This document shows, one piece after another, positions 1-58,319 of a stretch of 58,319 nt of DNA. The notes under the pieces are model-generated. The model saw only the letters and a program-made list of their open reading frames with translations, was not told where the DNA came from and made no database searches. A program made the translations under genes and the position numbers. Location: the NCBI GenBank assembly GCA_900767595.1, contig CAAFZS010000052.1, positions 1 through 58,319 on the forward strand, read 5' to 3'. The DNA is from Bacteroidales bacterium. Lineage in GTDB: Bacteria; Bacteroidota; Bacteroidia; Bacteroidales; Paludibacteraceae. Numbering within the stretch: the stretch's first letter is position 1; each line of letters starts with the position of its first letter.

Positions 1-1
1 A

Positions 2-547
2 CGTGCCGCCTACGGCTATACCAAAGACCGCCGTCTCCGTATCGCCTCGTTCTGCGCCTCGGGAAATAATCGCGAGTTCCTCACCGACCAAACGGGTAAT
101 CGTCGCTGGCTGCCCTTCGATGTGGAATCAATCGAGAGTCCATTTAATTGGGGAGATACTTTCCCCTATGAGCAAATCTATAGTGAAGCGTTATATCTCC
201 TTAAACAAGGATTCAACTACTGGTTTGACCTTGACGATATAGCTGCTCTGGAGAATCACGTAGAGTCGTTCCAAAAAGTCAGCAATGAAGCCGAACTGCT
301 GCCTGTCTATTTCTCTCCCGCCAATCCCGGCGATAATGGGGCAGTGTTTATGAGTGCCGCCGAAATATCGTCCCTGCTCGTCAGCTACGGGAATATACGG
401 CAACCTATGGCACTGAACAAACTCAGTACAGTACTGCAAAAGGCAGGTTTTGTGGCGAGACGTACTCCTTCTAAAAGAGGATTTGTCGTATTTCAAAATC
501 AAGATATTAACAATCAGCGAAAATTAGACGCTCGTGCAAGTTTATGA
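2..547 (+). CDS. VapE/VirE-family protein (mobile-element primase/helicase-associated), 5'-truncated by the window edge
   Basis: Frame 2 is open from the window edge and reads ...REFLTDQTGNRRWLPFDVESIE..., continuing into ORF 122..547. TGNRRW(L/F)PF is typical of the virulence-associated E family. Confidence 0.6.
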   Translation, partial: RAAYGYTKDRRLRIASFCASGNNREFLTDQTGNRRWLPFDVESIESPFNWGDTFPYEQIYSEALYLLKQGFNYWFDLDDIAALENHVESFQKVSNEAELLPVYFSPANPGDNGAVFMSAAEISSLLVSYGNIRQPMALNKLSTVLQKAGFVARRTPSKRGFVVFQNQDINNQRKLDARASL

Positions 548-570
548 CGCAAATGACGATAATGACGATA
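544..570 (+). repeat. iteron-like triple ATGACG direct repeat (left arm)
   Basis: The sequence atgacgcaaatgacgataatgacgata begins at the VapE-like gene stop. Confidence 0.7.
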
Positions 571-613
571 TATCTTAAAATATATACACACGCACGGGTG
601 AAGTTTATAAAAG

Positions 614-638
614 TACCGTCATAACCGTCATGCGTCAT
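614..638 (-). repeat. iteron-like triple ATGACG repeat, inverted (right arm)
   Basis: taccgtcataaccgtcatgcgtcat is the reverse complement of atgacgcatgacggttatgacggta. An AT-rich spacer of about 43 bp separates the arms. Confidence 0.7.
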
Positions 639-640
639 TC

Positions 641-658
641 CACAATCCACAATCCACA
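641..658 (+). repeat. mini-repeat family D (CCACAAT heptamer), intergenic
   Basis: cacaatccacaatccaca. Confidence 0.7.
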
Positions 659-864
659 TGATAGCCACATTAATTGAACCTTATGCCACTATGAGTGGCT
701 CCATCTCTCAAGAAGATGATAAATATGTGCGTATGCTCAATGGTAAATGTATCGTTCAGCGTAAGCCGCGTCGTCAATCTGCCTTACAAGCCCGACTGCG
801 TGAACAGTTCGGACAGAAATATGGTACGGCTCGTAAGAAAACACTATGTACGGTGCTCCGATAA
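658..864 (+). CDS. hypothetical small basic protein
   Basis: 68-aa ORF directly downstream of the VapE-like gene. No recognisable motif. Its stop lies inside the 852-874 hairpin. Confidence 0.25.
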   Translation: MIATLIEPYATMSGSISQEDDKYVRMLNGKCIVQRKPRRQSALQARLREQFGQKYGTARKKTLCTVLR

Positions 865-874
865 ACGGAGCACC
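852..874 (+). terminator. 9-bp stem hairpin over the stop of the small ORF, with no T-tract
   Basis: ggtgctccg-ataaa-cggagcacc. A second cggagcacc copy at 877-885 could pair instead. Confidence 0.3.
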
Positions 875-988
875 CACGGAGCACCATAGGACAGCCGTTG
901 CCCCGTATAATCTCCTATGTGTCTTTTAATATGCTTTTTTAAAAATCTAATACTAATTTATCAAAAACTTTTGCAATAATGCATTATA

Positions 989-1020
989 TTTGCATATATG
1001 CAAAAGTTTTTGTAACTTTG
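989..1020 (+). promoter_or_regulatory. Bacteroidota sigma-A promoter (-33 TTTG / -7 TAACTTTG) for the GH26-led cluster
   Basis: TTTG at 989-992 and TAACTTTG at 1013-1020, with a 20-nt spacer. Confidence 0.6.
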
Positions 1021-1040
1021 TAGCCAAATTAGATATAGCA

Positions 1041-2459
1041 ATGAAAAGGACCATCTTTATTATCTTGGCATCTATGCTTATTCTTCCTTCCTGCAAACCG
1101 AAGGAAGAGGTAAAGTCTGACGATAGTAAGAAGATTATTCGTCAAACGTATAGTTCTATCAGTGAAGGTGATAGTGTAAAAGCCTCTCTGTCACAACTGA
1201 TCCTTAATTTTTCGGAGGACATTGTTATCAACAGCGCTGCATCTCTCAACGGACAGGACATTCCTTTGCAAAGAGGAGCTACCTTGCGCGAAGTGATTAT
1301 TCCGCTTACACTGGAGACGGGAATAAACTATTCGCTTACCTTCCCCGAAAAGATGGTGCTTGGCTCTAGGGATAATACCCATTATTCCGAAAGCAAAATC
1401 CTCCATTTTGTTACTTACCCTGCTCCTATGATTGATACCACTCTTTGCAATGCGGATGCTATTGGCTCTGCTAAGAAAGTATATCGGTACTTGCTGTCCC
1501 AATATGGAAAAAAGATATTGTCATCGACGATTGCCAATGTCAATTGGAACTTTGCCGAAGCTAACCTTGTCTATCAGGCTACCGGCAAATATCCGGCTAT
1601 CGCGACCATGGACTATATTCATATGTTTACCCTCACTTCCCATAATCCGTTCGAGTATTGGCAAGTGCCTTATAACGACACCAAGGATGTAGAAGCATGG
1701 TGGAACAATAATGGACTGATAGCCGCTTGCTGGCACTGGAATATGCCTGCCAATAAGGATGCCATTATGTCCACCGACGGATATACGTGTACTCCCGGTT
1801 TGGGTACGATCACCAAAGATGGAGCCACGACTTGCGTCACCCCGTCTATGATCATGGACGAAACGAGTTGGGTGTATCCTATTGCGCAAGAAGACCTTAA
1901 TAAGATGGTCGAACTCTTGGGGCTGTTACAAGAGAAAGGTATTCCCGTTATCTGGCGTCCTTTCCACGAGGCAAGCGGAAACACCTATGGTCCGTACGCC
2001 GGCGGCGGAGCTTGGTTCTGGTGGGGTATAGAAGGAGCCAATCAATACAAAAAATTATGGCGATACCTCTATGATTTCTTTAAAACTAAAGGAATCAACA
2101 ACCTCATCTGGGTTTGGACCAGCCAAAACAACGGAGATAATGATTGGTATCCGGGCGACGCATATGTGGATATCATAGGGCAGGATATTTACAATAATAA
2201 TGCCGCATCCAATGCTGCGGATTTCAAGAAACTGCAAGCCACCTATCCAAATAAGATGGTGACTCTCTCTGAATGCGGCAATGTAGGCAAGATAAGCGAA
2301 CAATGGCGCAATGGAGCTTATTGGTCATATTTTATGCCGTGGTACGAATATGATGCTAAATCATTAGATAACCACCAACATGCCAATACCGAATGGTGGA
2401 TAGATGCCGTGAATGCTGAATGTGTTATCACAAGAGACGAATTACCCAATTTGAAATGA
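1041..2459 (+). CDS. GH26 beta-mannanase lipoprotein with an N-terminal Ig-like module
   Basis: ORF 990..2459 trimmed to ATG 1041 (MKRTIFIILASMLILPSC lipobox). Carries the GH26 signature WRPFHEASG...GAWFWWG. Confidence 0.8.
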   Translation: MKRTIFIILASMLILPSCKPKEEVKSDDSKKIIRQTYSSISEGDSVKASLSQLILNFSEDIVINSAASLNGQDIPLQRGATLREVIIPLTLETGINYSLTFPEKMVLGSRDNTHYSESKILHFVTYPAPMIDTTLCNADAIGSAKKVYRYLLSQYGKKILSSTIANVNWNFAEANLVYQATGKYPAIATMDYIHMFTLTSHNPFEYWQVPYNDTKDVEAWWNNNGLIAACWHWNMPANKDAIMSTDGYTCTPGLGTITKDGATTCVTPSMIMDETSWVYPIAQEDLNKMVELLGLLQEKGIPVIWRPFHEASGNTYGPYAGGGAWFWWGIEGANQYKKLWRYLYDFFKTKGINNLIWVWTSQNNGDNDWYPGDAYVDIIGQDIYNNNAASNAADFKKLQATYPNKMVTLSECGNVGKISEQWRNGAYWSYFMPWYEYDAKSLDNHQHANTEWWIDAVNAECVITRDELPNLK

Positions 2460-3961
2460 ATAAAATAAATGATTATATGAGACAACTCCTATTCTTGCTT
2501 ATCGGGCTGACACTTTTGTCTTGTAAGCCCAAACCGGTGGAACCCTCTGTTGTAGAGGATGTTAAAGTGACTGCTTCTTCTTTCCAAGAGGGTGATACCC
2601 TTATGGCAAGTGAAGTGAGCGGTTTGGTACTTACCTATTCCGCCAATGTTCAAGTAGTGGCCGGCAAGTCCGTTACTCTTAATGGACAGCCTATCGTGCC
2701 TACCCGTGGAAATACGATGCGTGAGCTCGTCTTTCCTCTTGAATTGCAAGATAGCGTAGCTTATACGTTATCTATTGAAAAAGGCGCTATTGCCAATTCG
2801 AAAGATGCCAATCATATAGCTCCCGCTTATACGTTGCATTTTTATACGTATGGGACGTGGAAACCTACGCCTCCTGTTGCCTCGTTCTTGCGCCAATTGG
2901 GTTGGGGTTGGAACTTAGGCAATCACTTTGACACTTCTTCCGGTAAGGATGGTAAAAAATCCAATTTCTGGGATAATGCCAAACCGACCGAACAACTCTA
3001 TAAGAACCTTAAAGCTATGGGTGCTTCGACCGTTCGTATGCCCGTGACGTGGGGTAACTACCAAGACGTAGAGAAAAACTACGCTATCGATGCCGACTAT
3101 ATGGCACTCGTTAAACAAAACGTGGATTGGGCACTCAATGCCGGTTTATACGTTATCCTCAATACCCACCACGATGAGTATTGGATTGATATTGTGAATG
3201 CAGCTGTCAACTCATCGCTCAAGGACTCTATCTCACAGCGTATCACCATCACGTGGACACAGATTGCGGAAGCCTTCAACTATGCAGGCGACCATCTGAT
3301 TATGGAGACTTTCAATGAGCTGCATAATGAAGCTTGGGGGTGGGGTGGAAATAATGCTCGTTACTATGCCCTTCAGAACGAATGGAACCAAATAGCAGTC
3401 GATGCTATCCGCGCTACCGGTGGTAATAACGCCACCCGTTGGATTGGCGTTCCGGGGTTCTGCGCAAGTCCGAAATTTACAATGGAAGGACTTGTTCTGC
3501 CCAACGACCCTGCCGGTAAGATTATGGTAGGTGTACATAATTACGACCCATACGAGTTTGCTCAAAAAGCAACCAAAAATGAGTGGGGACATACCAGTAG
3601 TAATAAAGATTGTGACGAGGCCTATTTTAAAGACCTCTTCCAACAACTCTACGACAAGTATATCGCCAATAACATCCCTTGCTACTTGGGCGAATACGGG
3701 TGCGTGGTTCAACCTACGGAGCGCGGTGAGCAATTCCGTAATTATTACCTCGAATACTTCTGCCGCTGTGCGTATATGTATAACCTTCCCGTTATGTTAT
3801 GGGACAACAACAATAACGGTAGCGGAGAACGCTTCTACTTTATCAACCATAACAATGGAAAACTCTATAACGAATCCCTCGTTAAACTGATGATTAAAGC
3901 AGCGACCTCGACCGACCCAACTTACACCCTCGAATCCATTTATAAGAATGCACCGAAATGA
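2456..3961 (+). CDS. GH5 endo-beta-1,4-glycanase (mannanase/cellulase type) lipoprotein with an N-terminal Ig-like module
   Basis: Lipobox LLSC. Motifs [15 protein letters not shown] (acid/base) and GEYG (nucleophile). ATGA overlap with the upstream stop; ATG 2477 is an alternative start. Confidence 0.75.
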
Positions 3962-6465
3962 CCTACGGATATTTTGATGATAAGAACAGGGAGTACGTGA
4001 TTGAAAATCCCGCTACCCCTTTCCCTTGGATTAACTACCTTGGTAACGAAGATTTCTTCGGACTGATATCCAATACAGCCGGTGGTTACACCTTCTGTAA
4101 GGATGCCAAGTTCCGCCGTATCACCCGCTATCGCTATAACGGCGTGCCTATGGATGCCGGCGGCCGGTACTTCTATATCAAAGACGGTGACATCGTTTGG
4201 AACCCGGGATGGAAACCATGTAAGACCCCCCTCGATAAGTATGAGTGCCGTCACGGTATGAACTATACCCGCATCACGGGAACGAAGAATGGGGTAGAGG
4301 CCTCTCTGCTCACTTTTGTACCCCTGCATACTTGGGCAGAAGTGCACAAATTACAAATCACAAATCATACATCACAAATCAAACATCTAAAGCTTTTCAG
4401 CTTTGCTGAATGGTGCCTCTGGAATGCCTCTACGGATATGGAGAACTTCCAACGGAACTGGAGTACGGGGGAGATAGAAGTGGAAAGTGAAAGTGAAAGT
4501 GGAGAGTTTACAAGTATTTACCATAAGACGGAGTATAAGGAAAGACGGGATCACTACGCTTTCTATGCCTTGGCGAATCGCAAAGCCGATGGTTGGGATA
4601 CGGACCGCGAGTCGTTTATCGGTTTATATAACGACTTCTCCAATCCGCAATGCGTGATGAAGGGTAAGCCCGCTATGTCCGTTGCCCACGGCTGGAGCCC
4701 GATTGCTTCGCACTACGTGGAACTGACCCTCCAACCCGGCGAGAGCCAAGACCTTATCTTCCTGCTCGGTTATGTAGAGAACGAACAGGACAACAAGTTC
4801 TCAGCTGCCGATATCGAGCGCAAACGCAAAGGCGAACTTATCAGTTCCCAAGATAGTGACGTGACCTTAGTTAATAAAGCGCGCGCGCACGAACTTATCG
4901 AGCGTTTCGCCACCGTCGAAGCGGTGGATAAGGCTTTTGCTGAACTCCGCACGCTTTGGGACGGATTGCTCAGTACGTTTGCGGTCGAGAGCAAGGATGA
5001 ACGCCTCAACCGTATGGTGAACATCTGGAACCAATACCAATGTATGATCACCTTCTGCTTCAGCCGTTCTGCCTCGTTCTTTGAGTCGGGCATAGGTCGT
5101 GGCATGGGCTTCCGCGATAGTAATCAGGACCTCGTCGGATTTGTGCACCAGATTCCAGAACGTGCTCGCGAACGAATCATCGATATAGCCTCTACGCAGT
5201 TCCCTGACGGAGGCTGCTATCACCAATACCAACCGCTCTCCAAACGCGGGAACAACGATATCGGTGGCGGATTCAATGATGACCCGATGTGGCTAATCTT
5301 TGGTACAGTCGCTTATATCAAAGAGACGGGCGATTACTCGATCTTGGACGAGATGGTGCCTTTCGACAACCAACCCGGTACGGAAGTCACTCTACTCGAA
5401 CACCTGTGTATCAGTTTTGACCACGTAGTCAATAACCTCGGCCCACAACACTTACCCTTGATTGGTCGCGCCGACTGGAACGACTGTCTGAACCTCAACT
5501 GCTTCAGTTGGGACCCGAACGAGAGCTTCCAAACAACCGAGAATAAAACCGAAGGCAGTAAGGCCCAATCGCTGATGATTGCCGGTCTGTTCGTGTTCTG
5601 CGGACGAGACTATGTCTCGTTAGTGGAGAGTTTAGAGTGTAGAGTGGAGAGTAGTGTAGAGTTGAATAAGTTGAGAGTGGAAGCAGAAAGGGCGCAAGCG
5701 GAGATAGATAAGATGATTGAAGCCGTTAAGCAGTACGGCTGGGACGGCGAATGGTACTTGCGTGCATACGATTATTTCGGCAATAAGATTGGTTCCAACG
5801 AGAACGAAGAAGGAAAGATCTTCATCGAATCCCAAGGCTTCTGCACTATGGCGGAGATAGGCAAAGAGGATGGACTGGTAGATAAAGCCCTCGACAGCTG
5901 TAAGAAATACTTAGATACCCCTCACGGAATGGTACTCAACCATCCGGCTTTCACCACCTACCACGTGGAGATGGGCGAGATATCTTCCTATCCGGCAGGC
6001 TACAAGGAGAATGCCGGTATCTTCTGCCATAACAACCCGTGGGTGATCATCGGCGAGGCGAAGGCTGGTCGCGGTAACGATGCGTGGGAACACTATACGA
6101 AGATTGCTCCCGCTTGGATAAAGGACCAAGATCTGCACAAGATTGAACCCTACGTTTATTGTCAGATGGTAGCCGGTAAGGATGCGGCTAAACCCGGCGA
6201 AGGAAAGAACTCTTGGCTCACGGGTACCGCTGCTTGGAACTGGCTCACTGTATCGCAGTATATCCTCGGTATCCAACCCGGATTCAATGAACTCATCATC
6301 GATCCCTGTATCCCTGCCAATATGGATGGTTTTACCGTACATCGTCGCTGGCGCGAGGCGGAATATGAGATTATCGTTCGCAACCCGAACCATAAACAGA
6401 AAGCGGACCAACCGACGGTAGTAGCTTATCACCCCGGCAAACAAACCATTGAAATAATATTATGA
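3958..6465 (+). CDS. GH94 cellobiose/cellodextrin-type phosphorylase
   Basis: 835 aa. The N-terminus [46 protein letters not shown] is typical of GH94. Hosts repeats at 4345, 4477 and 5621. Confidence 0.85.
4345..4387 (+). repeat. mini-repeat family D (CACAAAT heptamer variants), in frame in GH94
   Basis: cacaaattacaaatcacaaatcatacatcacaaatcaaacatc encodes [14 protein letters not shown]. Confidence 0.75.
4477..4506 (+). repeat. mini-repeat family H (AGTGAA hexamer), in frame in GH94
   Basis: gaagtggaaagtgaaagtgaaagtggagag encodes [10 protein letters not shown]. Confidence 0.75.
5621..5680 (-). repeat. mini-repeat family B (CTCTAAA/CTCTACA heptamers, G-poor strand is minus), in frame in GH94
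   Basis: tagtggagagtttagagtgtagagtggagagtagtgtagagttgaataagttgagagtgg encodes [20 protein letters not shown]. Confidence 0.9.
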
Positions 6466-7514
6466 AAAACGTAACTTACATTTTGTTAGGATTGATTTTG
6501 ACCGCTTGCGGTCAGGCTCCTACGCCCGCACAAGCGCTCATAGAGCGTATGACCGAACTAAGTAAGAAAGGTATTATGTATGGTCACCAAGATGACCCCT
6601 TCTACGGCACTACCTGGCAATGGGAAAAAGGCCGCTCGGATACCTACGAACTCGTAGGTGACTACCCGGGCGTGATGGGCTTTGACTTAGGCGGACTGGA
6701 AGAAAAACATGATAAGAACCTCGATAGTGTACCCTTTGAGTGGATACGCGAGGAAGCTGTCAATCATGTTAAAAACGGAGGTGTGGTCACCTTCTCTTGG
6801 CATCCGCGTAACCCTCGTACCGGTAGTAACGCTTGGGACGTAAGTGACCCGACGACGGTACAAAACATCCTTCCCGGTGGCGAACAACACGAACTATTCG
6901 TAGAATGGATGAACGATGTGGCTACATTCTTGGAGACGTTGGTGGATGAGAACGGTCAACCGATTCCGTTTATCCTCCGCCCGTGGCACGAGTATAACGG
7001 TTCGTGGTTCTGGTGGGGTTGGAAAAACTGCACCAACGAGCAGTGGCTCGCTCTTTGGAATATGTTCCAAGACTATATGAACGAGCGTATGCCGACGAAT
7101 ATCGTGTGGTGCTGCTCTCCTAACCTCGACGGACATTTCACGACCGAATACTTAGAGTCCCGCTTCCCCGAACAAGGACGCGTAGATATCCTTGGTTACG
7201 ACACCTACCAATGGGGAACAGAGAAAGATTTCGTTGAGCAATCAACAGCGGATATTAACTTCCTTTATGCTTACGCTCAGTCGCATGGGATGCTTTTCAC
7301 CATTAGCGAGTGCGGTATTCAAAACTCTCCCGTAGCCGACTGGTGGACGCGCGTCTTCCTGCCTTTGACCGAAGGCAAAGAGGTTTGCTATTTCCTCCCT
7401 TGGCGTAACTGGCATAAAGAACATTTCGGTGCTGCTAAAGGCCTCGCTACCGAAGAAGACTTTATTAAACTATATAAAAAACCAAGAACATTGTTCCTAA
7501 AAGATTTACAATAA
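6462..7514 (+). CDS. GH26 beta-mannanase/mannobiohydrolase lipoprotein
   Basis: Lipobox LILTAC. GH26 motifs WHPRNP and [14 protein letters not shown]. Start overlaps the GH94 stop by 4 nt. Confidence 0.8.
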
Positions 7515-7515
7515 T

Positions 7516-8859
7516 ATGGCTTCAATTAAAGAAAAACTCGCTTATGCACTTGGTGATGCTGCTGCCGGTGGTATCACGTGGAAAATTATGTCTATTGCCT
7601 TTCCGCTATTCTTTACCAATGTCTTTGGCTTAAGTTTCGCGGATGCAGCAATATTAATGCTCGTGGCTCGTCTGTTTGATGTAGTGACCGATCCTATCCT
7701 CGGTTCACTGGCAGACCGCACGCAGTCCAAATGGGGAACCTATCGTCCGTGGCTCATCTTCGGTGCTATTCCTTACGGACTGATCTTCGCCCTCTTGCTC
7801 TTTACCCCTGACCTCGGTCCTGTTGGTAAACGGGTATATGCCTATACGCTTTATCTGATGATGATGGCTATCTACACGGCAGTGAATGTGCCCTATGGCT
7901 CTTTGCTGGGTGTAATGACCGAAGATGATAATGAGAAAAACGAGTTCTCCTCCTATCGAATGGTAGGTGCTTATCTGATGGGATTCATTACCTTGGCTAT
8001 CTTCCCCTATGTGCAGCGTTGGATTGGCGGAACAGAGGCGCACCAATATGCCGTTATCGGTGTGATTTTTGGTGTTTTGGCTGCGGTGATGACCCTCATC
8101 TGCGGACTATGCACGAAGGAGCGTATCAAACCCAAACGCGCAGAGCATTATACGGCTAAACAGTTTGTGGATTTAGTCAAAAATAAACCTTGGCTCTACC
8201 TCACCGGTATGGGTATATTGACCAATTTCTTCAATGGTTTCCGCTATGCTGCGGCAGGGTATATGTTCACTTACTGTTTAGGAGGTGATGTGACGTGGGG
8301 TAAGGTGATTATTAACTTCACCGTCTTTATGGCGATAGGTGAGGTAACGTGTATGATCTTTGGTGGTATCTCGCCCGCCTTCACTAAATGGGTGGGCAGC
8401 AAACGTAAAGCTTTCCTGCTCGCAGGACTCATCTGCGCCATCACTTCGGTATTATTCTTCTTTATCCCGATGGATGCCAATTATATGTGGCTGATGATCG
8501 CTGTGGTGATCCTTACCTCTATGGGTATCGGTATCTATTCACCCCTATTGTGGTCAATGTATGCTGACGTAGCTGATTATGCTACCGATACGTTTGGAAC
8601 ATCCTCTACAGGACTGATTTTCTCCTCGGGTACGATGGCTCAAAAACTCGGCGGAGCGATCTCGGGTTCCCTTATCGCTGCTTTGTTAGGCGCTGCGGGA
8701 CTTGTCTCCTCCCAGGATATGTTGACGGGCGAAACGATAGTAACCATTACCAACGAACAATCCGTTCAGTCTATGATCTGGTTACTTTTCTCCCTTATCC
8801 CGGCAGGTATCGCCTTAGTGATGATGCTGCTAACCTATAAATATCCGATTAAAAAGTAG
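7516..8859 (+). CDS. GPH-family (MFS) glycoside:cation symporter
   Basis: 447 aa and polytopic. The N-terminus KEKLAYALGDAAAGGITW is typical of glycoside-pentoside-hexuronide symporters. Its position next to the epimerase matches the known mannobiose pathway gene order. Confidence 0.8.
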   Translation: MASIKEKLAYALGDAAAGGITWKIMSIAFPLFFTNVFGLSFADAAILMLVARLFDVVTDPILGSLADRTQSKWGTYRPWLIFGAIPYGLIFALLLFTPDLGPVGKRVYAYTLYLMMMAIYTAVNVPYGSLLGVMTEDDNEKNEFSSYRMVGAYLMGFITLAIFPYVQRWIGGTEAHQYAVIGVIFGVLAAVMTLICGLCTKERIKPKRAEHYTAKQFVDLVKNKPWLYLTGMGILTNFFNGFRYAAAGYMFTYCLGGDVTWGKVIINFTVFMAIGEVTCMIFGGISPAFTKWVGSKRKAFLLAGLICAITSVLFFFIPMDANYMWLMIAVVILTSMGIGIYSPLLWSMYADVADYATDTFGTSSTGLIFSSGTMAQKLGGAISGSLIAALLGAAGLVSSQDMLTGETIVTITNEQSVQSMIWLLFSLIPAGIALVMMLLTYKYPIKK

Positions 8860-8888
8860 TGTAGAGTGGAGAGTTTAGAGTTTAGAGA
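8857..8888 (-). repeat. mini-repeat family B spanning the symporter stop and the epimerase start
   Basis: tagtgtagagtggagagtttagagtttagaga contains the TAG stop (8857-8859) and the GTG start (8866). Confidence 0.9.
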
Positions 8889-10044
8889 TATATTGACGAC
8901 GAATATCCTGCCTTACTGGTTGCGGTTGCAGGATAAGGAACAGGGTGGGTTCTACGGGCAGGTGCTCGCAGACGAGACGGTAGTACAGCATGCGAATAGA
9001 GGAGCTATCCTTTATGGTCGTATCCTCTGGACCTTCTCCGCCGCCTATCGCGCGCTGGGAAAGAAGGAGTATCTGGCAGCAGCCAATCAAGCGAAAAACT
9101 ATATCCTCAACCATTTTATCGATAAACAACAGGGTGGGGTATATTGGGAATTGGATTACTTAGGCAACCCTGTCAACGACCGCAAACAGTTCTATGCGTT
9201 GGGTTTTGTCCTCTATGGCTTAACGGAGTATATCCTCGCTACGGGCGATACATCCGTGTTGCCGTACGCTATCGACCTCTACCATTGTATAGAAGACCAT
9301 GCTTGGGACCTGCAATCGGGTGGTTATATCGAGGCTACAGAGCGCGATTGGAGTGCTATCTCCGATTACCGATTGAGTGAGAAAGATGTCAATGCACCTA
9401 AATCGCAAAACACCCACCTGCATATTTTAGAACCCTATACGAATCTCTATCGCGTATGGCCACAAGAGGAAGTGAAACGATCTATCTTGCGTCTGATTGA
9501 CGTCTTCAAAAACCATATCATTCAACCTTCCGGTCACCTTGGCCTGTTTTTCGATTACGACTGGAATGTCTTACAGCGAAGCGGTCTTTCAGCCGAAGGC
9601 GGTCTGTCAGCGCAGCGGTCTGCCAGCGTAGCGGTCCCTTTCAGTTGCGGTCACGATATCGAATTCTCGTGGTTGCTTGATGAAGCCTGTGAGGTCATCG
9701 GTGTGAACGAAGACGAAACGGTACAACGGGTAGCCACGGCAGCCAAAGAGGGACTCTTGTCTGACGGGCGAATGGAAGGAACATGGTGGGAACAATGCGA
9801 GACAATCATCGGTTATGAAAATATCTACCGCCGCTTTGGAGACGAAGAAAGCAAACGCATTGCCGAGCGTTGTTGGCAGGCAACCCAACAACACTTCATC
9901 GACTACGAGCATGGCGAGTGGTGGGAGTATCCCAATCTTCAATCTTCAATCTTCATTCGTCATTCCGACAAGGCCGGCTTCTGGAAATGTCCATACCATA
10001 ATTCACGTTTATGTTTACAAATAATGCTTTATGAAACACACTAA
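8866..10044 (+). CDS. cellobiose 2-epimerase (N-acylglucosamine 2-epimerase superfamily)
   Basis: 392 aa with ILPYWL...GGFYG and an AGE-fold pattern. Only a GTG start is available and it lies inside repeat 8857-8888. Also hosts repeats at 9574 and 9933. Confidence 0.75.
   Translation: MESLEFRDILTTNILPYWLRLQDKEQGGFYGQVLADETVVQHANRGAILYGRILWTFSAAYRALGKKEYLAAANQAKNYILNHFIDKQQGGVYWELDYLGNPVNDRKQFYALGFVLYGLTEYILATGDTSVLPYAIDLYHCIEDHAWDLQSGGYIEATERDWSAISDYRLSEKDVNAPKSQNTHLHILEPYTNLYRVWPQEEVKRSILRLIDVFKNHIIQPSGHLGLFFDYDWNVLQRSGLSAEGGLSAQRSASVAVPFSCGHDIEFSWLLDEACEVIGVNEDETVQRVATAAKEGLLSDGRMEGTWWEQCETIIGYENIYRRFGDEESKRIAERCWQATQQHFIDYEHGEWWEYPNLQSSIFIRHSDKAGFWKCPYHNSRLCLQIMLYETH
9574..9652 (+). repeat. 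mini-repeat family C (16/17-nt unit CAGCGGTCTTTCAGCG), in frame in the epimerase
   Basis: About 5 degenerate units encoding QRSGLSAEGGLSAQRSASVAVPFSCG. Confidence 0.9.
9933..9958 (+). repeat. mini-repeat family A (TCTTCAA heptamer), in frame in the epimerase
   Basis: caatcttcaatcttcaatcttcattc encodes NLQSSIFI. Confidence 0.9.
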
Positions 10045-11497
10045 ATTTTTAGCAGTATTGCTACTATCCACAATCCACTATCCACTATCCACAATGATGG
10101 CTATTCAATTGCCATCACTGATAGGGGACAATATGTTGTTACAACAACAAACGAATGTTAACCTTTGGGGAACTGCTACGCCTGGTAACACCGTATCGGT
10201 TTATGCCACTTGGGGTGAACAAGCCGAAACCAAGGCCGGCAAAGATGGACGTTGGTCCGTGACATTGGCTACGCCTACTGCCTCTTATACGGAGCATACC
10301 CTCACGTTCGTGGAGACTCCTACCAAACGGGCTTATTATAACCCCGATCCGGTGCAAGTGAACCATGTGCTCATCGGTGAGGTGTGGTTCGGTAGTGGAC
10401 AAAGTAACATGGAGATGCCCCTTATGGGTTTCTGGCAATGTCCTACCGAAGGTGCGAATAAAGAGATTGCTACCGCAGGGAATTATGCCGGTAAGATTCG
10501 TTACGCTATCATTGATCATGTACAAGCGACTACTCCTCAAGAGAATGTGTCGGGTGGCTGGTACGAATGCAATGCCTTCAATGCTCCCCGTTTTGGGGCA
10601 GCAGCCTATTTCTTTGCAAAGATGCTGCAACAAGCATTGGATATTCCCGTGGGTATCATCAACTGTTCTTGGGGCGGCAGCCGCGTAGAAGGTTGGCTCC
10701 CTCGTGAGATTCTCAATACCTACAAAGATGTAGACCTCTCCGACAAAGCTATGAAAGAGATTGCAGATAAACAACTCTATCTCAGTCCGCTCATTATGCA
10801 CGACGGTATGCTTTGGCCTTGCCATTATTATACAGTCAAAGGTTGGCTTTGGTACCAGGGTTGCTCTAATGTAGGTCACGCAGACACCTATACCGATCGT
10901 ATGGAGACCCTCGTTAAGTATGTCCGCGGATTATGGAAGAATGATAAGATGCCGTTCTATTTTGTGGAGATAGCCCCCTTCCGCCATGGCGATGCCGATG
11001 CCGCTTGGGCTGCCGAACTGCGCGAATCGCAATGGGCATTAGAGGATCGTGTACCTTACTGCAAAGGAATCTCTACCAACGACCTCGTTTATGACTATGA
11101 GATAGATAATGTACATCCCGCACAGAAACAAATGGTAGGCGAACGCCTTGCGTATTTGGCTCTTAACCATGACTATGGTTTTAAGACCGTCTATGCCGAT
11201 GCTCCGCGTTATGAACATCACGAAATCAGTGGCAACCATATCGATGTCTATTTCACCAACTGCGCTGACGGCTTCTCTCGTTGGCACGACTACAAAGGCT
11301 TTGAAGTCATTGACGAAAAAGGAAACGTACACCCGGCTATCATCGAGGGCGTACAAGACGTGCCTCACGCACTGCGCTTCTCTGCCGAAGGCGTAGAACA
11401 TCCGACGGCGGTTCGCTACTGCTTCCGCAATTTCCAAATAGGTAATCTTGCTAATATGCGCTATTTACCTATCGTTCCCTTCCGTACGGACAAATAA
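10031..11497 (+). CDS. SASA-family (sialate O-acetylesterase-like) carbohydrate esterase, probable acetyl-mannan esterase
   Basis: Contains the SGNH-like block GEVWFGSGQSNMEMPL. The signal peptide contains repeat 10064-10095. Confidence 0.7.
   Translation: MKHTKFLAVLLLSTIHYPLSTMMAIQLPSLIGDNMLLQQQTNVNLWGTATPGNTVSVYATWGEQAETKAGKDGRWSVTLATPTASYTEHTLTFVETPTKRAYYNPDPVQVNHVLIGEVWFGSGQSNMEMPLMGFWQCPTEGANKEIATAGNYAGKIRYAIIDHVQATTPQENVSGGWYECNAFNAPRFGAAAYFFAKMLQQALDIPVGIINCSWGGSRVEGWLPREILNTYKDVDLSDKAMKEIADKQLYLSPLIMHDGMLWPCHYYTVKGWLWYQGCSNVGHADTYTDRMETLVKYVRGLWKNDKMPFYFVEIAPFRHGDADAAWAAELRESQWALEDRVPYCKGISTNDLVYDYEIDNVHPAQKQMVGERLAYLALNHDYGFKTVYADAPRYEHHEISGNHIDVYFTNCADGFSRWHDYKGFEVIDEKGNVHPAIIEGVQDVPHALRFSAEGVEHPTAVRYCFRNFQIGNLANMRYLPIVPFRTDK
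10064..10095 (+). repeat. mini-repeat family D (CCACAAT/CCACTAT), in the esterase signal peptide
   Basis: ctatccacaatccactatccactatccacaat encodes STIHYPLSTM. Confidence 0.9.
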
Positions 11498-11520
11498 TTC
11501 TTCAATCTTCAATCTTCAAT
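11497..11520 (+). repeat. mini-repeat family A filling the esterase/GH5-GH27 intergenic gap
   Basis: attcttcaatcttcaatcttcaat runs from the last base of the TAA stop to 1 nt before ATG 11522. Confidence 0.9.
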
Positions 11521-11521
11521 T

Positions 11522-13564
11522 ATGAAATCCCTTCTTCTCATCCTCTTCATTGGCGCCAACTTATGGAATGGCGACATTAACGAATTAGATGCCTTACAGG
11601 CTATCGGAGTCAATAACATTCGTGTCAAAGCGACGGACGGAGAGAACCTCGATCCGTTACTCACCGAACTCGAAAAACGGGATATGCAGGCCGTACTCTT
11701 CCTTACTAATGCATGGGAATGGTCCACCGGTTATGAACAGTATTATAATCGAGCTACGGGAGAACCTATTCTCTTGCCTTCCGAGGTAGGTTATCCTTAC
11801 TATATGGAGCATGCAGGGCGATTCCTGAGCAATGCTAAAGCTGTGTCTTTGTTTGACGAGTATGTCACCCAGATGGTCAATAAATACAAACATTATCGCT
11901 CCATCTATGCTTGGGAGATAGCCAACGAACCTCGCGCCTTCGGACAAGACCCCGATGTGTTGGTGAACTTCATTGACCACGAGGCTAAACTCATCAAAAA
12001 ACTCGATCCTAATCATAAGATCACTACCGGTTCCGAAGGTATATGGGGATGCAATGAGGACTCTGTCCTTTGCCGCCGTGTTCACGAGATACCCGAAATC
12101 GATTATATGACTTGCCATATCTGGCCCTATAACTGGGGATGGCTACAGAACGGCATCGATTGGAAAGCGAATGTAAAACAATATATCCAATGGCACGAGG
12201 ATATCGCTACCCGTATTGATAAGCCTTTTATCATTGAAGAGTTTGGTTTCCCACGGGATAATGGTTCGTTAGAACCCAACACACCCACCACCCAACGCGA
12301 CGAGATGTATCGTCTTATCTTCCAAAGCCTACAAACCGTTCCTCATCTGATCGGTGCAAACTTCTGGTGTTGGAATCAAGACCCTCCGCAAGAGCCTCAA
12401 GGACTGAACTCCGTTCTGCCTACCGATGAGAGCACCCTACAAGTAATCAAAGCTCCTCTTGGTGTTCCTTCCTTAGCCACACTTTCCTCCACTAAACCCA
12501 ACCTCTGTCCTACGCCTCCGATGGGGTGGAGTACATGGAATACGTTTGCTTGCAATATCAATGAAGATATTATTAAAGCCATAGCCGATGAGATGGTTGA
12601 TTCCGGACTGCGTGATGCCGGTTATATCTACCTTAATATCGATGACTGTTGGCACGGACAGCGTGACGCTGACGGGTTCATCCAACCCGACCCCGAACGT
12701 TTTCCTTCGGGTATGAGGGCATTAGCCGACTATGTGCACAGTAAAGGACTGAAGTTAGGTATCTACTCCGATGCCGGAACCGAGACCTGTGGCGGTCGCC
12801 CCGGCAGTTTAGGTCACGAATACCAAGACGCTCTCCAGTATGCCCGTTGGGGGATTGATTACCTTAAATATGACTGGTGCAGCACCGAAAACGTGAATGC
12901 CAAGGGTGCTTATTCGCTTATGGCGAAAGCACTGCGCGCATCGGGACGGGATATCGTCTTCTCTCTATGCGAATGGGGAGATAACAAAGCCTATGAGTGG
13001 GCAGAACCCGTTGGACATCTATGGCGTACAACAGGGGACATCTCGTGGTGTCTGTTTGATGGTGTTAAAGATAATGGCACTTGGCGCTCGTTAGGCGTGA
13101 TGACGATTGTGGATAAAAACGAGAAACTGCGCCAATATGCAGGACCGAACCACTGGAACGATCCTGATATGCTGGAGGTCGGCAATGGTATGACCCCTGC
13201 AGAAGACCGCACCCATTTCACCCTCTGGTGTATGATGGCTGCACCGCTGATCTTAGGTAACGACATCCGTTCGATGAGTGTCGAGACCAAAGCCCTCATC
13301 ACTCATCCTACTCTTATCGCCATCGACCAGGACCCGCTGGGTATACAAGGTTGGCGAGAGAAAACGGAAGATTGGTTGGAGTATTGGATTAAACCGTTAC
13401 AAAACGATAAAGTGGCTCGCTGCATCGTCAATCGTGGCAACGAACCTAAGACCATCGAACTGAATAAGAAGATTAAACCGATTCTTCCTGTCTGCAAGAA
13501 AGCACAAAAGAAATTTACCATTGCTCCGCACGATGTAATCGTTTATATAGAGGATAAACAATGA
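11522..13564 (+). CDS. GH5 (mannanase-like) plus GH27 alpha-galactosidase fusion protein
   Basis: N-terminal half has WEIANEPR (GH5 acid/base). C-terminal half has PPMGWSTWNTF, YLNIDDCW and YLKYDWC (GH27). No signal peptide. Confidence 0.75.
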   Translation: MKSLLLILFIGANLWNGDINELDALQAIGVNNIRVKATDGENLDPLLTELEKRDMQAVLFLTNAWEWSTGYEQYYNRATGEPILLPSEVGYPYYMEHAGRFLSNAKAVSLFDEYVTQMVNKYKHYRSIYAWEIANEPRAFGQDPDVLVNFIDHEAKLIKKLDPNHKITTGSEGIWGCNEDSVLCRRVHEIPEIDYMTCHIWPYNWGWLQNGIDWKANVKQYIQWHEDIATRIDKPFIIEEFGFPRDNGSLEPNTPTTQRDEMYRLIFQSLQTVPHLIGANFWCWNQDPPQEPQGLNSVLPTDESTLQVIKAPLGVPSLATLSSTKPNLCPTPPMGWSTWNTFACNINEDIIKAIADEMVDSGLRDAGYIYLNIDDCWHGQRDADGFIQPDPERFPSGMRALADYVHSKGLKLGIYSDAGTETCGGRPGSLGHEYQDALQYARWGIDYLKYDWCSTENVNAKGAYSLMAKALRASGRDIVFSLCEWGDNKAYEWAEPVGHLWRTTGDISWCLFDGVKDNGTWRSLGVMTIVDKNEKLRQYAGPNHWNDPDMLEVGNGMTPAEDRTHFTLWCMMAAPLILGNDIRSMSVETKALITHPTLIAIDQDPLGIQGWREKTEDWLEYWIKPLQNDKVARCIVNRGNEPKTIELNKKIKPILPVCKKAQKKFTIAPHDVIVYIEDKQ

Positions 13565-15528
13565 CCCTACTCATCGCTCTGACCACATTATTACTCAATG
13601 CCGATTGGCATTTTCACTTGGGTAACGCTGCCGATCCTCAACAGGACTTTGGCTGCGGTACAGAGTATTTCAATTACTTCACCAAAGCGGCGAGTATTCA
13701 CAACGAAGGACCCTACGTCCCTTCCTTCAACGACTCCGCTTGGCAGGTGGTACAGATTCCTCACGATTGGGCAACGACCCTGCCTTATGCACCCGAAGCC
13801 AGCCATAGCCATGGCTACCAAACGATTGGCTATGCCTATCCCGAATATAGTGTAGGGTGGTATCGCAAGATGGTTACGCTTGATACGGTCGATTATACAA
13901 CCCCTCATCACCTTGTCTTTGAGGGTATCTTCCGCGATGCGCGCGTGTGGGTCAACGGGTTTTATGTGGGACATACCGAGAGCGGATACTTGACGCAGAC
14001 CTATACCGTGACCGATTATCTGCACGCAGGCGATAACCTCATCTGTGTGCGCGTAGATGCCTCTCTCCAAGAGGGATGGTTCTACGAGGGTGCCGGCATC
14101 TACCGCAATGTCTATTTGACGATAGGCGACCATAGTCTTACAGCGAGTGAAACGAGCGGTCTTTCAGCAAAGCGGTCTTTCAGCGAAGCGGTCTTTCAGC
14201 CGAAGGCGGTCTTTCCTCCCCTCCATGGAGTGTGCTTACACCAGGACCACGGCGGGGTAGGGATTGCGGTCACGAAAGGACTGATGGAGTATCGTCTTCG
14301 CAAACTCATGGACTTGGGTGTGAACGCTATCCGAACTGCTCACCATCCCGCTGCACCCGACTTATTAGATTTATGCGATAGTCTCGGTCTTTATGTCATC
14401 GAAGAGAACCGGCTGATGGGAGCTTCTGAACAAGACTATCAAGCCCTTCAACAGATGATAGAACGCGATAAACATCACCCCTCTATCCTCCTTTGGAGCA
14501 TAGGCAATGAGGAATGGGCACTCGAATGGAACGAGACGGGCGAACGCATTGCCCGAACGATGACCCGATGGTGCCATGAACTCGACAGCACTCGACCTGT
14601 CACCGTCGCTACTTCCTCCGGACCGAATGTGGTTTGGGGCGTTGATGTGGCTGGCTTCAACTATATGAAACAGAATAACCTCGCCTCTTTCCATGACTCG
14701 TTTCCTGAGCGTCTGGCCGTTATGACCGAAGAGACCACCGGCTGCGGTACGCGAGGCATAGCTATGTATAACGACGCCATCGAACATGGATGGCAAAACG
14801 TACTTGATAACGATTGGATACGGGGAATCTTCTATTGGACGGGTTTTGACTATAAAGGCGAACCTAATCCTGCCCAGTGGCCTTCCGTAAGCAGTTTATT
14901 TGGTGTACTTGACTTATGCGGTTTTCCTAAAGACGAAGCGTATTTCCTGCAATCCGTCTGGACGGATAAACCGGTACTGCATATCCTTCCCCATTGGAAT
15001 CTTGATGGACAGGAAGGAGATAGCGTCGCCGTGTGGGTATATTCGAATATGGATGAGGTCGAACTGCGTGTCAACGGCAAACGCCTCACCCGCCAGACGA
15101 TGCCTAAAGTAGGACACCTTGAGTGGAAAACCATCTATCAACCCGGTTCTGTCGAAGCTATCGGTTATAAGAACGGCAAAGTAACTAAACGCGAGAAAGT
15201 CTATACCGCTGGTCCGGCAACACAAGTAAGTTTTGATACGGTGACCTATAGCGGTACCACCATCATGGATGTCACTTTGCTCGATAAGAAAGGACATTTC
15301 TGTCCCACTGCTTGTGACTCTATTCAAGTGGAGTGGACACAACCCGTCCGCATCTTAGGTTACCATAACGGCAACCCCACTGCCCATCTTCAATCTTCAA
15401 TAGTCAATAGTCAATCTTCAATCATAATCCCTGCCTTCAATGGCCATGCACAAATTATTTATGAAAATCTTCAATCTTCATTCTTCAATCTTCATTCTAA
15501 CAATCTTACTGCTCGTATCGTGCGCTAA
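13561..15528 (+). CDS. GH2 glycosidase (beta-galactosidase/beta-mannosidase type), atypically short
   Basis: Motifs WHFHLG...WQVVQIPHDW, NAIRTAHHP, WSIGNEEW and FYWTGFDYKGEP. Repeat 14141-14216 sits where the Ig-like domain is expected. The C-terminal tail is built from repeats. Confidence 0.7.
   Translation: MTLLIALTTLLLNADWHFHLGNAADPQQDFGCGTEYFNYFTKAASIHNEGPYVPSFNDSAWQVVQIPHDWATTLPYAPEASHSHGYQTIGYAYPEYSVGWYRKMVTLDTVDYTTPHHLVFEGIFRDARVWVNGFYVGHTESGYLTQTYTVTDYLHAGDNLICVRVDASLQEGWFYEGAGIYRNVYLTIGDHSLTASETSGLSAKRSFSEAVFQPKAVFPPLHGVCLHQDHGGVGIAVTKGLMEYRLRKLMDLGVNAIRTAHHPAAPDLLDLCDSLGLYVIEENRLMGASEQDYQALQQMIERDKHHPSILLWSIGNEEWALEWNETGERIARTMTRWCHELDSTRPVTVATSSGPNVVWGVDVAGFNYMKQNNLASFHDSFPERLAVMTEETTGCGTRGIAMYNDAIEHGWQNVLDNDWIRGIFYWTGFDYKGEPNPAQWPSVSSLFGVLDLCGFPKDEAYFLQSVWTDKPVLHILPHWNLDGQEGDSVAVWVYSNMDEVELRVNGKRLTRQTMPKVGHLEWKTIYQPGSVEAIGYKNGKVTKREKVYTAGPATQVSFDTVTYSGTTIMDVTLLDKKGHFCPTACDSIQVEWTQPVRILGYHNGNPTAHLQSSIVNSQSSIIIPAFNGHAQIIYENLQSSFFNLHSNNLTARIVR
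14141..14216 (+). repeat. mini-repeat family C, in frame in GH2
   Basis: Units agcggtctttcagc(a/g/c) x4 encoding SGLSAKRSFSEAVFQPKAVF. Confidence 0.9.
15385..15429 (+). repeat. mini-repeat family A (with AGTCAAT variant units), in frame in the GH2 C-terminal region
   Basis: catcttcaatcttcaatagtcaatagtcaatcttcaatcataatc encodes HLQSSIVNSQSSIII. Confidence 0.9.
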
Positions 15529-17938
15529 GAACGAAGTCACTATTCGCGTCACTAACCCTACGGAGAATGGTCCTAAGATTGTTCGCCTACAAGCCGTGAA
15601 TGATAACACGATTCGTGTTACTTCTACCGCGGAAAATAAACTCCGCGACCGCAAGAGTCTCGTAACTGTAAACACAAAAACTACTCTACACTCTAAACTC
15701 TCCACTCTAAACTATTGTGGTGACACTGTTGCCTTATCCACTTCCTATATGACGGCTTATGTGCTTCGCACTACCGGTCAAGTGTGGGTCAATCGTTATG
15801 ATGGCAAACCGCTTCTACAAGAGGCTGCCAATAGCCCCCGTTTTACACCGTACGAATGTACTCAACCTCTACCTCTCAACTCTACACTCTCAACTACTCT
15901 AAACTCTACACTCTCAACTCTAAACTATACAGGATGGACGTATGCCGTCACGTTTGATAACCTATATAACGAAGAAGGTCTTTTCGGCCTGGGTCAACAT
16001 CAATCGGACGAATGGAACTGGAAAGGTCGCGATGAGGAACTCTATCAGTACAATACGAAGGTCAGTCTGCCCATCATCTTCTCTACCGAAGGCTATGGAC
16101 TGATGTTCGATACCTACAGCCTTTGCCGTTGGGGCAACCCCGAACCCTATCAGCCGTTAGAAGAACTCTTCGATGTAGATACCGTCGCTTTACCCTACTC
16201 CTCTACTCCTCTACTCCCCTCCTCCCCGAAGACTATCGTCTACGAAGGCACCCTCACCCCTCGTGCAACCGGCGAATATCGGTTCCTCCATTACTACTCC
16301 GGTTATCAACAACTCTTTATTGATGGGCAACCGTTGAGTCCTACTATTTGGCGAACGGCTTGGAATCCGAACGAGCGTAAGTATCGTTATTATATGGAAA
16401 AGGGACGCACTTATCGCATCCGTCTCACGTGGCAACCCGATGGCGATGTGGCTTATTGTTCCCTTACAGCTCATGCTCCGGAGACAACTGAACAGCATCA
16501 GCAGCTGCGTTTCTGGTCAGAGATGAACCCGAATCTCGATTACTATGTCTTTGCGGGAGAGAATATGGACTCTCTTATCCACTCTTATCGTACACTCACC
16601 GGTAAAGCCACCCTAATGCCCGATTGGGTGCTTGGTTATTGGCAGTCGAGGGAACGCTATAAGACCCAAGAGGAAATCATCGATGCTCTACGAGGTTTCC
16701 GCTCCCGTAACTTACCCATCGATAATATCGTGATGGACTGGAACTATTGGGAACCCTCCCAATGGGGTGCTTTCACGTTCGAAGAGTCTCGTTTTCCTGA
16801 CCCGCAAGCAATGATTGATACCATTCATGCTTTGGGTGCTCATATCATGATCTCTTGCTGGCCTAAGTATTATCCTTTCACGGACCATTATCAAGAGATG
16901 TTAGCCAAAGGTTGGCTCTATCCGCAATCGATTCGTGACTCGCTTATCGATTGGCTTGGGTTCCCTTACGCTTTTTACGATGCGTATAACCCTAAAGCCG
17001 GCAGACTGTTCTTTGAACAACTGTGGGAGCACCTCGGCACGATGGGTATTGATGCCTGGTGGATGGACGCTTCCGAACCGAACATCAAAGACTGTACCCC
17101 CATCGATTACCGTAAGGCTTTGTGCGGTCCTACTTACCTTGGCTCCTCGGACGAGTATTTCAATGCCTATGCTCTTGTCAATGCGCAGTCTATCTATGAG
17201 GGACTCCAACGTAAGGGTGTTCAGGATATCTTCCAACTCACTCGTAACGGATTTCTTGGACAGCAACGGTATTCGACCGCCACTTGGTCCGGGGATATCG
17301 GTACCCGTTGGGAGGATATGAAAGCGCAGATTACTGCCGGACAGAACTTCTCTGTGTCGGGTCTTCCTTGGTGGAGCCAAGATATCGGCGGGTTCTCAGT
17401 CGAGAATCGTTATGCTGCGGCGCAGTACGCTTTTGAAGCTACCGGTAAGGAGAACGCCGACCTTAAAGAGTGGCGTGAACTCAATGTCCGTTGGCACCAA
17501 TGGGGTGTGTTCACTCCTATCTATCGCAGCCATGGTCAGTTCCCGTATCGTGAACCATGGAACATCGCTCCTGAAGGACATCCGGCATATGAGGCGATAC
17601 GGCAGTGCCTTAATGAACGGTATAAACTTATGCCGTACCTAAAAGAACTCAACCGTCGTGTCAGCGAGGAGGATTATACCATTATGCGTCCCCTCGCTAT
17701 GGACTATCCTTCCGACCCTAAAGCTATTGCTTGCGGTTGGCAGTATATGTTCGGACCCGATATTATGGTCTGCCCGGTCTATACCTACGGTGCTCGTGAG
17801 TGGAGCGTCTATTTCCCTGCCGGCACATGGTACGATTACTATACCGGTGAACTCATTTCCAACGGCAATGAGACTCGTATCGTTCCTGCCCCCTACGACC
17901 ATAGCCCCATCTTCCTGAGAAATAAATCACAACTATAA
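15440..17938 (+). CDS. GH31 alpha-glycosidase (alpha-glucosidase/alpha-xylosidase type) lipoprotein
   Basis: GH31 motifs WWMDASEP and WSGD. Lipobox LLVSC. ATG 15461 is an alternative start. Overlaps the GH2 3' end by 68-89 nt. Hosts repeats at 15466, 15681, 15861 and 16193. Confidence 0.8.
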   Translation: MAMHKLFMKIFNLHSSIFILTILLLVSCAKNEVTIRVTNPTENGPKIVRLQAVNDNTIRVTSTAENKLRDRKSLVTVNTKTTLHSKLSTLNYCGDTVALSTSYMTAYVLRTTGQVWVNRYDGKPLLQEAANSPRFTPYECTQPLPLNSTLSTTLNSTLSTLNYTGWTYAVTFDNLYNEEGLFGLGQHQSDEWNWKGRDEELYQYNTKVSLPIIFSTEGYGLMFDTYSLCRWGNPEPYQPLEELFDVDTVALPYSSTPLLPSSPKTIVYEGTLTPRATGEYRFLHYYSGYQQLFIDGQPLSPTIWRTAWNPNERKYRYYMEKGRTYRIRLTWQPDGDVAYCSLTAHAPETTEQHQQLRFWSEMNPNLDYYVFAGENMDSLIHSYRTLTGKATLMPDWVLGYWQSRERYKTQEEIIDALRGFRSRNLPIDNIVMDWNYWEPSQWGAFTFEESRFPDPQAMIDTIHALGAHIMISCWPKYYPFTDHYQEMLAKGWLYPQSIRDSLIDWLGFPYAFYDAYNPKAGRLFFEQLWEHLGTMGIDAWWMDASEPNIKDCTPIDYRKALCGPTYLGSSDEYFNAYALVNAQSIYEGLQRKGVQDIFQLTRNGFLGQQRYSTATWSGDIGTRWEDMKAQITAGQNFSVSGLPWWSQDIGGFSVENRYAAAQYAFEATGKENADLKEWRELNVRWHQWGVFTPIYRSHGQFPYREPWNIAPEGHPAYEAIRQCLNERYKLMPYLKELNRRVSEEDYTIMRPLAMDYPSDPKAIACGWQYMFGPDIMVCPVYTYGAREWSVYFPAGTWYDYYTGELISNGNETRIVPAPYDHSPIFLRNKSQL
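15466..15497 (+). repeat. mini-repeat family A in the GH2 tail / GH31 signal-peptide overlap
   Basis: aaatcttcaatcttcattcttcaatcttcattc is read in two frames: NLQSSFFNLHS in GH2 and KIFNLHSSIFI in GH31. Confidence 0.9.
15681..15714 (+). repeat. mini-repeat family B, in frame in GH31
   Basis: ctactctacactctaaactctccactctaaacta encodes [10 protein letters not shown]. Confidence 0.9.
15861..15927 (+). repeat. mini-repeat family B, in frame in GH31
   Basis: ctcaacctctacctctcaactctacactctcaactactctaaactctacactctcaactctaaacta encodes PLPLNSTLSTTLNSTLSTLN. Confidence 0.9.
16193..16227 (+). repeat. mini-repeat family F (CTACTCCT octamer), in frame in GH31
   Basis: ccctactcctctactcctctactcccctcctcccc encodes PYSSTPLLPSSP. 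Confidence 0.9.
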
Positions 17939-17954
17939 ATCACAAATCACAAAA
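17921..17954 (+). repeat. mini-repeat family D (CACAAAT) across the GH31 stop and intergenic gap
   Basis: aataaatcacaactataaatcacaaatcacaaaa. Confidence 0.8.
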
Positions 17955-17964
17955 TTTATTCATT

Positions 17965-19131
17965 ATGAAAACAATTCTTTCAGCCGCAGGCGGTCATTCA
18001 GCGCAGCGGTCTTTCAGCACGAAGTGCGGTCTTTCAGCGTTAGCGGTCTTGTTGCTTTTTGCAGCAACGGCTTGCCAGCCTAAAGAAAACAACTTCAAGG
18101 TTCATCGTGGAACGAACCTCAGTCACTGGCTTTCTCAATCCGAAGTACGGGGAGAGATGCGTAGCAAACACATCCAAGAGGATGATATGGCTCGTCTTGA
18201 GTCTCTTGGTTTTGACTTCGTCCGTATCCCCATTGACGAGGTACAGATGTGGGACGAGGATGGCAATAAACTGCCCGAAGCGTGGGACTTGCTGACCAAC
18301 GGCATAGACCTTGCCATCAAGCATAATCTACGTGTGGTAGTGGATCTGCATATCATCCGCTCTCACTATTTCAATGCCGAGAACGAGGACGGTCAATCCG
18401 CCAATACCCTCTTTACATCGGAAGAGAGTCAGCAACAACTCATTAATATGTGGTATCAATTGAGCGAAGTGCTGCGTCATTATAGTGTAGACTCCGTGGC
18501 TTACGAGTTCATGAACGAGCCCGTGGCTCCCGAGCACGACCAATGGAACCAACTGATTGCGAAGGTGCACAAAGCTTTGCGCGAAGTGGAACCGCAACGT
18601 ACCCTCGTCATCGGTTCTAACCTCTGGCAAGGGGTAGGGACCTTCCAATACCTGCGTGTACCCGAGAACGATAAGAACATCATCCTCTCCTTCCATTTCT
18701 ACGAACCTATGGTGCTCACCCATTATAACACTTGGTGGAACCCTATCCGTTTCTATACCGGTGACGTGCATTATCCCGGACAACTCATCTCTGACGAGGA
18801 TTGGGACGCTTGTTCGGACGAGGTGAAAGCTATCGTAGCCGATTACCATCAAGAGTGGAACGAGGAAGTGCTTTACCAACGTATGAAACAAGCCATCGAT
18901 GTGGCTGACTCGTTGGGTTTGCAACTCTTCTGCGGTGAATGGGGCGTTTATGAGAATGTCGATCGCGAATGGGCATATGCTTGGACACGCGATATGATTA
19001 AGGTCTTCAACCGATTTAATGTGGCTTGGTGCACGTGGTGCTATGATGCCGACTTCGGCTTCTATGATCAATTCAAAGAGGACTATAAAGATCGTGAACT
19101 CATCAATATTTTAATGGAAAAAGAATTATGA
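17965..19131 (+). CDS. GH5 endoglucanase/mannanase lipoprotein
   Basis: Motifs FVRIPIDE, YEFMNEP (acid/base) and FCGEWGV (nucleophile). Lipobox ATAC. The signal peptide is interrupted by repeat 17977-18050. Confidence 0.8.
   Translation: MKTILSAAGGHSAQRSFSTKCGLSALAVLLLFAATACQPKENNFKVHRGTNLSHWLSQSEVRGEMRSKHIQEDDMARLESLGFDFVRIPIDEVQMWDEDGNKLPEAWDLLTNGIDLAIKHNLRVVVDLHIIRSHYFNAENEDGQSANTLFTSEESQQQLINMWYQLSEVLRHYSVDSVAYEFMNEPVAPEHDQWNQLIAKVHKALREVEPQRTLVIGSNLWQGVGTFQYLRVPENDKNIILSFHFYEPMVLTHYNTWWNPIRFYTGDVHYPGQLISDEDWDACSDEVKAIVADYHQEWNEEVLYQRMKQAIDVADSLGLQLFCGEWGVYENVDREWAYAWTRDMIKVFNRFNVAWCTWCYDADFGFYDQFKEDYKDRELINILMEKEL
17977..18050 (+). repeat. mini-repeat family C inside the GH5 signal peptide
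   Basis: ctttcagccgcaggcggtcattcagcgcagcggtctttcagcacgaagtgcggtctttcagcgttagcggtctt encodes LSAAGGHSAQRSFSTKCGLSALAV. Confidence 0.9.
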
Positions 19132-20282
19132 CTTTTCTTGAACGCAAACAATGGCTCGAACAGCAGCATAAAGCGCTAATCAACCGACCGAATAAGGCTC
19201 TGCCTTCGTTTAACGGTATCTATACCCGTTATCAGTATCCTGTTCTTACGGGCGATCACGCCCCCTTGACATGGTGCTTCGACTTTGACGAAAAGCGTAA
19301 CCCCTACCTTATGGAGCGAATCGGTATCCATGCGGCTTTCAATGCCGGAGCTATCTACCTCAATAACAAATACTATGTCGTTGCCCGCGTGGAAGGCAAT
19401 GACCGTAAGTCATTCTTCGCTGTTGCCGAGTCCGATAACGGCATCGACGGTTTCCGCTTCTGGCCGGAACCTATCACTATGCCCGAGTACGGCAAACCCG
19501 CCACGAACATCTACGATATGCGTCTTACCAAACATGAGGACGGATGGATATACGGTCTATTCTGCGTAGAACGTCACGACGATAGCCAACCCAATGACCT
19601 CAGCGCCGCTACGGCGGCTTGCGGTATCGCTCGCACCCACGACCTTAAGACATGGGAGCGGCTGCCCGATTTGGTGGCCTCAACACAACAACGTAATGTG
19701 GTACTCCATCCGGAGTTTGTGAAGGGTAAATATGCCCTCTATACCCGTCCGCAAGACGGATTTATCGATGCCGGCAATGGTGGCGGTATCGGCTGGGCAT
19801 TAGTAGATGATATCACTCACGCTGAGGTGAAAGAGGAAACCATCATCGACCGCCGTTACTACCATACGATTAAGGAAGTGAAGAACGGCGAGGGACCGCA
19901 TCCTATCAAGACGAAACAAGGCTGGTTGCATCTTGCTCACGGAGTACGCGGCTGCGCGTCGGGTTTGCGTTACGTACTGTATATGTATATGACCGCTCTT
20001 GATGAGCCTTGGAAACCCATTGCTCAACCCGGAGGGTTCTTTATGGCGCCCGAGAATGAGGAGTATATCGGCGATGTGATGAATGTTCTGTTCTCCAATG
20101 GTTGGATAGTAAACGAAAAAGGCGAAGTCTTTATCTACTACGCCTCCTCGGATACCCGTCTGCACGTCGCTACTTCGACCGTTGACCAACTGGTGGACTA
20201 TTGTTTGCATACGCCTGCCGATGGTTTGACTACCGGTGTCAGCGTGAGAGCCATACGCGACCTAATCGCAAAGGGAAAATAA
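19128..20282 (+). CDS. GH130 4-O-beta-D-mannosyl-D-glucose phosphorylase
   Basis: 384 aa. Blocks RYQYPVLT, NPYLMERIG, DRKSFFAVAESDNGIDGFRFW and QQRNVVLHPEF are as I recall them from the characterised Bacteroides fragilis enzyme. Confidence 0.85.
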   Translation: MTFLERKQWLEQQHKALINRPNKALPSFNGIYTRYQYPVLTGDHAPLTWCFDFDEKRNPYLMERIGIHAAFNAGAIYLNNKYYVVARVEGNDRKSFFAVAESDNGIDGFRFWPEPITMPEYGKPATNIYDMRLTKHEDGWIYGLFCVERHDDSQPNDLSAATAACGIARTHDLKTWERLPDLVASTQQRNVVLHPEFVKGKYALYTRPQDGFIDAGNGGGIGWALVDDITHAEVKEETIIDRRYYHTIKEVKNGEGPHPIKTKQGWLHLAHGVRGCASGLRYVLYMYMTALDEPWKPIAQPGGFFMAPENEEYIGDVMNVLFSNGWIVNEKGEVFIYYASSDTRLHVATSTVDQLVDYCLHTPADGLTTGVSVRAIRDLIAKGK

Positions 20283-20831
20283 GTCGGCACGGGGATTGAT
20301 GAGCATTACGGGGACCTGGCTGCGCGCAATAGCGTGCCGCTCGGGTGGACCGAAAATCAGGTCATCCAATCCGTATTCCCTGCTCGCCGTTAAGATGAGC
20401 AGGTCGTTTTTCCACTCGGCTTGCCGTTCGACCGCCTCTTTGGATAAGTTAAAACTATTTTTCTTAGCCTGCAAGACGCGATAGCGAATGGTTTCGCCCG
20501 TTCGCTGCTTGACTGCCTCTATATGCGTGATGATCTTGTCTAAGTTCTGCTTTGCCTTCGAGCCATAGTCGTTCGCTAAAAGTAGCATTATCTCCGCTCC
20601 CGTCTTACGGGCAAGGTAGGTGCAGATCTCGGATTTATAGACCTCCTCTTCGAGGAACGTGATGGGGACGAGGATATGGGAGTAGAGGGGTAGGGGAGTA
20701 GAGGAGTAGGGTAGATTCATTGTATCCGTGATGAAGACATACGGACGGCGCTCGTCACGACAGTCGTTGAGGTGACGCTGGATAATCGACGCGCGATTCA
20801 GACAGTGAATATATCGTATATCCTCATCCAT
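20262..20831 (-). CDS. universal stress protein (UspA-family)
   Basis: 189 aa with ILVPITF...LLILTASRE...PVMLI in a Usp-like layout. ATG 20720 is an alternative start. Hosts repeat 20678-20714. Confidence 0.55.
   Translation of the reverse strand: MDEDIRYIHCLNRASIIQRHLNDCRDERRPYVFITDTMNLPYSSTPLPLYSHILVPITFLEEEVYKSEICTYLARKTGAEIMLLLANDYGSKAKQNLDKIITHIEAVKQRTGETIRYRVLQAKKNSFNLSKEAVERQAEWKNDLLILTASREYGLDDLIFGPPERHAIARSQVPVMLINPRADLFSLCD
20678..20714 (-). repeat. mini-repeat family F, in frame in the Usp gene
   Basis: The plus strand reads gggagtagaggggtaggggagtagaggagtagggtag. The minus sense strand encodes LPYSSTPLPLYS. Confidence 0.9.
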
Positions 20832-22338
20832 GAAGGAACCGTTTCCATTTTCTAAGTAGTTGCTTCAGATATTCGAGGTGGCGTAACTGATGGTACTTCG
20901 TCCAACTGACGAAGGCTAGGAGTAATCCTTGACAGATAAGACCTGCTACCACATAACCTATCCATCGGTCTTCGGGGTCTAAATCAAACCCTTCCGGTGC
21001 GATAAAGATATAACTGACACTCACCATCGTCATAAACAGGGCGGGAATAAGCGTAAGCATATACCCATGCTCTTTCTTATGAGAATAGAGGTACAGCGTA
21101 GCCGACCAGAGGATGAAGACGGAGATGGTCTGGTTCGTCCAAGAGAAATAACGCCAAACAATATCGAAATTAACAAACGCCATTCCAAACACGGCTGCGA
21201 ACAACGGCAGCGCAATGAGAAGTCGATTGCGGATGGGTTTTTGGTCAAGGTGCAGGAAGTCCGCTACCGTCAATCGCGCACTGCGTAACGCGGTGTCACC
21301 CGAAGTGACAGGAGCAACCACGACACCCAAAACCGCTAAGAATCCTCCCACTTTGCCGAGCCATGTCTTACTGATCTTATCCACTACCAATGCGGCAATG
21401 TTTTCTCCCGGGTGTTGCGCCGCAAACGCTTGCAGACCGTCAATACCATACACTCCGTGGATAGGGTCAGCAAAGAATGTACCTGCGGCAGCTGCCCAAA
21501 TAAGGGCAAGAATACCTTCAGCCACCATCGCTCCATAGAAGATCCAACGCCCTTGACGCTCGTTGGTCAAACAACGCGCCATTAGCGGCGACTGCGTGCT
21601 GTGGAAACCACTGATAGCACCACAAGCAATACTGACGAACATCATCGGGAAGAGCGGCATACCGTTGGTCTGACGGTTGTATAAACCGTCGGTGATTTCG
21701 GGCATCTCCATACTATGCCAACCGAGCATGATGACCATAATACCAATACCCATAAAGAGAAGCACTGCACCAAAAATAGGATAGAAACGTCCAATCAGTT
21801 TATCCACGGGCAGTAAGGTGGCTAAGGTATAATAGAGGAAGATAATCCCTAACCAGATATACCACGAAGGTAGTGGGCACATGCCTTGTAATAGGGTGGC
21901 AGGTCCGGTCATAAACGTAGTCGTAAGCAGTATCAGCAGGACGAGAATGAAAATACGTACCAGAAAACCTAACCCCGGGCCAATCTCATCCTTGACAATC
22001 TCCGGCATAGAAGCGCCATTTTTGCGAACGGATAACATTCCTGCCATATAATCGTGAACGCCACCGCCAAAGATGGTCCCGAACACAATCCATAGGAAAG
22101 CTGCCGGACCAAAGAAAATACCCATGATGGCACCAAAGATAGGACCTAATCCCGCAATGTTCAAAAACTGAACAAGGAAAATACGCCAACCTGCCATCGG
22201 TACATAATCCACTCCGTCAGGATGTGCCACGGCAGGCGTCTTGGCAACAGGATTGATTCCAAAGATTTTTTCTACCAGCCTTCCATACAAAAAGAAACCG
22301 GCAACAAGAAGCACAAGGGCTATAATGAAAGTATACAT
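20824..22338 (-). CDS. cstA: carbon starvation protein A (peptide/pyruvate transporter)
   Basis: 504 aa and polytopic, with a CstA-like N-terminus MYTFIIALVLLVAGFFLYGRLVEKIFG. Confidence 0.85.
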   Translation of the reverse strand: MYTFIIALVLLVAGFFLYGRLVEKIFGINPVAKTPAVAHPDGVDYVPMAGWRIFLVQFLNIAGLGPIFGAIMGIFFGPAAFLWIVFGTIFGGGVHDYMAGMLSVRKNGASMPEIVKDEIGPGLGFLVRIFILVLLILLTTTFMTGPATLLQGMCPLPSWYIWLGIIFLYYTLATLLPVDKLIGRFYPIFGAVLLFMGIGIMVIMLGWHSMEMPEITDGLYNRQTNGMPLFPMMFVSIACGAISGFHSTQSPLMARCLTNERQGRWIFYGAMVAEGILALIWAAAAGTFFADPIHGVYGIDGLQAFAAQHPGENIAALVVDKISKTWLGKVGGFLAVLGVVVAPVTSGDTALRSARLTVADFLHLDQKPIRNRLLIALPLFAAVFGMAFVNFDIVWRYFSWTNQTISVFILWSATLYLYSHKKEHGYMLTLIPALFMTMVSVSYIFIAPEGFDLDPEDRWIGYVVAGLICQGLLLAFVSWTKYHQLRHLEYLKQLLRKWKRFLHG

Positions 22339-23167
22339 TGTTGTATAAGTTTTTGAATTGTTTCTGAATTAGGAACGAGTGGCAGACGCAACCGATTATG
22401 AATCATTCCCATCTGGCTGAGTACGGTCTTTATCCCACTTGGGTTACCCTCAATAAATAAATATTTAATCAGTTCAGCATAATGCGCCTGTAGTTTGCTA
22501 TCCGCTTGGTGCACAATCTGACCAAACGCATGAGGATAAGCATTCGACGCTACGGATATCAAACCATCCGCTCCTGCGGCCATCCCTTCGGCTGCAAGAC
22601 CATCATCGCCGAGGAATACTTTAAAACCCTTCCCAATCTCTTGTTTGATCTGTTCGAGGTTGCCGGAGGCTTCCTTGATACCCATAATCTTATCGGGAGC
22701 GGCTTCGTAAATACGCATTACCGTTTCGGGCAATAGGTTCACGCCCGTGCGCCCGGGCACGTTATATAATATAATAGGTACAGGACTGACCTTTGCTATC
22801 GCAACGAAATGCTGATACAATCCTTCTTGGGAAGGTTTGTTGTAGTAAGGAGTGACACTCAAAATTGCGGCGCAATCCTTGATTATTGAAGATTGAAGAT
22901 TGAAGATTGAAGATTGAACTGCTTGGGTGTTATTACCTCCCAAACCAAGGACGAGAGGGAGACGACCCTTGACTTTCTCAACGACAAAGTTCCAAACGGA
23001 GGTTTTTTCCTCCTCGGTCATTGTGGCCGCTTCGGCCGTCGTGCCGAGAACCACAAGGAAATCGACCTTGCCATCTATTTGTTTTTGCAAAAGTTTATCC
23101 AATCCTTCATAATCCACTGAACCATCAGGGAGGAAAGGAGTTATTAGTGCAGTACCGAGTCCGTGTA

Positions 23168-23171
<4 letters not shown>
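22320..23171 (-). CDS. dapA: 4-hydroxy-tetrahydrodipicolinate synthase
   Basis: Contains GTALITPF...VVLGTTAEAATMT...YNVPGRTG...IKEASG. Hosts repeat 22881-22918, which encodes [11 protein letters not shown]. Confidence 0.9.
22881..22918 (-). repeat. mini-repeat family A, in frame in dapA
   Basis: The plus strand has attgaag x4 perfect units plus partial flanks. The sense strand encodes [11 protein letters not shown]. Confidence 0.95.
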
Positions 23172-27229
<4,058 letters not shown>

Positions 27230-27240
27230 ATTTTGAGGCG

Positions 27241-27272
27241 CAAAGTTACACTTTTTTTTGCATATGTGCAAA
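27241..27272 (-). promoter_or_regulatory. divergent promoter (-7 TAACTTTG) for the EEP nuclease-ligA operon
   Basis: Reverse complement of caaagtta at 27241-27248 and of caaa at 27269-27272. Overlaps the plus-strand promoter around the palindrome tgcatatgtgca. Confidence 0.55.
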
Positions 27273-27288
27273 CTTTTTTGTAATTTTG
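27257..27288 (+). promoter_or_regulatory. promoter (-33 TTTG / -7 TAATTTTG) for ftsB-like and ruvC
   Basis: TTTG at 27257-27260 and TAATTTTG at 27281-27288, with a 20-nt spacer. Confidence 0.6.
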
Positions 27289-27296
27289 CACCCGAA

Positions 27297-27605
27297 ATGC
27301 AAATAAATTGGTCAAAAATAGGCGATTGGTGTAAAAAATACTTGTTGAACAAGTATTCTATTACCCTTTTTGTGTTTTTCGTGGTCATTCTATTCGTTGG
27401 GAATCAGAGTCTACTCCAACGGATGCGTCGTGCCCACCAAATTCACCAATTGGAACGCCGATTGGAGCAATATCATCAAGGGACTCAACAAGCGCAGCGC
27501 GAACTGATGTTTTTGCTCAATCCGGATAGCTTGGAAAAATATGCACGTGAAAAATACTACATGCATACTGAGGAGGAGGATGTATATATTGTACCCGAAA
27601 AATGA
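27297..27605 (+). CDS. FtsB/DivIC-like septum formation initiator
   Basis: ORF trimmed to ATG 27297. Single TM helix followed by a coiled coil (LERRLEQYHQGTQQAQREL). Confidence 0.5.
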   Translation: MQINWSKIGDWCKKYLLNKYSITLFVFFVVILFVGNQSLLQRMRRAHQIHQLERRLEQYHQGTQQAQRELMFLLNPDSLEKYAREKYYMHTEEEDVYIVPEK

Positions 27606-28228
27606 TAGACAAACTGGTTTCTCATCATCGTATTTTAGGGATTGACCCGGGTACTCTTTTTATGGGTTGGGCGATCCTGGACACCGAAGGCCAAAAAGTG
27701 CAAATTGTGGACTTCGGCGTAGAGGATGTGCACAAGTTAGACGGGCAATATGCAAGGCTGCAAAAAGAGTTCTTTTTCTTGCAGAAACTGATTGATAATC
27801 AGCACCCTACAGAACTTGCTATTGAAACGCAGTTTGTGGATAAAAATCCCCAAACGATGATCAAGATTGTGCATGCGCAAGGGGTGGCTATTGCGGCGGC
27901 TTTAAGCCGGGATTTGCCCATCAACGAGTACTCTCCTATGAAGGTCAAGATGGCGATTACGGGGAATGGTCATTCAGACAAGTCGCAGGTGGCGGATATG
28001 CTGCAACGGTTCTTGAAGATTCCCGACGAGAAAATGCCGAAAAAGTTAGACGCGACGGATGCGTTAGGAATTGCTTATTGTCATTTCTTGCAGTTGGGAT
28101 TACCGCTAAAAGCAGAGCACGGAGCGAAAGACTGGACAACTTTTGCAAAGCAAAAGGGATTGGCTTCAACCCCATTGACAGGACCGAATGCACAGTTGAT
28201 GGCAGCGCTTGCGAAAAAAAAGAAATAA
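27602..28228 (+). CDS. ruvC: crossover junction endodeoxyribonuclease RuvC
   Basis: Contains RILGIDPGTLFMGWAIL...LAIETQF...DATDALGIAYCH. Confidence 0.9.
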   Translation: MIDKLVSHHRILGIDPGTLFMGWAILDTEGQKVQIVDFGVEDVHKLDGQYARLQKEFFFLQKLIDNQHPTELAIETQFVDKNPQTMIKIVHAQGVAIAAALSRDLPINEYSPMKVKMAITGNGHSDKSQVADMLQRFLKIPDEKMPKKLDATDALGIAYCHFLQLGLPLKAEHGAKDWTTFAKQKGLASTPLTGPNAQLMAALAKKKK

Positions 28229-28255
28229 GATATTTTGCACTTTTTTCAAAATATA

Positions 28256-28287
28256 TTTGGTTATATCAAAAAAAAGTCGTATCTTTG
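28256..28287 (+). promoter_or_regulatory. promoter (-33 TTTG / -7 TATCTTTG) for ferredoxin
   Basis: TTTG at 28256-28259 and TATCTTTG at 28280-28287, with a 20-nt spacer. Confidence 0.6.
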
Positions 28288-28335
28288 CACTCGATTTTAA
28301 AAATCAACACTAAGTATAACTTAAAAATCAGTATT

Positions 28336-28500
28336 ATGGCTTACGTTATTTCTGATGATTGTATCGCTTGTGGCACTTGTAAAGATGAGTGCCCGATGGG
28401 AGCTATCTCCGAAGGCGATCATTATTCCATTGACCCTGATGTATGCACCGAATGCGGTACATGCGCAGACGTCTGCCCGAGCGGCGCAATTTCTAAATAA
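28336..28500 (+). CDS. 2x[4Fe-4S] ferredoxin
   Basis: 54 aa: MAYVISDDCIACGTCKDECP...CTECGTCADVCP. Has its own promoter (28256-28287) and terminator (28521-28555). Confidence 0.9.
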   Translation: MAYVISDDCIACGTCKDECPMGAISEGDHYSIDPDVCTECGTCADVCPSGAISK

Positions 28501-28520
28501 ATTGTCGTTAAGGAGGATTG

Positions 28521-28555
28521 GAAAGGGACTGCAAGGCAGTTCCTTTCTTTTTTTT
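28521..28555 (+). terminator. intrinsic terminator after ferredoxin
   Basis: gaaagggactgc-aagg-cagttcctttc followed by a run of 8 T. Confidence 0.7.
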
Positions 28556-28596
28556 GCCTTTTTTGACACTTTTTTATATTAAAATTGCGCGCGCGC

Positions 28597-28627
28597 TTGC
28601 ATATATGAAAAAAAAGTTGTATCTTTG
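28597..28627 (+). promoter_or_regulatory. promoter (-33 TTG / -7 TATCTTTG) for the AAA ATPase
   Basis: TTG at 28597-28599 and TATCTTTG at 28620-28627. Confidence 0.5.
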
Positions 28628-28652
28628 CAGCCAAATTCAATATTTGCGCTTT

Positions 28653-29873
28653 ATGTTAGATATTTTTTATCAGATGCACGATTATTTGGTGGCACACGCA
28701 GAGATGCCTATTCGTCGATTACTTATGGATGAAATCGATTGGGAAGACCGTCTCATTGCCATCAAAGGAGGTCGCGGAGTAGGTAAAACGGATTTTTTGT
28801 TGGTACGTGCTCGCGAAGTAGAATCTCAGGTTAGTGATGAGGCGGCTGCCGGTGTCCGTAAGAAGAAGGCTTCCGGTCGTCCATGCTTGTATGTGAACCT
28901 GAATAATTTTTATTTCACCGAACATTCGTTGGTCGAGTTTGCTTCTACATTTGTTAAGTCCGGAGGTAAATACTTGTTCTTGGACCAGACGTTTAAGTAT
29001 CCCAACTGGTCAAAGGAGTTGCGCCGTTGTCACGATCGGTTCCGCGATTTGCATATTGTCTTCTCGGCTTCCCCCGTGATGCGGTTGGTTGAAGACAATC
29101 GGGACTTGAGCGGAATAGTGAAGATGTATAACCTTCGCGGTTTCTCGTTCCGTGAGTACTTGAATCTGCAAACGGGTTTGCACTTGCAGCCGTACACGCT
29201 GGAGGAGATTGTGCGCTCGCACGGTTCTATCTCCCGTGAGATATGCGAATATGTGCATCCTTTATATTATTTTAAGAACTATTTGCGCAGTGGCTATTTC
29301 CCCTCTTATCGGGAGAATAAGGATTATCAGACGGAGCTGCTGAAGATGATGAATATGATGTTGGAGGTGGATATCTTGATTATCAAGCAGATTGATGTAT
29401 CGTGTTTGCCGAAGCTTCGTAAACTGCTGCACATCATGCTGCGGGAGGCGCCATGCGCCTTGAACATTAGTAATATATCGGAGGATATATCAATGTCTCG
29501 TGCAACCACGATGAACTATATCAAGTGCTTGAAAGATGCGCGTTTGTTGAATCTGTTATATATGGATGGTAAGCAATATCCGATGAAGCCCACGAAGGTG
29601 TATATGCAGAATACGAATATTGCCCACATGGCTTTAGAAAGAAATATGTCGCCTATGGAGGAGTATGAGACGTATTTCTATCAGGCATTGCATTCGGACC
29701 ACAAGGTGAATGCGACGGAGCGCAATGCGATGTTTGTGGTGGATGGTAAGTACTATTTCGATGTGAAAGAACATGTTACCGAGCGGGATAGTATTCGTCC
29801 GTGTGCGGTGGGAGATTTAGAGACCGGACGTGGCAATTTCATGCCCTTGTGGCTCCTTGGGTTCTTGTATTAA
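28653..29873 (+). CDS. AAA-family ATPase (AAA_14/DUF4143-like)
   Basis: ORF trimmed to ATG 28653. Walker A GGRGVGKT. Promoter at 28597-28627. Confidence 0.6.
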   Translation: MLDIFYQMHDYLVAHAEMPIRRLLMDEIDWEDRLIAIKGGRGVGKTDFLLVRAREVESQVSDEAAAGVRKKKASGRPCLYVNLNNFYFTEHSLVEFASTFVKSGGKYLFLDQTFKYPNWSKELRRCHDRFRDLHIVFSASPVMRLVEDNRDLSGIVKMYNLRGFSFREYLNLQTGLHLQPYTLEEIVRSHGSISREICEYVHPLYYFKNYLRSGYFPSYRENKDYQTELLKMMNMMLEVDILIIKQIDVSCLPKLRKLLHIMLREAPCALNISNISEDISMSRATTMNYIKCLKDARLLNLLYMDGKQYPMKPTKVYMQNTNIAHMALERNMSPMEEYETYFYQALHSDHKVNATERNAMFVVDGKYYFDVKEHVTERDSIRPCAVGDLETGRGNFMPLWLLGFLY

Positions 29874-29893
29874 AGTGAAAGTGAGAGTGAATT
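29873..29893 (+). repeat. mini-repeat family H (AGTGAA), intergenic after the AAA ATPase stop
   Basis: aagtgaaagtgagagtgaatt. Confidence 0.6.
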
Positions 29894-29923
29894 GAAAAAT
29901 TAACAATAAAGATAACAAATAAT

Positions 29924-32900
29924 ATGAAAGAGAAAAAATTTTTAACTTGTGATGGTAATACGGCTGCGGCGCATATTGCGTATATGTTCACCGAGGTAGC
30001 CGCTATCTATCCTATCACCCCTTCTTCTCCTATGGCAGAGAATGTGGACGAGTGGGCTGCTGCCGGTCGCCAGAATATGTTTGGAGAACAAGTATTAGTT
30101 CAGGAAATGCAGTCTGAAGGAGGTGCTGCCGGTGCGGTTCACGGTTCGCTCGCTGCCGGTGCGTTGACCACTACATTCACCGCCAGTCAAGGTCTGCTGC
30201 TGATGATTCCGAATATGTACAAGATTGCGGGCGAGTTGATTCCGACCGTCTTCCATGTATCGGCGCGTACATTGGCTAGCCACGTTCTTTGTATCTTTGG
30301 TGACCACCAAGATGTGATGGCTTGTCGTCAAACAGGTTTCGCCATGTTGGCGGAAGGTAGTGTACAAGAAGTGATGGATTTGGCGGGTGTGGCTCATTTG
30401 AGTACGATTAAGAGTCGGGTTCCGTTCTTGAACTTCTTTGACGGATTCCGTACCTCGCACGAGTATCAGAAAGTAGAAGTAGTGGATATGGAAGACCTCC
30501 GTCCGCTTGTGGATATGGAGGCATTACAAGAGTTCCGTCAAAGGGCTTTGAGTCCGATGCGTCCGGTGATGCGCGGTATGGCGGAGAACCCAGACGTGTT
30601 CTTCACGCATCGCGAAAGCAGTAATACGTATTATAATAAGGTGGCGGATATCGTTTCCGATTATATGAAGGAGATATCGAAGATTACGGGTCGCGAGTAT
30701 CGTCCCTTCAGTTACTATGGTGCTGCTGATGCAGAGCATATAGTGATAGCGATGGGTAGTGTATGCGAGTGCTTGAAAGAGGTGATTGATTATGAGGCTG
30801 CCAAGGGACATAAACTCGGTATGATCAACGTGCACCTCTATCGTCCTTTCTCCTTGAAGTATTTGCAAGAGGCATTGCCTAAGTCGGTGAAGCGTATTTG
30901 CGTACTGGATCGTACCAAAGAGCCGGGTGCTAATGGTGAACCATTGTATCTGGATGTGAAAGACGCTTTGCAAGAACTTGGATTGAGTTCCATCGAAGTG
31001 GTTGGCGGCCGTTACGGTTTAGGTAGTTGTGATACCACGCCGGCACAGATGATTGCTGTTTATGAGAACCTGAACTTGCCGCAACCAAAGAACCATTTTA
31101 CGGTAGGTATCAACGATGATGTAACCTTTACCTCGTTGCCCGTGGGCGAAGAGATTGCTATGGGCGACAAGAGTTTGTTCCAAGCCAAGTTCTATGGTTT
31201 GGGCGCTGACGGTACCGTAGGTGCCAATAAGAACTCCGTGAAGATTATTGGTGAAGGAACGAATAAGTATTGCCAAGCTTATTTCAGTTATGACAGTAAG
31301 AAATCGGGTGGTTTCACCTGCTCGCACTTGCGTTTTGGAGACGAACCTATCCGTTCTACGTATTTGGTCACGACCCCGAACTTCGTGGCTTGTCACGTGC
31401 AAGCATACTTGAAGATGTACGATGTGACACGCGGTCTGCAGAAGGGCGGTACATTCTTGCTCAATACGATTTGGAATGCCGAGGAACTCAAGCAGAACTT
31501 ACCCGATAAGGTAAAGAAATATTTTGCGGATAATAATATCCGTTGCTATTATATCAATGCTACGAAGATTGCCCAAGAGATTGGTTTAGGTAATCGTACA
31601 AATACGATTTTGCAATCCGCTTTCTTCCGTATCACGGAGGTTATTCCTGTAGAGAAAGCCGTAGAGGAGATGAAATATTTTATCCAAAAGTCGTATGGCA
31701 AGAAGGGTGAGGATGTAGTCAACAAAAACTATGCTGCGGTGGATCGCGGTGGCGAATATCACTTGCTCGACATCGATCCCGCTTGGAAGAATATTGTAGT
31801 TAAGGATGAACAAGGTGTGGCCGGTGACCCGGCGTTCATCGCTCAAGTTGTTCGTCCTATCAATGCGCAAGCCGGTGACTTACTGCCCGTTTCCGCCTTC
31901 AAGGGTATTGAGGATGGTACTTGGCCCAGCGGTACGGCTAAATATGAGAAACGCGGAGTAAGTGCTTTTGTCCCGAAGTGGAATTTAGAGAACTGTATTG
32001 AGTGTAATAAATGTGCTTACGTCTGCCCTCACGCTTGTATCCGTCCGTTCGTTTTGGACGAACAGGAAAAGCAAGGTCTTGCCGCTGAGACCCGTGAAAT
32101 GAAGGCTCCGGCTGCTCTTAAGGGTATGCATTTCCGTATGCAAGTGGGCGTGCTGGATTGCCTTGGCTGCGGTAACTGCGCGGATGTATGTCCGGGTAAT
32201 CCGAAGTTAGGCAAGGCATTGACCATGGTTCCGTTGGAGGACGAGTTAGCAGAGGCTAAGAACTGGGACTATTGTGTCAATAATGTTAAGAGCAAACAGG
32301 AACTAATTGATATCCAATCGAATGTAAAGAACTCGCAGTTCGCTACGCCTCTGTTTGAGTTCTCGGGCGCTTGCTCGGGTTGCGGTGAGACACCGTATCT
32401 GAAACTCATCAGTCAGCTCTTTGGTGACCGTGAGATTGCGGCTAATGCCACGGGTTGTACGTCCATCTATTCGGGTTCTGTTCCTTCCACACCTTATACG
32501 ACGAACGAGAAAGGACAAGGTCCGGCATGGTCGAACTCGTTGTTTGAGGACTTCTGCGAATACGGATTAGGTATGCAGATCGCTCACCGTAAGATCAAGG
32601 AGCGTCTAACTCGCCTTATGACCAAGGCGCAAGACTGCACTTGCTGCTCGGACGAACTGAAAGCAATGTTCCGCGAGTGGATAGAGAATAAGAACTCTGC
32701 TGAGGTAACCAAACGTCTTTATGAACCGATGGTAGCTGCGATGGAGAAATGCGGTTGCGATACATGTAAGGAAATATTAAAATATAAAGATCATATTGTT
32801 AAACGCAGCCAATGGATCATTGGTGGTGATGGTGCTTCGTACGATATCGGTTACGGAGGTTTAGACCACGTGATTGCTTCCGGTGAAGATGTGAATATCC

Positions 32901-33466
32901 TTGTGTTGGATACCGAAGTATATTCGAATACCGGTGGTCAAGCTTCTAAATCCACTCCGCTCGGAGCTATCGCTAAGTTCGCAGCGATGGGTAAGCGCGT
33001 ACGTAAGAAAGACTTAGGTATGATTGCTACCACGTACGGTTATGTCTATGTGGCTCAAGTAGCTATGGGTGCAGATCAAGCGCAGACACTGAAGGCTATC
33101 CGTGAAGCAGAGGCTTATCCAGGACCGTCGCTTATCATTGCTTATGCTCCTTGTATCAACCATGGTTTGAAAGCCGGAATGGGTAAGTCGCAAGAGGAAG
33201 AACAGAAAGCGGTCGCTTGTGGTTACTGGCACTTGTGGCGTTACAACCCACAATTAGAAGCCGAAGGACAGAATCCTTTCTCGCTGGATAGCAAGGAACC
33301 GCAATGGGAACAGTTCGAGGACTTCCTGAAAGGCGAAGTGCGTTTTGCCAGTGTGATGAAGCAATATCCAAACGAGGCGGCAGAGCTCTTTAAGGCTGCA
33401 CAAGATAATGCTAAATGGCGTTATCGCAGTTACTTGCGTATGCTCTCCACCGATTGGACCAAATAA
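29924..33466 (+). CDS. nifJ: pyruvate:ferredoxin (flavodoxin) oxidoreductase
   Basis: 1180 aa with a PFOR N-terminus, two CxxCxxCxxxCP motifs and the TPP-binding block GGDGASYDIGYGGLDH. Confidence 0.95.
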   Translation: MKEKKFLTCDGNTAAAHIAYMFTEVAAIYPITPSSPMAENVDEWAAAGRQNMFGEQVLVQEMQSEGGAAGAVHGSLAAGALTTTFTASQGLLLMIPNMYKIAGELIPTVFHVSARTLASHVLCIFGDHQDVMACRQTGFAMLAEGSVQEVMDLAGVAHLSTIKSRVPFLNFFDGFRTSHEYQKVEVVDMEDLRPLVDMEALQEFRQRALSPMRPVMRGMAENPDVFFTHRESSNTYYNKVADIVSDYMKEISKITGREYRPFSYYGAADAEHIVIAMGSVCECLKEVIDYEAAKGHKLGMINVHLYRPFSLKYLQEALPKSVKRICVLDRTKEPGANGEPLYLDVKDALQELGLSSIEVVGGRYGLGSCDTTPAQMIAVYENLNLPQPKNHFTVGINDDVTFTSLPVGEEIAMGDKSLFQAKFYGLGADGTVGANKNSVKIIGEGTNKYCQAYFSYDSKKSGGFTCSHLRFGDEPIRSTYLVTTPNFVACHVQAYLKMYDVTRGLQKGGTFLLNTIWNAEELKQNLPDKVKKYFADNNIRCYYINATKIAQEIGLGNRTNTILQSAFFRITEVIPVEKAVEEMKYFIQKSYGKKGEDVVNKNYAAVDRGGEYHLLDIDPAWKNIVVKDEQGVAGDPAFIAQVVRPINAQAGDLLPVSAFKGIEDGTWPSGTAKYEKRGVSAFVPKWNLENCIECNKCAYVCPHACIRPFVLDEQEKQGLAAETREMKAPAALKGMHFRMQVGVLDCLGCGNCADVCPGNPKLGKALTMVPLEDELAEAKNWDYCVNNVKSKQELIDIQSNVKNSQFATPLFEFSGACSGCGETPYLKLISQLFGDREIAANATGCTSIYSGSVPSTPYTTNEKGQGPAWSNSLFEDFCEYGLGMQIAHRKIKERLTRLMTKAQDCTCCSDELKAMFREWIENKNSAEVTKRLYEPMVAAMEKCGCDTCKEILKYKDHIVKRSQWIIGGDGASYDIGYGGLDHVIASGEDVNILVLDTEVYSNTGGQASKSTPLGAIAKFAAMGKRVRKKDLGMIATTYGYVYVAQVAMGADQAQTLKAIREAEAYPGPSLIIAYAPCINHGLKAGMGKSQEEEQKAVACGYWHLWRYNPQLEAEGQNPFSLDSKEPQWEQFEDFLKGEVRFASVMKQYPNEAAELFKAAQDNAKWRYRSYLRMLSTDWTK

Positions 33467-33540
33467 TCACTAAAACTAACGACTAATAACTAACGACTAA
33501 CGACTAATAACTAATAACTAACGACTAACAACTAATAAAC
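33464..33540 (+). repeat. mini-repeat family E (TAACGAC/TAATAAC heptamers) filling the PFOR/decarboxylase intergenic gap
   Basis: About 11 units running from the nifJ TAA stop to the base before ATG 33541. Confidence 0.95.
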
Positions 33541-34758
33541 ATGAAACGCTATCTTATTTTGGCTGTGTTAGCAGCAGTGGTAATGACAGGTTGTAAGAAT
33601 CCTGCCAAGTCCGGTTATGCTCAATTAGATGAGTGGGCACAAAACGTGTATCAAGGTAAACTGAATATCATTGGCTATCCTTGTAGTCAGGAACTGGAAC
33701 TGCAAGAGTTCTATGAGTGGTATAATGCCAATAAACTGCCTACTATTTGTATGAACAATGTAGGTGATCCTTTCTCAGGTGGTGTGATGCACACAGGTGC
33801 TTTGCAGATTGAGCGCGAAGTCATCGAGTGGTTTGCTCCCTTCTATGGCTATGATTTGGATAACCTATGGGGTATCGTTTCTAATAGCGGAACGGATGGC
33901 AATAACCATGGTATTTACTTTGGTGTGAACTGCCTTTATGAGCAAACGGGTAAGATGCCTATCTTCTATGTCTCTGACGAGGCTCACTACTCCAATGCCC
34001 GTTTGGCTGACTTGCAGAACCTGGACATCTGTTTTATCCCGTCCGATACGATGGGTCGTATGATTCCGGAGGAGTTAGAAAAACGCATCAATCCTAATCG
34101 TCCGTGCCTGATTGTGTATGCAATGGGTTCGACGATGAAGGGTGCTGTAGATGACCAAGAGGCTTTGAATAAAGTACTGGCTAAGTTCCCGAAGATGGCG
34201 GTTTATCGTCACGTGGATGCCGCTTTGTTCGGAGGATACCTGCCTTTTACCGAGTATAAAGACTTGCTCAACCAAAAGAAAATGGGTTATCAATCCATTG
34301 CTATCAGTGCGCATAAGTTCTTCGGCTCGGACGAACCCGCAGGGCTGTTCTTGACTTCGATGGACGTGTATGAGCAACAAAATCGTTATGATATTCCTTA
34401 CTTAAACAGGAATATGAAGATGATCAACTGCTCGCGTCCGACACAACCCGTGCTTAAGTTCTGGTGGATGATTCATAAAGTGGGTGCTGAACGCTGGTCG
34501 CAACAAGCGCAAGGTATGATTGATCACACCCGCTATTTCGATAAGCGTCTTACCGAGATAGGTTATTCTCACTGGATTAATGAACTCAGTAACACCGTTG
34601 TAATGAAACGCCCGAATGATGCCGTAGTCGAGAAGTACAACCTTGCTACCGGTTATGATGCTAAGATGGGCGGAGAGATAGCTCACGTTGTTGTGATGCA
34701 ACACGTCCGCGAAGCCCTGATAGATCAGTTCATTGACGATTTAAAGAATCTCCAATAA
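33541..34758 (+). CDS. group II PLP-dependent decarboxylase (histidine decarboxylase-like)
   Basis: PLP-lysine motif SAHKFFG plus GIVSNSGTDGNNHG. The N-terminus looks like a lipoprotein signal (MKRYLILAVLAAVVMTGC). Confidence 0.65.
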   Translation: MKRYLILAVLAAVVMTGCKNPAKSGYAQLDEWAQNVYQGKLNIIGYPCSQELELQEFYEWYNANKLPTICMNNVGDPFSGGVMHTGALQIEREVIEWFAPFYGYDLDNLWGIVSNSGTDGNNHGIYFGVNCLYEQTGKMPIFYVSDEAHYSNARLADLQNLDICFIPSDTMGRMIPEELEKRINPNRPCLIVYAMGSTMKGAVDDQEALNKVLAKFPKMAVYRHVDAALFGGYLPFTEYKDLLNQKKMGYQSIAISAHKFFGSDEPAGLFLTSMDVYEQQNRYDIPYLNRNMKMINCSRPTQPVLKFWWMIHKVGAERWSQQAQGMIDHTRYFDKRLTEIGYSHWINELSNTVVMKRPNDAVVEKYNLATGYDAKMGGEIAHVVVMQHVREALIDQFIDDLKNLQ

Positions 34759-36236
34759 TGCACAACATCCAAGCCGAGGCTTTTGACTGCCTCCTTTGTT
34801 TTTCAGCACCGTGCAATAGTGCTTGCCCCAAAGGCCTGCATCCGGCCCGCGGTATTCGTGCCATCCGTTTTGGTAACGAGGACTTAGCCGGACAATGGCT
34901 TACCGATGCTTGTGCCGATTGCGATGCTCCTTGTCAGAAAGCGTGTATCCATCCTGACCACCCAATCCGTATAAAAGAACTGGCAGAACATCTGCACGCT
35001 TCCCCTCTAAACTCTAAACTCTCCACTCTAAACTCAATAGATTTATCCATAGACTTCTGCGGTATTCATTGCGAGAATCCGTTCTTCCTTGCTTCGTCCG
35101 CTATCGCTACGAACTACGAGATGATAGCGCGTGCCTTGGAAATGGGGTGGGGTGGTGTCTATTATAAGACGATTACGGATATGAAGATAGAGGAGGTTAG
35201 CCCGCGCTTTGACGCTATCAAAGACCTCAATCGCAGTTTCACGGGGTTCCGTAATATGGAGCAACTCAGCGAGCAAACGCCCGAGGAGAACTTCGCTATT
35301 ATACGCCGTTTGAAGCAAAACTTCCCAACGAAGATTATTGTGGCCTCCATCATGGGACAGACTGATGACTCTTGGGAGAAATTGGCCAAACAAGCTCAAG
35401 CTGCGGGGGCGGATATGCTGGAATTAAACTTCTCTTGCCCACAGATGAAGACGCGTGGCTTAGGCTCCGATATAGGACAAAATCCTGAATTGGTGGCTTT
35501 CTATACCACGTTTGTTAAACGGGCAGTATCGATTCCTGTCATTGCGAAGATGACCCCGAATATCACCTCAATGGTTCCGGTGGCGATGGCTGCTACCTTT
35601 GCCGGAGCAGATGCTATCTCGGCTATCAATACAATCAAGTCCGTTACGATGTCTCAATCCGGTATGGTAAACGGCAAACGCACCGTTAGCGGCTATTCCG
35701 GCAATGCCGTTAAGCCTATTGCCCTCAAGCATATCCTCGATATGAGCAAAAACCCGATGCTGCAAATCTCAGGAAAACAATTGCAACTCAGTGGTATCGG
35801 TGGCATCGAGACTTGGCGTGATGCACTCGAGTTCATTCAACTCGGCTGCCAAAACGTGCAAATCTGCACGGCTGTTATGCAGTATGGCTATCGTATTATT
35901 GAGGATCTGACGATTGGTCTGCAACATTATATGGCAGAGCATCGCATAGAACATCTGTCCGACTTGGTGGGTTCGGAACTCAAGACCTTTGTGCTTCCCG
36001 ACAAGTTAGACCGTAAGACAATGGTCTATCCTAAGTTCATTCGCGAGAAATGCGTTGGCTGCGGTCGTTGTTATGGGGCTTGCCAAGATGCCGGTCATCA
36101 GGCTATCGAGTTTGATTGGACTACGCGTCAACCCAAACTCAATGGACATAAGTGTGTCGGTTGCCACCTCTGCCGGTTTGTTTGCCAACAAGAGGCCATA
36201 GGCGCTACCAATCGTATTCCCAAACAAGAGAAATAG
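34758..36236 (+). CDS. PreA-like dihydropyrimidine dehydrogenase subunit with an extra N-terminal Cys-rich (PreT/GltD Fer4_20-like) extension
   Basis: From DLSIDFCG onward it is collinear with E. coli PreA as I recall it (NFSCPQM, GYSGNAVKPIAL, C-terminal CVGCGRC...CVGCHLC). About 95 extra N-terminal residues. Repeat 35003-35036 lies at the junction. Confidence 0.75.
   Translation: MHNIQAEAFDCLLCFSAPCNSACPKGLHPARGIRAIRFGNEDLAGQWLTDACADCDAPCQKACIHPDHPIRIKELAEHLHASPLNSKLSTLNSIDLSIDFCGIHCENPFFLASSAIATNYEMIARALEMGWGGVYYKTITDMKIEEVSPRFDAIKDLNRSFTGFRNMEQLSEQTPEENFAIIRRLKQNFPTKIIVASIMGQTDDSWEKLAKQAQAAGADMLELNFSCPQMKTRGLGSDIGQNPELVAFYTTFVKRAVSIPVIAKMTPNITSMVPVAMAATFAGADAISAINTIKSVTMSQSGMVNGKRTVSGYSGNAVKPIALKHILDMSKNPMLQISGKQLQLSGIGGIETWRDALEFIQLGCQNVQICTAVMQYGYRIIEDLTIGLQHYMAEHRIEHLSDLVGSELKTFVLPDKLDRKTMVYPKFIREKCVGCGRCYGACQDAGHQAIEFDWTTRQPKLNGHKCVGCHLCRFVCQQEAIGATNRIPKQEK
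35003..35036 (+). repeat. mini-repeat family B, in frame in the PreA-like gene
   Basis: ccctctaaactctaaactctccactctaaactca encodes PLNSKLSTLNS. Confidence 0.9.
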
Positions 36237-36237
36237 A

Positions 36238-37605
36238 ATGTTTAAACGTAAACTTGTATATTTAATCCTCCTTTTGGGGGTAGGGGTTGTGTCCGCCCAA
36301 CCGAAGGTGACACTGGAGCAACTGCAACAAGATTGGTCGCGTTACCAAGGACAACGAGTAACGATTACTACACCGCTTGTTTTACGCGGTAGGTATTACG
36401 ACTCGCTCATTGTATCTTCCGAGCGTTTATATGTTCCGGAAGAGCGGGCGGTAGGTCTGGGTGATGGAGACTCCACTTCTTATTGGTATTGGCGTCATTA
36501 TAACGATTCGCTCCGTATCAAACTGCAAGGCAGAATGAGTTTTGATATCAATCTTGGGGCAACGGTTAAGAACCTGACCGCGCAAGTGATGGGGCCTCGT
36601 TGGTTGCAGACAGGAGCGCAAGTAAGATTCAAGAATTTCAAACCCGCTAAACTCGCTAAACAGCCCGCAGGGCGCGCTAAACCAGACCTCACCATCTGTG
36701 CCGCGAATATCCAAAACTATTTCGTTCACGTGGGCGGTTATGCTACTAAACGTAATACACCGGCTCAGCACCAATGGCAATGCGAGAAGACAGCGGCTGC
36801 CTTGACGCGGATAGGAGCGGATATCTATGCTCTTTGCGAGTTAGAACAAGGCTCGTCGGCTCCGGCGGAGTTGGTGGCGCGAATGAACGAACTGAGTCGC
36901 AAAGACCGCTATGCTTTTGTCGTAACCGATACTATCGACCGCGATACTATTTCCGTAGGCTATATATATAATAAGGAACGCGTGCGCCCGCAAGGGGACC
37001 TTATCTTTGCTTATGAGAATAAGAATGATATCTATGCCCATCGGTTTATGATTCAGGCTTTTGAGTATATCCCCACAGAACAATCGTTCTATATATCCCT
37101 CAATCACCCGCGTTCCAAACGGGGTACCCCACAAGAGGCAAATGCCAAACGTGTGGACAATATCAAGCATATCCTGACAGCTATAGATTCCCTACACCTC
37201 TCCTCCTCTACTCCTCTACTCCTATTAGGTGACTACAACTCGTACGGACAAGAAGAACCTTTGCAGATGCTGGTTAAAGCGGGGTATAAGGATATGGTGA
37301 TGGCAATGGATAGCCTCAATTATTCGTATTCGTATAATGCAGAGTGTGGGTATCTGGATAGAGCCTTTGCTAACGAGCCGATGCAGCAGTATATCACCTC
37401 CATCCATCCTATCCATTGGAATACGGACTATTATTATTCTGCTTCTTATTGGAGTAAGTATAATTATAAGAATAATATCCCGCCCACGCAGAAACAACCT
37501 GATATTTGGAAGTGTGTCACTCCTCAAGCGAAGAAGAACCTAATCTTCCGCTACTCTGATCATGACCCGCTCCTTATAACTCTAAAACTAACGACTAATC
37601 ACTAA
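36238..37605 (+). CDS. secreted EEP-family nuclease (paralog of 25655-27229)
   Basis: Signal peptide present. Motifs LLGDYNSY and YSDHDP. Hosts repeats 36640 and 37191; the stop codon lies inside repeat 37582-37626. Confidence 0.7.
   Translation: MFKRKLVYLILLLGVGVVSAQPKVTLEQLQQDWSRYQGQRVTITTPLVLRGRYYDSLIVSSERLYVPEERAVGLGDGDSTSYWYWRHYNDSLRIKLQGRMSFDINLGATVKNLTAQVMGPRWLQTGAQVRFKNFKPAKLAKQPAGRAKPDLTICAANIQNYFVHVGGYATKRNTPAQHQWQCEKTAAALTRIGADIYALCELEQGSSAPAELVARMNELSRKDRYAFVVTDTIDRDTISVGYIYNKERVRPQGDLIFAYENKNDIYAHRFMIQAFEYIPTEQSFYISLNHPRSKRGTPQEANAKRVDNIKHILTAIDSLHLSSSTPLLLLGDYNSYGQEEPLQMLVKAGYKDMVMAMDSLNYSYSYNAECGYLDRAFANEPMQQYITSIHPIHWNTDYYYSASYWSKYNYKNNIPPTQKQPDIWKCVTPQAKKNLIFRYSDHDPLLITLKLTTNH
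36640..36683 (+). repeat. mini-repeat family I (CGCTAAAC octamer-like), in frame in the EEP nuclease
   Basis: aaacccgctaaactcgctaaacagcccgcagggcgcgctaaacc encodes KPAKLAKQPAGRAKP. Confidence 0.65.
37191..37224 (+). repeat. mini-repeat family F, in frame in the EEP nuclease
   Basis: cctacacctctcctcctctactcctctactccta encodes LHLSSSTPLLL. Confidence 0.85.
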
Positions 37606-37626
37606 CGACTAATCACTAACGACTAA
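37582..37626 (+). repeat. mini-repeat family E (14-nt TAACGACTAATCAC x3) spanning the nuclease stop and the ribF start
   Basis: ctaaaactaacgactaatcactaacgactaatcactaacgactaa. The TAA stop at 37603-37605 lies inside it, and its last base is the A of the ribF ATG (37626). Confidence 0.95.
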
Positions 37627-38438
37627 TGAATTATATCGCAACCATAGGCTTCTTTGATGGCGTTCATTTAGGACATCAGTACCTACTTTCCGCTTTGCGG
37701 GAAGAGGCGGCTAAACGTGGGCTTCAGTCTGCGATTATCACGTTTAGTGAGCATCCTAAGAAAGTGCTAAGTTCAGAGGCTAAGCCCTTGCTTACTACCT
37801 ATCAAGAACGTATGGCTATGCTTAAAGGTATGGGGGTGGATGAGATTTTTTGTTTTAATTTTGAACTCATCCATAACCTCTCTGCGACGGAGTTTGAACA
37901 ACTCATCCATGACCGCTGCGGAGTAGAGGTGCTACTCATGGGCTACGACCACCATTTCGGCTGCCCACAATCACCAATCACCAATCACCAATCACCAATC
38001 ACCAATCATCCATTAGAAATCATCCATCTTCCCGAGCGTCCGGGTGACCAACATATCTCTTCTACCCGAATTCGTCAAGCCTTATTGGCAGGCGAGATTG
38101 TGCAAGCTAACGAGATGTTAGGTTATGCCTATCCATTAATCGGCAAAGTGGTGCACGGCAAAGGACTGGGTCGCACAATCGGTTTTCCTACTGCGAATAT
38201 CGAACTCGAACCCGATAAACTCATTCCCGCTCCCGGGGTATATGTTGCCGAATGGAACTTCCGTCGCGTACTACTCAATATCAACGATACGATTGAGATG
38301 TACGTTCCTCAGTTTGAAGGGGACCTTTATGACCAAGTGGTGATGGTAGAACTTATCGCACGTATTCGAGGCGAACAACATTTTGACAATTTAGATCAAC
38401 TGAAATCACAAATACAAAAAGATTTATTGCAATTATGA
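37626..38438 (+). CDS. ribF: bifunctional riboflavin kinase / FMN adenylyltransferase
   Basis: Contains IGFFDGVHLGHQ, GYDHHFG, ISSTRIR and GFPTANI. Only 270 aa. Hosts the heptamer array 37965-38009. Confidence 0.85.
   Translation: MNYIATIGFFDGVHLGHQYLLSALREEAAKRGLQSAIITFSEHPKKVLSSEAKPLLTTYQERMAMLKGMGVDEIFCFNFELIHNLSATEFEQLIHDRCGVEVLLMGYDHHFGCPQSPITNHQSPITNHPLEIIHLPERPGDQHISSTRIRQALLAGEIVQANEMLGYAYPLIGKVVHGKGLGRTIGFPTANIELEPDKLIPAPGVYVAEWNFRRVLLNINDTIEMYVPQFEGDLYDQVVMVELIARIRGEQHFDNLDQLKSQIQKDLLQL
37965..38009 (+). repeat. mini-repeat family D (CAATCAC x5 perfect plus 1 variant), in frame in ribF
   Basis: ccacaatcaccaatcaccaatcaccaatcaccaatcaccaatcat encodes PQSPITNHQSPITNH. Confidence 0.95.
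38403..38420 (+). repeat. possible family D (CACAAAT) fragment in the ribF 3' end
   Basis: aaatcacaaatacaaaaa encodes KSQIQK; compare TSQIKH in GH94. Confidence 0.35.
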
Positions 38439-41104
38439 AAAAAATTAGTCTTATAATCCTATTATTATTCTTCATTAGTCAATCCACAATACTCGGCGCT
38501 GTTCGTTCCGCGGAGCAAGCCGCTGCATTGGCAGCCGAGTTTATGAATACCAATGCGGTCGGACCTCACAAAGCTCCGGCTACCGCGGCCACGATGCAAC
38601 TCGTTCATCAAATGCCTAAGTTAGCAAGCGAAGAGCCCGCCTTCTATGTGTTCAATAAGACGGATAATGACGGCTTTGTCATCGTCAGTGCCGATGACCG
38701 AACAGAGGATATTATTGGCTACTCGGATGAGGGACAGATAGGGGAAACCATCAATCCTAACCTCGCTTTCTGGTTGCGTGGTGTTCAAAAAGCTATCTCT
38801 GCTATCAATGATAGTACGGTGATCCATAAAGCACCTATGGCTACGACCGCTATAGAACCGCTTCTAAAGAATAAGGATGGCAAAGAGATTACGTGGGATC
38901 AAGAGACTCCCTATTATAACCTCTGTCCTAAAGATGCTAATGGCTATCTCTGTTTGACGGGGTGCGTCGCCACCGCGGCAGCCCAAATAATGTATAAATG
39001 GCGCTATCCCGAACAAGGCATAGGGACCCATTCTTACACGTGGGAGAACTCGAAAGGAACAAGGAAAACCCTATCCGTAGATTATGAAAGCACTACCTAC
39101 GATTGGGACAATATGTTACCTTCCTATTCCCGCATATCGGCTACTAATGCTCAAAAAACAGCGGTGGCAACGCTTATGTACCACGCCGGTGTAGCTTGTG
39201 ATATGCAATATAGTTCTGAAGGCAGTGGTGCCTATACCGATGATATGGCACAAGGGCTAATCGACCATTTTGGCTATGCAGTTAAAAAGTTCGTTACGAC
39301 CTATTCGTCTTATTATTATCCTACGGACTTCAAACCGGCAGAATTTAAAGTAACAGTTGCTAAGATAACCGAGTATTTCAACCAAGACCTCGAAGAGGGA
39401 CTCCCTATCCTTATGGGCGGGGCTGATCAATACAGCGGGGGACATGAGTTTGTTTGCGATGGACGGGATGCAAAAGGATATTTCCATATCAACTGGGGTT
39501 GGGAAGGCGAAGGTAATGCCTATTTCTCTTTGAGTTCGTTGTCGGTGGACGGGTATAACTTCTCCTCCAATATTGATGCTGTCATCGGTCTTCGTCCGGC
39601 GAAGATTGATACGGTGCACGTCACTTCTATCGCTATCAAGCCCCAAACCGCTACACTGAAAATCAACGAACGGGTAACCATCGTTCCTACACTCCAACCG
39701 CAAAACGCCACCATCAAGACCGTCTTCTGGTCCTCTTCTGACCAAAATATAGCACAAGTCTCCTCTTCGGGTATCGTACGCGCTATAGGTCCCGGACAAG
39801 CTACCATCACCGCTACTACGAAAGAGGGCGGCTTCCAAGCCACTTGCGCTATCACCGTTACCGACGAGTTTGTCCCTTCCGACGTGTTTGAACTCGTGAC
39901 CGATGCGGCTGAACTTAGGGAGGGGGACGATATCATCATTGAGGCTACATATAGTAGTGTGCACTATTGTGCTACCAACGATATGCACGCTACTAAAAAC
40001 TCCAACTATACCGATGTCGAACAAGTGCAGATCGTCGATGAGGTCATCAGTTTAGCCGATGGCTCCCATGTGGCTATCTTCAAACTCGGAATAGAAGATG
40101 GCGCTTGGACACTGACCAATGCCGCAGGAAGGAAACTGGGTGCTACGGCTGCCAAGAAACTCAGTCTCGACGAGGGTACAGTCACTTGGACATTGGATGT
40201 GAAAGATACCTATGCTACTGTCGCCAGTACGACAACCGAGTATGGACGTCTCTTATATAACAATAACAATAATAGTCCCCGTTTCAGTAACTATACCTCG
40301 ACTACTTTGTCAACGATGGTTCTGCCGCAAATCTATGTTCGTAGGAACTCCAAACCGGTGGCAGTAGTGAAAGTGACGGGGGTCGAACTCGGCCAATCAA
40401 CGGCTCAGATGCTCGTTGGACAGGAAATCTTCCTTTACTATAGCGTCAAACCCGCTACCGCTACCAACCAGTCTGTGATGTGGACATCTTCCAATGAGAA
40501 CGTTGTCAAAGTCGATCCTTCCCATACTTCTTTGGAGGATGATAAGACTTGTGCTATCACGGCTCTTGCCGAAGGCGAAGCAACAGTAACGATTAAGACC
40601 CTCGACGGTGGGTTTACAGCTTCCTGTGTCGTGACGGTTACGGAACAACCGGTGGTACCGACGGATACGACTTTTGTCTCCGCTTCCGAAGCTAAGCGTA
40701 TCGGTATGGCTCTGCCGGCAGGAGACCAAACAAAAGACTTCTATGGGGTTAAGGGGTATGTTACGGTACAAAACACCACTCAATATCAGGGTTTCTGGTT
40801 AGATGATGAACCCGTCACGGGTAAGGAGACTTTCCAAGGCTTCCAATGTACGATACCGGATGATCACATCACCTTGCGAGTAGGGGAGTATGTCTGCCTT
40901 TACGGGTATATCATGAACTATAACAACGAGAAGGCACAGATTAAGAATGGTACTGTCGAACTCCTCGATGCCCCCACCGATTTACCCTACTCCTATCAGC
41001 CTTTCATCCATTCATCCTTTCATCCTATTAAAGTATTGGAGTCCGGCCAAATCCTCTTCCTTCGTGGTTCCAAGAAGTTTAACGTATTAGGATTCGAGCA
41101 GTAA
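38435..41104 (+). CDS. C10-family (streptopain-like) cysteine peptidase with Big_2 domains
   Basis: Catalytic Cys context LTGCVATAAAQIMY and His context GGHEFVCDG. Two Big_2-like modules (ATITATT.../ATVTIKT...). Signal peptide present. Confidence 0.75.
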   Translation: MKKISLIILLLFFISQSTILGAVRSAEQAAALAAEFMNTNAVGPHKAPATAATMQLVHQMPKLASEEPAFYVFNKTDNDGFVIVSADDRTEDIIGYSDEGQIGETINPNLAFWLRGVQKAISAINDSTVIHKAPMATTAIEPLLKNKDGKEITWDQETPYYNLCPKDANGYLCLTGCVATAAAQIMYKWRYPEQGIGTHSYTWENSKGTRKTLSVDYESTTYDWDNMLPSYSRISATNAQKTAVATLMYHAGVACDMQYSSEGSGAYTDDMAQGLIDHFGYAVKKFVTTYSSYYYPTDFKPAEFKVTVAKITEYFNQDLEEGLPILMGGADQYSGGHEFVCDGRDAKGYFHINWGWEGEGNAYFSLSSLSVDGYNFSSNIDAVIGLRPAKIDTVHVTSIAIKPQTATLKINERVTIVPTLQPQNATIKTVFWSSSDQNIAQVSSSGIVRAIGPGQATITATTKEGGFQATCAITVTDEFVPSDVFELVTDAAELREGDDIIIEATYSSVHYCATNDMHATKNSNYTDVEQVQIVDEVISLADGSHVAIFKLGIEDGAWTLTNAAGRKLGATAAKKLSLDEGTVTWTLDVKDTYATVASTTTEYGRLLYNNNNNSPRFSNYTSTTLSTMVLPQIYVRRNSKPVAVVKVTGVELGQSTAQMLVGQEIFLYYSVKPATATNQSVMWTSSNENVVKVDPSHTSLEDDKTCAITALAEGEATVTIKTLDGGFTASCVVTVTEQPVVPTDTTFVSASEAKRIGMALPAGDQTKDFYGVKGYVTVQNTTQYQGFWLDDEPVTGKETFQGFQCTIPDDHITLRVGEYVCLYGYIMNYNNEKAQIKNGTVELLDAPTDLPYSYQPFIHSSFHPIKVLESGQILFLRGSKKFNVLGFEQ
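38468..38493 (+). repeat. composite family A/D fragment in the C10 peptidase signal peptide
   Basis: attcttcattagtcaatccacaatac encodes FFISQSTI. Confidence 0.45.
40985..41025 (+). repeat. family F fragment plus a TTCATCC(W) octamer x3, in frame near the C10 peptidase C-terminus
   Basis: ccctactcctatcagcctttcatccattcatcctttcatcc encodes PYSYQPFIHSSFHP. Confidence 0.75.
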
Positions 41105-41149
41105 CCCTCGCCTAAAACTTTTTTTGTGTCCTAAGCGTAGCGCTCCCTA

Positions 41150-41173
41150 GCGAGCTTGCTCGCGCTCTTTTTG
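41150..41173 (+). terminator. possible intrinsic terminator after the C10 peptidase
   Basis: gcgag-cttg-ctcgc followed by gctcttttt. Confidence 0.35.
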
Positions 41174-41184
41174 GTGTCTCTCTT

Positions 41185-41313
41185 CCGCGGCTCGCAACCG
41201 CGGCTTGTTTAGCATCTTTGTGCCGCGCATCTTTGCGCGGAGTTTGGTTCATTCTCTCCGCATATCTTGCGGAGTCTTGCTTTTTGTTCTTTTGTCCCCG
41301 CATTGAATGCGGG
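41185..41313 (+). repeat. array of four GC-rich CCGC(R)-stem hairpins spaced 33-41 nt apart, each followed by a T-rich tract
   Basis: Hairpins are ccgcgg-ctcgcaa-ccgcgg (41185-41203), ccgcgca-tctt-tgcgcgg (41223-41240), ctccgca-tatct-tgcggag (41256-41274) and cccgcat-tga-atgcggg (41297-41313). Confidence 0.7.
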
Positions 41314-41656
41314 CTCCTCGCCTCTCGTTTCTGGTTTCCCGTTTCTTTTGTTTACACCGTGCTGGCGTCCGGCATAGGCTTCGCACCGCTTCGCGGAAGA
41401 TTATTATCATTAGTACCTGCGGTGCTTTCCTAGATTGTCTAGTCACTACTCCCCTCGCATCTGTGGAATCTGTGAGAGATGTAAAAATCAGAGTGGACAC
41501 AGTCTTCATCGAACGGTGGCACACGCAGACGGTGCCAACCCCTCCCCCTCTGGGGGATTCGGTGGGGGCTACCAAGTTCTACAAGGATTGTACCAAAGGT
41601 TTCTGGGTTTTGCTGATTTTGTTCCTCGGAAGTTTCGCCTTCCGTATTCTCAAGGC

Positions 41657-41687
41657 AATCTACCTCAAAAGGTAGGTTGCTTTTTTG
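41657..41687 (+). terminator. plus-strand intrinsic terminator at the end of the 600-bp non-coding island
   Basis: aatctacct-caaa-aggtaggtt followed by gctttttt. Confidence 0.45.
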
Positions 41688-41703
41688 TATGTACGGGGAT
41701 TTT

Positions 41704-43140
41704 TTACTTCTCGTAACAACCGGCAGAGGCTTGTTTCGCATCGCGAGGCAAGCCTTCTCTGTCCTTATCATAAAGACTAGCCACGGCGGAATCTGCAATG
41801 CCTCGTGCAGGAGAGTTGTCGGCGAGGTGGAAATCGTAATAAGTGTAAACCTCGTATTCGAAATACGTGTTCTTAAATACGCGAGCCGTGTCGCCTTTTT
41901 GCCAGTAGATATTGGGAGTAGAGGAGTAGGGGGGTAGAGGAGTAGGGAGACTATCAGACTTAAGGTAGTTTCCAAAAATACGACCCTCATAATCCTCTCC
42001 AATTGTGTCTGCCCACATTAGGTTATGATTTCCTATGCCGTCAATGACGCAGTTCATAAACTCGGCTGTCACCTTGGGCAGACTATCGGTATTATCGACA
42101 TACACCGCACTAAGTCCCATATTCGGTACAGACTGAATGCGCACATTCGTCGAGTTGAAATACGAGGCTATCGTAGAATGGATAAACGTATGCTTCCCTC
42201 CCATCAGATAGACACAATAAGCGGCACAGTTACTGACCTCCGTATTGCTTACCTCGACATCCATATTGTGTATCGTCAACCCATTACCCGCTTGGTTATG
42301 AATACGGCAGTTCGTTAACCGACAGAGAGGCAGAGAGGCAGAGAGCTTGCTCGTATCCGCATTGATGAGTTGTAGACCATTAGTGCCACTGACCACTTCT
42401 AATCCATTGATGAGATATTCGTCAGGACCACCCTCGGAGTGAATAAGGTAAAAACCGTCCCATCCGCCGGCAGCATAAGCATAAGGTACCTTGTCAAAGA
42501 GGTTGTCAATGCGGTCGCTGATACAAACCCCACCTCCGATAGAAACATTTCCTTCGGCAATCAAACATGCCCCGTTGTGGAAATATAGCCGCGCACCGGA
42601 CTCCATCGCTAATGATTGAGTCACTTTGACCGTATCAAAAATAAGATAAGGCTTGACATTATTGAAGGTGTATTGTTCATAAGTGGTGCAGCGAGTAGGA
42701 GACTTGATCTTCTCCACATCCTGCCCGTAAGCCTCCAAAGCAAGAGGAAAACGATTGCCATTGACCTCAAACCAGAGCATATCCTCAACAAGAACCGGTG
42801 AGTTGGCATCCTGCGGGTCGATATTCACCCTCACATAAAGGATAAGACTATCCCCTCCATTAATCTGACCGCCCATCTTATCGAGTTGTGTCTCCCCGTC
42901 AAAATTGATATAGAAGTATTTCTGCTTGTCTTGTAAAACGTGATCAATGATGACGGCGTTCTTATTGGGATTATATATCGTAACGGACTTGGTGGCACTA
43001 CCCATCGTAGTGAACACCGTATCAAAACGCAACGTGTCCACAGAGAACATTAAGCGCAAAGAGGAATCGGTACTCACTTTTTCGTTTTGGCAAGAGGCAA
43101 AAGCAAGCATACACCAAACTATGTATAATATCTTTTTCAT
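41704..43140 (-). CDS. lipoprotein with a predicted right-handed beta-helix fold
   Basis: Lipobox AFASC. Repetitive N/G-rich beta-helix-like segments. Hosts repeat 41914-41946. Confidence 0.4.
   Translation of the reverse strand: MKKILYIVWCMLAFASCQNEKVSTDSSLRLMFSVDTLRFDTVFTTMGSATKSVTIYNPNKNAVIIDHVLQDKQKYFYINFDGETQLDKMGGQINGGDSLILYVRVNIDPQDANSPVLVEDMLWFEVNGNRFPLALEAYGQDVEKIKSPTRCTTYEQYTFNNVKPYLIFDTVKVTQSLAMESGARLYFHNGACLIAEGNVSIGGGVCISDRIDNLFDKVPYAYAAGGWDGFYLIHSEGGPDEYLINGLEVVSGTNGLQLINADTSKLSASLPLCRLTNCRIHNQAGNGLTIHNMDVEVSNTEVSNCAAYCVYLMGGKHTFIHSTIASYFNSTNVRIQSVPNMGLSAVYVDNTDSLPKVTAEFMNCVIDGIGNHNLMWADTIGEDYEGRIFGNYLKSDSLPTPLPPYSSTPNIYWQKGDTARVFKNTYFEYEVYTYYDFHLADNSPARGIADSAVASLYDKDREGLPRDAKQASAGCYEK
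41914..41946 (-). repeat. mini-repeat family F, in frame in the beta-helix lipoprotein
   Basis: The plus strand reads gggagtagaggagtaggggggtagaggagtaggg. The sense strand encodes PTPLPPYSSTP. Confidence 0.9.
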
Positions 43141-43892
43141 TCGAAGTTAAATACGAGGGAGATAACGTGGTTGGTGAGGTGCGAGATACTGCCCATATAA
43201 TAGCGTTCTGTACACTCCGCTTCTTGGGGATTGGGGTAGAGTTGGTTATTGAAACCGATGTGGTATTTCAATTCCGGACAGAACTTAAACCATTGGAAAT
43301 AAGTATCTACACCAAACCCAATCTCGAAGAAATAATCCAGCAGATTGGTGCACACCGCTCGCTGCTTACTGAAACTATTGACATTGAGACTCACACCGCC
43401 GCCCGTTATCACGTAGGGACGATAGTTCCGCTCCCGAGCCGCCGAGAACTTCAAATACAAAGGAATATCCATCGGGATAGCAAAGTCGCTATTGGTATAA
43501 ACATTATTGATGATTGTAGGGTCGCCTATTTGCGGGTCAATGAACTTAACTTTGGAATTTTCGGCCTTGAAGGTGATGGTGCGTTCCCCGAAATGCAGGG
43601 AAGGACAGAACCGAAGGTTGAGGAAGCGGCAGAGCCGGACATCGGATACAAACCCCACAGCAAAACCCGGACCAACGGAGGAAGTACGAGCATGGATAAG
43701 GGAAGAAACACCATTCACATCTTGTTCTACACCGGACTCTCTTACCCCATAACCTCCAAAGTCCAAACCCAACGAGAACCCGAAGTGGACAATCTTATCA
43801 TCCGCATAAGGGTTATTCTGTCCCTCTTGTGCCATCGCGTTTGTGGCAACAACCAGAACACCTAAAAATACTATAAACTTTAAACTTTTCAA
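43137..43892 (-). CDS. PorT-family outer-membrane beta-barrel protein
   Basis: 251 aa with a signal peptide and an alternating beta-strand pattern. Only a TTG start is available, and the first codons lie in degenerate repeat sequence. Confidence 0.45.
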   Translation of the reverse strand: MKSLKFIVFLGVLVVATNAMAQEGQNNPYADDKIVHFGFSLGLDFGGYGVRESGVEQDVNGVSSLIHARTSSVGPGFAVGFVSDVRLCRFLNLRFCPSLHFGERTITFKAENSKVKFIDPQIGDPTIINNVYTNSDFAIPMDIPLYLKFSAARERNYRPYVITGGGVSLNVNSFSKQRAVCTNLLDYFFEIGFGVDTYFQWFKFCPELKYHIGFNNQLYPNPQEAECTERYYMGSISHLTNHVISLVFNFE

Positions 43893-43933
43893 CTTCTCTA
43901 AACTCTAAACTCTACACTCTACACTCTAAACTA
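43874..43933 (+). repeat. mini-repeat family B filling the TonB-receptor/PorT-like intergenic gap
   Basis: The core ctctaaactctaaactctacactctacactctaaacta (43896-43933) abuts the receptor TAG stop. A degenerate part overlaps the PorT-like TTG start. Confidence 0.9.
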
Positions 43934-46564
43934 ATACTCCGACGTATCTTCAAATCCTCCACCCATGCCGCTATCATCTCCGCTAAACTGGTGCTTATTC
44001 GGTTTTTTGGCTTGTGAATTTCCGAAGTTATAACTAACGGTGAGCGAGATCGTACGTGAGTTCCAGCGGTTCTCGGACCATTGCCAGAAGACTCCTTCTT
44101 CCTCGGTGATGTTACTGCGCGAACGCGAGTTCAACAAGTCCCTTATGTTCAACGCTAACGCAAGTTTACGATCAAGGAAAGTCTTACGCAATCCGAGGTC
44201 GATGCTGTAATGGTGACTGGACATACCCTGTGCCACTACGCGCGGTGAGGAATAACGGCCACGTACCTGACCCGAAAAAGTTTTTGTAAACAGGAACTGT
44301 GCCGTCAGGTTAGCCGTGAAGACGAACGAGTTCTTCATAGGTAGAATAACCTTATCTAACTCTGTTCCGTTCAATACCGGCGTATATTCGGCTTCGTCAA
44401 GACGATTGTAATATCCGCTGATGGAAGTGGTGAGTTGAATCTTATCCTGTAAGAACCTATCCTTTGCAGATACCTCCAATCCTGCGGCATGGCGCTTGCC
44501 TAAGTTCGTAAACGTGGTGTACATAACCGGTCGCTGAGCGTAATCAACGGGACCCATAAAGTTCACTCGTTGCGTTACGCCATTGGTAAATCGATAAAAG
44601 GCTTCTATCGATAACGTATGCATCTCCCACGACTTGAGGTAATTGAGTTCAAGAGCCGAGGAGTATTGCGGCATCAAATTGGGATTACCATAGGAGATGT
44701 TCGTAACATCGGAGATGTCCTTTCTTGGATTAATCTGATGTCCTCTCGGTCGGTCAATACGACGGGTGTAATTCAATTGCAATTCGTGCCCGCTACCAAA
44801 GTCATAACTCAGATACACACTCGGAAAGAGTTGGAAATAACTCGTATCTTGTGTGGCGGTTGTGAGACTGTCTGCGTGATCGGCAGTGAAATAATCCGAC
44901 GATAGATGACGCTTGAAATACTCTCCGCGCAGACCTACTTGTACGGCGAACTTATCCCAGAAGCGATTGCCGTAGGTGATATATAGCGCGTGGGTCTGCT
45001 CGTTGTTCGTAAAATCGTTGAAGATCAGCCGCTCTTGTTGTTCTCTATTCTGTCCGTTCCACGCATTGGCATAGGTATTGCGCCAAGCTAAATCGGTTTG
45101 CCAACCGGCCTCCAAACGGCTCTGTTTAGTGGGCTTCCATTCGTAATCGGCTTTGAGTTGCACGGATTGATCTTTGTTCGCGTTGAGTTGCTCTTGATAG
45201 GTCGTTTGCTCATCTATCACCGGATAATCGGGCTGCGCTATGTCGTGGTAGAGTTGGGTATAGAACTGGTCGTTGTTCCAGTTCCATTGGTTATACTGCG
45301 CACTCATCTGCAAATAATGCTCCTTACTAATCTCAAAACGCCAATCCACCATCGCATTGCCTCCCGGGTTATATCCGCTACCTTTCTGATTGCGGTCATA
45401 ATAGTTGATGAGAGTCTCTTTGTTGTTTTCATCTTGCGGACCGATAAACGAATCGACACGATACATCATATAACTGGCAGGCGAGTTGTTTTGGTTACTG
45501 AACCATCCGTTGGTTTTATCGTCCTTTGCACTAATCATACCAAAAGCCGACACGCCAATCGTACTGCGTTCCGTTATGTGAAAATCCAATCCACCGCGAA
45601 GGTACATGCCTCCGTGGTCGTGCTGGTTTTGTCCGTCTTTAATGAGACGCTCAATCTCGTCTTTCCCTTCAGGTCCGGTGCCTTTAGAGAAATTATATCG
45701 GTCGGACTTCGATGAGCCATTACTGAAATTGCGGTTGTAGCCCATACTTACATAACCTTCCACTATCCCTTTGTTGAAATTGAGGTTAAAACCGAGTCTT
45801 CCTCCGGGAGGGATATTCCAAGGCTTGGCAAGGGCATAACTGAGATCCAAACTGACAGAACCATAATAGCCTGCCTGACGGTTCTTTTTGGTAACAAGGT
45901 TGATGATACCTGCCGTTCCTTCCGGCGAATACTTGGCGGACGGATTGGTGATAATCTCAATCTCCTTAATCGACTCCGCCGGCATCATCTTGAGTATATC
46001 CGCCCGGTTCTCTGCGGTCAACCCCGCAGGTTTGCCGTTAATCCAAACGACCACGTCTTCGGAGTTACGAAGGGATATTGTCCCCTCCTGCTCGTTCACA
46101 TCTACAGACGGGATATTCGCCAAAGCATCGGTTACACTGGCTCCGGCATTTGCCATATTCTGATCTACGGTAAACACTTTCTTATCAAGCTCAAAACGCA
46201 TATTTGAACTCTGGGCTACGACCTCCACCTCTTGCAACGAACGTGTATCTTCGCGTAGGACAATCTTGCCGATATTGATGGTCTCGGTATTGACATCAAT
46301 CGTCTTCTGCGTCTCTTTGTATCCCATAAAAGATACGTGCAAAGTATAGGAACCTTTTTTAATATCGGTCAAAAGGAAAGAACCATCCTCATTGGTGGAA
46401 ACACCCGTTAAGGGAATAGAGTCGTTAACACGTGTTATGCTGACATTGGCAAAGTCAATCGGCTGTCTTGTGGCAGCATCGATGACCTTTCCTACGATGT
46501 CTCCTGCCCATAACGGGAGGAGAGTATAGAGGAGGGTTAATGTGAATAGTGCTCGTTTAACCAT
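43931..46564 (-). CDS. TonB-dependent outer-membrane receptor (CarboxypepD_reg-like N-terminal domain)
   Basis: 877 aa. N-terminus GKVIDAATRQPIDFANVSI, then a plug region and a C-terminal beta-barrel ending in an aromatic residue (Y). Confidence 0.8.
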   Translation of the reverse strand: MVKRALFTLTLLYTLLPLWAGDIVGKVIDAATRQPIDFANVSITRVNDSIPLTGVSTNEDGSFLLTDIKKGSYTLHVSFMGYKETQKTIDVNTETINIGKIVLREDTRSLQEVEVVAQSSNMRFELDKKVFTVDQNMANAGASVTDALANIPSVDVNEQEGTISLRNSEDVVVWINGKPAGLTAENRADILKMMPAESIKEIEIITNPSAKYSPEGTAGIINLVTKKNRQAGYYGSVSLDLSYALAKPWNIPPGGRLGFNLNFNKGIVEGYVSMGYNRNFSNGSSKSDRYNFSKGTGPEGKDEIERLIKDGQNQHDHGGMYLRGGLDFHITERSTIGVSAFGMISAKDDKTNGWFSNQNNSPASYMMYRVDSFIGPQDENNKETLINYYDRNQKGSGYNPGGNAMVDWRFEISKEHYLQMSAQYNQWNWNNDQFYTQLYHDIAQPDYPVIDEQTTYQEQLNANKDQSVQLKADYEWKPTKQSRLEAGWQTDLAWRNTYANAWNGQNREQQERLIFNDFTNNEQTHALYITYGNRFWDKFAVQVGLRGEYFKRHLSSDYFTADHADSLTTATQDTSYFQLFPSVYLSYDFGSGHELQLNYTRRIDRPRGHQINPRKDISDVTNISYGNPNLMPQYSSALELNYLKSWEMHTLSIEAFYRFTNGVTQRVNFMGPVDYAQRPVMYTTFTNLGKRHAAGLEVSAKDRFLQDKIQLTTSISGYYNRLDEAEYTPVLNGTELDKVILPMKNSFVFTANLTAQFLFTKTFSGQVRGRYSSPRVVAQGMSSHHYSIDLGLRKTFLDRKLALALNIRDLLNSRSRSNITEEEGVFWQWSENRWNSRTISLTVSYNFGNSQAKKPNKHQFSGDDSGMGGGFEDTSEY

Positions 46565-46962
46565 TGTACGGCTTGATTATAGCCATCGGTTCCGTGACCG
46601 ATGATGCTGTGTTGACAAACGTCTGTTAATAGACTGGTTCTGCGGAATGGTTCTCTATTCAAAATATTACTAATATGCACTTCCACGACAGGAACGGTAC
46701 ATAACTCAATGGCATCCCTTATACTTACGCTCGTGTGCGTGTACCCGCCCGCGTTTAATATAATGCCGTCGCAATCGGCGGCTTGCAGCCAATCAATGAT
46801 ATCCCCTTCGTGGTTACTCTGCTTATACGTGAAGCAAACATCGTGCCAAAGTCGTTGGAGTTCGATTAAAATCGTCTCCATCGACTTTGTACCATAAATC
46901 TTCGGGTCTCTTTTCCCGAGTAGATTTAGATTCGGACCATTAATAATGAGAATATTCTTCAT
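46537..46962 (-). CDS. aroQ: type II 3-dehydroquinate dehydratase
   Basis: Contains ILIINGPNLNLLG...QSNHEG...NAGGYTHTSV...EVHISN. Confidence 0.9.
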   Translation of the reverse strand: MKNILIINGPNLNLLGKRDPKIYGTKSMETILIELQRLWHDVCFTYKQSNHEGDIIDWLQAADCDGIILNAGGYTHTSVSIRDAIELCTVPVVEVHISNILNREPFRRTSLLTDVCQHSIIGHGTDGYNQAVQWLNEHYSH

Positions 46963-47005
46963 TCTTCATTCTTCATTCTTCAATCTTCAATCTTCAATCT
47001 TCAAT
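46954..47005 (+). repeat. mini-repeat family A (CATTCTT then CAATCTT units) filling the rho/aroQ intergenic gap
   Basis: attcttcattcttcattcttcattcttcaatcttcaatcttcaatcttcaatc. It abuts the rho stop (47006) and includes the aroQ ATG (46960-46962 on the minus strand). Confidence 0.95.
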
Positions 47006-48745
47006 CTACCTCGCCCCATTGACGGCGAGCAGGAACTCGTCATTATCGTTGGTTCGCTCCATGTAGGATTTGAGTTTCTCCATAGCTTCGATACCATTCA
47101 TATCACTGAGTTGTTTACGTATCTGCCACATACGAGATAATACATCTTCCGGTAATAGCAGGTCATCGCGACGCGTACTGGATGCCGGAATATCCACAGC
47201 GGGGAAGATACGTTTGTTCGATAGTTTGCGATCCAGCTGCAACTCCATGTTTCCTGTACCCTTGAACTCCTCGAAGATAAGGTCATCCATCTTACTACCC
47301 GTTTCGGTCAAAGCCGTAGCGATAATCGTCAGACTACCGCCATTCTCAATGTTTCGGGCAGCACCAAAGAAACGTTTAGGCTTGTGAAGTGCTTGGGCCT
47401 CCACACCACCGGACAACACTTTACCGCTTGCAGGGGCTACCGTGTTATAGGCACGTGCCAAACGTGTGATAGAGTCGAGTAGGATAACCACGTCGTGACC
47501 ACATTCCACTAATCGTTTTGCTTTCTCGTGTACGATATTCGCTACCTTAACGTGGTTCTCTGCGGGTTCATCAAAGGTCGAAGCAATCACTTCGGCTTTG
47601 ACGCTACGCGCCATATCGGTAACTTCCTCCGGACGCTCGTCAATGAGCAGCACAATCATATACACCTCGGGGTGGTTGGCGGAAATAGCGTTGGCAATCT
47701 CTTTTAACAAAACGGTCTTACCGGTCTTTGGTTGCGCCACAATCAGTCCGCGTTGACCCTTACCGATAGGAGCAAAGAGGTCTATGATACGCACGCTCAA
47801 CGGATCACTCTTATCGCCCTTGCAGAGTTTGAACTTCTCATCAGGGAAGAGAGGCGTTAAGTTCTCAAACGCTGTACGACGCTTCGCTTGCTCGGGATCA
47901 AGTCCGTTGACGCGGATCACTTTATCTAATGGGAAATATTTATCCGTCTCTTTGTTAATGCGTATCGTGCACTCAACCGTATCACCGGTTTTGAGACCAT
48001 ATTGCTTGATTTGCTGTTGACTCACATAGATGTCATCAGGAGACGAGAGGTAGTTGTAATCCGCAGAACGTAAGAACCCGTATCCGTCTTGTACGCTTTC
48101 TAATGTTCCCATCGCAATCACGTTCTCTCCCAAACTCAATTGGGGTTCCTCCGGTTTTTCCGGCGTTGCCGGTGTTTCCGGATTTTCCGGTGTTTCCGGT
48201 TTTTCCGGCATCTTTGCATCCTCTACCTTTGCCGATTCCTCTACCTTTACCTTCGGTTTGCGTCCCCGCTTCTTTGGCTGTGGTTTGGGTTCCTCTGCTG
48301 CGGGAGCAGGTGTGGAAGCAGATGTCGGAGCAGACTCTGCCTGCGGTCCCTCCAACGTCGCCTCGATTTGTTGCAAAGGTTTACGGGCCTCGACAGCCGC
48401 TACGGTGCGGTTCTTGCGGTGCTCTACCTTTGCTTGGGTGTGTTGCAACTCGTGGAGCGTCTCTTTTTCATCTCCAACGGTAGCGCCGGTGATTTTCTGT
48501 TCTAAGTCTTGGGTCTCCACCTTTTCTACTTTGGGCGCCTGCGCTTGGCGAATGCGCACACGCTCGCGCTTACTGGTCTCTTTTGCCTGTACTTCTACCG
48601 CACGTTGGTCGGCTTGCGCGTCCAAGATACTATAAGCAATCATCTTGGGAGTCTGACTGCGACGAGTCTTTAAACCCAACGAGTCGGCTACCTCACGTAA
48701 CTCTTCGAGCGACATACGCTCGAGTCTTTTCATATCATACTGCAT
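47006..48745 (-). CDS. rho: transcription termination factor Rho with a long disordered N-terminal insertion
   Basis: ORF trimmed to ATG 48745; ATG 48733 is an alternative. Walker A AQPKTGKT and RNA-binding domain GFLR. K/E/P-rich insert. Confidence 0.9.
48151..48209 (-). repeat. in-frame 9-nt tandem repeat (NNTTTCCGG on the plus strand) in the rho N-terminal insert
   Basis: ccggtttttccggcgttgccggtgtttccggattttccggtgtttccggtttttccggc. The sense strand encodes [20 protein letters not shown]. Confidence 0.85.
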
Positions 48746-48801
48746 AAATCTAAAATATAAGTTTTCAAAGGAAAGTCGAGAGATATTCTCGAAAAACGGT
48801 G

Positions 48802-48832
48802 CAAAAGTAGTAAAAAAAAATGATATACGCAA
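48802..48832 (-). promoter_or_regulatory. promoter (-7 TACTTTTG) for rho
   Basis: Reverse complement of caaaagta at 48802-48809, with an upstream TTG (reverse complement of 48830-48832) at 20-nt spacing. Confidence 0.5.
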
Positions 48833-48869
48833 GCAATTTGAAAAAAAAATGCAAAAAAATGCAAAAATA

Positions 48870-48901
48870 TTTGCTTATATAAAAAAAATATAGTAATTTT
48901 G
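48870..48901 (+). promoter_or_regulatory. promoter (-33 TTTG / -7 TAATTTTG) for rpmB-rpmG-DUF4295
   Basis: TTTG at 48870-48873 and TAATTTTG at 48894-48901, with a 20-nt spacer. Confidence 0.6.
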
Positions 48902-48966
48902 CACGATTTTTCGCGTGGAGTAGTCTGCGCCAAGGTTAGAAAACATTAATTTAATTTATATATATC

Positions 48967-49206
48967 ATGTCTAAGATTTGTCAAATTACCGGCAAGAAAG
49001 CCGTGGGCGGATGCAACGTCTCGCACTCGAAGCGCCACACAAAGCGTACCTTCGATGTGAACTTGTTCCGCAAGAAGTTCTACTGGGTAGAACAGGATTG
49101 CTGGATCCAGCTGAACGTGAGCGCAGCGGGTCTGCGTACAATTAACAAAATCGGATTGGACGCTGCTCTGAAGCAGGCCGCCGAAAAAGGGTATTTATAC
49201 GAATAA
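48967..49206 (+). CDS. rpmB: 50S ribosomal protein L28
   Basis: Begins [11 protein letters not shown]...SHSKRHTKR. Confidence 0.9.
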
Positions 49207-49221
49207 TTAGGAGGATTAGTT

Positions 49222-49410
49222 ATGGCAAAGAAAACGAAAGAGGCTCGTGTACAAGTTATTCTTGAATGCACAGAACAAAAGGCCAGCGGTGTGCCCGGTA
49301 TGTCTCGTTACATCACCACAAAGAACCGTAAGAACACTCCTGATCGTCTTGAGTTGAAGAAGTATAACCCCTTCCTCAAACGTTACACCATCCATAAGGA
49401 GATTAAGTAA
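49222..49410 (+). CDS. rpmG: 50S ribosomal protein L33
   Basis: Begins [18 protein letters not shown]...[21 protein letters not shown]. Confidence 0.9.
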
Positions 49411-49431
49411 TCATTAAAAACGAATTAAACT

Positions 49432-49584
49432 ATGGCAAAGAAAGCGGTTGCAACCCTGCATACTACCAACGCCGGTCGTACTCACTCCAAATGCATTAAG
49501 ATGGTGAAGAGTCCTAAGACGGGTGCTTACATCTTCGAAGAAGAAGTTGTGTTAAACGAGAAGGTAAGCGAGTTTTTTAAGTAA
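49432..49584 (+). CDS. DUF4295-family small protein
   Basis: 50-aa ORF absent from the ORF track: MAKKAVATLHTTNAGRTHSKCIKMVKSPKTGAYIFEEEVVLNEKVSEFFK. Its position after rpmB-rpmG is conserved in Bacteroidota. Confidence 0.6.
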   Translation: MAKKAVATLHTTNAGRTHSKCIKMVKSPKTGAYIFEEEVVLNEKVSEFFK

Positions 49585-49607
49585 AAATCTCGTATATTTG
49601 ATAAAAA

Positions 49608-49641
49608 TGCACATAATATTTGGTTATGTGCATTTTTTTTT
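49608..49641 (+). terminator. intrinsic terminator after rpmB-rpmG-DUF4295
   Basis: tgcacataa-tatttgg-ttatgtgca followed by a run of 9 T and preceded by an A-tract. Confidence 0.75.
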
Positions 49642-49650
49642 GTACCTTTG
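49619..49650 (+). promoter_or_regulatory. promoter (-33 TTTG / -7 TACCTTTG) for the lipid kinase
   Basis: TTTG at 49619-49622 (in the terminator loop) and TACCTTTG at 49643-49650. Confidence 0.55.
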
Positions 49651-49666
49651 CAGCCGCAAACGAATA

Positions 49667-49700
49667 TTAAACCCGCTAAACCGGTTAAACTTGTTAAACC
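49667..49700 (+). repeat. mini-repeat family I (TTAAACC-type 8-mers x4) in the 5' UTR of the lipid-kinase gene
   Basis: ttaaacccgctaaaccggttaaacttgttaaacc lies between the -7 box (49643-49650) and ATG 49713. Confidence 0.75.
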
Positions 49701-49712
49701 TTTTATACTAAT

Positions 49713-50651
49713 ATGCTTGGAATTATCATTAATCCCAAATCCGGGAAAAGGGCGTTTCGCGCTCAACGCTTATACCTTTGGAAACTGCTTAAGGCCCGTC
49801 ATCAGCCCTTCACGTATCGCGTAACTAAATATGCTAATCACGCGCTTGAACTTGCGCGCGAGTTAGTAGAAAAAGGATACGACCAGATTCTCGTCCTCGG
49901 TGGTGATGGCACCCTGAGCGAGGTGATTAACGGAATCATGCGGGCAGATATCTCTGCTGAACAACGATCAAAAATACAATTTGGTCTTATGCCTCGTGGT
50001 ACAGGTAACGATTGGGCCCGGTACTGGAAACTGAACAAAGACTTCAAACGTTCTCTTCATTATTTTTTTGAAGAAGGCAAATGTCAACCGCTGGATGTGG
50101 GTTGTGTTACCTATTGGCGCAATGGTATTGAGCACCACCGCTATTTCATTAACTCCGTCGGCTTTGGTGTGGATGCCGTCACTTGTGTGGAAGCCTTGCC
50201 GCTAAAGTATTATATTGGTTCGCACCACATTAATTACCTCATCGGTTTTTTGATGGCGGTCTTCCGTCATAAACCGATGCCTGTCAACCTCACTGCGGAT
50301 GGGCAAGTGATAACGAAGGATAAGATGTTTACTATGAACATCGGTAATGGTCCTTTCTCCGGTGGGGGAATGAAGCAGAATCCCGATGCCGACCCTCGCG
50401 ATGGAATCTTCCATTCGATGTTTGTGGGCAAACCTACGTTTAAACAAATCTGTCAAGCTATACCCAAACTATTCTCGGGAAAAATAAACGAAGTGGATGT
50501 CATTCACTCCTTCACAGCCAAGGATATTGTGGTTGATACCAAGAAACACCTTGTTATAGAGGCCGATGGTATCTTAATGGACTTTATGGGACCGTGCGAG
50601 ATTCATTGTCTCCACAAAGCGCTCTGCATGACCGTCCCTAATTACTGCTAA
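49713..50651 (+). CDS. YegS/BmrU-family lipid (diacylglycerol-type) kinase
   Basis: Contains the motif GGDGTLSEVINGI. Confidence 0.8.
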   Translation: MLGIIINPKSGKRAFRAQRLYLWKLLKARHQPFTYRVTKYANHALELARELVEKGYDQILVLGGDGTLSEVINGIMRADISAEQRSKIQFGLMPRGTGNDWARYWKLNKDFKRSLHYFFEEGKCQPLDVGCVTYWRNGIEHHRYFINSVGFGVDAVTCVEALPLKYYIGSHHINYLIGFLMAVFRHKPMPVNLTADGQVITKDKMFTMNIGNGPFSGGGMKQNPDADPRDGIFHSMFVGKPTFKQICQAIPKLFSGKINEVDVIHSFTAKDIVVDTKKHLVIEADGILMDFMGPCEIHCLHKALCMTVPNYC

Positions 50652-51386
50652 CTTGCCAATATCTAACATCTGATAATCCTCCGGCTCATAGGCTTGGAGG
50701 ATTTCTTTTTGACATATATCGAGGTAGAAATCAATGAGTGAAAACACATCTTCTTCCTTATCTAATAGACGCGCGCATACGCGAGGACTTAAAATCTGCA
50801 TCCCGCTAAAAGCCAATCTTTCAGCGTCAGCGGTCTTACAGCGCAGCGGTCTTTCAGCGCAGCGGTCTTTCAGCGTTAGCGGTCTTACCTCTCCTGTAGA
50901 GATGTTCTCCCATCCAATCATTCGCCTCTGCTTGTCAAACAGCAGATATCGGCTTGTCTCCCGTTTACTCACCACAAGTCGGCTGATTCCATCTTTCTCG
51001 TATGCCTCTATCAATGCCTTCAAGTCGATATTACTTAATATATCCACATTGAGTGCCAATATACTCTCAACTTTAGAACTACTCTCAACTCTACACTCTA
51101 AACTCTCAACTCTTTTTAGTCCTCCTCCGGTATCAAGCAATTGCTCTCTTTCATCGCTTACCATTAGGTGGCAATCAAAATAATCGTGTTCTTGTAAGTA
51201 GTTGAGAATCAGGTCAGGAAAGTGGTGTGTATTGATGTAGATATCCCGTATTCCGGCATCGCGCACCATCTCTATTTGCCATTGTAGCAACGTCTTGCCT
51301 CCTACTTCCACGAGGGCTTTGGGCTTGTCGTTAGTAATGGGTTGTAGGCGGGTACCGAGTCCCGCGGCAAAAATCATCGCTTTCAT
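50574..51386 (-). CDS. sugar-1-phosphate nucleotidyltransferase (MurU-like)
   Basis: Begins MKAMIFAAGLGTRLQPITNDKPKALV. Hosts repeats 50817 and 51063. The 3' end overlaps the convergent lipid-kinase gene by 78 nt. Confidence 0.75.
   Translation of the reverse strand: MKAMIFAAGLGTRLQPITNDKPKALVEVGGKTLLQWQIEMVRDAGIRDIYINTHHFPDLILNYLQEHDYFDCHLMVSDEREQLLDTGGGLKRVESLECRVESSSKVESILALNVDILSNIDLKALIEAYEKDGISRLVVSKRETSRYLLFDKQRRMIGWENISTGEVRPLTLKDRCAERPLRCKTADAERLAFSGMQILSPRVCARLLDKEEDVFSLIDFYLDICQKEILQAYEPEDYQMLDIGKLAVIRDGHAERFVETMNLARSHKVH
50817..50888 (+). repeat. mini-repeat family C, in frame (antisense orientation) in the nucleotidyltransferase
   Basis: The unit cagcggtctt(t/a)cagcg is spaced exactly 16 nt apart (50828, 50844, 50860). 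The sense strand encodes LTLKDRCAERPLRCKTADAER. Confidence 0.95.
51063..51113 (+). repeat. mini-repeat family B, in frame in the nucleotidyltransferase
   Basis: actctcaactttagaactactctcaactctacactctaaactctcaactct. The sense strand encodes [17 protein letters not shown]. Confidence 0.9.
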
Positions 51387-52801
51387 AGTACTTTATCAAT
51401 CCCGCGTTCGCGGTGAATAAGGTGAATAGTAACGTTCGGGAAGAGTTGACGGATATGTTCCGCTGTCCGCTCGGCACAATACACGCTGCGATGTTGTCCT
51501 CCGGTGCATCCAAAGGCAATTTGCAGATGGGTGAACTCGCGTTCGATGAAACGTTTTACATGGTGGTCAGTCAATGCCCAGACGGACTGTAAGAAAGTGG
51601 TTATTTCTCCATCTTTCTCTAAAAACTCAATAACCGGTGTATCCAATCCTGTCATCTCACTAAACTCCTTGTATTTACCCGGATTATGGGTGCTTCTACA
51701 GTCAAATACATATCCTCCTCCATTGCCTGTTTCGTCTTCGGGAACACCTCTTTTATACGAAAAAGAATATATTGTTATTGTTAGTCCTTCAGCGCAGCGG
51801 TTTTTCAGCGTCAGCGGTCTTTCAGCGCAGCGGTCTTTCAGCGTTAGCGGTCCTTCAGCGCAGCGGTCTGCCATCTGCTGCAAATATGGGAACTCATTCC
51901 CTAACTCATCGTCCAATACCTTTTTAAGGTTTTTCAGTGCTGCCGGAATAGAAGCCAAAAAATGCTCTTTGCGCTCGAAATATCCCCGATAGCCATAGGC
52001 TCCAAGTACTTGTAGCAAGCGGAAAAGCACGAAATAATTCAGCGTGTCCCAATCGAAACGAATATCGCTAATCTTACCTAATTCTTCTTGATAGCATTGC
52101 AACAGTTCTTCCCGCAAATCGTCCGGTAGTCCTGCTTTAGCTTGCCAAAGGAAAGAAGCTAAATCGTAGTAAATAGGTCCTCTTCGTCCTCCTTGGAAGT
52201 CGATAAAATAGGGTTCGCCGTTAACAATCATCACGTTGCGTGACTGAAAGTCACGGTAGAGAAATGTTTGCGTGTGCACAGAAGCGGAGGCACGACTGCC
52301 TATCAGCCGGTCGGCTAACCGCTCAAACTCGGCTTCTAACTTAGGTTCTGAAAACTCAATCTTTGTTCCCTTGAGAAAACAATATTTAAAGTAATTGAGG
52401 TCCCAGAAGATACTGCGTATATCCATTGTTGGCACGGGGAAACAGACACTCCAGTCGAGGTCTTGAGCTCCCTCTATTTGAATGTGTGCCAAGGCACGAA
52501 TAGTCTTCTTTAAGAGTTCTTTTTCAGTTGTATCAAAAGTACCGGTCTCTCGACCGTTCTTGATGGCATCAAAGAGCGATACATCCCCGAGATCGGTTAC
52601 CTCGTAACTCATCTCGTCTTCGGCCACGGATAGGATGCGAGGCACTGGCAAACCTTTGCTCGCAAAATGCCGTGCCAATGTGATAAACGCGTGGTTTTCG
52701 TCTTTATTTGTTCCTTCTACATGAATAATGGATTGTCCATTCTCACTTAAAACGCGGCTATATTGTCGGTTGCTACCGGCGGATGGAAGATTTTGTGTCA
52801 T
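51383..52801 (-). CDS. aminoglycoside-phosphotransferase-fold sugar kinase (AmgK-like) fused to a RapZ C-terminal-like domain
   Basis: N-terminal APH fold (YRDFQSRNVMI...FIDFQG). C-terminal block FDCRSTHNPG...IAFGCTGGQHRSV resembles the RapZ C-domain. Repeat 51785-51872 forms the linker. Confidence 0.65.
   Translation of the reverse strand: MTQNLPSAGSNRQYSRVLSENGQSIIHVEGTNKDENHAFITLARHFASKGLPVPRILSVAEDEMSYEVTDLGDVSLFDAIKNGRETGTFDTTEKELLKKTIRALAHIQIEGAQDLDWSVCFPVPTMDIRSIFWDLNYFKYCFLKGTKIEFSEPKLEAEFERLADRLIGSRASASVHTQTFLYRDFQSRNVMIVNGEPYFIDFQGGRRGPIYYDLASFLWQAKAGLPDDLREELLQCYQEELGKISDIRFDWDTLNYFVLFRLLQVLGAYGYRGYFERKEHFLASIPAALKNLKKVLDDELGNEFPYLQQMADRCAEGPLTLKDRCAERPLTLKNRCAEGLTITIYSFSYKRGVPEDETGNGGGYVFDCRSTHNPGKYKEFSEMTGLDTPVIEFLEKDGEITTFLQSVWALTDHHVKRFIEREFTHLQIAFGCTGGQHRSVYCAERTAEHIRQLFPNVTIHLIHRERGIDKVL
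51785..51872 (+). repeat. mini-repeat family C forming the kinase/RapZ_C linker
   Basis: Alternating 16- and 17-nt units form a 33-nt in-frame super-unit. The sense strand encodes DRCAEGPLTLKDRCAERPLTLKNRCAEG. Confidence 0.95.
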
Positions 52802-52803
52802 AT

Positions 52804-53460
52804 TTATGAGTGGCTGATATAATCAAGTAGTTGAACCATGTCTTTTAGAACCACATCGGCTCCTGCATCATAGAGGTCTTGATCATTTAACGGACCTGTG
52901 TTGACGCCAATAGTGAAAATACCTGCCGCTTTGCCCGCTTGGATTCCCAATGGCGCGTTTTCTACAACGCAACAGTCTTCTTTATTACACCCACTGCCTT
53001 CCCATGCTTTCAGGTAGGGCTCGGGACGTGGTTTGCCGATAGGTACTTGTATGGCTGTTACCATTCTGTCTTTGCGAAAAATGCCGGGAAAAGCGACCTC
53101 TAATTGTTCATGTAAATCCGGCTGTCCGCCTCCGGTTACGACCCATATTTGAGCACTATGGTTGTGTAAATAGGTAAGCACTTCGTTCATTGCTTTCATC
53201 GGTTTGCCTCCTCCGTGTTGACGATAAGCTTCGGTTTTTTCTTGGTAGATAACCTCTATTTCTTCGTCTGTAAAAAACAACCCTTGCTGCTTGGCAAGTA
53301 ATCGAATAACATCCCGACTGGTTCTTCCTTCATTGATATAGCAATCGCGCGGTTCAAAGGCTATACCATATTTAACTAACGTCTCTGCCCATGCTTGGGC
53401 GTGATTGGGCATAGAGTCAAATAACACTCCGTCCATATCAAAGAAATACGCTTTTTTCAT
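52804..53460 (-). CDS. HAD-superfamily phosphatase (beta-phosphoglucomutase-like)
   Basis: Has YFFDMDGVLFDS (DxDG motif I) and a 218-aa HAD layout. Confidence 0.8.
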   Translation of the reverse strand: MKKAYFFDMDGVLFDSMPNHAQAWAETLVKYGIAFEPRDCYINEGRTSRDVIRLLAKQQGLFFTDEEIEVIYQEKTEAYRQHGGGKPMKAMNEVLTYLHNHSAQIWVVTGGGQPDLHEQLEVAFPGIFRKDRMVTAIQVPIGKPRPEPYLKAWEGSGCNKEDCCVVENAPLGIQAGKAAGIFTIGVNTGPLNDQDLYDAGADVVLKDMVQLLDYISHS

Positions 53461-53503
53461 AATTTATTCTGCTTAATTTTGTTCATTTTCTACAAATCGA
53501 GTG

Positions 53504-53535
53504 CAAAATTACAAAAAAATTTGCATATATCCAAA
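53504..53535 (-). promoter_or_regulatory. divergent promoter (-7 TAATTTTG) for the HAD-kinase-nucleotidyltransferase operon
   Basis: Reverse complement of caaaatta at 53504-53511 and of caaa at 53532-53535. Interleaved with the mltG promoter. Confidence 0.5.
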
Positions 53536-53551
53536 AAAAATCGTATCTTTG
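53520..53551 (+). promoter_or_regulatory. promoter (-33 TTTG / -7 TATCTTTG) for mltG
   Basis: TTTG at 53520-53523 and TATCTTTG at 53544-53551, with a 20-nt spacer. Confidence 0.6.
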
Positions 53552-53565
53552 CACGCTTTTTATAT

Positions 53566-54588
53566 ATGCGTATGCGTAAAATAATTATAGTGGCTCTTGT
53601 AGCCCTCGCACTTTTTGGTTTAGGTAAGCTTCTCTTCTTCCCCGGTTATATGACGGTCAAGGAGGATGCTCAGAAGCAGGAATATTTTATTCCGTCCTAT
53701 GCTTCAGTTGATTCTGTTCTCTCCCTCTTGCAAGAAGATTATTCTTTCTCTCCCCTTTATTTTTGGAATAAGCAAGTTAAGAAACAGCAATTAGAGCAAG
53801 TCCATCCGGGGCATTACGCCTTTGGTGATAAGGTGAAGTTTGAAGAAGTTGTTCGTAGTCTTAAACGCGGAGAACAAGCACCTGTTAAACTGACATTTAC
53901 TCATACAGTGCGCACTCCCGAACAGTTGGCACAACGCTTGAGCAAACAACTCATGTTAGATTCTGCTTCAATTGCCGGTAGAATGTACGATGCTGAATAT
54001 ATGTCTCGTTACGGGCTTACTCCTCAGACCGCTATCTCGTTATTCTTACCGGATACATACGAGGTTTATTGGTCGATGTCTGCCGACCAACTCTTTGACA
54101 GGATGGCGAAGGAGTATAAGCGTTTCTGGACAGATGAGCGTAAAAGTAAAGCAGCACAAGTGAAACTGACTCAGAGCGAGGTGGCAACGTTAGCCTCCAT
54201 CGTAGAGAGCGAAACGAATAACCAAAAAGAATACCCGACAATAGCGTCCATTTACTTGAATCGTCTTCGCCTTCGTATTCCCTTGCAGGCTTGCCCGACG
54301 GTGATTTTTGCAGAGCGTGATTTTGGTAAACGTCGTGTGCTTAAACGTGACTTGGAATTTGATTCGCCGTATAACACGTATAAACATAGAGGGCTGCCTC
54401 CCGGACCGATTCGTTGTACTCGTAAGAGCACGATGGATGCAGTGCTGAATGCTCCGAAGACGGATTATTTGTATATGTGTGCCAATCCGGATTTCAGCGG
54501 AACGCACGTGTTCACCAAGTCTCTTCAGGAGCACAATCGTGTTTCGGCAGCTTATCAAAAAGAACTTAATAAACGGCATATAAAATAG
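53566..54588 (+). CDS. mltG: endolytic murein transglycosylase MltG (YceG-like)
   Basis: ORF trimmed to ATG 53566. N-terminal TM helix. YceG-like core (ASIVESE...YLNRL...DSPYNTYKHRGLPPGPI). Confidence 0.8.
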   Translation: MRMRKIIIVALVALALFGLGKLLFFPGYMTVKEDAQKQEYFIPSYASVDSVLSLLQEDYSFSPLYFWNKQVKKQQLEQVHPGHYAFGDKVKFEEVVRSLKRGEQAPVKLTFTHTVRTPEQLAQRLSKQLMLDSASIAGRMYDAEYMSRYGLTPQTAISLFLPDTYEVYWSMSADQLFDRMAKEYKRFWTDERKSKAAQVKLTQSEVATLASIVESETNNQKEYPTIASIYLNRLRLRIPLQACPTVIFAERDFGKRRVLKRDLEFDSPYNTYKHRGLPPGPIRCTRKSTMDAVLNAPKTDYLYMCANPDFSGTHVFTKSLQEHNRVSAAYQKELNKRHIK

Positions 54589-54600
54589 CAGTTGAGATAG

Positions 54601-55917
54601 ATGCTCAAGGGTGCGATAAATATATCTGATAAACGCATAGCCAAGAACACGATTTGGCTATATGTAAGGATGGTGGCGATTATGGTCATCAACCTTATTG
54701 CCGTGCGTTTCCTTCGCTCGAGTGTTGGTTTAGGAGTCGAAGGCTATGGGGTGTTTAATGCTATTCAGGGGGTCGTAAATCTGATCGTTTGCTTGAATAC
54801 GGTTCTGGCCGCTGCCTCACAACGATTCTTCTCTGTTAAGATGGGTGAGAATGATGACACGGGCCTGCAGAATGTATTTGGGATCTCTGTTCGTATTAGT
54901 TGGATGATGGCGGCAGGAGCTTTTGTACTCTTTGAAACGGTGGGACTATGGTTTGTAATAGTCAAAATGAATTATCCAGCGGAGTTGTTCTCGGAGGTGA
55001 TGACTATCTACCAGGCATCGGTTGTGGCGTTTATCGCCTTGCTTGTTCAGGTGCCTTACTTGGCAGCCGTCATGGCGCACGAAAAGATGGGTGTCTTTGC
55101 TATCGTTACTTTATTGGGAGCGGTACTTAACTTCGTTTTAGCTTTTGTGCTGCGATATATGCCGGCCTATCATTTGATGGCGTACGGAATAGGGTGGACA
55201 GCAACAAACATCTTAACCACAGCCTTATTTATTGTTTATGCCAAACGGCATTTTAAGGAAACAAAGCCTGCTAAAGTGATGGATAAATCGGAATATAAAG
55301 CATTATTATCTTTTACCGGGTGGACGATGTTTGGCAGTTTAGCCGGTGCGGCGATGATTCAAGGAAATACATTGCTTATCAATACTTATATAGGACCGAT
55401 AGCCAATGCGGCTTTTGCGGTGGCGGTACAGATATACTTTGCAGTTAGTCAGTTGGGAAATAATGTTTTTGTAGCGGTTCGGCCACAAATGATGATGTCG
55501 TATGCACAATCCAATTATCGTCAGACCAAGCGCTTGTTTTGGTTCTCTACAGGGGTCGTGATGGTGTTGTTGGCTATAGTGACGATACCATTAACCATTT
55601 GGATGCCGGAGATTCTGACATTGTGGCTAGGGGAGGTGGACGCATTGACGATTGCGTTTTCTCGTTGGATGCTTCTATTGGCTGTCATTTTACTTATGGC
55701 TACTCCTATAACGACGATCTTAGAGGCGGCGGGACGTGTGAAAGAATATCATTTGCCCGTGGAAATGGCAATTCTTCTGTCAGTTCCTGTCAGTTGGGTA
55801 TTGTTGGCGAATGGTGCATCTGTAATCTGCGTTGCTTATACCTTAATAGGCGGAGTAACGTTGGCTCATATAATACGTTTAATTGTTATGCAAAAATACG
55901 CGTATAAGTCGAATTAA
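54601..55917 (+). CDS. Wzx-type oligosaccharide flippase
   Basis: 438 aa with a polytopic MOP-superfamily-like profile. Lies in a polysaccharide-locus context. Confidence 0.6.
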   Translation: MLKGAINISDKRIAKNTIWLYVRMVAIMVINLIAVRFLRSSVGLGVEGYGVFNAIQGVVNLIVCLNTVLAAASQRFFSVKMGENDDTGLQNVFGISVRISWMMAAGAFVLFETVGLWFVIVKMNYPAELFSEVMTIYQASVVAFIALLVQVPYLAAVMAHEKMGVFAIVTLLGAVLNFVLAFVLRYMPAYHLMAYGIGWTATNILTTALFIVYAKRHFKETKPAKVMDKSEYKALLSFTGWTMFGSLAGAAMIQGNTLLINTYIGPIANAAFAVAVQIYFAVSQLGNNVFVAVRPQMMMSYAQSNYRQTKRLFWFSTGVVMVLLAIVTIPLTIWMPEILTLWLGEVDALTIAFSRWMLLLAVILLMATPITTILEAAGRVKEYHLPVEMAILLSVPVSWVLLANGASVICVAYTLIGGVTLAHIIRLIVMQKYAYKSN

Positions 55918-55919
55918 TC

Positions 55920-57203
55920 ATGGAGAAACTCTATTTGATAACATATTTCTTATTGTGGATAGCTACGCTTATTATCTACTGGCATCGAAAACGCGTTTTA
56001 GATGCGGGATGGATTATTTTGTGTGCTTATGTGGGCTGTACCGGGATGTCGCTTTGGCTATTTAGTATGCCGCCCATCTATTATGAATATGAGCCGTTAC
56101 GTTTATTCCCGTTCCTCTACTTATTTGGAATGATTCTCTTGGCTCTATGGCCGGTGTTGCGATTCGATACGAATAAGATTACCTCTATTGAACAACCGAA
56201 TATGCAGATTCTCAATGCTACAGCGTATTTAATAATATTTTTTTCTTTATTGTATATTCCGTACTTATTTGGTTTATTGTTTAGCGGAAATATATCCCAA
56301 TTATTCTCCAACTCGGAAGCGGGAAGTGAGATGTATCTTGAATCTATGATGGAGGCCGAAAATGGCGGCTCAGGAATCAATAATCTGCCTTCTATCGTCG
56401 TTAATGCTTTCTCTGATATCTCAATATTATTATTATTCTATTACTTATCTCTTGAGAAGAAAAACAAGGTGATTATTTGTGGCCTTCTAATATCGATATT
56501 TTTATATGTCCTGACTCCTATCTTTAGTGGTCAGCGCGGAAATGTTATTATCGCTTTGCTCACTATTATAGTGGCATATTTCTTGATGCGTACTTATTAT
56601 TCTGCTCGCATACGAAGACGATTAGATGCGATAGGCTTAGGTCTTCTCATTTGTGTTTCTCTTCCTCTTATAGCGATTACCATCAGTCGATTTAGTTGGC
56701 GTGATGGTGGTGCTATTGGTTCTGTGGTTTACTATACGGGTCAAGCACCTTTGAACTTTAATAATTACGGACTTGATGCGGGAGGTGTTCGGTATGGTGA
56801 TCGAACATTTAATTTAGCGAAACGACTTGTTGATCCCACCACCCCCAAGAATTATGTGGAACGTAGAGATAAGTATTTTAACCTCAAGATGGATGACTAT
56901 ATTTTCTATACTTTTGTAGGAGATTTTACCTTGGATTTCGGACCTTATATCGCGCCCTTGATTTTTATCCTCTTTACAATGCTTGTCCTAAAATACACGA
57001 AGCCTAAAGAGAACCAAATAGCCTTTCATCAATTACTTTTGATTTATTTGGTTGCTTGTATCTGTATGCAAGGGAGTTTCTATTTATTCGCTTATGCGGA
57101 TACAGCAGGTTTAAGAGTGGTGGCGTTGTTTGTTTTGTATTTCTTGTTAAAAAATTCATCTAATCAATCCGTTAAAGAACCTCAATCGTTATGTCAAGAC
57201 TAA
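55920..57203 (+). CDS. polytopic membrane protein, probable O-antigen/EPS polymerase (Wzy/EpsG-like)
   Basis: 427 aa with about 10 TM segments and one large loop. Sits between the flippase and a glycosyltransferase. Confidence 0.4.
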   Translation: MEKLYLITYFLLWIATLIIYWHRKRVLDAGWIILCAYVGCTGMSLWLFSMPPIYYEYEPLRLFPFLYLFGMILLALWPVLRFDTNKITSIEQPNMQILNATAYLIIFFSLLYIPYLFGLLFSGNISQLFSNSEAGSEMYLESMMEAENGGSGINNLPSIVVNAFSDISILLLFYYLSLEKKNKVIICGLLISIFLYVLTPIFSGQRGNVIIALLTIIVAYFLMRTYYSARIRRRLDAIGLGLLICVSLPLIAITISRFSWRDGGAIGSVVYYTGQAPLNFNNYGLDAGGVRYGDRTFNLAKRLVDPTTPKNYVERRDKYFNLKMDDYIFYTFVGDFTLDFGPYIAPLIFILFTMLVLKYTKPKENQIAFHQLLLIYLVACICMQGSFYLFAYADTAGLRVVALFVLYFLLKNSSNQSVKEPQSLCQD

Positions 57204-58319
57204 TTGCTTTATATCTTCCACAGTTCCACGCCATTCCTGAGAATGACAAGTGGTGGGGCAAAGGGTTCACCGAGTGGACTAATGTGCGTCGTGCTAAACC
57301 ATCTTTCAAAGGGCACGAACAACCTAAAGTACCGAGCGAATGGGGCTACTATAACCTTCTTGATGCCGACATAAAACAAAAACAAGCCGATTTGGCTCGT
57401 CAAGCCGGTATTGAGGGTTTTTGTTACTACCATTATTGGTTCGGCTTGGACAAAAAAGGTAAGGGTAAGCAATTGCTTGAGAAACCCTTACAACAGGTTA
57501 TTGAGAGTGGAAAGCCTGATTATCCCTTCTGCCTTTGCTGGGCCAATCATACATGGAGCAATAAGACGTGGGAAAAGTCTTCTGCTATGGTCAAGGAGCA
57601 AATACTTATGGCGCAAGAATATCAAGGAGTAAAGGATTATACCGAACACTTCTATTCGCTCTTACCTACCTTTAAGGATGCGCGTTATATGAAAGTGGAC
57701 GGCAAGTTGCTCTTTTTTATCTACGATTGCATTGGTTTTAAAGATGTGACTATGTTTATGCAAACATGGCACGACTTAGCCCAAAAAGAGGGTATAGCGG
57801 ATTTCTATTTTGTAGCTATGATGCCCTCTACTTTGACCTACGATCCTCAAACGGGAAAAACGTGTGTCCCAAATCTTAAATCGTCGCAGGCTTTGATTGA
57901 CTTTGCATTATCTCGCGGTTTTGATGCCGTCAATACCTTTGGCAAACGCCGTGGAGAATTGCTCTATGTAGGCAAATGGCGGAGTTTAATCAATAAAGTG
58001 TTGATGCATTTGCATCTAATGAATAGCGAGAATTATGACTACGAGAAGACGGTAACCGGTTTCTTTGCTCCCGAGGACAAACAAGAGAATGTTTTTCCGA
58101 CCGTTCTTCCGCAGTGGGACCGTACCGCAAGGGTAGGGAAGGCGGATGGAGTGTACTTGAATGCTACACCTAAGAAGTGGGGACAACACTTAAGACAAGC
58201 CTTGCAACTCGTTGCCCATAAACAACCTGAGCACCAAATCGTGGTCATCAAATCCTGGAATGAATGGGCAGAGGGTAATTATTTAGAACCCGATGAGAAA
58301 TATGGTCGCGCTTGGTTAG
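57191..58319 (+). CDS. WbsX-like glycosyltransferase (GH99-like domain), 3'-truncated by the window edge
   Basis: Open frame from ATG 57191 to the window end; it is absent from the ORF track because it has no stop. Reads MSRLIALYLPQFHAIPENDKWWGKGFTEWTNV... Confidence 0.7.
   Translation, partial: MSRLIALYLPQFHAIPENDKWWGKGFTEWTNVRRAKPSFKGHEQPKVPSEWGYYNLLDADIKQKQADLARQAGIEGFCYYHYWFGLDKKGKGKQLLEKPLQQVIESGKPDYPFCLCWANHTWSNKTWEKSSAMVKEQILMAQEYQGVKDYTEHFYSLLPTFKDARYMKVDGKLLFFIYDCIGFKDVTMFMQTWHDLAQKEGIADFYFVAMMPSTLTYDPQTGKTCVPNLKSSQALIDFALSRGFDAVNTFGKRRGELLYVGKWRSLINKVLMHLHLMNSENYDYEKTVTGFFAPEDKQENVFPTVLPQWDRTARVGKADGVYLNATPKKWGQHLRQALQLVAHKQPEHQIVVIKSWNEWAEGNYLEPDEKYGRAWL

What the first reader, a model, noticed from the sequence alone, without database searches (positions are those of the whole stretch)
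641..51872. Window-wide swarm of short tandem mini-repeats (8 unit families, at least 35 loci), mostly in frame inside conserved genes
The same few units recur all over the window as arrays of 18-90 bp. The families are:
- A: TCTTCAA
- B: CTCTAAA/CTCTACA
- C: CAGCGGTCTTTCAGCG (16/17 nt)
- D: CCACAAT/CAATCAC/CACAAAT
- E: TAACGAC/TAATAAC
- F: CTACTCCT
- H: AGTGAA
- I: CGCTAAAC

Most families have almost no G on one strand. About 25 loci lie inside ORFs that stay open: GH94, the epimerase, the esterase, GH2, GH31, GH5, usp, dapA, ligA, the preA-like gene, two nucleases, ribF, the C10 peptidase, the nucleotidyltransferase and the kinase. Unrelated proteins therefore share repeat-encoded peptides: NLQSSI in the epimerase, DapA and GH2; LPYSSTPL in GH31 and Usp; SAQRS(F/A)S in the epimerase and GH5; STLN in GH31 and PreA-like.

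The nearest analogies I know are Rickettsia palindromic elements inserted in frame, cyanobacterial STRR heptamers and Borg tandem repeats. None of these is a dispersed, multi-family, non-palindromic system in Bacteroidota. PFOR, cstA, rho's core, the ribosomal proteins, the TonB-dependent receptor, GH130 and the symporter carry none.
Basis: partly seen in the sequence, partly recalled or inferred. Interest (0 to 1): 0.85.

Follow-up and report, generated by a model that had tools for sequence, protein, structure and literature searches.

The report
Mobile mini-repeat arrays inside conserved genes
In one uncultured group of gut-type Bacteroidales, and in phages carrying the same repeats, a few families of 7-, 8- and 16/17-base tandem repeats fill the gaps between genes and have overwritten loops, linkers and even a helix of essential enzymes in frame, differing from strain to strain; I found no description of this mode of genome and protein change.

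Summary
The window holds about 36 short tandem arrays from a few recurring unit families, far above chance: family A 15 matches vs 0.06 expected, B 21 vs 0.07, C 16 vs 0.29.

About 25 arrays lie inside Pfam- or PDB-verified genes whose frame continues on both sides (0 in-frame stops, 36 off-frame). About 10 more make up the short spacers just upstream of start codons.

Alignments to solved structures and orthologs show two outcomes. Some arrays are insertions of 7-20 aa in loops. Others replace ancestral sequence at about the same length, such as DapA TIM-barrel helix 3.

A discrete clade (RibF at least 68% identical) carries different unit families at the same sites in DapA, RibF, LigA and Usp. 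Outgroups (RibF 55% or less) have ordinary sequence there. Near-identical strains differ by whole cassettes.

New here:
- Most 7/8-nt units lack G or C entirely and fold to 0 kcal/mol.
- The 16/17-nt family is a tandem string of GCGNAGC/GCGNNAGC DNA mini-hairpins with covarying stems.
- Non-orthologous arrays share variant-bearing blocks of 32-41 nt.
- Bacteroidota phage contigs carry the same families.

Most likely these are self-propagating minisatellite families spread by slippage and template switching, then filtered by selection. No matching description was found.

The parts
639..658 (+). Family D (TCCACAA x2.9). Intergenic; it abuts the ATG at 659 of a small ORF.
4345..4387 (+). Family D (CACAAAT) in GH94, aa 130-144 ([15 protein letters not shown]). 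Length-neutral replacement of a supersandwich-domain segment.
4478..4501 (+). Family H (AAGTGA) in GH94, aa 174-182. A 7-aa insertion (SESESGE) relative to 3qde.
5622..5662 (-). Family B, read antisense, in the GH94 catalytic domain, aa 555-569 ([15 protein letters not shown]). An 11-aa insertion.
8858..8887 (-). Family B spanning the symporter stop codon, a 6-nt spacer, and the GTG start plus first 8 codons of the cellobiose 2-epimerase.
9574..9636 (+). Family C (mini-hairpin units) in the epimerase, aa 237-257. An insertion of about 19 aa (QRSGLSAEGGLSAQRSASVAV).
9933..9955 (+). Family A (TCTTCAA x3.3, perfect copies) in the epimerase, aa 356-364 (PNLQSSIFI). Replacement, +2 aa.
10063..10095 (+). 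Family D (ATCCACA/ACTATCC) in the signal-peptide region of the SASA-type esterase, aa 11-22.
11499..11520 (+). Family A (perfect copies). It makes up the whole 24-nt spacer between the esterase and the alpha-galactosidase, ending 1 nt before the ATG at 11522.
14155..14215 (+). Family C in GH2, aa 199-219, between the sugar-binding domain and the TIM-barrel domain.
15386..15423 (+). Family A with the AATAGTC variant, in the GH2 C-terminal domain, aa 609-621 (HLQSSIVNSQSSI).
15466..15507 (+). Family A read in two frames: the GH2 C-terminal tail (NLQSSFFNLHSNNL) and the GH31 signal peptide (KIFNLHSSIFILTIL).
15683..15713 (+). Family B in GH31, aa 82-92 ([11 protein letters not shown]). Replacement, +3 aa relative to 5jou.
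15861..15931 (+). Family B in GH31, aa 141-164. A 20-aa insertion (TQPLPLNSTLSTTLNSTLSTLNYT).
16193..16227 (+). Family F (CTACTCCT) in a GH31 inter-domain linker, aa 252-263 (PYSSTPLLPSSP).
17924..17953 (+). Family D (AAATCAC) covering the last GH31 codons, its stop codon and the spacer before the GH5 start at 17965.
17976..18050 (+). Family C in the N-terminal part of the GH5 lipoprotein signal peptide, aa 4-29. It includes the extended hairpin GCAC-GAA-GTGC.
20670..20711 (-). Family F in Usp, aa 41-54 (PYSSTPLPLYSHIL). A hypervariable site: family C occupies it in L001.
22885..22918 (-). Family A (x4.9, perfect copies) in DapA, aa 85-96. It replaces TIM-barrel helix 3 at unchanged length.
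24453..24482 (-). Family D in LigA, aa 393-402, in the linker between the OB fold and the zinc finger. A hypervariable site.
29872..29891 (+). Family H (AAAGTG) at the stop codon of the AAA_14 gene and in the spacer before PFOR.
33464..33538 (+). Family E (TAACGAC/TAATAAC, stops in all frames). It makes up the whole 74-nt spacer from PFOR to the next gene, ending 2 nt before the ATG at 33541.
35005..35035 (+). Family B in the PreA-like protein, aa 83-93 (PLNSKLSTLNS), the linker just before the DHO_dh domain.
36640..36661 (+). Family I (9-nt unit AAACCCGCT) inside the second EEP nuclease gene.
37192..37223 (+). Family F in the EEP nuclease, aa 319-329 (LHLSSSTPLLL).
37587..37627 (+). Family E (x2.9 of a 14-mer, perfect copies) covering the nuclease tail, its stop codon, the spacer and the ribF ATG.
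37968..38022 (+). Family D (CAATCAC x5.9, perfect copies) in RibF, aa 115-133 (QSPITNHQSPITNHPLEII). It replaces the ancestral segment (+3 aa). AlphaFold models it as disordered.
40991..41026 (+). 8-nt array (TCCTTTCA) in the C-terminal region of the C10 peptidase, aa 853-864.
41914..41949 (-). Family F in the beta-helix protein, aa 398-409 (LPTPLPPYSSTP).
42323..42345 (-). 8-nt array (CCTCTCTG, perfect copies) in the beta-helix protein, aa 266-273.
43874..43932 (+). AAACTTT units followed by family B. Together they make up the whole 38-nt spacer between two minus-strand outer-membrane protein genes (antisense to them).
46954..47007 (+). Family A (TCTTCAT x4 then TCTTCAA x4) forming the rho-aroQ spacer. 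The aroQ ATG lies inside a unit.
49668..49690 (+). Family I (9-nt unit TAAACCCGC) 22 nt upstream of the diacylglycerol-kinase-like gene.
50817..50886 (+). Family C read antisense in the nucleotidyltransferase, aa 167-190. Alternating 16- and 17-nt units give a 33-nt period, which keeps one frame open.
51081..51113 (+). Family B read antisense in the nucleotidyltransferase, aa 92-102 ([11 protein letters not shown]). Replacement, +4 aa.
51784..51869 (+). Family C read antisense in the kinase, aa 311-340, the linker between the APH and RapZ_C-like domains. It shares a 41-nt block with the array at 50817.

Best explanation
These are lineage-specific, self-propagating minisatellite families. Once present, an array changes copy number by replication slippage. 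It is also repeatedly overwritten, extended or seeded by copying blocks from other arrays of the genome, through template switching or short-patch conversion at microhomology. That copying is why the same few units recur at unrelated loci and in resident phages.

Selection then acts only as a filter. Arrays persist where sequence is free: operon spacers just upstream of start codons, signal peptides, domain linkers, surface loops and a surface helix. In genes they persist only if the net length is a multiple of 3 and no stop falls in frame. This filter explains three features:
- Every third CTCTAAA unit is mutated.
- The antisense family C arrays alternate 16- and 17-nt units.
- The G-free strand is usually the sense strand.

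Expansion together with loss of flanking native codons, under a constraint on length, gradually replaces ancestral residues. The arrays are translated.

Shown: the existence of the arrays, their families, frame preservation, replacement versus insertion, restriction to one clade, rapid turnover, shared blocks between loci, and presence in phages. Inferred: the copying mechanism, and that the arrays are neutral or selfish rather than useful.
For: Families recur far above chance. Arrays have no shared flanks, terminal inverted repeats or target duplications.

Non-orthologous arrays share variant-bearing blocks:
- 41 nt between 50817 and 51784, including GCGTTAGCGG.
- 32 nt between 9574 and 14155, including CAGCCGAAGGCGG, a variant also found in LigA of L001.
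- The two-substitution variant CTCTCCA sits in four window arrays, whereas L083 uses CTCTCAA.
- The AATAGTC variant sits inside family A arrays in both the window and L083.

Cassettes switch family at fixed sites:
- DapA site 1: 30 nt of family D (L105) against 30 nt of family B (L083), between identical flanks. Family A in the window reaches further left.
- DapA site 2: 12, 36 or 60 nt.
- LigA: L083 and L084 encode identical DapA and are 97% identical overall, but only 58% identical in the array window.
- RibF: 16 in-group clusters carry different cassettes, and outgroups carry none.

Perfect arrays unique to one lineage point to recent formation.

Evidence for the selection filter:
- 0 in-frame stops against 36 off-frame.
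- Family E, with stops in every frame, occurs only between genes.
- Insertions fall in loops and replacements on surface elements.
- The DapA cassette is modelled as the native helix, and the RibF cassette as a disordered loop.

The same families occur in a genuine Bacteroidota-type phage and in other IMG/VR contigs. Long intergenic arrays of at least 272 nt exist and break assemblies, so they could act as donors.
Against: - No junction analysis here demonstrates microhomology or identifies a donor.
- Homologous recombination cannot explain switches between unrelated families, so the template-switching step is conjecture.
- Length-neutral swaps (30 nt for 30 nt) look more like directed patch replacement than random copying. 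Here they are explained only by selection on length.
- The two shared properties, units lacking G or C entirely and conserved hairpins in family C, suggest a structure-dependent and possibly enzyme-mediated step that this model does not need.
- Only 58 kb plus about 300 kb of related loci were examined.
- Orientation relative to replication could not be tested.
Confidence: 0.45

Rival explanations
1. A dedicated, trans-acting repeat-writing system makes the arrays. Candidates are a reverse transcriptase, a primase-polymerase or another enzyme that copies short templates, or that snaps back on mini-hairpins. It would synthesise unit arrays at breaks or stalled forks in any DNA in the cell, with the families corresponding to its templates.
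For: - The same unit families occur at unrelated loci, in several species of the clade, and in phages.
- Arrays have sharp boundaries and no flanking homology.
- Cassette swaps are length-neutral.
- Family C hairpins are conserved with covarying stems: 86 of 91 units are perfectly paired, and there are 7 stem types.
- GCGNAGC and GCGNNAGC mini-hairpins are known to be extremely stable, to bind SSB poorly and to mark primase and polymerase entry sites (PMC13037366).
- 52 of 64 exact 7/8-nt units lack G or C.
Against: - No candidate gene or template lies in the window or the fetched loci, and no Rfam family matches.
- At least eight families plus many minor units would need many templates.
- Arrays are often imperfect and mosaic.
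- Intergenic G-free heptamer arrays with other units occur in more distant Bacteroidales without any invasion of coding sequence.
Confidence: 0.2
2. The arrays are selected functional modules. In this reading they act as structure-free spacers that favour translation initiation in Shine-Dalgarno-less Bacteroidota operons, and as flexible or heptad-periodic linkers in proteins. The recurrence of units would then be convergence.
For: - 9 of 10 intergenic arrays end within 0-32 nt of the downstream start codon, and several are the entire spacer. The same is seen in phage L122.
- G-free arrays fold to 0 kcal/mol.
- Three 7-nt units encode a 7-aa heptad, and the DapA cassette is modelled as a helix.
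Against: - The spacers are so short that proximity to a start codon is unavoidable.
- Intergenic arrays occur in both orientations (5 sense, 4 antisense).
- The same units occur in both coding and non-coding DNA, so selection on peptides cannot fix the families.
- CTCTAAA carries a stop codon yet sits in genes.
- Cassettes differ freely between strains and can be lost altogether, as at DapA site 2 in the window.
- Cytoplasmic housekeeping enzymes gain no obvious benefit.
- The RibF cassette destroys the ancestral helix.
Confidence: 0.15
3. The pattern arises from molecular drive without new synthesis. The motifs would accumulate in situ, by point mutation plus biased uptake or biased repair, as DNA uptake sequences do. 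Homologous recombination would then shuffle old alleles among strains.
For: - Many loci are length-neutral replacements.
- Mosaic recombination tracts are visible between L083 and L084.
- Sequence just beyond the LigA cassette differs as well.
Against: - Perfect multi-copy arrays that are unique to one lineage.
- Insertions of 7-20 aa and arrays of at least 272 nt cannot arise by substitution.
- Eight or more unrelated families would need as many uptake specificities.
- Shared blocks of 32-41 nt at non-orthologous loci.
Confidence: 0.1
4. The arrays are not biological. They would be an assembly or chimera artefact, or the host genes would be dead pseudogenes.
For: - Short-read assemblies do break at long arrays.
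- The window itself comes from a metagenome-assembled contig.
Against: - Arrays sit at orthologous sites in independent NCBI, ENA, Logan and JGI assemblies.
- Frames are preserved across every coding array.
- The flanking regions are highly conserved.
- The structure models are confident.
Confidence: 0.02

Closest known systems
Borg tandem repeats (Methanoperedens extrachromosomal elements; PMC9879509)
   Same: - Pervasive, fast-evolving tandem repeats occur both between genes and in frame inside ORFs.
- They create new peptide segments, often disordered.
- The host lineage outside the element, or here outside the clade, lacks them.
- The base composition of the units is skewed.
   Different: - In Borgs every unit inside an ORF has a length divisible by 3. 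The repeats arise independently from local seed sequences (flanking partial repeats) and are A-enriched.
- Here the units are 7, 8 and 16/17 nt long and are shared between many loci as families.
- Frame is kept only at the level of the whole array.
- Arrays often replace ancestral residues inside conserved enzymes, and they sit on a bacterial chromosome.
Dispersed heptanucleotide arrays of cyanobacteria and Xanthomonas (STRR; GGGNATC repeats, PMC4692102)
   Same: - Heptamer units occur in short tandem arrays spread over the genome.
- They are preferentially placed between co-oriented ORFs close to gene ends.
- Copy number varies.
   Different: [quoted passage not shown]
- Here the units lack G or C, have no predicted structure, and invade coding sequence.
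Rickettsia palindromic elements (RPE)
   Same: A dispersed repeat family lies in frame inside conserved protein genes and is tolerated at permissive surface sites (my own knowledge of Ogata et al. 2000).
   Different: - RPEs are single-copy palindromic elements of about 100-150 bp, not tandem arrays of 7-17-nt units.
- No replacement of ancestral segments and no family switching at fixed sites is described for them.
Mini-hairpin DNA GCGNAGC / GCGNNAGC (PMC13037366)
   Same: - The core of almost every family C unit fits this consensus exactly: GCGCAGC, GCGTAGC, GCGAAGC, GCGTTAGC, GCGATAGC and others.
- Extended stems remain complementary.
   Different: - Known natural examples are single hairpins at phage or plasmid priming sites and at phage N4 promoters.
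- They are not tandem arrays of 3-17 units inside protein-coding genes.
- Hairpin formation by these arrays was not measured. Nearest-neighbour folding gives only z = -1.2 to -1.9.
Contingency-locus simple sequence repeats (for example the 7-bp repeats at Haemophilus hmw1A; PMC8262952)
   Same: Short tandem units whose copy number changes by slippage.
   Different: - Contingency repeats switch a gene on or off by frameshift or promoter spacing, at a few surface-antigen loci.
- Here the frame is always kept, the hosts are housekeeping enzymes, and whole unit families are exchanged.
Diversity-generating retroelements (DGR)
   Same: A defined patch of a gene is replaced at constant length while its flanks stay conserved, and such elements are common in Bacteroidales (own knowledge).
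   Different: DGRs need a template repeat homologous to the variable region, adenine-specific changes and a nearby reverse transcriptase. None of these is seen here.

Membership tests
Borg-type tandem repeats | Units inside ORFs have lengths divisible by three | tested here: not met
   Coding arrays have periods of 7, 8, 16 and 17 nt. Borg criterion taken from PMC9879509.
Borg-type tandem repeats | Each repeat region arises independently from a local seed, so units are unique to their locus | tested here: not met
   The same units occur at 5-7 loci each, and blocks are shared between loci.
Borg-type tandem repeats | Rapid evolution, with absence from related genomes | tested here: met
   Cassettes differ between near-identical strains, and outgroups lack them.
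STRR / GGGNATC heptamer arrays | Heptamer tandem arrays dispersed over the genome, mostly between genes | tested here: inconclusive
   The arrays are heptameric and dispersed, and spacers are enriched in them. However, about two thirds of the window's arrays are coding.
STRR / GGGNATC heptamer arrays | G-rich units able to form G-quadruplexes | tested here: not met
   52 of 64 exact units lack G or C. Minimum free energy is 0 kcal/mol.
Rickettsia palindromic elements | A single palindromic element of about 100-150 bp forming a long hairpin | tested here: not met
   The arrays are 18-90 bp of 7-17-nt direct repeats. Only family C has hairpins, with 2-4-bp stems.
Rickettsia palindromic elements | In-frame presence inside conserved protein genes | tested here: met
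Mini-hairpin DNA (GCGNAGC / GCGNNAGC) | Two G-C pairs closing a G-N-A or G-NN-A loop | tested here: met
   86 of 91 family C units with a G..A loop have perfectly paired stems. Loop counts: GCA 48, GAA 19, GTA 13, GTTA 5, GATA 4, GACA 3, GAAA 3. Consensus taken from PMC13037366.
Mini-hairpin DNA (GCGNAGC / GCGNNAGC) | Physical formation of the hairpin in single-stranded DNA | not testable with these tools
   The ViennaRNA DNA energy model gives z = -1.2 to -1.9 only. Melting or nuclease-protection assays are needed.
Phase-variable contingency SSRs | Copy-number change shifts the frame or the promoter spacing to switch a gene on or off | tested here: not met
   All 25 coding arrays keep the frame, and relatives differ by multiples of 3 nt.
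Diversity-generating retroelement | A template repeat homologous to the variable patch, plus a reverse transcriptase nearby | tested here: not met
   No reverse transcriptase among the window's ORFs. Cassettes at one site are unrelated in sequence. The rest of the genome was not available.
REP/BIME-type dispersed repeats | Imperfect palindromes of about 35 nt, confined to extragenic DNA | tested here: not met
   The units are 7-17 nt direct repeats, and most arrays are intragenic.

The most novel reading that the evidence does not exclude
This clade has a cell-wide, sequence-specific repeat-writing process. It would depend on structure: either no structure at all, or GNA mini-hairpins that exclude SSB and attract a primase or polymerase. 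It would overwrite short patches of any replicating DNA, chromosome or phage, with arrays of a few template units. That would amount to a natural, ongoing patch mutagenesis of essential proteins, and a new class of mutational mechanism.
Probability: 0.25. Interest if true: 0.95.

Novelty: new variant of a known kind. Interest (0 to 1): 0.8.

Why it matters
- **Protein tolerance.** Conserved enzymes such as DapA, RibF, LigA and GH94 can have loops, linkers and even a barrel helix replaced by arbitrary repeat-encoded peptides, and can keep swapping them. This is a natural experiment on protein robustness and on how new sequence is born.
- **Repeat biology.** It extends the Borg observation, that repeats can build new protein segments, to bacterial chromosomes. 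It does so with units that are not multiples of three and that are shared as families, which points to copying between loci rather than local slippage alone.
- **Mini-hairpin DNA.** GCGNAGC mini-hairpin DNA has so far been known from single priming or promoter sites. Here it appears as a genomic tandem repeat, which gives it a testable in vivo role.
- **Practical consequences.** These arrays break short-read assemblies, create strain markers, and can mislead gene callers and ortholog alignments for rumen- or gut-type Bacteroidales MAGs.

Tried and rejected
- **Genome-contig scan with DapA.** It returned only relatives of 61% identity or less, so the clade's own GTDB genomes were not retrieved.
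- **Raw TRF density at score 30.** It does not separate the clade from other Bacteroidales (median 0.49 per kb). Family recurrence and location in coding sequence do.
- **Density of G-free runs.** It depends on GC content and discriminates poorly between loci.
- **Mobile-element signatures.** No terminal inverted repeats, target duplications or shared flanks were found.
- **RNA genes.** There are no Rfam families and no tRNAs in the window.
- **Strand rule.** Families A-C lie mostly on the plus strand of the window (15 of 18). However, family C is on the opposite strand in the syntenic L001, so no replication-strand rule could be established.
- **Bypass or splicing of the arrays.** I considered this and rejected it. 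The frames are open, stop-breaking variants are in phase, and the replaced segments are structurally required.
- **Nearest-neighbour DNA folding.** It does not give a significant signal for family C. The hairpin inference rests on stem covariation and on the published consensus.
- **Literature.** Eight full-text searches found no description of this phenomenon.

Full report

Tandem Repeats Finder reports 68 rows on the window, which merge into about 36 arrays of 18-90 bp with periods 7, 8, 9 and 16/17. At the same threshold there are 49 arrays of period 6 or more, against a mean of 7.8 in third-order Markov shuffles.

The families recur:
- Exact tandems of TCTTCAA occur at 6 loci, CTCTAAA at 3, and CTACTCCT at 2.
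- Two-unit patterns occur 15, 21 and 16 times for families A, B and C, against 0.06, 0.07 and 0.29 expected.

The window is ordinary chromosomal DNA, very tightly packed. It holds a mannan/cellobiose gene cluster (GH26, GH5, GH94, GH130, 2-epimerase, symporter, GH2, GH31, alpha-galactosidase). It also holds housekeeping genes: cstA, dapA, ligA, ruvC, PFOR, ribF, rho, aroQ, rpmB/rpmG and the AmgK/MurU-like kinase and nucleotidyltransferase. No tRNA or Rfam family is present.

**2. Where the arrays sit**

About 25 arrays lie inside ORFs whose Pfam and PDB homology continues in the same frame on both sides. Within those arrays there are 0 in-frame stop triplets, against 19 and 17 in the other two frames. 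The open frame is therefore not trivial.

It is achieved in recognisable ways:
- Every third CTCTAAA unit is changed to CTCTCCA, CTCTCAA or CTCTACA, which removes the TAA that would fall in frame.
- The two family C arrays read antisense alternate 16- and 17-nt units (a 33-nt period), which keeps TGA out of one frame.
- Family E (TAACGAC/TAATAAC), with stops in all frames, is found only between genes.

About 10 arrays are intergenic, although my ORF list leaves only about 4 kb as non-coding. Several are the entire spacer between two genes and end 0-3 nt from the next start codon: 11499, 33464, 37587, 43896, 46956, 8858 and 639. One array (15466-15507) is read in two frames, as the GH2 tail and as the GH31 signal peptide.

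**3. Insertion or replacement?**

Residue-level alignments to solved structures give both answers.

Insertions:
- GH94, +7 aa and +11 aa.
- Epimerase, about +19 aa.
- GH31, +20 aa.

Near length-neutral replacements:
- DapA aa 85-96 aligns to the helix after the GxGxNxT motif, at the same overall length as outgroups.
- GH94 aa 130-144, 0 aa.
- RibF, +3 aa.
- GH31 aa 82-92, +3 aa.
- Nucleotidyltransferase, +4 aa.
- Epimerase aa 356-364, +2 aa.

The other coding arrays lie in signal peptides, termini or domain linkers. AlphaFold models the DapA cassette as the native barrel helix (H82-92, mean pLDDT 89.8). It models the RibF cassette as a disordered loop (residues 110-126, pLDDT below 50).

**4. 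A clade-wide, hypervariable trait**

DapA homologs of 70-93% identity carry different families at the same site: FNLQSSI is family A, NHKSQI is family D, and SKLSTLN is family B. A second hot spot is empty in the window. More distant homologs (68% or less) have ordinary sequence at both sites.

RibF repeats the pattern. Sixteen in-group clusters (68-96% identity) all differ at one site. There is then a gap to 55% or less, in Paludibacteraceae-labelled MAGs, which have a normal segment there. LigA and Usp behave the same way in four syntenic relatives.

At the DNA level:
- The window and L105 align closely across dapA outside the two cassette sites (column marks).
- At DapA site 1, L105 carries 30 nt of family D and L083 carries 30 nt of family B between identical flanks. 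The window's perfect family A array reaches further into the native sequence.
- Site 2 is 12, 36 or 60 nt long.
- L083 and L084 encode identical DapA and are 97% identical overall. The 100-nt window holding the LigA array is only 58% identical.

Turnover is therefore fast compared with point divergence.

A 22-nt family C probe found 20 metagenome contigs (GC 0.45-0.56). They are studded with the same families at 0.84 arrays per kb. They include an intergenic family C array of at least 272 nt at a contig end.

**5.

(a) Across 85 Bacteroidales loci, 52 of 64 exact 7/8-nt tandem units lack G or C entirely, and such arrays fold to 0 kcal/mol. In more distant Bacteroidales these arrays exist but are intergenic only. 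Invasion of coding sequence is specific to this clade.

(b) Family C is a tandem string of mini-hairpins of the form CA-[stem]-G-N(1-2)-A-[stem']-GGTC:
- 86 of 91 units are perfectly paired.
- Stems covary. GC/GC is the common form. GT/AC occurs in 5 units from 4 contigs with 4 different loops, against only 3 one-sided changes.
- Symmetric stem extensions also occur: GGC/GCC, GCC/GGC, GCAC/GTGC, GCCC/GGGC and GCGC/GCGC.
- The cores match the published consensus of extraordinarily stable mini-hairpin DNA, GCGNAGC/GCGNNAGC. Only GNA loops form that hairpin (Tm 70-76 C). Such hairpins bind SSB poorly and mark primase and polymerase entry sites (PMC13037366).
- The folding program used has no term for this motif and gives only z = -1.2 to -1.9.

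(c) Non-orthologous arrays share long blocks that include rare variants, which argues for copying between loci.

(d) IMG/VR viral contigs with GC about 0.5 carry several arrays of families A, B and D, including the CTCTCCA variant, mostly in gene spacers. One of them, L122, encodes a terminase large subunit. It is 33.7% identical over 94% of its length to an annotated terminase large subunit (TerL), and its relatives are mostly Bacteroidota phages. Another contig has an O-like replication initiator.

**6. Mechanism**

Local slippage from local seeds, as proposed for Borgs, cannot explain units shared across loci, species and phages. Peptide selection cannot explain them either, because the same units occur between genes and because one family carries a stop codon.

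The explanation I favour (0.45) is that these are self-propagating minisatellite families. Slippage changes copy number. Template switching or short-patch copying between arrays spreads and swaps unit blocks. Selection only filters for frame, absence of stops and tolerable length. That filter also explains why the G-free strand is the sense strand in about 22 of 29 arrays, since all stop codons lack C.

Rival explanations:
- A dedicated, structure-dependent repeat-writing enzyme (0.2). The hairpin covariation, the rule that units lack G or C, the length-neutral swaps and the phage copies all favour it. No gene or template was seen.
- An adaptive role as structure-free leaders or linkers (0.15).
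- Molecular drive like that of uptake sequences, with shuffling of old alleles only (0.1).
- Artefact (0.02).

**7. Comparison with known systems, and novelty**

The closest systems are Borg tandem repeats, STRR/GGGNATC heptamers, Rickettsia palindromic elements, contingency SSRs, DGRs and mini-hairpin DNA. The membership table shows that each fails at least one defining feature, except the mini-hairpin consensus, which family C meets at the sequence level.

Eight literature searches found no description of this phenomenon. A tree-of-life survey notes only that Bacteroidota have a high density of short tandem repeats in coding sequence (PMC12699852).

I rate this a new variant of a known kind: dispersed tandem repeats that build protein segments. 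It has a real chance (about 0.25) of reflecting a new mutational mechanism.

**Limits**
- Only the window and about 300 kb of related loci were analysed.
- Translation and hairpin formation are inferred, not measured.

Noticed in passing
window 9574-9636, 14155-14215, 17976-18050, 50817-50886, 51784-51869; L085-L104: Each 16/17-nt family C unit contains a GCGNAGC or GCGNNAGC mini-hairpin with covarying or symmetrically extended stems, for example GCAC-GAA-GTGC within 17976-18050. This is the published consensus of ultra-stable mini-hairpin DNA.
   Followed up: yes
L122 (IMGVR_UViG_3300021387_005807), L137, L140-L142, L116: Phage contigs with GC about 0.5 carry several arrays of the same families (A, B, D), mostly in gene spacers that abut start codons. 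L122 encodes a terminase related to those of Bacteroidota phages.
   Followed up: partly
L103 1-272; L102 36-119 and 1510-1608; L112 3-65; L123 4230-4271: Arrays sit at contig ends, including a family C array of at least 272 nt upstream of a sulfatase gene. Long arrays therefore exist and break short-read assemblies.
   Followed up: partly
window 48150-48208 (rho, aa 209-228): A 9-nt periodic array (TCCGGTGTT on the plus strand) lies in the Rho insertion region. It is triplet-compatible, contains both G and C, and looks like the usual Bacteroidetes Rho low-complexity insert rather than part of the swarm.
   Followed up: no
window 15440-15528: The GH2 and GH31 ORFs overlap by 89 nt. The family A array in the overlap is translated in two frames, as the GH2 tail and as the GH31 signal peptide.
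   Followed up: partly
window 48968-49580: The apparent 880-nt gap holds small genes missed by the 100-aa ORF cut-off: rpmB, rpmG and a third small ORF. None of them carries an array.
   Followed up: partly
window 2420-20282: Adjacent genes in this block either overlap (4-nt overlaps at several junctions, larger ones at others such as 40, 14 and 89 nt) or are separated by at most 26 nt. It is a mannan/cello-oligosaccharide cluster (GH26 x2, GH5 x2, GH94, GH130, 2-epimerase, symporter, esterase, GH27-like, GH2, GH31), and no SusC/SusD pair is seen in the window.
   Followed up: no
L083 6487-6687 versus L084: A 200-nt tract in the EEP nuclease gene is only 71-77% identical, against a background of about 99%. 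It looks like a recombination import and is unrelated to the arrays.
   Followed up: no
window 21700-21900 (cstA); L001 and L082 orthologs: An indel separates window and L083 ('W------YI') from L001 and L082 ('IEYHSLPLV') in a CstA loop. It is not obviously repeat-derived.
   Followed up: no
L002, L013, L025, L065, L068 (other Bacteroidales MAGs): More distant Bacteroidales also have G-free or C-free heptamer arrays (TATCAAC, TTAATTG, TAATGAC, AACTTTC and others). There the arrays lie only between genes.
   Followed up: partly
window 544-570 and 600-640: A 9-nt array (ATGACGATA) is followed by inverted copies of GACGGT/ACCGTC-like words, upstream of the small ORF at 659. Its function is unknown.
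   Followed up: no
alignments A1 and A4: DapA P0012 and P0018, RibF P0125: A motif SPSG(A/V)QS recurs inside heptamer cassettes of different proteins in different genomes. It may be a fragment of yet another unit family.
   Followed up: no

Follow-up and report, generated by a model that had tools for sequence, protein, structure and literature searches.

Two 33-nt segments of closely similar sequence, located in two otherwise dissimilar genes of a metagenome-assembled genome of a gut bacterium (Paludibacteraceae), are on balance probably members of a dispersed class of slippage-prone GTKKAGA (K = G/T) heptamer arrays, here called family B, which are filtered by the reading frame and spread by template switching or conversion. 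In this genome and in related ones, arrays of this kind occupy the spacers of operons and, within ordinary enzymes, lie in frame in surface elements that tolerate them. They are insertions relative to insert-free alleles and solved structures, evolve in concert, and turn over fast at a few hot-spot sites, where close relatives carry other repeat families or mini-hairpins at the same position. The relevant features of the window, which is the whole stretch of 58,319 nt analysed, are as follows.

3958..6465, plus strand: GH94 cellobiose-phosphorylase-type gene (Pfam GH94 domains, E = 9e-156; closest solved structure 3QDE)
4345-4387, 4478-4501 and 5621-5680, plus strand: short-repeat segments in the GH94 gene
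5621..5680, plus strand: entire family-B-derived GH94 segment, with a net gain of 11 residues (33 nt) over insert-free alleles and 3QDE
5623..5650, plus strand: four perfect family-B units GTGGAGA GTTTAGA GTGTAGA GTGGAGA, encoding VESLECRVE
5651..5655, plus strand: GTAGT out-of-register junction at the end of the 33-nt match, serines 565-566
8854..8886, plus strand: family-B array filling the MFS/epimerase junction, with the MFS TAG stop at 8857-8859 and a putative GTG start at 8866
15685..15712, minus strand: four family-B units followed by GTAGT, antisense within a GH31 gene
15874..15925, minus strand: family-B array antisense within a GH31 gene, with a 24-nt super-unit of GTA plus three heptamers
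35006..35033, minus strand: four family-B units antisense to a DHOD-like gene, read in the host frame as LNSKLSTLNS
43897..43931, minus strand: five family-B units between two outer-membrane-protein genes, with TAG in every unit
50574..51386, minus strand: NTP_transferase-family gene with a family-B array and a 16-mer array (50817-50886)
51058..51082, minus strand: irregular 11-mer GTAGTTCTAAA, then GTTGAGA and GTATATT, a composite with the four units below that is kept in orthologues
51083..51110, minus strand: four perfect family-B units GTTGAGA GTTTAGA GTGTAGA GTTGAGA

The window contains 49 short tandem arrays, 34 of which, 13 heptamer arrays among them, lie inside ORFs and are open in frame. 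A period of 7 was found in 22 of the 49 and is the dominant class here and likewise in four related loci. Eight arrays in the window belong to family B. About half of the genes in the stretch carry in-frame repeats, with hosts including DNA ligase, DHDPS, RibF and the GH94 phosphorylase. The units are 7 but also 8 and 16 nt long, and the arrays are in frame only by virtue of their total length.

The initial annotation reported a 33-nt segment 31/33 identical between the GH94 and nucleotidyltransferase genes, which direct reading confirmed: GH94 5623-5655(+) reads GTGGAGAGTTTAGAGTGTAGAGTGGAGAGTAGT, and the reverse complement of 51078-51110, on the nucleotidyltransferase strand, reads GTTGAGAGTTTAGAGTGTAGAGTTGAGAGTAGT. 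The two mismatches, one in unit 1 and one in unit 4, are G/T differences at the third base, and both are synonymous (GTG/GTT, valine). The identical 11-residue peptide reported for the two genes occupies residues 556-566 of GH94 and 93-103 of the nucleotidyltransferase, read in the same phase, and BLASTP found no similarity between the two proteins outside it, in agreement with the description of the hosts as otherwise dissimilar. The permuted copy said to provide MESLEF at the epimerase start is also real; it lies at 8854-8886, where the ORF beginning at GTG 8866 gives (M)ESLEF.

The match is far beyond chance relative to random sequence, yet it is ordinary within the unit pool of the family. 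By TRF and a pattern scan, (GTNNAGA)x3 has 16 matches in the window, and it occurred in none of 100 shuffles. Both 33-nt loci are GTKKAGA arrays, and for pairs of four-unit arrays drawn at random from the family pool, the probability of two or fewer mismatches was 0.21, or 0.44 over the four units when stop codons were excluded. Two or fewer mismatches were likewise found in 9 of the 27 inter-array four-unit comparisons within the window, three of these showing just one. The match is thus no better than the mixing of family heptamers predicts, and it does not in itself argue for copying, as had been proposed.

The identical peptide reflects frame constraints on unit order. Phase-0 GTxTAGA (TAG stop) and phase-1 GTTGAGA (TGA stop) are forbidden in the array frame, and TAG-free units, with G as the fourth base, make up 83% of units in coding-like arrays versus 59% elsewhere. 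The order of units is also periodic beyond chance: unit i equals unit i+3 in 60 of 97 cases against 43.1 expected, a level reached by 1 of 2000 shuffles, which corresponds to a 21-nt periodicity. The stop filter, the four-letter unit alphabet and the common layout of four units plus GTAGT together account for both the 31/33 identity and the identical peptide. Recent copying between the two loci is not required. For pipelines that scan for shared peptides, this is a caution that a 7-nt unit, three phases and stop avoidance can yield identical peptides in unrelated proteins.

The two arrays also differ in age. The nucleotidyltransferase array is old and vertically inherited: its 16-residue array peptide is identical in other assemblies of a cluster of ~85% overall identity, and its layout is kept in L124, L126, L127, L128 and L130, down to ~65% identity. 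By comparison of alleles, the GH94 family-B array is a recent gain, with GH94 alleles 94% identical to the window protein being either insert-free or occupied by an AAGGACA heptamer at the family-B site. Both histories bear on the strongest reading of the initial annotation, namely that within this genome one array was recently copied directly from the other or converted by it, which we regard as highly improbable. The arrays do have the length that pairing for short-patch conversion needs and, past an indel, they also share AAGTTGAGAGT, which together with the 31/33 identity would fit such an event. However, besides the conservation of the nucleotidyltransferase array, the pair is no closer than the family background, the mismatches are concerted (G,G versus T,T), as a local 21-nt duplication would give, and in the relatives GCA_024400135 and GCA_045598805 the nucleotidyltransferase gene has family B whereas GH94 has AAGGACA.

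Turnover in GH94 is concentrated at few positions. Within a single 90% cluster, one site holds no insert, family B or AAGGACA, and a second holds AAGTGA, GGAGTAGR, family B or no insert; these are the only two repeatedly hit sites in the 817-residue protein, which hints at targeting at the DNA level. Occupied, empty and replaced alleles are ~94% identical, with repeat families swapping at the same codon position, and such matched alleles make the origin of these repeats directly testable. In the array at 4345-4387, all six units end in T here and in C in L131, with length unchanged. As a separate observation, CTCCATCA is common to the insert-free alleles that L129 has at the two GH94 hot spots.

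In the structural model, the GH94 array forms the tip of a helix-turn-helix hairpin (pLDDT 80-92), and the GTAGT serines 565-566 run from the last part of the turn into the second hairpin helix. The models differ between the hosts, the array segments of the nucleotidyltransferase being modelled as low-confidence loops (pLDDT < 50) and that of GH94 as an ordered helical hairpin. Two simpler descriptions of the GH94 segment were rejected. A precise insertion of a 33-nt cassette, considered in view of the net gain of exactly 11 residues, is not upheld because ~60 nt of family-B-like sequence stands in place of ~27 nt of ancestral sequence. GTAGT is not a frame-correcting device either; read as an inserted 3-nt GTA, it leaves the codon phase of the next units unchanged. 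In enzymes, the arrays show where insertions are tolerated in nature, which is of use for annotation and protein engineering.

The family extends well beyond the window, and among the loci listed by a scan of genome contigs, all from genomes other than the source genome, it occurs across phyla. In at least eight unrelated contexts (the nucleotidyltransferase group, GH94 site 4478 in L131, GH94 site 5622 in L123, L042, L058, L251, L264 and L278), a run of units leads into an irregular 11-mer, G[TA]AGTTCTRAA. Its AGT AGT TCT codons are constant, serine codons included, but the peptides encoded vary (SSSK, SSFK, SSLK, RSPE and RSSE), which argues for homology at the DNA level. Other searches contributed little: a metagenome scan with the 17-mer AGAGTAGTTCWAAAGTT placed it in arrays in 4 of 120 result rows (three distinct contexts), the rows being mostly chance matches; a 49-residue synthetic concatenate of the array peptide gave 1531 word candidates and no match at E <= 10 among 5.8 billion proteins, an uninformative outcome; and the literal heptamer strings retrieved only plant primer sequences from the literature.

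Fully independent local slippage from native proto-units, with convergence through mutational bias and selection for stop-free, harmless peptides, is decidedly unlikely. The insert-free site 4478 reads GAAGTTGAAAAC and so already contains GTTGAAA, the frame filter is strong, and among the long simple repeats of bacteria heptamers rank first, according to Mrazek 2007 as cited in PMC4679880 and PMC4692102. Against this, the 11-mer keeps the same codons under varying peptides, the same families make up intergenic arrays that lie outside any peptide filter, and a single site can be taken in turn by several unrelated families. The lag-3 periodicity and the recurrence of the 11-mer bear out the statement of the initial annotation that slippage of unrelated local sequence is insufficient. 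Its wider proposal, that the arrays are copies of a common element, stands as far as one dispersed DNA family with 21-nt order and a common 11-mer is concerned, but not for recent mutual copying of the two loci.

The recurrence of the composite of units and 11-mer is also what a very small non-autonomous mobile cassette would produce. Such a cassette would measure ~33-39 nt (four heptamers plus the 11-mer, in frame at 39 nt), would have analogues in the other families and preferred targets, and would depend on a trans-acting enzyme or templated synthesis encoded elsewhere. Alternative cassettes do occur at one site within a shallow clade, the family is found across phyla, and a nested insertion in L130 splits a unit cleanly into GTT + 36 nt + GAGA. 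Perfect runs of three, four and five units number 69, 80 and 15 arrays, respectively, and this sharp four-unit peak, also present in viral contigs, looks more like a quantum than a geometric slippage distribution. On the other hand, the arrays have neither terminal inverted repeats nor a hairpin, no consistent target-site duplication was seen, insert lengths range from +9 to +54 nt, unit content varies freely, and orthologous arrays drift unit by unit in the manner of microsatellites. Moreover, among 38 ORFs of the window, Pfam detected no reverse transcriptase, primase-polymerase, HUH/RAYT or transposase gene, so that the associated gene suggested by the initial annotation was not found there. 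We consider the cassette a possible but doubtful explanation. Unlikely, though conceivable, is a hypothetical dedicated templated-insertion activity of reverse-transcriptase, primase or break-repair type that writes family-specific cassettes of about four units (~30-39 nt) at preferred sites of chromosomes and resident phages in several phyla, the in-frame arrays being the survivors.

Selection for function was considered as well, with the arrays acting as coiled-coil or linker peptides in proteins and, in spacers, as regulatory sites in RNA or DNA, either setting stops and starts or binding a protein that reads heptamers. VESLExR is a heptad with hydrophobic a and d positions and extends the helical hairpin; the junction array at 8854-8886 provides both a stop and a start codon and is kept in four genomes (here and in L120, L122 and L129); and TAACTGA repeats have been proposed as translational regulators (PMC4679880). 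This reading nonetheless seems very unlikely, as close relatives carry unrelated families or no array with nothing else changed, arrays in coding regions occur in both orientations, and the nucleotidyltransferase segments are modelled as disordered. Family-B arrays match no Rfam family, and the folding of four of them as RNA revealed no palindrome and no significant structure (z-scores -0.03, -0.31, +0.84 and -1.82). An assembly or binning artefact of low-complexity sequence might be suspected, since nearly all genomes concerned are metagenome-assembled, but the same arrays occur, in frame with both flanks of a conserved gene, in independent NCBI, ENA and Logan assemblies, and orthologous arrays diverge in step with their host genes; this is almost certainly not the explanation.

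We return to a dispersed, slippage-prone and frame-filtered heptamer family as the preferred reading. Under it, replication slippage in steps of 7 and 21 nt would make arrays grow, shrink and homogenise, whereas new or replacement arrays would be copied from other arrays through microhomology-driven template switching or ectopic conversion. Microhomology at junctions between families was seen in only two cases, GTTGAAA joined to GACCGC in L124 and CAATCTT joined to TCAGCG in L120. Selection would then retain only arrays that are divisible by 3 in length and that order their units so that no TAG or TGA is read in any of the three codon phases. Against this reading, slippage by itself does not account for the presence of the same units and the same irregular 11-mer at unrelated sites, in different genomes and phyla and on phage contigs, and the sharp peak at four units and the two repeatedly hit GH94 sites likewise speak against it.

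Heptamer repeats of bacteria are a known but poorly explained phenomenon, described mainly from intergenic DNA. Family B is a variant of them, set apart by the GTKKAGA unit and the in-frame coding location. The first rank of heptamers among the long simple sequence repeats of bacteria may reflect the footprint of the polymerase (Mrazek 2007, as cited in PMC4679880 and PMC4692102). As in that class, defined by units of 5-11 nt, the heptamers here are repeated head to tail beyond chance, given the 16 matches and their absence from shuffles, but the location is not mainly intergenic. The GGGAATC heptamers of Xanthomonas and GGGGAYT heptamers of Nostoc are reported to be under-represented in coding regions (Rehm et al. 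2015, PMC4692102), whereas 34 of the 49 window arrays lie in ORFs, in frame. Family B resembles these heptamers in forming dispersed tandem 7-nt families with a strong bias to about four units and sites between co-oriented ORFs, in the tandemly inverted pairs found here in Acidobacteria and Planctomycetota loci, and in varying in length and sequence between close relatives. It differs from them in that it exists alongside other families, one of which may take the place of another at a given site, and in that GTKKAGA cannot form a G-quadruplex. The four-unit bias, earlier ascribed to G-quadruplex formation, is thus also found in a heptamer for which that explanation does not apply.

TAACTGA direct repeats are known from Beggiatoaceae, cyanobacteria and a few Bacteroidetes (MacGregor 2015, PMC4679880). 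Like these and the cyanobacterial STRR, family B is a heptamer family common to distant phyla with no evident mechanism of transfer, and some arrays abut start codons, four here adjoining or overlapping starts (8854-8886, 11499-11520, 33469-33535 and 37594-37627). The window contains no tandem TAACTGA or STRR1-3 (CCCCAGT, TTGGTCA, CAACAGT). TAACTGA contains stops in its forward orientation and is mostly intergenic, whereas family B is widely translated with a unit order adjusted to avoid stops.

Unlike phase-variable contingency repeats, the arrays are identical and of the same copy number in near-identical strains (P0242 and P0247; P0121 and P0250-P0254), every allele is in frame, and the hosts are housekeeping enzymes. 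Unlike in a diversity-generating retroelement, variation is G/T at unit positions 3-4 rather than adenine-specific, and a reverse transcriptase is absent from the window. The small dispersed repeats of Nostoc are reportedly very small and nested as insertions in other repeats. Family B shares with them and with REP/REPIN (PMC3116915) a very small element size and nesting in other repeats, including mini-hairpins such as GCCCCGAAGGGC inserted within arrays. In contrast to REP/REPIN, its arrays have no palindrome, stable fold or fixed length, and no RAYT gene was found in the 58-kb window.

The genic tandem repeats of Borgs reportedly have unit lengths divisible by 3, unlike the units of 7, 8 and 16 nt here; since 7 is not divisible by 3, the heptamer is read in all three phases. 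As in Borgs, the repeats are pervasive, fast-evolving and recently formed, and occur in both intergenic and coding sequence; Borg repeats give proteins additional segments that are disordered or of low complexity (Schoelmerich et al. 2023, PMC9879509). In Borgs the repeats originate independently at each locus, whereas here many loci, in many genomes, have their unit families in common.

The GH94 gene and the nucleotidyltransferase gene, which encode a GH94 phosphorylase and an NTP_transferase-family protein, both carry family-B heptamers (GTKKAGA, K = G/T), and the initial annotation took a 33-nt match between them as evidence of a common copied element. The features concerned are as follows.

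GH94 gene: 3958..6465, forward strand, with a family-B-derived segment at 5621-5680
Nucleotidyltransferase gene: 50574..51386, reverse strand, with the matching segment at 51078-51110
MFS/epimerase junction array: 8854-8886

By direct reading, GH94 5623-5655 is GTGGAGA GTTTAGA GTGTAGA GTGGAGA GTAGT, and the reverse complement of 51078-51110 is GTTGAGA GTTTAGA GTGTAGA GTTGAGA GTAGT. The 31/33 identity was confirmed, units 1 and 4 each differing in their third base (G/T); read in a common phase, the two segments encode one 11-residue peptide, and the two proteins are without further similarity in BLASTP. The mismatches are synonymous valine codons (GTG versus GTT) and are concerted (G,G versus T,T), as expected with local duplication of a 21-nt super-unit. 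The permuted copy is also real, since 8854-8886 spans the whole MFS/epimerase junction and includes both the TAG codon that ends MFS and the GTG at which (M)ESLEF begins. A GTAGT tail follows four of the eight family-B arrays of the window, which are oriented either way with respect to the host gene.

The pattern of three consecutive GTNNAGA units gave 16 matches in the window versus none in 100 shuffles. However, under a null built from window unit frequencies, a difference of at most 2 nt between two four-unit arrays had P = 0.21, rising to 0.44 once an open reading frame was demanded, and at most two mismatches were found in 9 of 27 inter-array four-unit comparisons in the window (just one in 3 of those 9). 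The match is beyond chance relative to shuffled sequence but not relative to its own family; the original observation is correct, but the specific statistical argument for copying fails. Read through all three codon phases, the 7-nt unit gives V-[E/stop]-S-[G/V/L/stop]-E-[W/C/L/F]-R, with GTxTAGA barred from phase 0 by a TAG stop and GTTGAGA from phase 1 by a TGA stop. These bars favour an A-B-C-A unit order, and this reading-frame constraint makes 31/33 unexceptional within the family.

The inference of a common element was nevertheless right in part, namely at the family level. Unit order was compared over 85 heterogeneous arrays (window, 118 genome loci, 51 viral loci), and positions i and i+3 carried the same unit in 60/97 cases versus 43.1 after within-array shuffling, a value reached by 1 of 2000 shuffles, with no excess at lags 1, 2 or 4. 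The effect was present deep inside long ORFs (16/23 versus 9.4 expected) and in the remaining arrays (44/74 versus 33.9); the order of units thus departs from random. Moreover, the irregular AGAGTAGTTCTAAA or close variants follow unit runs in unrelated contexts, including the nucleotidyltransferase group, GH94 site 4478 of locus L131, GH94 site 5622 of L123 (GAAGTCCTGAA), and L042, L058, L251, L264 and L278. This DNA is kept while the peptide varies (SSSK, SSFK, SSLK, RSPE, RSSE), indicating DNA-level relatedness rather than peptide convergence. Perfect-run length has a sharp mode at four (69, 80, 15 and 5 arrays with 3, 4, 5 and 6 units), likewise in viral contigs. Together, unit order, the recurrent AGAGTAGTTCTAAA and the run-length mode suggest that the arrays share one family with a super-unit, from which they descended or were copied again and again.

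The two window loci differ in history. The nucleotidyltransferase protein is present on contig CABTUN010000082 (GCA_902488075.1), and the nearest proteins are annotated as Paludibacteraceae. Its array follows DTGGGLKR in orthologues down to ~65% identity, with a constant layout of four units, G[TA]AGTTCTRAA and further units in L124, L126, L127, L128 and L130. The 16-residue array peptide is unchanged in several assemblies of a cluster ~85% identical overall, and a few relatives have other families at this site (e.g. AITDRF, ALADPNIPTP). Judged from these orthologues, the array is old and has been inherited vertically. The window GH94 protein and the compared alleles belong to one 90% cluster, in which the array sites vary as listed below.

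Alleles at two GH94 sites (W, window; L-numbers, related loci; P-numbers, related GH94 proteins)
Site 5622, no insert: P0246, P0249 (= L129)
Site 5622, family B: W, P0247, P0248, P0244
Site 5622, family B with nested hairpin: L131
Site 5622, AAGGACA heptamers: L120, P0245
Site 4478-4501, no insert: some alleles of the same set
Site 4478-4501, AAGTGA hexamers: W
Site 4478-4501, GGAGTAGR 8-mers: L120 (at its 10536)
Site 4478-4501, AACAAGG heptamers: L122
Site 4478-4501, GC hairpin: L121
Site 4478-4501, family-B composite encoding VESGEFRVESSSKVNSLEF: L131

Identity to the window protein is 94% both for the insert-free P0249 and for P0001, which carries AAGGACA. The ancestral ELC...EAERAQ of distant homologues persists in insert-free alleles, and right-hand family-B-derived bases remain in L120, indicating that AAGGACA took the place of family-B units there. 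Allele lengths differ by multiples of 3 throughout, and no more than these two GH94 sites are used repeatedly. GCA_024400135 and GCA_045598805 have family B in the nucleotidyltransferase gene and AAGGACA in GH94. Given these separate histories, the two window arrays are not recent copies of each other. The L129 insert-free alleles carry one 8-mer, CTCCATCA, at both GH94 hot spots (window 4478 and 5622). The probability of such sharing by chance is roughly estimated at ~2%, and the 8-mer may be either coincidental or a target motif.

Elsewhere, the CACAAAT array at 4345-4387 in the GH94 N-terminal domain has the same length in all orthologues, and its six units all end in T in the window versus C in L131, a concerted change without indel. 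The 8854-8886 array is kept in the window, L120, L122 and L129; in its place, L123 has AATCTAG heptamers and L121 has 16-mers. In L130, a 36-nt insert with a GCCCCGAAGGGC hairpin cuts one unit cleanly (GTT, insert, GAGA), and in L131 CGCCCGTTGGGCTA is lodged within a unit. Inter-family chimeric junctions overlap by 4-6 nt (GTTGAAA to GACCGCTGCG in L124; CAATCTT to TCAGCGCAGCGG in L120). These comparisons demonstrate concerted evolution and hot-spot turnover with nesting, as the unit-order analysis does a family super-structure. Coding sequence also carries in-frame insertions of mini GC-rich hairpins (GCCCCGAAGGGC, GCCCGTTGGGC, CCTCCCCTTCGGGGGGAGG, GCCCTTTGGGC), seen in L130 (about 2155-2190), L131 (GH94 site 5622) and L121 (10524-10562 and 15762-15809). 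Some are nested in heptamers, and they are variably present among members of a >90% identity cluster.

Alignment with 3QDE, the closest solved structure, places the GH94 array site at a turn between two helices, where the window protein has 11 additional residues. The GH94 model is poor overall (mean pLDDT 61), but helix 539-562, turn 563-565 and helix 566-593 have pLDDT 80-92, and the array is thus predicted to lengthen an existing helical hairpin. VESLExR forms a heptad whose a and d positions are hydrophobic. The nucleotidyltransferase model (mean pLDDT 80) falls below 50 solely at residues 11-15, 96-104 and 173-183; of these, the second and third each lie in one of the two stretches encoded by arrays. 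The analysis as a whole demonstrates that the arrays are insertions at tolerated structural positions, filtered by frame and stop codons. The arrays gave no significant RNA fold and matched no Rfam family. Slippage in 7-nt and 21-nt steps would account for array growth and loss of units, and template switching or ectopic conversion between arrays may seed and replace them. A trans-acting insertion activity may be the source of the arrays; no gene for one is encoded in the 58-kb window.

TRF identified 49 non-redundant short tandem arrays in the 58 kb (2.9% of bases), 22 of them with period 7. Thirty-four lie inside ORFs, with at least one array in about half of the 39 genes (including LigA, DHDPS, RibF, GH31, GH2 and Rho), and ten lie at gene junctions, some forming the entire spacer.

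Recurrent repeat families of the window
Family A: TCTTCAA
Family B: GTKKAGA
Further heptamers: CACAAAT, ATCCACA, ACTAACA
8-mer family: GGAGTAGR / CTACTCCY; 16193-16227, 20678-20711, 37192-37223 and 41915-41949, inside four genes
16-mer family: GTCTTTCAGCGCAGCG and variants; 9574-9636 (epimerase), 14155-14215 (GH2), 17979-18039 (GH5), 50817-50886 (nucleotidyltransferase), 51784-51869 (APH/PapZ)
Operon-spacer heptamers (ACTAACA, ACTAATC, TCTTCAA): 33469-33535, 37594-37627, 11499-11520, 46956-47007

The 16-mers form in-frame arrays of ~4 copies in five genes, encode KDRCAERP-like peptides and occur at other sites in L120, L121, L124 and L128. The four operon spacers are wholly heptamers, beginning or ending no more than a few bases from the preceding stop or the next start, respectively. 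At 15440-15528, an 89-nt GH2/GH31 ORF overlap runs across two arrays of the TCTTCAA family (15386-15423 and 15466-15507); where GH2 really ends and GH31 begins is uncertain, and repeats free of stop codons may lengthen ORFs. The 9-nt/27-nt in-frame repeat TCCGGTGTT at 48150-48208, in the Rho N-terminal region upstream of the RNA-binding domain, is a class apart from the heptamers because its unit is divisible by 3.

(GTKKAGA)x3 occurs in >118 stretches of GTDB representative genomes, among the matches listed mostly in rumen, hindgut and termite-gut Bacteroidales, and also in Planctomycetota, Verrucomicrobiota, Acidobacteriota and others. Deep inside long ORFs lie 28 of 153 arrays among the matches listed, mostly antisense and encoding QLSTLNSQLST; by eye, the translated hosts look like P-type ATPase, cysteine desulfurase, Mfd, UvrA, MiaA, LigA and ATP synthase gamma subunit. 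Inverted array pairs were found in one Acidobacteria MAG (SZAS-13) and one Planctomycetota MAG. Such intergenic pairs (L027 2290-2375, L053 5085-5310, L076 180-265, L044 1965-2050) consist of arrays, either homogeneous (GTGGAGA)4 or mixed, on both sides of a spacer of 25-100 nt and would form long stem-loops. At least four family-B units occur in 51 IMG/VR stretches; in these viral contigs (L132-L182) family B is mostly exactly (GTTGAGA)4, and several contigs are multi-copy.

The nearest described systems include heptanucleotide long simple repeats in general and the cyanobacterial STRR heptamers, and Borg tandem repeats are an analogue (PMC9879509). [quoted passage not shown] A literature search for the window heptamer strings found no occurrence in a bacterial context. 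Unlike the described systems, the window arrays have a different unit sequence, lie in frame in coding regions at large scale, include several families side by side with one replacing another, and show a four-unit bias without any G-quadruplex potential. The phenomenon is a variant within a type of bacterial repeat that is already known though little understood, and it merits genome-wide study.

What the first reader, a model, noticed from the sequence alone, without database searches (positions are those of the whole stretch)
4345..51872. Orientation rule: intragenic copies occur only in the stop-free orientation, on top of an overall plus-strand bias
Because 7 and 8 are coprime with 3, a perfect array exposes every reading frame.

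- TCTTCAA, CAATCAC and CTACTCCT arrays are stop-free in all frames.
- Their complements contain stops in every frame: TTGAAGA and GTGATTG give TGA, AGGAGTAG gives TAG.

In all 13 clear intragenic loci of A-type, CAATCAC/CCACAAT-type and F-type arrays (six A/D in plus-strand genes at 4345, 9933, 10064, 15385, 15466 and 37965; two A/D in minus-strand genes at 22881 and 24453; five F), the stop-free strand is the sense strand. This holds for minus-strand genes too: dapA, ligA, usp and the lipoprotein at 41704-43140.

Arrays in the stop-containing orientation relative to their neighbours (46954-47005) are confined to intergenic gaps. Family B has stops in both orientations when perfect. It appears inside genes only as mosaics of variant units, and as a near-perfect array only in an intergenic gap (43896-43933).

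Independently, about 26 of 32 oriented loci have the canonical strand on the plus strand (the G-poor strand, or for family C the CAGCGG... reading). That includes all five family-C loci and the intergenic copies between minus-strand genes. This hints at a strand-asymmetric origin linked to replication or ssDNA, followed by purifying selection.
Basis: partly seen in the sequence, partly recalled or inferred. Interest (0 to 1): 0.65.

Follow-up and report, generated by a model that had tools for sequence, protein, structure and literature searches.

The report
Stop-avoiding tandem repeats inside genes
This Bacteroidales genome carries many 7-, 8- and 16/17-base tandem repeats, some inside essential genes, and they persist there only in readings without a stop codon, which is what ordinary selection predicts rather than a special orientation mechanism.

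Summary
The repeats are real: 31 arrays in 58 kb against about 0.6 in shuffled sequence. About two thirds lie inside Pfam-supported genes such as dapA, ligA, ribF and several glycoside hydrolases.

The stop-codon arithmetic is correct for TCTTCAA, CAATCAC/CACAAAT and CTACTCCT. It is wrong for CCACAAT, whose complement is also stop-free. All 11 informative intragenic arrays of these families have the stop-free strand as sense, but an intact ORF forces this.

Tests that are not circular point to a selection filter:
- Arrays between genes show no co-orientation with their neighbours (window and relatives 10 vs 13; TCTTCAA arrays across phyla 22 vs 29).
- None of the 9 flanking-gene pairs checked, out of 13 anti-oriented arrays, is a split gene.
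- Stop-prone readings do occur in genes when one frame stays open. CTCTAAA arrays lose only the in-frame TAA. Antisense 16/17-nt arrays alternate 16 and 17 nt, giving a 33-nt period.

The plus-strand excess (24 of 30) follows mainly from 70% of coding sequence being on the plus strand. A residue remains (17.4 expected, p≈0.003), concentrated at 43.9-52.8 kb. Orientation-locked arrays are equally dense in both gene orientations, which argues against a strong strand-biased origin. A link to replication could not be tested.

More notable: the same sites in DapA, LigA, RibF and a kinase carry different repeat families in close relatives.

The parts
639..658 (+). CCACAAT-type heptamer array in the gap upstream of the GH26 gene
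   Evidence: All frames are open on both strands, so it says nothing about the rule.
4345..4387 (+). CACAAAT/CAATCAC-type array inside GH94 (aa 130-144, within the supersandwich domain). Sense strand is the stop-free strand.
   Evidence: open frames 3 vs 0.
5622..5662 (-). CTCTAAA-family array read antisense (AGTGGAG...) inside the GH94 catalytic domain (aa 555-569). It uses the only open frame.
8858..8887 (-). CTCTAAA-family array, anti-oriented. It fills the 6-nt MFS|epimerase spacer and overlaps both ORF ends.
9574..9636 (+). 16/17-nt family C array (CAGCGGTCTTTCAGCG), sense, in the GlcNAc-2-epimerase-like gene (aa 237-257)
9933..9955 (+). TCTTCAA array, sense, in the epimerase-like gene (aa 356-364)
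   Evidence: 3 vs 0 open frames.
10063..10095 (+). CCACAAT/CCACTAT mosaic encoding aa 11-22 (signal-peptide region) of the SASA-family esterase
11499..11520 (+). TCTTCAA array that makes up 22 of the 24 nt of a spacer between co-directional genes
14155..14215 (+). Family C array, sense, in GH2 (aa 199-219)
15386..15423 (+). TCTTCAA/TAGTCAA mosaic, sense, in the GH2 C-terminal domain (aa 609-621)
15466..15507 (+). TCTTCAA/TCTTCAT array read in two frames: the GH2 C-terminal tail and the GH31 lipoprotein signal peptide
15683..15713 (+). CTCTAAA mosaic, sense, in GH31 (aa 82-92). The in-frame TAA units are edited.
15861..15931 (+). CTCTAAA/CTCTACA/CTCTCAA mosaic, sense, in GH31 (aa 141-164)
16193..16227 (+). 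CTACTCCT octamer array, sense, in GH31 (aa 252-263)
   Evidence: 3 vs 0.
17924..17953 (+). CACAAAT-type array that spans the GH31 stop codon and part of the spacer
17976..18050 (+). Family C array encoding aa 4-29 of the GH5 lipoprotein signal peptide
20670..20711 (-). CTACTCCT-family array, sense, in the minus-strand usp-like gene (aa 41-54). The orthologous array is present in L002.
22885..22918 (-). (TCTTCAA)x4.9, sense, in minus-strand dapA (aa 85-96). It replaces surface helix alpha-3 and is a hotspot in relatives.
24453..24482 (-). CCACAAT-type array in the ligA linker between the OB fold and the Zn finger (aa 393-402). A hotspot in relatives, but uninformative for the stop rule.
33464..33538 (+). 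ACTAACG/ACTAATA array (stops on both strands) that makes up 72 of the 74 nt of a spacer and ends 2 nt before a start codon
35005..35035 (+). CTCTAAA array, sense, in the DHODH-like gene (aa 83-93). Only the in-frame unit is edited.
37192..37223 (+). CTACTCCT-family array, sense, in the EEP-family gene (aa 319-329)
37587..37627 (+). ACTAACG/ACTAATC array that covers the stop codon of the EEP-family gene, the whole 20-nt spacer and the ribF start
37968..38022 (+). (CAATCAC)x5.9, sense, in ribF between the FAD-synthetase and riboflavin-kinase domains (aa 115-133). A hotspot in all 16 clade relatives.
40991..41026 (+). TCCTTTCA octamer array, sense, near the C-terminus of the C10 peptidase (aa 853-864)
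41914..41949 (-). CTACTCCT-family array, sense, in the minus-strand beta-helix protein (aa 398-409)
42323..42345 (-). CAGAGAGG octamer array in the same gene (aa 266-273). The plus strand lacks T, and I read no stop on either strand. L124 carries GCCTCTCT in the corresponding gene.
   Evidence: The stop-free reading is by eye from the sequence, not computed.
43896..43932 (+). CTCTAAA/CTCTACA array, anti-oriented, that makes up 35 of the 38 nt of the spacer between two minus-strand OMP genes
46956..47007 (+). (TCTTCAT)4(TCTTCAA)4, anti-oriented, filling the whole 43-nt rho|aroQ spacer. The rho stop and the aroQ ATG lie in its end units.
50817..50886 (+). Family C array read antisense in the minus-strand NTP-transferase gene (aa 167-190). 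One open frame; unit spacings 17, 16, 16.
51081..51113 (+). CTCTAAA-family array read antisense in the NTP-transferase gene (aa 92-102)
51784..51869 (+). Family C array read antisense in the interdomain linker of the APH/RapZ-C gene (aa 311-340). Period 33 nt; copy number differs by one 33-nt unit in a 98%-identical protein.

Best explanation
The window comes from an uncultured Bacteroidales clade near Paludibacteraceae. Its genome carries many short tandem repeats of the STRR / long-SSR kind, with units of 7, 8 and 16/17 nt.

Inferred step: arrays arise and change length by slipped-strand mispairing or a related process, in either orientation and anywhere in the genome.

Shown step: the arrays that remain have passed a coding filter. 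A 7-, 8-, 16- or 17-nt period exposes all three frames. An array therefore survives in an ORF in one of three ways:
(a) The sense strand is stop-free in every frame. This applies to families whose G-poor strand has little or no G and no TAA: TCTTCAA, CAATCAC, CTACTCCT and forward C.
(b) Only the units whose TAA falls in frame are edited (CTCTAAA).
(c) Unit lengths alternate 16 and 17 nt, giving a 33-nt in-frame period that keeps TGA out of frame (antisense C).

Everything else is confined to spacers between genes. Many spacers consist almost wholly of an array.

A strand without G can form only one of the three stop codons (TAA). This is why the G-poor strand is nearly always the sense strand. 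The plus-strand excess is mainly the result of this sense rule combined with 70% of coding sequence lying on the plus strand.
For: - Stop arithmetic.
- Arrays lie between Pfam-aligned segments of conserved enzymes.
- In the window plus 49 related loci, arrays with a clearly G-poor strand are sense in 42 of 49 genic cases.
- In spacers between co-directional genes there is no preference: 8 co-oriented vs 11 anti-oriented for non-C arrays, and 10 vs 13 with family C included.
- Exact (TCTTCAA)3 or longer arrays in 120 blocks from many phyla: 28 embedded in ORFs in sense, 22 intergenic co-oriented, 29 intergenic anti-oriented (p = 0.40).
- Flanking genes were checked for 9 of the 13 anti-oriented arrays (three in the window, two in L001, four by Pfam in other loci). 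All are complete and unrelated to each other, so none is a split gene.
- CTCTAAA arrays in genes: TAA is lost in 8 of 8 in-frame units but kept in 13 of 19 out-of-frame units. In spacers it is kept in 5 of 9.
- Antisense C arrays: sums of successive unit spacings are a multiple of 3 in 16 of 17 cases, against 33 of 66 in sense arrays (Fisher p = 0.0007). Each antisense C array of the family proper has exactly one open sense frame.
- A 98%-identical APH/RapZ-C protein differs from the window's by exactly one 11-aa (33-nt) unit.
- Arrays occupy 2.0% of coding bases but 9.8% of intergenic bases.
Against: - The central observation is forced by ORF integrity, so it cannot by itself separate selection from mechanism.
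- How arrays originate (slippage or something else) was not observed.
- Identical units at many loci and in many phyla are not explained by slippage plus selection alone. Neither is the replacement of one family by an unrelated one at the same codon positions in sister genomes.
- A residual same-strand clustering remains after gene strand is modelled (window p≈0.003; 20 other loci p = 0.013).
- Genes in loci other than the window were called with a simple longest-ORF rule, not a trained gene finder.
Confidence: 0.8

Rival explanations
1. Array formation or stability depends on the chromosome strand, for example leading versus lagging strand or exposed single-stranded DNA. The canonical strand is laid down mostly on one replication strand, and coding selection acts afterwards. 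It could add to the selection filter and need not replace it.
For: - The window has 24 canonical-on-plus arrays against 17.4 expected from gene strand alone (p≈0.003). Same-strand clustering is also seen in 20 other loci (p = 0.013).
- At 43.9-52.8 kb all five arrays are canonical on plus although the genes are on minus. In the syntenic locus L124, 6 of 7 C arrays are likewise antisense, including arrays in rho and aroQ that the window lacks.
- The APH-NTP block is inverted relative to rpmB-rpmG-DAGK when compared with L170. The APH array is antisense in the window and sense in L170, so in both genomes forward C lies on the sense strand of that backbone.
- Arrays that are viable on either strand are antisense in 7 of 11 cases in locally minority-orientation genes, against 6 of 41 in majority-orientation genes (Fisher p = 0.0025).
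- In all five loci where the observed count differs from the gene-strand expectation by at least 1, the excess lies on the strand that is T-rich at four-fold sites.
Against: - Orientation-locked arrays are equally dense in majority- and minority-orientation genes: 0.105 vs 0.091 per kb. Six were seen where an 85:15 generation bias predicts 1.2 (p = 0.002).
- In the block syntenic to window 20-27 kb, C arrays and all others are canonical on the other strand.
- The supporting cases are few and not independent. L124 is syntenic with the window, the L172 site is orthologous, L126 and L168 look homologous, and L149 is an unrelated 18-mer.
- TCTTCAA orientation does not correlate with local GC skew in 118 loci from other phyla (r = -0.05).
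- The replication direction of the window is unknown. The replication component of skew at four-fold sites is +0.01 for GC and -0.14 for AT.
Confidence: 0.25
2. Arrays are inserted co-directionally with transcription by the generating mechanism itself. The sense rule would then be mechanistic and not the result of selection.
For: G-poor arrays are sense in 42 of 49 genic cases.
Against: - Intergenic arrays between co-directional genes are not co-oriented: 10 vs 13 in the clade and 22 vs 29 across phyla.
- Antisense arrays exist wherever a frame can be kept open.
- Spacers inside runs of co-directional genes, which are presumably transcribed, carry anti-oriented arrays.
Confidence: 0.04
3. The rule is an artefact of ORF calling. 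Stop-free arrays let ORFs run through them and so are scored as intragenic, while the true genes start or end outside the arrays.
For: Some arrays sit at ORF ends. The GH2 tail reads through 15466, 17924 spans a stop codon, and 10063 and 17976 are near N-termini.
Against: - Most arrays are bracketed by Pfam-aligned residues on both sides and by conserved sequence in orthologue alignments.
- The N-terminal arrays precede lipoprotein-type signal peptides, with no alternative start codon between the array and the signal peptide. For GH5 and GH31 this is read directly from the translations.
- The AlphaFold model of DapA places the array-coded residues in a helix of the TIM barrel, with mean pLDDT of 89 and 83 for residues 81-90 and 91-100.
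Confidence: 0.05
4. The arrays are adaptive. They could act as contingency (phase-variation) switches, or as selected hypervariable linker cassettes, with orientation set by that function.
For: - Arrays lie near the 5' ends of lipoprotein and glycoside hydrolase genes, as in classical contingency loci.
- The same sites vary between close relatives.
- Heptanucleotide repeats cause translational phase variation in neuO. PMC13001214 describes NeuO as phase-variable; the mechanistic details are from my own knowledge.
Against: - Arrays also sit in single-copy housekeeping genes (ligA, dapA, ribF, rho, aroQ), where an OFF state would be lethal.
- The only copy-number difference seen is in frame, at 33 nt.
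- The array-coded peptides occupy linkers or a surface helix and roughly preserve length. This looks like tolerance of the repeats, not a function.
Confidence: 0.08

Closest known systems
STRR (short tandemly repeated repetitive) heptamers of heterocystous cyanobacteria, and the 'long simple sequence repeats' of 5-11 nt units described by Mrazek et al. 2007 (as summarised in PMC4679880 and PMC4692102)
   Same: Several families of tandem heptamers are dispersed at many loci in one genome. The phylogenetic distribution is sporadic, heptamers are the dominant unit length, and no transposase or other mobility gene is associated.
   Different: The host here is an uncultured Bacteroidales clade. Units are almost free of G on one strand, and 8-nt and 16/17-nt families are also present. 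About two thirds of arrays lie inside conserved coding sequences, including essential enzymes. The cited papers describe mainly intergenic repeats.
GGGAATC (Xanthomonas) and GGGGA(T/C)T (Nostoc) heptameric repeats (PMC4692102)
   Same: That paper also tabulated orientation relative to neighbouring ORFs. It found repeats about equally on plus and minus strands, enriched between aligned or convergent ORFs, depleted between divergent ORFs, and often next to stop or start codons. I see the same here: convergent 14 vs divergent 4, and spacers filled from stop to start.
   Different: [quoted passage not shown] The arrays here have no G-tracts and are common in genes.
TAACTGA direct repeats of Beggiatoaceae, cyanobacteria and a few Bacteroidetes (PMC4679880)
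   Same: Both are heptamer arrays that sit immediately upstream of start codons in forward orientation. The two ACTAACG/ACTAATA arrays at 33464 and 37587 share a TAAC core with TAACTGA and reach the start codon (33464 ends 2 nt before it; 37587 overlaps it).
   Different: The unit sequence differs. Only this one family in the window behaves that way. A regulatory role was proposed in that paper but was not tested here.
Heptanucleotide VNTR in the neuO coding region of E. coli K1 prophage (NeuO is called phase-variable in PMC13001214; the heptad-repeat details are from my own knowledge)
   Same: A 7-nt unit inside an ORF is translated as a 7-residue peptide repeat, and only copy numbers that keep the frame give full-length protein.
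   Different: neuO is a single contingency locus in an accessory gene. Here there are dozens of loci, many in essential genes, with no evidence of ON/OFF switching.
Orientation-dependent instability of structure-forming repeats relative to the replication fork (triplet-repeat literature; from my own knowledge)
   Same: It offers an established route by which repeat orientation could become biased with respect to the leading or lagging strand.
   Different: No replication direction is known for this window. The data support at most a weak or local effect.

Membership tests
STRR / long simple sequence repeats (5-11 nt units) | Head-to-tail copies of a 5-11 nt unit, three or more copies, far above the chance expectation | tested here: met
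   31 arrays against about 0.6 in shuffles.
STRR / long simple sequence repeats (5-11 nt units) | A few unit families recur at many dispersed loci of one genome | tested here: met
   Families A, B, C, D, E and F each occur at 2-8 loci in 58 kb. The same families occur in related contigs.
STRR / long simple sequence repeats (5-11 nt units) | No associated mobility gene, terminal inverted repeats or target-site duplication (so not a transposable element) | tested here: inconclusive
   No transposase, integrase or reverse transcriptase among the window's Pfam hits. Array flanks were not searched systematically for duplications.
Phase-variable contingency loci (SSR-mediated) | The repeat lies in the 5' coding region or promoter of a dispensable surface, restriction-modification or virulence gene | tested here: not met
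   Some arrays fit (signal peptides of GH31, GH5 and the esterase). Many others are in ligA, dapA, ribF, rho and aroQ.
Phase-variable contingency loci (SSR-mediated) | Copy-number variants that shift the reading frame coexist among close strains | tested here: not met
   The only near-identical pair differs by an in-frame 33-nt unit. Read-level data are not available.
TAACTGA-type start-codon-proximal heptamer repeats | Forward-oriented array within a few nt upstream of a start codon | tested here: met
   Met by the E arrays 33464-33538 and 37587-37627 only.
TAACTGA-type start-codon-proximal heptamer repeats | The unit is TAACTGA | tested here: not met
   The units are ACTAACG, ACTAATA and ACTAACA.
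G-quadruplex-forming heptamer repeats (GGGAATC type) | Runs of three or more G per unit and a preference for four units | tested here: not met
   No unit contains a G-tract. Copy numbers range from 2.9 to 9.7.
Replication-strand-biased repeats | Orientation switches with the replichore once gene strand is controlled | not testable with these tools
   No closed genome of the clade could be read. Skew at four-fold sites in the window is uninformative. Indirect tests disagree.

The most novel reading that the evidence does not exclude
The arrays are not passive slippage products. They are written by an active, polar process, for example templated extension of 3' ends at breaks or forks, or frequent ectopic copying between arrays. 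Such a process would repeatedly overwrite permissive sites.

This would account for four observations:
- Identical units recur across the genome and across phyla.
- Sister genomes carry unrelated families at exactly the same codon positions while length is roughly kept.
- Orientation is coherent within the rho-APH block.
- In other phyla, inverted TCTTCAA pairs always occur as (TTGAAGA)n...(TCTTCAA)n, in 12 of 12 cases.
Probability: 0.1. Interest if true: 0.75.

Novelty: new member of a known kind. Interest (0 to 1): 0.35.

Why it matters
As stated, the orientation rule adds little. It restates the fact that intact genes contain no stop codons. Its useful content is a clear natural example of how repeats whose period is not a multiple of three can live inside ORFs. 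There are three routes: choice of strand, editing of only the in-frame units, and phase-locking to a 33-nt period.

The setting is more interesting than the rule. In this Bacteroidales clade, essential enzymes carry repeat-encoded segments at linkers and at a surface helix. These segments are replaced by different repeat families between close relatives. If that turnover proved to be driven by an active or strand-polar process, it would bear on two open questions. One is how STRR-like repeats spread, which is still unexplained in cyanobacteria and Beggiatoaceae. The other is how low-complexity protein segments originate.

A practical point for annotation: stop-free arrays extend ORFs, create overlapping gene calls, and can supply start codons.

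Tried and rejected
- Fetching the window's own contig by exact-protein look-up failed twice.
- I tried to infer replication direction from skew at four-fold sites. The replication component is +0.01 for GC and -0.14 for AT, which is not decisive. Bulk GC skew follows individual genes.
- TCTTCAA orientation showed no correlation with local GC skew or with gene-strand fraction in 118 loci from other phyla.
- A test based on local majority gene orientation looked significant. On inspection it rested on very few independent genes, so I down-weighted it.
- Rfam and tRNA scans of the window found nothing. The arrays do not match any Rfam family.
- No gene in the window suggests a repeat-writing enzyme.
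- Literature searches found no description of these repeats in Bacteroidales. One search was a malformed query.
- I rejected assembly artefact as an explanation. The same arrays and hotspot sites recur in independent NCBI, ENA and JGI assemblies.
- I rejected a transposon or MITE interpretation for the window's arrays. No terminal inverted repeats or mobility genes were seen, and the arrays replace native sequence and add little or no length.

Full report
**What the window is.** The ORFs are tightly packed: 96% of bases are coding by ORF calls. Pfam identifies three groups of genes:
- A mannan/glucan-utilisation cluster at 1-20 kb, with GH26, GH5, GH94, GH130, GH2 and GH31 enzymes, an MFS transporter and an epimerase.
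- Housekeeping genes: dapA, ligA, ruvC, PFOR, ribF, aroQ, rho and an APH/RapZ-C kinase.
- Bacteroidota-type outer-membrane proteins.

The nearest named proteins come from Paludibacteraceae MAGs. Identity is only 61% for DapA and 43-50% for RibF. A closer clade at about 68-98% identity exists only in metagenomes and MAGs.

**The repeats are real.** I count 31 arrays of period 7, 8 or 16/17 nt and their multiples. Shuffles that approximately preserve dinucleotide content give 0-3, with a mean of about 0.6. The families are:
- A: TCTTCAA
- D: CAATCAC / CACAAAT
- D2: CCACAAT
- B: CTCTAAA
- E: ACTAACG / ACTAATA
- F: CTACTCCT, plus the variant TCCTTTCA
- C: CAGCGGTCTTTCAGCG(N)

One strand of every 7- and 8-nt family has little or no G.

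**The stop arithmetic.** Perfect A, D, F and forward-C arrays have no stop in any frame, and their complements have stops in all three. B and E have stops on both strands. One correction is needed. The complement of CCACAAT is also stop-free. The arrays at ligA (24453) and at 639 are therefore uninformative, and 10063 is only weakly informative.

**Are the arrays really intragenic?** Most are. Pfam alignments bracket the arrays in GH94, GH2, GH31, DapA, LigA, RibF, the EEP-family protein, the C10 peptidase and the beta-helix protein. Orthologue alignments show conserved sequence on both sides.

An AlphaFold model of the window's DapA has a mean pLDDT of 87. It places most of the array-coded residues 85-96 in helix alpha-3 of the TIM barrel (H82-92).

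Three arrays encode parts of signal peptides, in GH31, GH5 and the esterase. The array at 15466 is read in two frames by the overlapping GH2 and GH31 ORFs.

All 11 informative A/D/F arrays in genes have the stop-free strand as sense. This outcome is forced. A perfect array of three or more units in the other orientation cannot be part of an ORF.

**Tests that are not circular.**
1. Arrays free of coding constraint. In the window plus 49 related loci there is no co-orientation with flanking co-directional genes: 8 vs 11 for non-C arrays, and 10 vs 13 overall. I also scanned GTDB genomes for exact (TCTTCAA)3. Of 97 classifiable arrays, 28 sit in ORFs in sense, 22 are intergenic and co-oriented, and 29 are intergenic and anti-oriented (p = 0.40).
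2. Split genes. There are 13 anti-oriented arrays. I checked the flanking genes for 9 of them and all lie exactly between the stop and start of complete, unrelated genes. Examples are rho|aroQ, OMP|OMP, MFS|epimerase, Na/H exchanger|UvrA, DUF4956|VTC, Dus|7TM-HD and DUF6089|RadA-like. No array-split pseudogene was found.
3. Stop-prone readings inside genes. They occur wherever one frame can be kept open. The arrays at 5622, 50817, 51081 and 51784 each use the single open sense frame.
4. Family B. In genic B arrays the TAA is lost in 8 of 8 in-frame units but kept in 13 of 19 out-of-frame units. That retention is no lower than the 5 of 9 seen in spacers.
5. Antisense C arrays. Unit lengths alternate 16 and 17 nt. 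Sums of successive spacings are a multiple of three in 16 of 17 cases, against 33 of 66 in sense arrays, where 16+16 is the commonest pair (p = 0.0007).
6. Copy-number change. A 98%-identical APH/RapZ-C protein differs from the window's by exactly one 33-nt unit.

Together these results say that orientation is filtered and not set when the array forms. A strand without G can form only TAA among the three stops, which explains the general result that the G-poor strand is sense in 42 of 49 genic arrays.

**The plus-strand excess.** I count 24 of 30 oriented arrays with the canonical strand on plus. Seventy percent of coding sequence is on plus. I took sense probabilities from loci other than the window and L124: 84% for non-C arrays and 90% for C arrays. 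A model using these values expects 17.4 arrays on plus. The observed excess has p≈0.003.

The excess has two sources. Spacer arrays contribute 8 of 9 on plus. The block at 43.9-52.8 kb contributes five arrays that are all canonical on plus although the genes there are on minus.

The syntenic locus L124, from GCA_045627765.1, shows the same pattern. Six of its seven C arrays are antisense, including arrays in rho and aroQ that the window lacks.

The APH-NTP block is inverted relative to rpmB-rpmG-DAGK when compared with L170, where the APH array is sense. This fits an effect of chromosome strand.

Arrays that are viable on either strand are also antisense more often in locally minority-orientation genes: 7 of 11 against 6 of 41.

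The evidence against a general bias is substantial:
- Orientation-locked arrays are equally dense in majority- and minority-orientation genes (0.105 vs 0.091 per kb). Six were seen where an 85:15 generation bias predicts 1.2.
- In the block syntenic to window 20-27 kb, the C arrays of L001 lie on the opposite strand.
- The supporting cases reduce to very few independent genes.
- TCTTCAA orientation is unrelated to GC skew in 118 loci from other phyla.
- The window's replication direction cannot be inferred. The replication component at four-fold sites is +0.01 for GC skew and -0.14 for AT skew.

My conclusion is that a local or weak strand effect is possible but not shown.

**What else is there.** Four sites in conserved proteins carry repeat-encoded peptides of different families in close relatives, while total length stays close to that of outgroups:
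- DapA helix alpha-3: [11 protein letters not shown] / ITNHKSQ / ESLNSKLSTLN / INNQQAAIS. A second site carries arrays only in relatives.
- The LigA linker between the OB fold and the Zn finger: families D2, C, a B-like sequence and an 18-mer. The cassettes measure 33, 42, 33 and 45 nt between identical flanks.
- The RibF interdomain segment: all 16 clade members carry array-derived sequence where the outgroups do not.
- The APH/RapZ-C linker: antisense C, sense C and other families.

Seven spacers between co-directional genes consist almost wholly of an array, and none of the divergent gaps does. This matches published heptamer-repeat surveys (PMC4692102).

**Comparison with what is known.** These arrays belong to the STRR / long-SSR phenomenon (PMC4679880, PMC4692102). 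That phenomenon has no accepted mechanism of spread. I found no description of it for Bacteroidales, and none with this degree of coding occupancy, in the searchable literature.

**Verdict.** The orientation rule is a correct but largely tautological observation, and selection explains it. The replication-linked reading remains an untested hypothesis with mixed indirect evidence.

Noticed in passing
window 22885-22918 (dapA), 24453-24482 (ligA), 37968-38022 (ribF), 51784-51869 (APH/RapZ-C); alignments A1, A2, A3; L001-L003: At the same codon positions, close relatives (about 70-98% identity) carry repeat-encoded peptides from different, often unrelated, families. Length stays close to that of outgroups. 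The sites behave as hypervariable cassettes in housekeeping enzymes.
   Followed up: partly
Many co-occurring units share an AATC core (AATCTTC, AATCACC, AATCCAC, AATCAAC, AATCATC).
   Followed up: partly
L007, L015, L018, L025, L034, L058, L060, L063, L065, L100, L104, L123: Where TCTTCAA arrays occur as inverted pairs within 400 bp, all 12 are arranged (TTGAAGA)n-gap-(TCTTCAA)n and none the converse (binomial p = 0.0005). I have no explanation. The pattern is compatible with repeats being added to both 3' ends of a break, or with a rule that the stop-rich orientation follows a stop codon and the stop-free orientation precedes a start codon.
   Followed up: no
L004-L123: Intergenic TCTTCAA arrays lie between convergent genes 14 times and between divergent genes 4 times (p = 0.03). 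In the window no array lies in a divergent (promoter) gap.
   Followed up: partly
window 46956-47007: The rho|aroQ spacer is entirely (TTGAAGA)4(ATGAAGA)4 on the sense strand. The aroQ start ATG-AAG-A is the last ATGAAGA unit, and the rho stop codon sits at the other edge of the array. The ATGAAGA units look like tandem copies of the native start region.
   Followed up: partly
window 15440-15528: The GH2 ORF reads through the stop-free array at 15466 for 89 nt into the GH31 ORF. The same array is translated in two frames, as the GH2 tail and as the GH31 lipoprotein signal peptide. The true GH2 stop may have been displaced.
   Followed up: no
window 48150-48208: A 9/27-nt repeat (TCCGGTGTT) inside rho encodes PE(K/T)PE... 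in the N-terminal insertion region. It is an ordinary in-frame repeat of a different kind from the 7/8/16-nt families.
   Followed up: no
window 49713-52801 vs L170 9084-12177: The APH/RapZ-C plus NTP-transferase gene pair is inverted relative to rpmB-rpmG-DUF4295-DAGK when compared with a 67%-identical relative.
   Followed up: partly
window 1-20282: A co-directional cluster of GH26 (x2), GH5 (x2), GH94, MFS transporter, epimerase, SASA esterase, alpha-galactosidase, GH2, GH31 and GH130 looks like a mannan/galactomannan utilisation locus. Thirteen arrays lie within the ORFs of this cluster.
   Followed up: no
L126 1545-4448 (UvrA), L140 1-1761 (Mfd), L124 14070-15890 (rho): In related contigs, DNA-repair and transcription factors also carry several arrays each, including antisense family C arrays.
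   Followed up: no
window 50817-50886 and 51784-51869: By eye, the two antisense C arrays share a block of roughly 37 nt (GGTCTTTCAGCGCAGCGGTCTTTCAGCGTTAGCGGTC) with the same order of variant units. This hints at copying between arrays or at convergent frame constraints. I did not check it with a tool.
   Followed up: no

Follow-up and report, generated by a model that had tools for sequence, protein, structure and literature searches.

An in-frame heptanucleotide repeat array within ribF of a clade of uncultured Paludibacteraceae bacteria

Introduction

Phase-variable contingency loci built on simple sequence repeats are found in dispensable genes, typically those with surface or host-interaction roles, and microsatellites with non-triplet units are not expected to last in essential coding sequence. 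Heptanucleotides are the commonest unit of long simple sequence repeats (LSSRs) in several bacterial groups and are reported to be mostly intergenic (PMC4679880); according to the summary given in the same source, LSSRs of 5–11 nt rarely have non-triplet units in coding regions (Mrazek, Guo & Shah 2007, summarised in PMC4679880). An intragenic tract of the heptanucleotide AAGACTC acts as an ON/OFF switch in neuO of Escherichia coli K1 (PMC8653822), and heptamer tracts in the hmw promoters of Haemophilus influenzae are described as variable in copy number both between and within strains (PMC8262952). Rickettsia palindromic elements (RPEs) lie in frame in many housekeeping genes (PMC10969869).

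Here, we describe a perfect CAATCAC array inside ribF of an uncultured Paludibacteraceae bacterium of the gut and compare it with these systems. Like Mrazek-type LSSRs and the TAACTGA heptamers of Beggiatoaceae, the heptamer arrays of this organism are over-abundant, scattered, phylogenetically patchy, and often placed just upstream of start codons, the last of which has a local example in a second array in the ribF leader. Unlike the mainly intergenic LSSRs, roughly a quarter of the arrays here lie deep in open frames, essential enzymes included, and eight species have preserved the reading frame through the one in ribF. The neuO tract resembles it in being a coding 7-nt repeat translated in three phases that gives a full-length product at frame-compatible unit numbers only. 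However, neuO, a phage-borne gene for surface modification, is dispensable, and its tract of about 38 units at the 5′ end switches at percent-level rates, whereas ribF is essential, carries 6 units mid-gene, and has no OFF allele among those seen in eight species genomes. The hmw heptamers act at the level of transcription, from a promoter, and not in the coding sequence of an enzyme. RPEs, like the arrays described here, form a repeat family that sits in frame in unrelated housekeeping genes, encodes a fold-compatible peptide, and persists across species; yet RPEs are palindromic, measure about 150 bp, and specify a conserved peptide, whereas the present arrays consist of 7-mers in direct tandem, contain almost no G on one strand (2.3%) and so cannot form hairpins, and at a single orthologous site differ in both unit and length. 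The ribF array, a direct-repeat microsatellite held long in frame in an essential enzyme, matches none of these systems exactly; what is new here is its ribF-specific history.

The ribF gene and its array

The host genome is a 1.75-Mb, 96% complete draft MAG in 94 contigs; MAGs from horse faeces are among its sister species. The window, i.e. the whole stretch of DNA analysed, is its 58,319-nt contig C52. Coordinates of the features around the array are given in Table 1.

Table 1. Features at and around ribF (positions in the window).
Feature	Position	Strand	Basis and remarks
Endonuclease/exonuclease/phosphatase-family gene, upstream of ribF	36238..37605	+	ORF and Pfam; last codons (…LKLTTNH-stop) from leader array
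Second array, unit ACTAACGACTAATC x2.9	37587..37627	+	TRF; ribF leader
ribF, bifunctional riboflavin kinase/FMN adenylyltransferase	37626..38438	+	270 aa; Pfam, TIGR00083, single copy
Hypervariable repeat-coded segment CPQSPITNHQSPITNHP	37962..38012	+	Codons 113–129; alignments, alleles, model
Perfect heptamer array CAATCAC x5.9	37968..38008	+	TRF; CAATCAT, the sixth unit, runs to 38009
C10 peptidase gene with Spi inhibitor and Big_2 domains, downstream of ribF	38435..41104	+	ORF and Pfam

The RibF product matches Pfam FAD_syn (PF06574) over residues 3–120 (109.7 bits, 1.6e-31) and Flavokinase (PF01687) over residues 165–267 (100.5 bits, 9.7e-29), and scores 201.9 bits against TIGR00083, for which the cut-off is 184.35. 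Both domains are intact. The nucleotidyltransferase motifs H14-L-G-H17 (HxGH), G106-Y-D-H-H-F-G112 (GxDxxFG), and S145-S-T-R-I-R150 (SSTxxR) are present, as are the kinase motif P188-T-A-N191 (PTAN) and the catalytic glutamate E224, which aligns with E268 of 2X0K-type chains. A profile search of the 96%-complete genome returned a single match each for Flavokinase and FAD_syn, both of them ribF; the archaeal CTP-dependent riboflavin kinase (ribK) was not found in the genome, and the two further nucleotidyltransferase-fold genes are NadD and CoaD. Because there is no second Flavokinase or FAD_syn match, no ribK, and no nucleotidyltransferase of this fold other than NadD and CoaD, ribF is, as judged from these searches, the sole visible route to FMN and FAD in this genome. 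A first-pass annotation of the window had recommended a check for a second ribF or for separate ribK/ribL genes; the searches found none in the genome, and ribF is its single RFK/FMNAT gene.

Positions 37965–38009 read CCA, then CAATCAC five times, then CAATCAT. Tandem Repeats Finder (TRF) reports period 7, 5.9 copies, 100% matches, and a score of 82, and the 34 consecutive matches at lag 7 have an arithmetical chance of about 4^-34 per site. Sequence and TRF thus agree with the first-pass annotation in placing five perfect units and one variant inside ribF, and the translation agrees with its placement of the array between the GYDHHFG and ISSTRIR blocks, where it encodes P114-QSPITNHQSPITNH (P-QSPITNH-QSPITNH).

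The leader array has a unit of 14 nt (two heptamers). The stop codon of the upstream gene falls within the array, whose end is the ribF ATG. Its copy number is polymorphic (3 in the window and 1 in L033, a strain at 96% identity); of the sister species, four have no such array and two have arrays built from different units. The array might affect translation initiation or the C-terminus of the upstream protein. On the other side of ribF, the start of the C10 peptidase gene overlaps the ribF stop (ATGA).

A native segment replaced by repeat-coded residues

In alignments with orthologs from the genus and the order, the 17 repeat-coded residues (CPQSPITNHQSPITNHP) stand in the place of a conserved segment of about 18 residues, SDRLTxFADYxxxAxxxG, which is kept by the 45 other RibFs examined. 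The equivalent region in solved FAD synthetases is a short helix that follows GxDxxFG (TAEDLKNYF in 3OP1 and TADSLRQICQS in 2X0K-type chains). These alignments indicate that the array replaced a native segment of about equal length rather than inserting into it, which bears out the earlier suggestion of replacement rather than interruption. The same suggestion had been tied to the short length of the protein (270 aa), a tie that does not survive the alignments: 17 residues stand for about 18, and the shortness comes mostly from a 9-aa loss in a kinase loop (GTNPTVGxx) together with short termini.

That 9-residue kinase loop (window ~38271–38285, RibF residues ~216–220) is absent from the array-bearing clade, and an unrelated group of the genus (L005, L007, and L008) is also without a similar stretch. 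In-frame low-complexity inserts of 13 to ~80 aa occur in RibFs of further species within the genus, namely L021 (G006), L018 (G021), and L006 (G009); these lie in the kinase domain, between the strands preceding the NIG motif, a site other than that of the array.

An AlphaFold model of RibF built from a 94-sequence alignment has a pLDDT of 89.6 and a pTM of 0.86, and Foldseek aligns it to the FAD synthetases 3OP1, 5FO1, 1S4M, and 2X0K at TM 0.81–0.86. Residues 111–127 are its sole stretch with pLDDT <50, and residues 106–130 have no secondary structure assigned. The best reading of this model is that the repeat peptide forms a disordered loop at the surface.

Distribution and age of the array

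Relatives of this RibF in the protein database form one group at 68–96% identity (265–279 aa), beyond which matches fall to ≤53% identity and have the native segment. In the 267 genomes of the genus, RibFs at 70–80% identity come from seven sister species, and all others are at ≤55%. In DNA, all eight species of the clade (that of the window and the seven sisters) have a heptamer array at exactly the same ribF site, with units that differ from row to row: CAATCAC in the window, CAATCCA in a 91% strain, ACCAATC in G174, CAATCTT in G242, CAATCAG in G165, AATCACA in G173, ACTCTAA in G139, and CAAACAC/CAGACAC in G163. The lag-7 DNA identity of the segment is 0.55–0.79 in ten rows of the clade and 0.15–0.37 in the other 45 RibFs. 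A preset threshold of 0.6 missed two array rows, L033 (0.58) and L043 (0.55), and arrays were assigned to one clade by the natural gap (non-clade rows ≤0.37) rather than by that threshold. A tree of the sequences with the segment masked out unites the ten array rows in a single clade (support 100/99).

Between sister species, dS is >1 or saturated. Because all eight species carry a heptamer array at the site and dS is saturated, the array is not a recent arrival; from this distribution, the replacement appears to have happened once, long ago, and the array to have turned over since. The perfect copies had at first been taken to imply recent expansion or homogenization, of which homogenization fits (a strain at 96% identity and species G141 have an allele of the same length, described below), whereas recent arrival does not fit the eight-species clade and its saturated dS.

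A split ribF in G017 (L029) was considered as a repeat-linked case and rejected, since it has a plain 1-nt frameshift in a T-run (CATCGTTTTCGGC) and an intact native segment. This frameshift is probably a sequencing error or the mark of a pseudogene, with no relation to repeats.

Strain alleles, homogenization, and exchange

Members of the 90%-identity clusters have, at the protein level, many different array alleles. In two cases, the difference between conspecific strains is exactly 7 aa, i.e. three units. One of them, known at the protein level only, is P0126, a protein of 263 aa with a 10-aa segment (CPQSPITNHP), compared with 270 aa in P0122 and in the window; simulated loss of three units from the window sequence gives a 263-aa product with the same repeat segment as P0126. 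The other, likewise known from proteins only, is the 7-residue step between P0131 (SSIVNLQSSIVNLQSS) and P0005 (SSIVNLQSS). Further strain alleles have other unit sequences or a small GC hairpin within the array. Length differences between species are not always multiples of 7 aa, so whole-unit slippage is not the sole process.

The allele CAATCAC AAAATGC (CAATCAC)4 is common to the 96%-identical strain (L033) and species G141. The perfect array of the window has the same length and differs from it in the second unit alone, and it looks, by this comparison, like a recently homogenized form of an allele with one odd unit. Over ~90 nt around the array (ribF nt ~313–400), L033 and G141 (L040) are 96–98% identical, vs 53–87% elsewhere in ribF; the closest relative of G141 on the tree is G174, which bears another array allele. 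This pattern suggests that array alleles have been exchanged across species by short-patch recombination.

Selection on the flanks and maintenance of the reading frame

In nine DNA sequences, the flanks always encode 112 and 141 aa, and the segment alone varies in length (12–26 aa). Over the whole flanks, dN/dS is 0.04–0.15; it is ~0.04–0.15 for FMNAT residues 1–112 in nearly all pairs and 0.04–0.16 for the RFK part. Invariant across 94 homologs are H14, G16, H17, GYD108, F111, G112, S145, S146, R150, PTAN188–191, E224, and R248. Purifying selection, as estimated from these sequences, acts strongly on both RibF modules, and because dN/dS is 0.04–0.16 on both halves and these residues are conserved, we infer that both catalytic activities are retained.

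When one or two units are added or removed in a simulation, the product is cut to 127–142 aa and has neither the SSTRIR motif nor the kinase domain, just as the first-pass annotation had predicted in warning of a frameshift upstream of the riboflavin-kinase domain. The hazard is real as a mutational load; the stronger sense of a gene at risk, or of a switch, is not upheld, since the variation seen is frame-preserving only. Every allele seen is in frame; protein-database searches are blind to frameshifted alleles, and the unbiased sample is therefore the eight species genomes. In all eight (8/8), a six-frame search that reads through stops found ribF in one open frame, with no out-of-frame allele (0/8). 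A flank-gap-flank DNA pattern scan for out-of-frame alleles in JGI metagenome contigs gave no match. Judging by the alleles in hand, one- and two-unit changes appear to be purged by selection, and we infer that out-of-frame ribF variants are lethal. Because copy number among strains changes by frame-preserving steps only, in the alleles seen, these observations argue for a tolerated repeat selected to stay in frame rather than for a gene at risk or a switch.

Proposed history of the array

We consider it likely that a heptanucleotide microsatellite has long been tolerated within this essential gene. It would date from the ancestor of a small clade of uncultured Paludibacteraceae, in which the short helix segment after GxDxxFG of the FMNAT module gave way to a 7-nt tandem array. 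As 7 is not divisible by 3, such an array would be read in all three phases and yield a peptide with a period of seven residues (QSPITNH in the window), forming a disordered surface loop of 10–26 residues whose sequence would be immaterial. The array DNA would then evolve by replication slippage, the presumed mechanism of unit change, which adds or removes units, and also by point changes followed by homogenization, while short-patch recombination would move array alleles between strains and even between species. One- and two-unit changes would truncate RibF and be removed by selection, and three-unit steps and other 3n indels would persist; only frame-preserving variants would last because RibF is the sole FMN/FAD route and truncating changes are selected out.

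On this reading of the array as a tolerated microsatellite, one ribF site has been occupied by an array through the divergence of at least eight species, with unit and length changing freely and the frame never, in the alleles seen. The locus would be a natural experiment in how much of a nucleotidyltransferase fold a disordered loop can replace, and a clean readout of selection filtering slippage mutations, since 3n steps alone survive. As a handy marker, it could also help to type strains and trace recombination in these uncultured herbivore-gut bacteria. For annotators, the caution is that repeats of this kind in MAGs should be taken as genuine rather than as frameshift-prone errors of assembly.

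Alternative explanations

That the perfect copies, or their number, were made by the assembler of the MAG might be thought of because repeats are hard to assemble and the genome is a draft of 94 contigs. Yet the array spans just 41 nt, alleles related to it are present in over 20 independent assemblies and in 8 species, and the six-unit peptide is identical in an independent strain assembly, P0123. Because the protein of P0123 differs elsewhere while its six-unit peptide is the same, the array is, on this sequence comparison, not an assembly artefact, an origin to which we give practically no credence. Loss of the helix beside active-site motifs, in a protein that is short, could instead indicate that the FMNAT half is decaying, the array having destroyed the adenylyltransferase while the kinase half alone is maintained. 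This is highly improbable, given that in nearly all pairs dN/dS is just as low for residues 1–112 (~0.04–0.15) as for the kinase half, that every FMNAT motif residue is invariant, and that no other FAD synthase is present.

A phase-variable contingency locus, in which the gain and loss of units would make part of the population switch ribF, or at any rate its kinase half, OFF and ON, is what the truncating effect of one- or two-unit changes, the perfect tract in the window strain, and the varying copy number between strains might lead one to expect, and neuO shows that intragenic heptamers can work in this ON/OFF manner (PMC8653822). We regard it as very unlikely, however: ribF is the sole FMN/FAD route, where contingency loci are expected to be dispensable; no OFF allele was found in the eight species genomes (0/8); the six units lie mid-gene, at codon 114, and not in a tract of ~38 at the 5′ end as in neuO; both modules are under strong purifying selection; and like arrays occur in dnaE, murF, and dapA, genes that cannot be off. 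Hardly more likely is a selected functional linker, whose length or composition would tune FMNAT activity, oligomerization, or contacts between modules, so that its variation would be adaptive. The confinement of loop length to 10–26 residues, the position between two nucleotide-binding motifs, and the exchange of alleles between species would all suit such a linker; the peptides, however, are unconserved (QSPITNH, QSSIVNL, STLNSTL, TKHQTPN, and QQSAISN) and dictated by the DNA unit, the segment is modelled as disordered, and unrelated enzymes carry identical repeat peptides.

Heptamer arrays across the genome

The ribF array is one case of a genome-wide habit. In the genome, 67 perfect period-7 arrays reach three copies or more, vs ~0.01 expected, and TRF gives 351 period-7 rows, vs 19 in a Markov shuffle, i.e. 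tandem units exceed, in length and in number, what composition predicts, as in Mrazek-type LSSRs. Period-7 arrays of at least three copies number 298; about half are outside open frames and 82 (roughly a quarter) sit at least 60 codons deep in one. The array units have 2.3% G on one strand. Inside genes, the G-poor strand is not always the sense strand (59 sense vs 43 antisense), and unit consensus sequences are not clearly enriched for stop-free units. Arrays of the CAATCNN type are present in 103 of the 267 genomes of the genus.

Among the array-bearing genes checked, Pfam confirmed DnaE, DapA, MurF, ComEC, and LD-carboxypeptidase; a ketoacyl synthase (KAS) and an MMPL protein likewise bear arrays. 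The array occupies an interdomain linker in DnaE and LD-carboxypeptidase and falls inside the domain match in DapA (window 22885–22918), MurF, and ComEC. Compared with RPE/MITE-like elements, these arrays, being direct repeats, have neither palindromic nor terminal-inverted-repeat structure, and they share with such elements the in-frame presence in unrelated housekeeping genes (DnaE, DapA, MurF, ComEC, LD-carboxypeptidase, KAS, and MMPL).

Going beyond passive slippage, the arrays might propagate themselves or be actively maintained, as a repeat system of this Paludibacteraceae genus. This is suggested because a small set of units, almost G-free on one strand, is shared; because disordered loops replace structured segments of essential enzymes; and because arrays persist in frame over speciation and undergo short-patch exchange between species. 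We hold this only tentatively and think it rather unlikely. If true, it would make the system a microsatellite counterpart of RPEs, reshaping protein loops genome-wide.

Other repeat observations

In dapA (dihydrodipicolinate synthase), a − strand gene of the window, the in-frame CTTCAAT array at 22885–22918 encodes 12 residues within the DHDPS domain match. DapA looks like a second enzyme of the window in which a structured segment has been replaced by a repeat.

A small GCCC-N3-4-GGGC hairpin (e.g. AGCCCTTCGGGCG) lies within or adjoins several heptamer arrays, including two ribF alleles (L036 and L043); other places in the window's genome (G000) are C20:30552–30589, C33:43691–43721, and C67:28577–28634, among others. 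Generic GC hairpins near arrays are weakly enriched (5.8% vs 4.1% background), and the GCCC-N3-4-GGGC motif itself recurs.

A second repeat family has 16-nt units, with TRF rows in the window at 9574, 14155, 17976, 50817, and 51784. It is translated in frame as QRSGRTAQRS-like peptides in G000 C29:6478–8520, C92:7841–9076, and C39:2333–3124; its hosts are an amylase-like ORF, MurF, and a glycosyltransferase-like ORF, the last without a Pfam match.

At G000 C29:9909–14504, a CAATCAC-type array (QSPITNHQSPI) joins two apparent genes, an apparent RND efflux pump and a putative outer-membrane-factor lipoprotein, into one open frame of 1533 aa. This is either a real fusion or the effect of an array that has wiped out the signals for stop and start.
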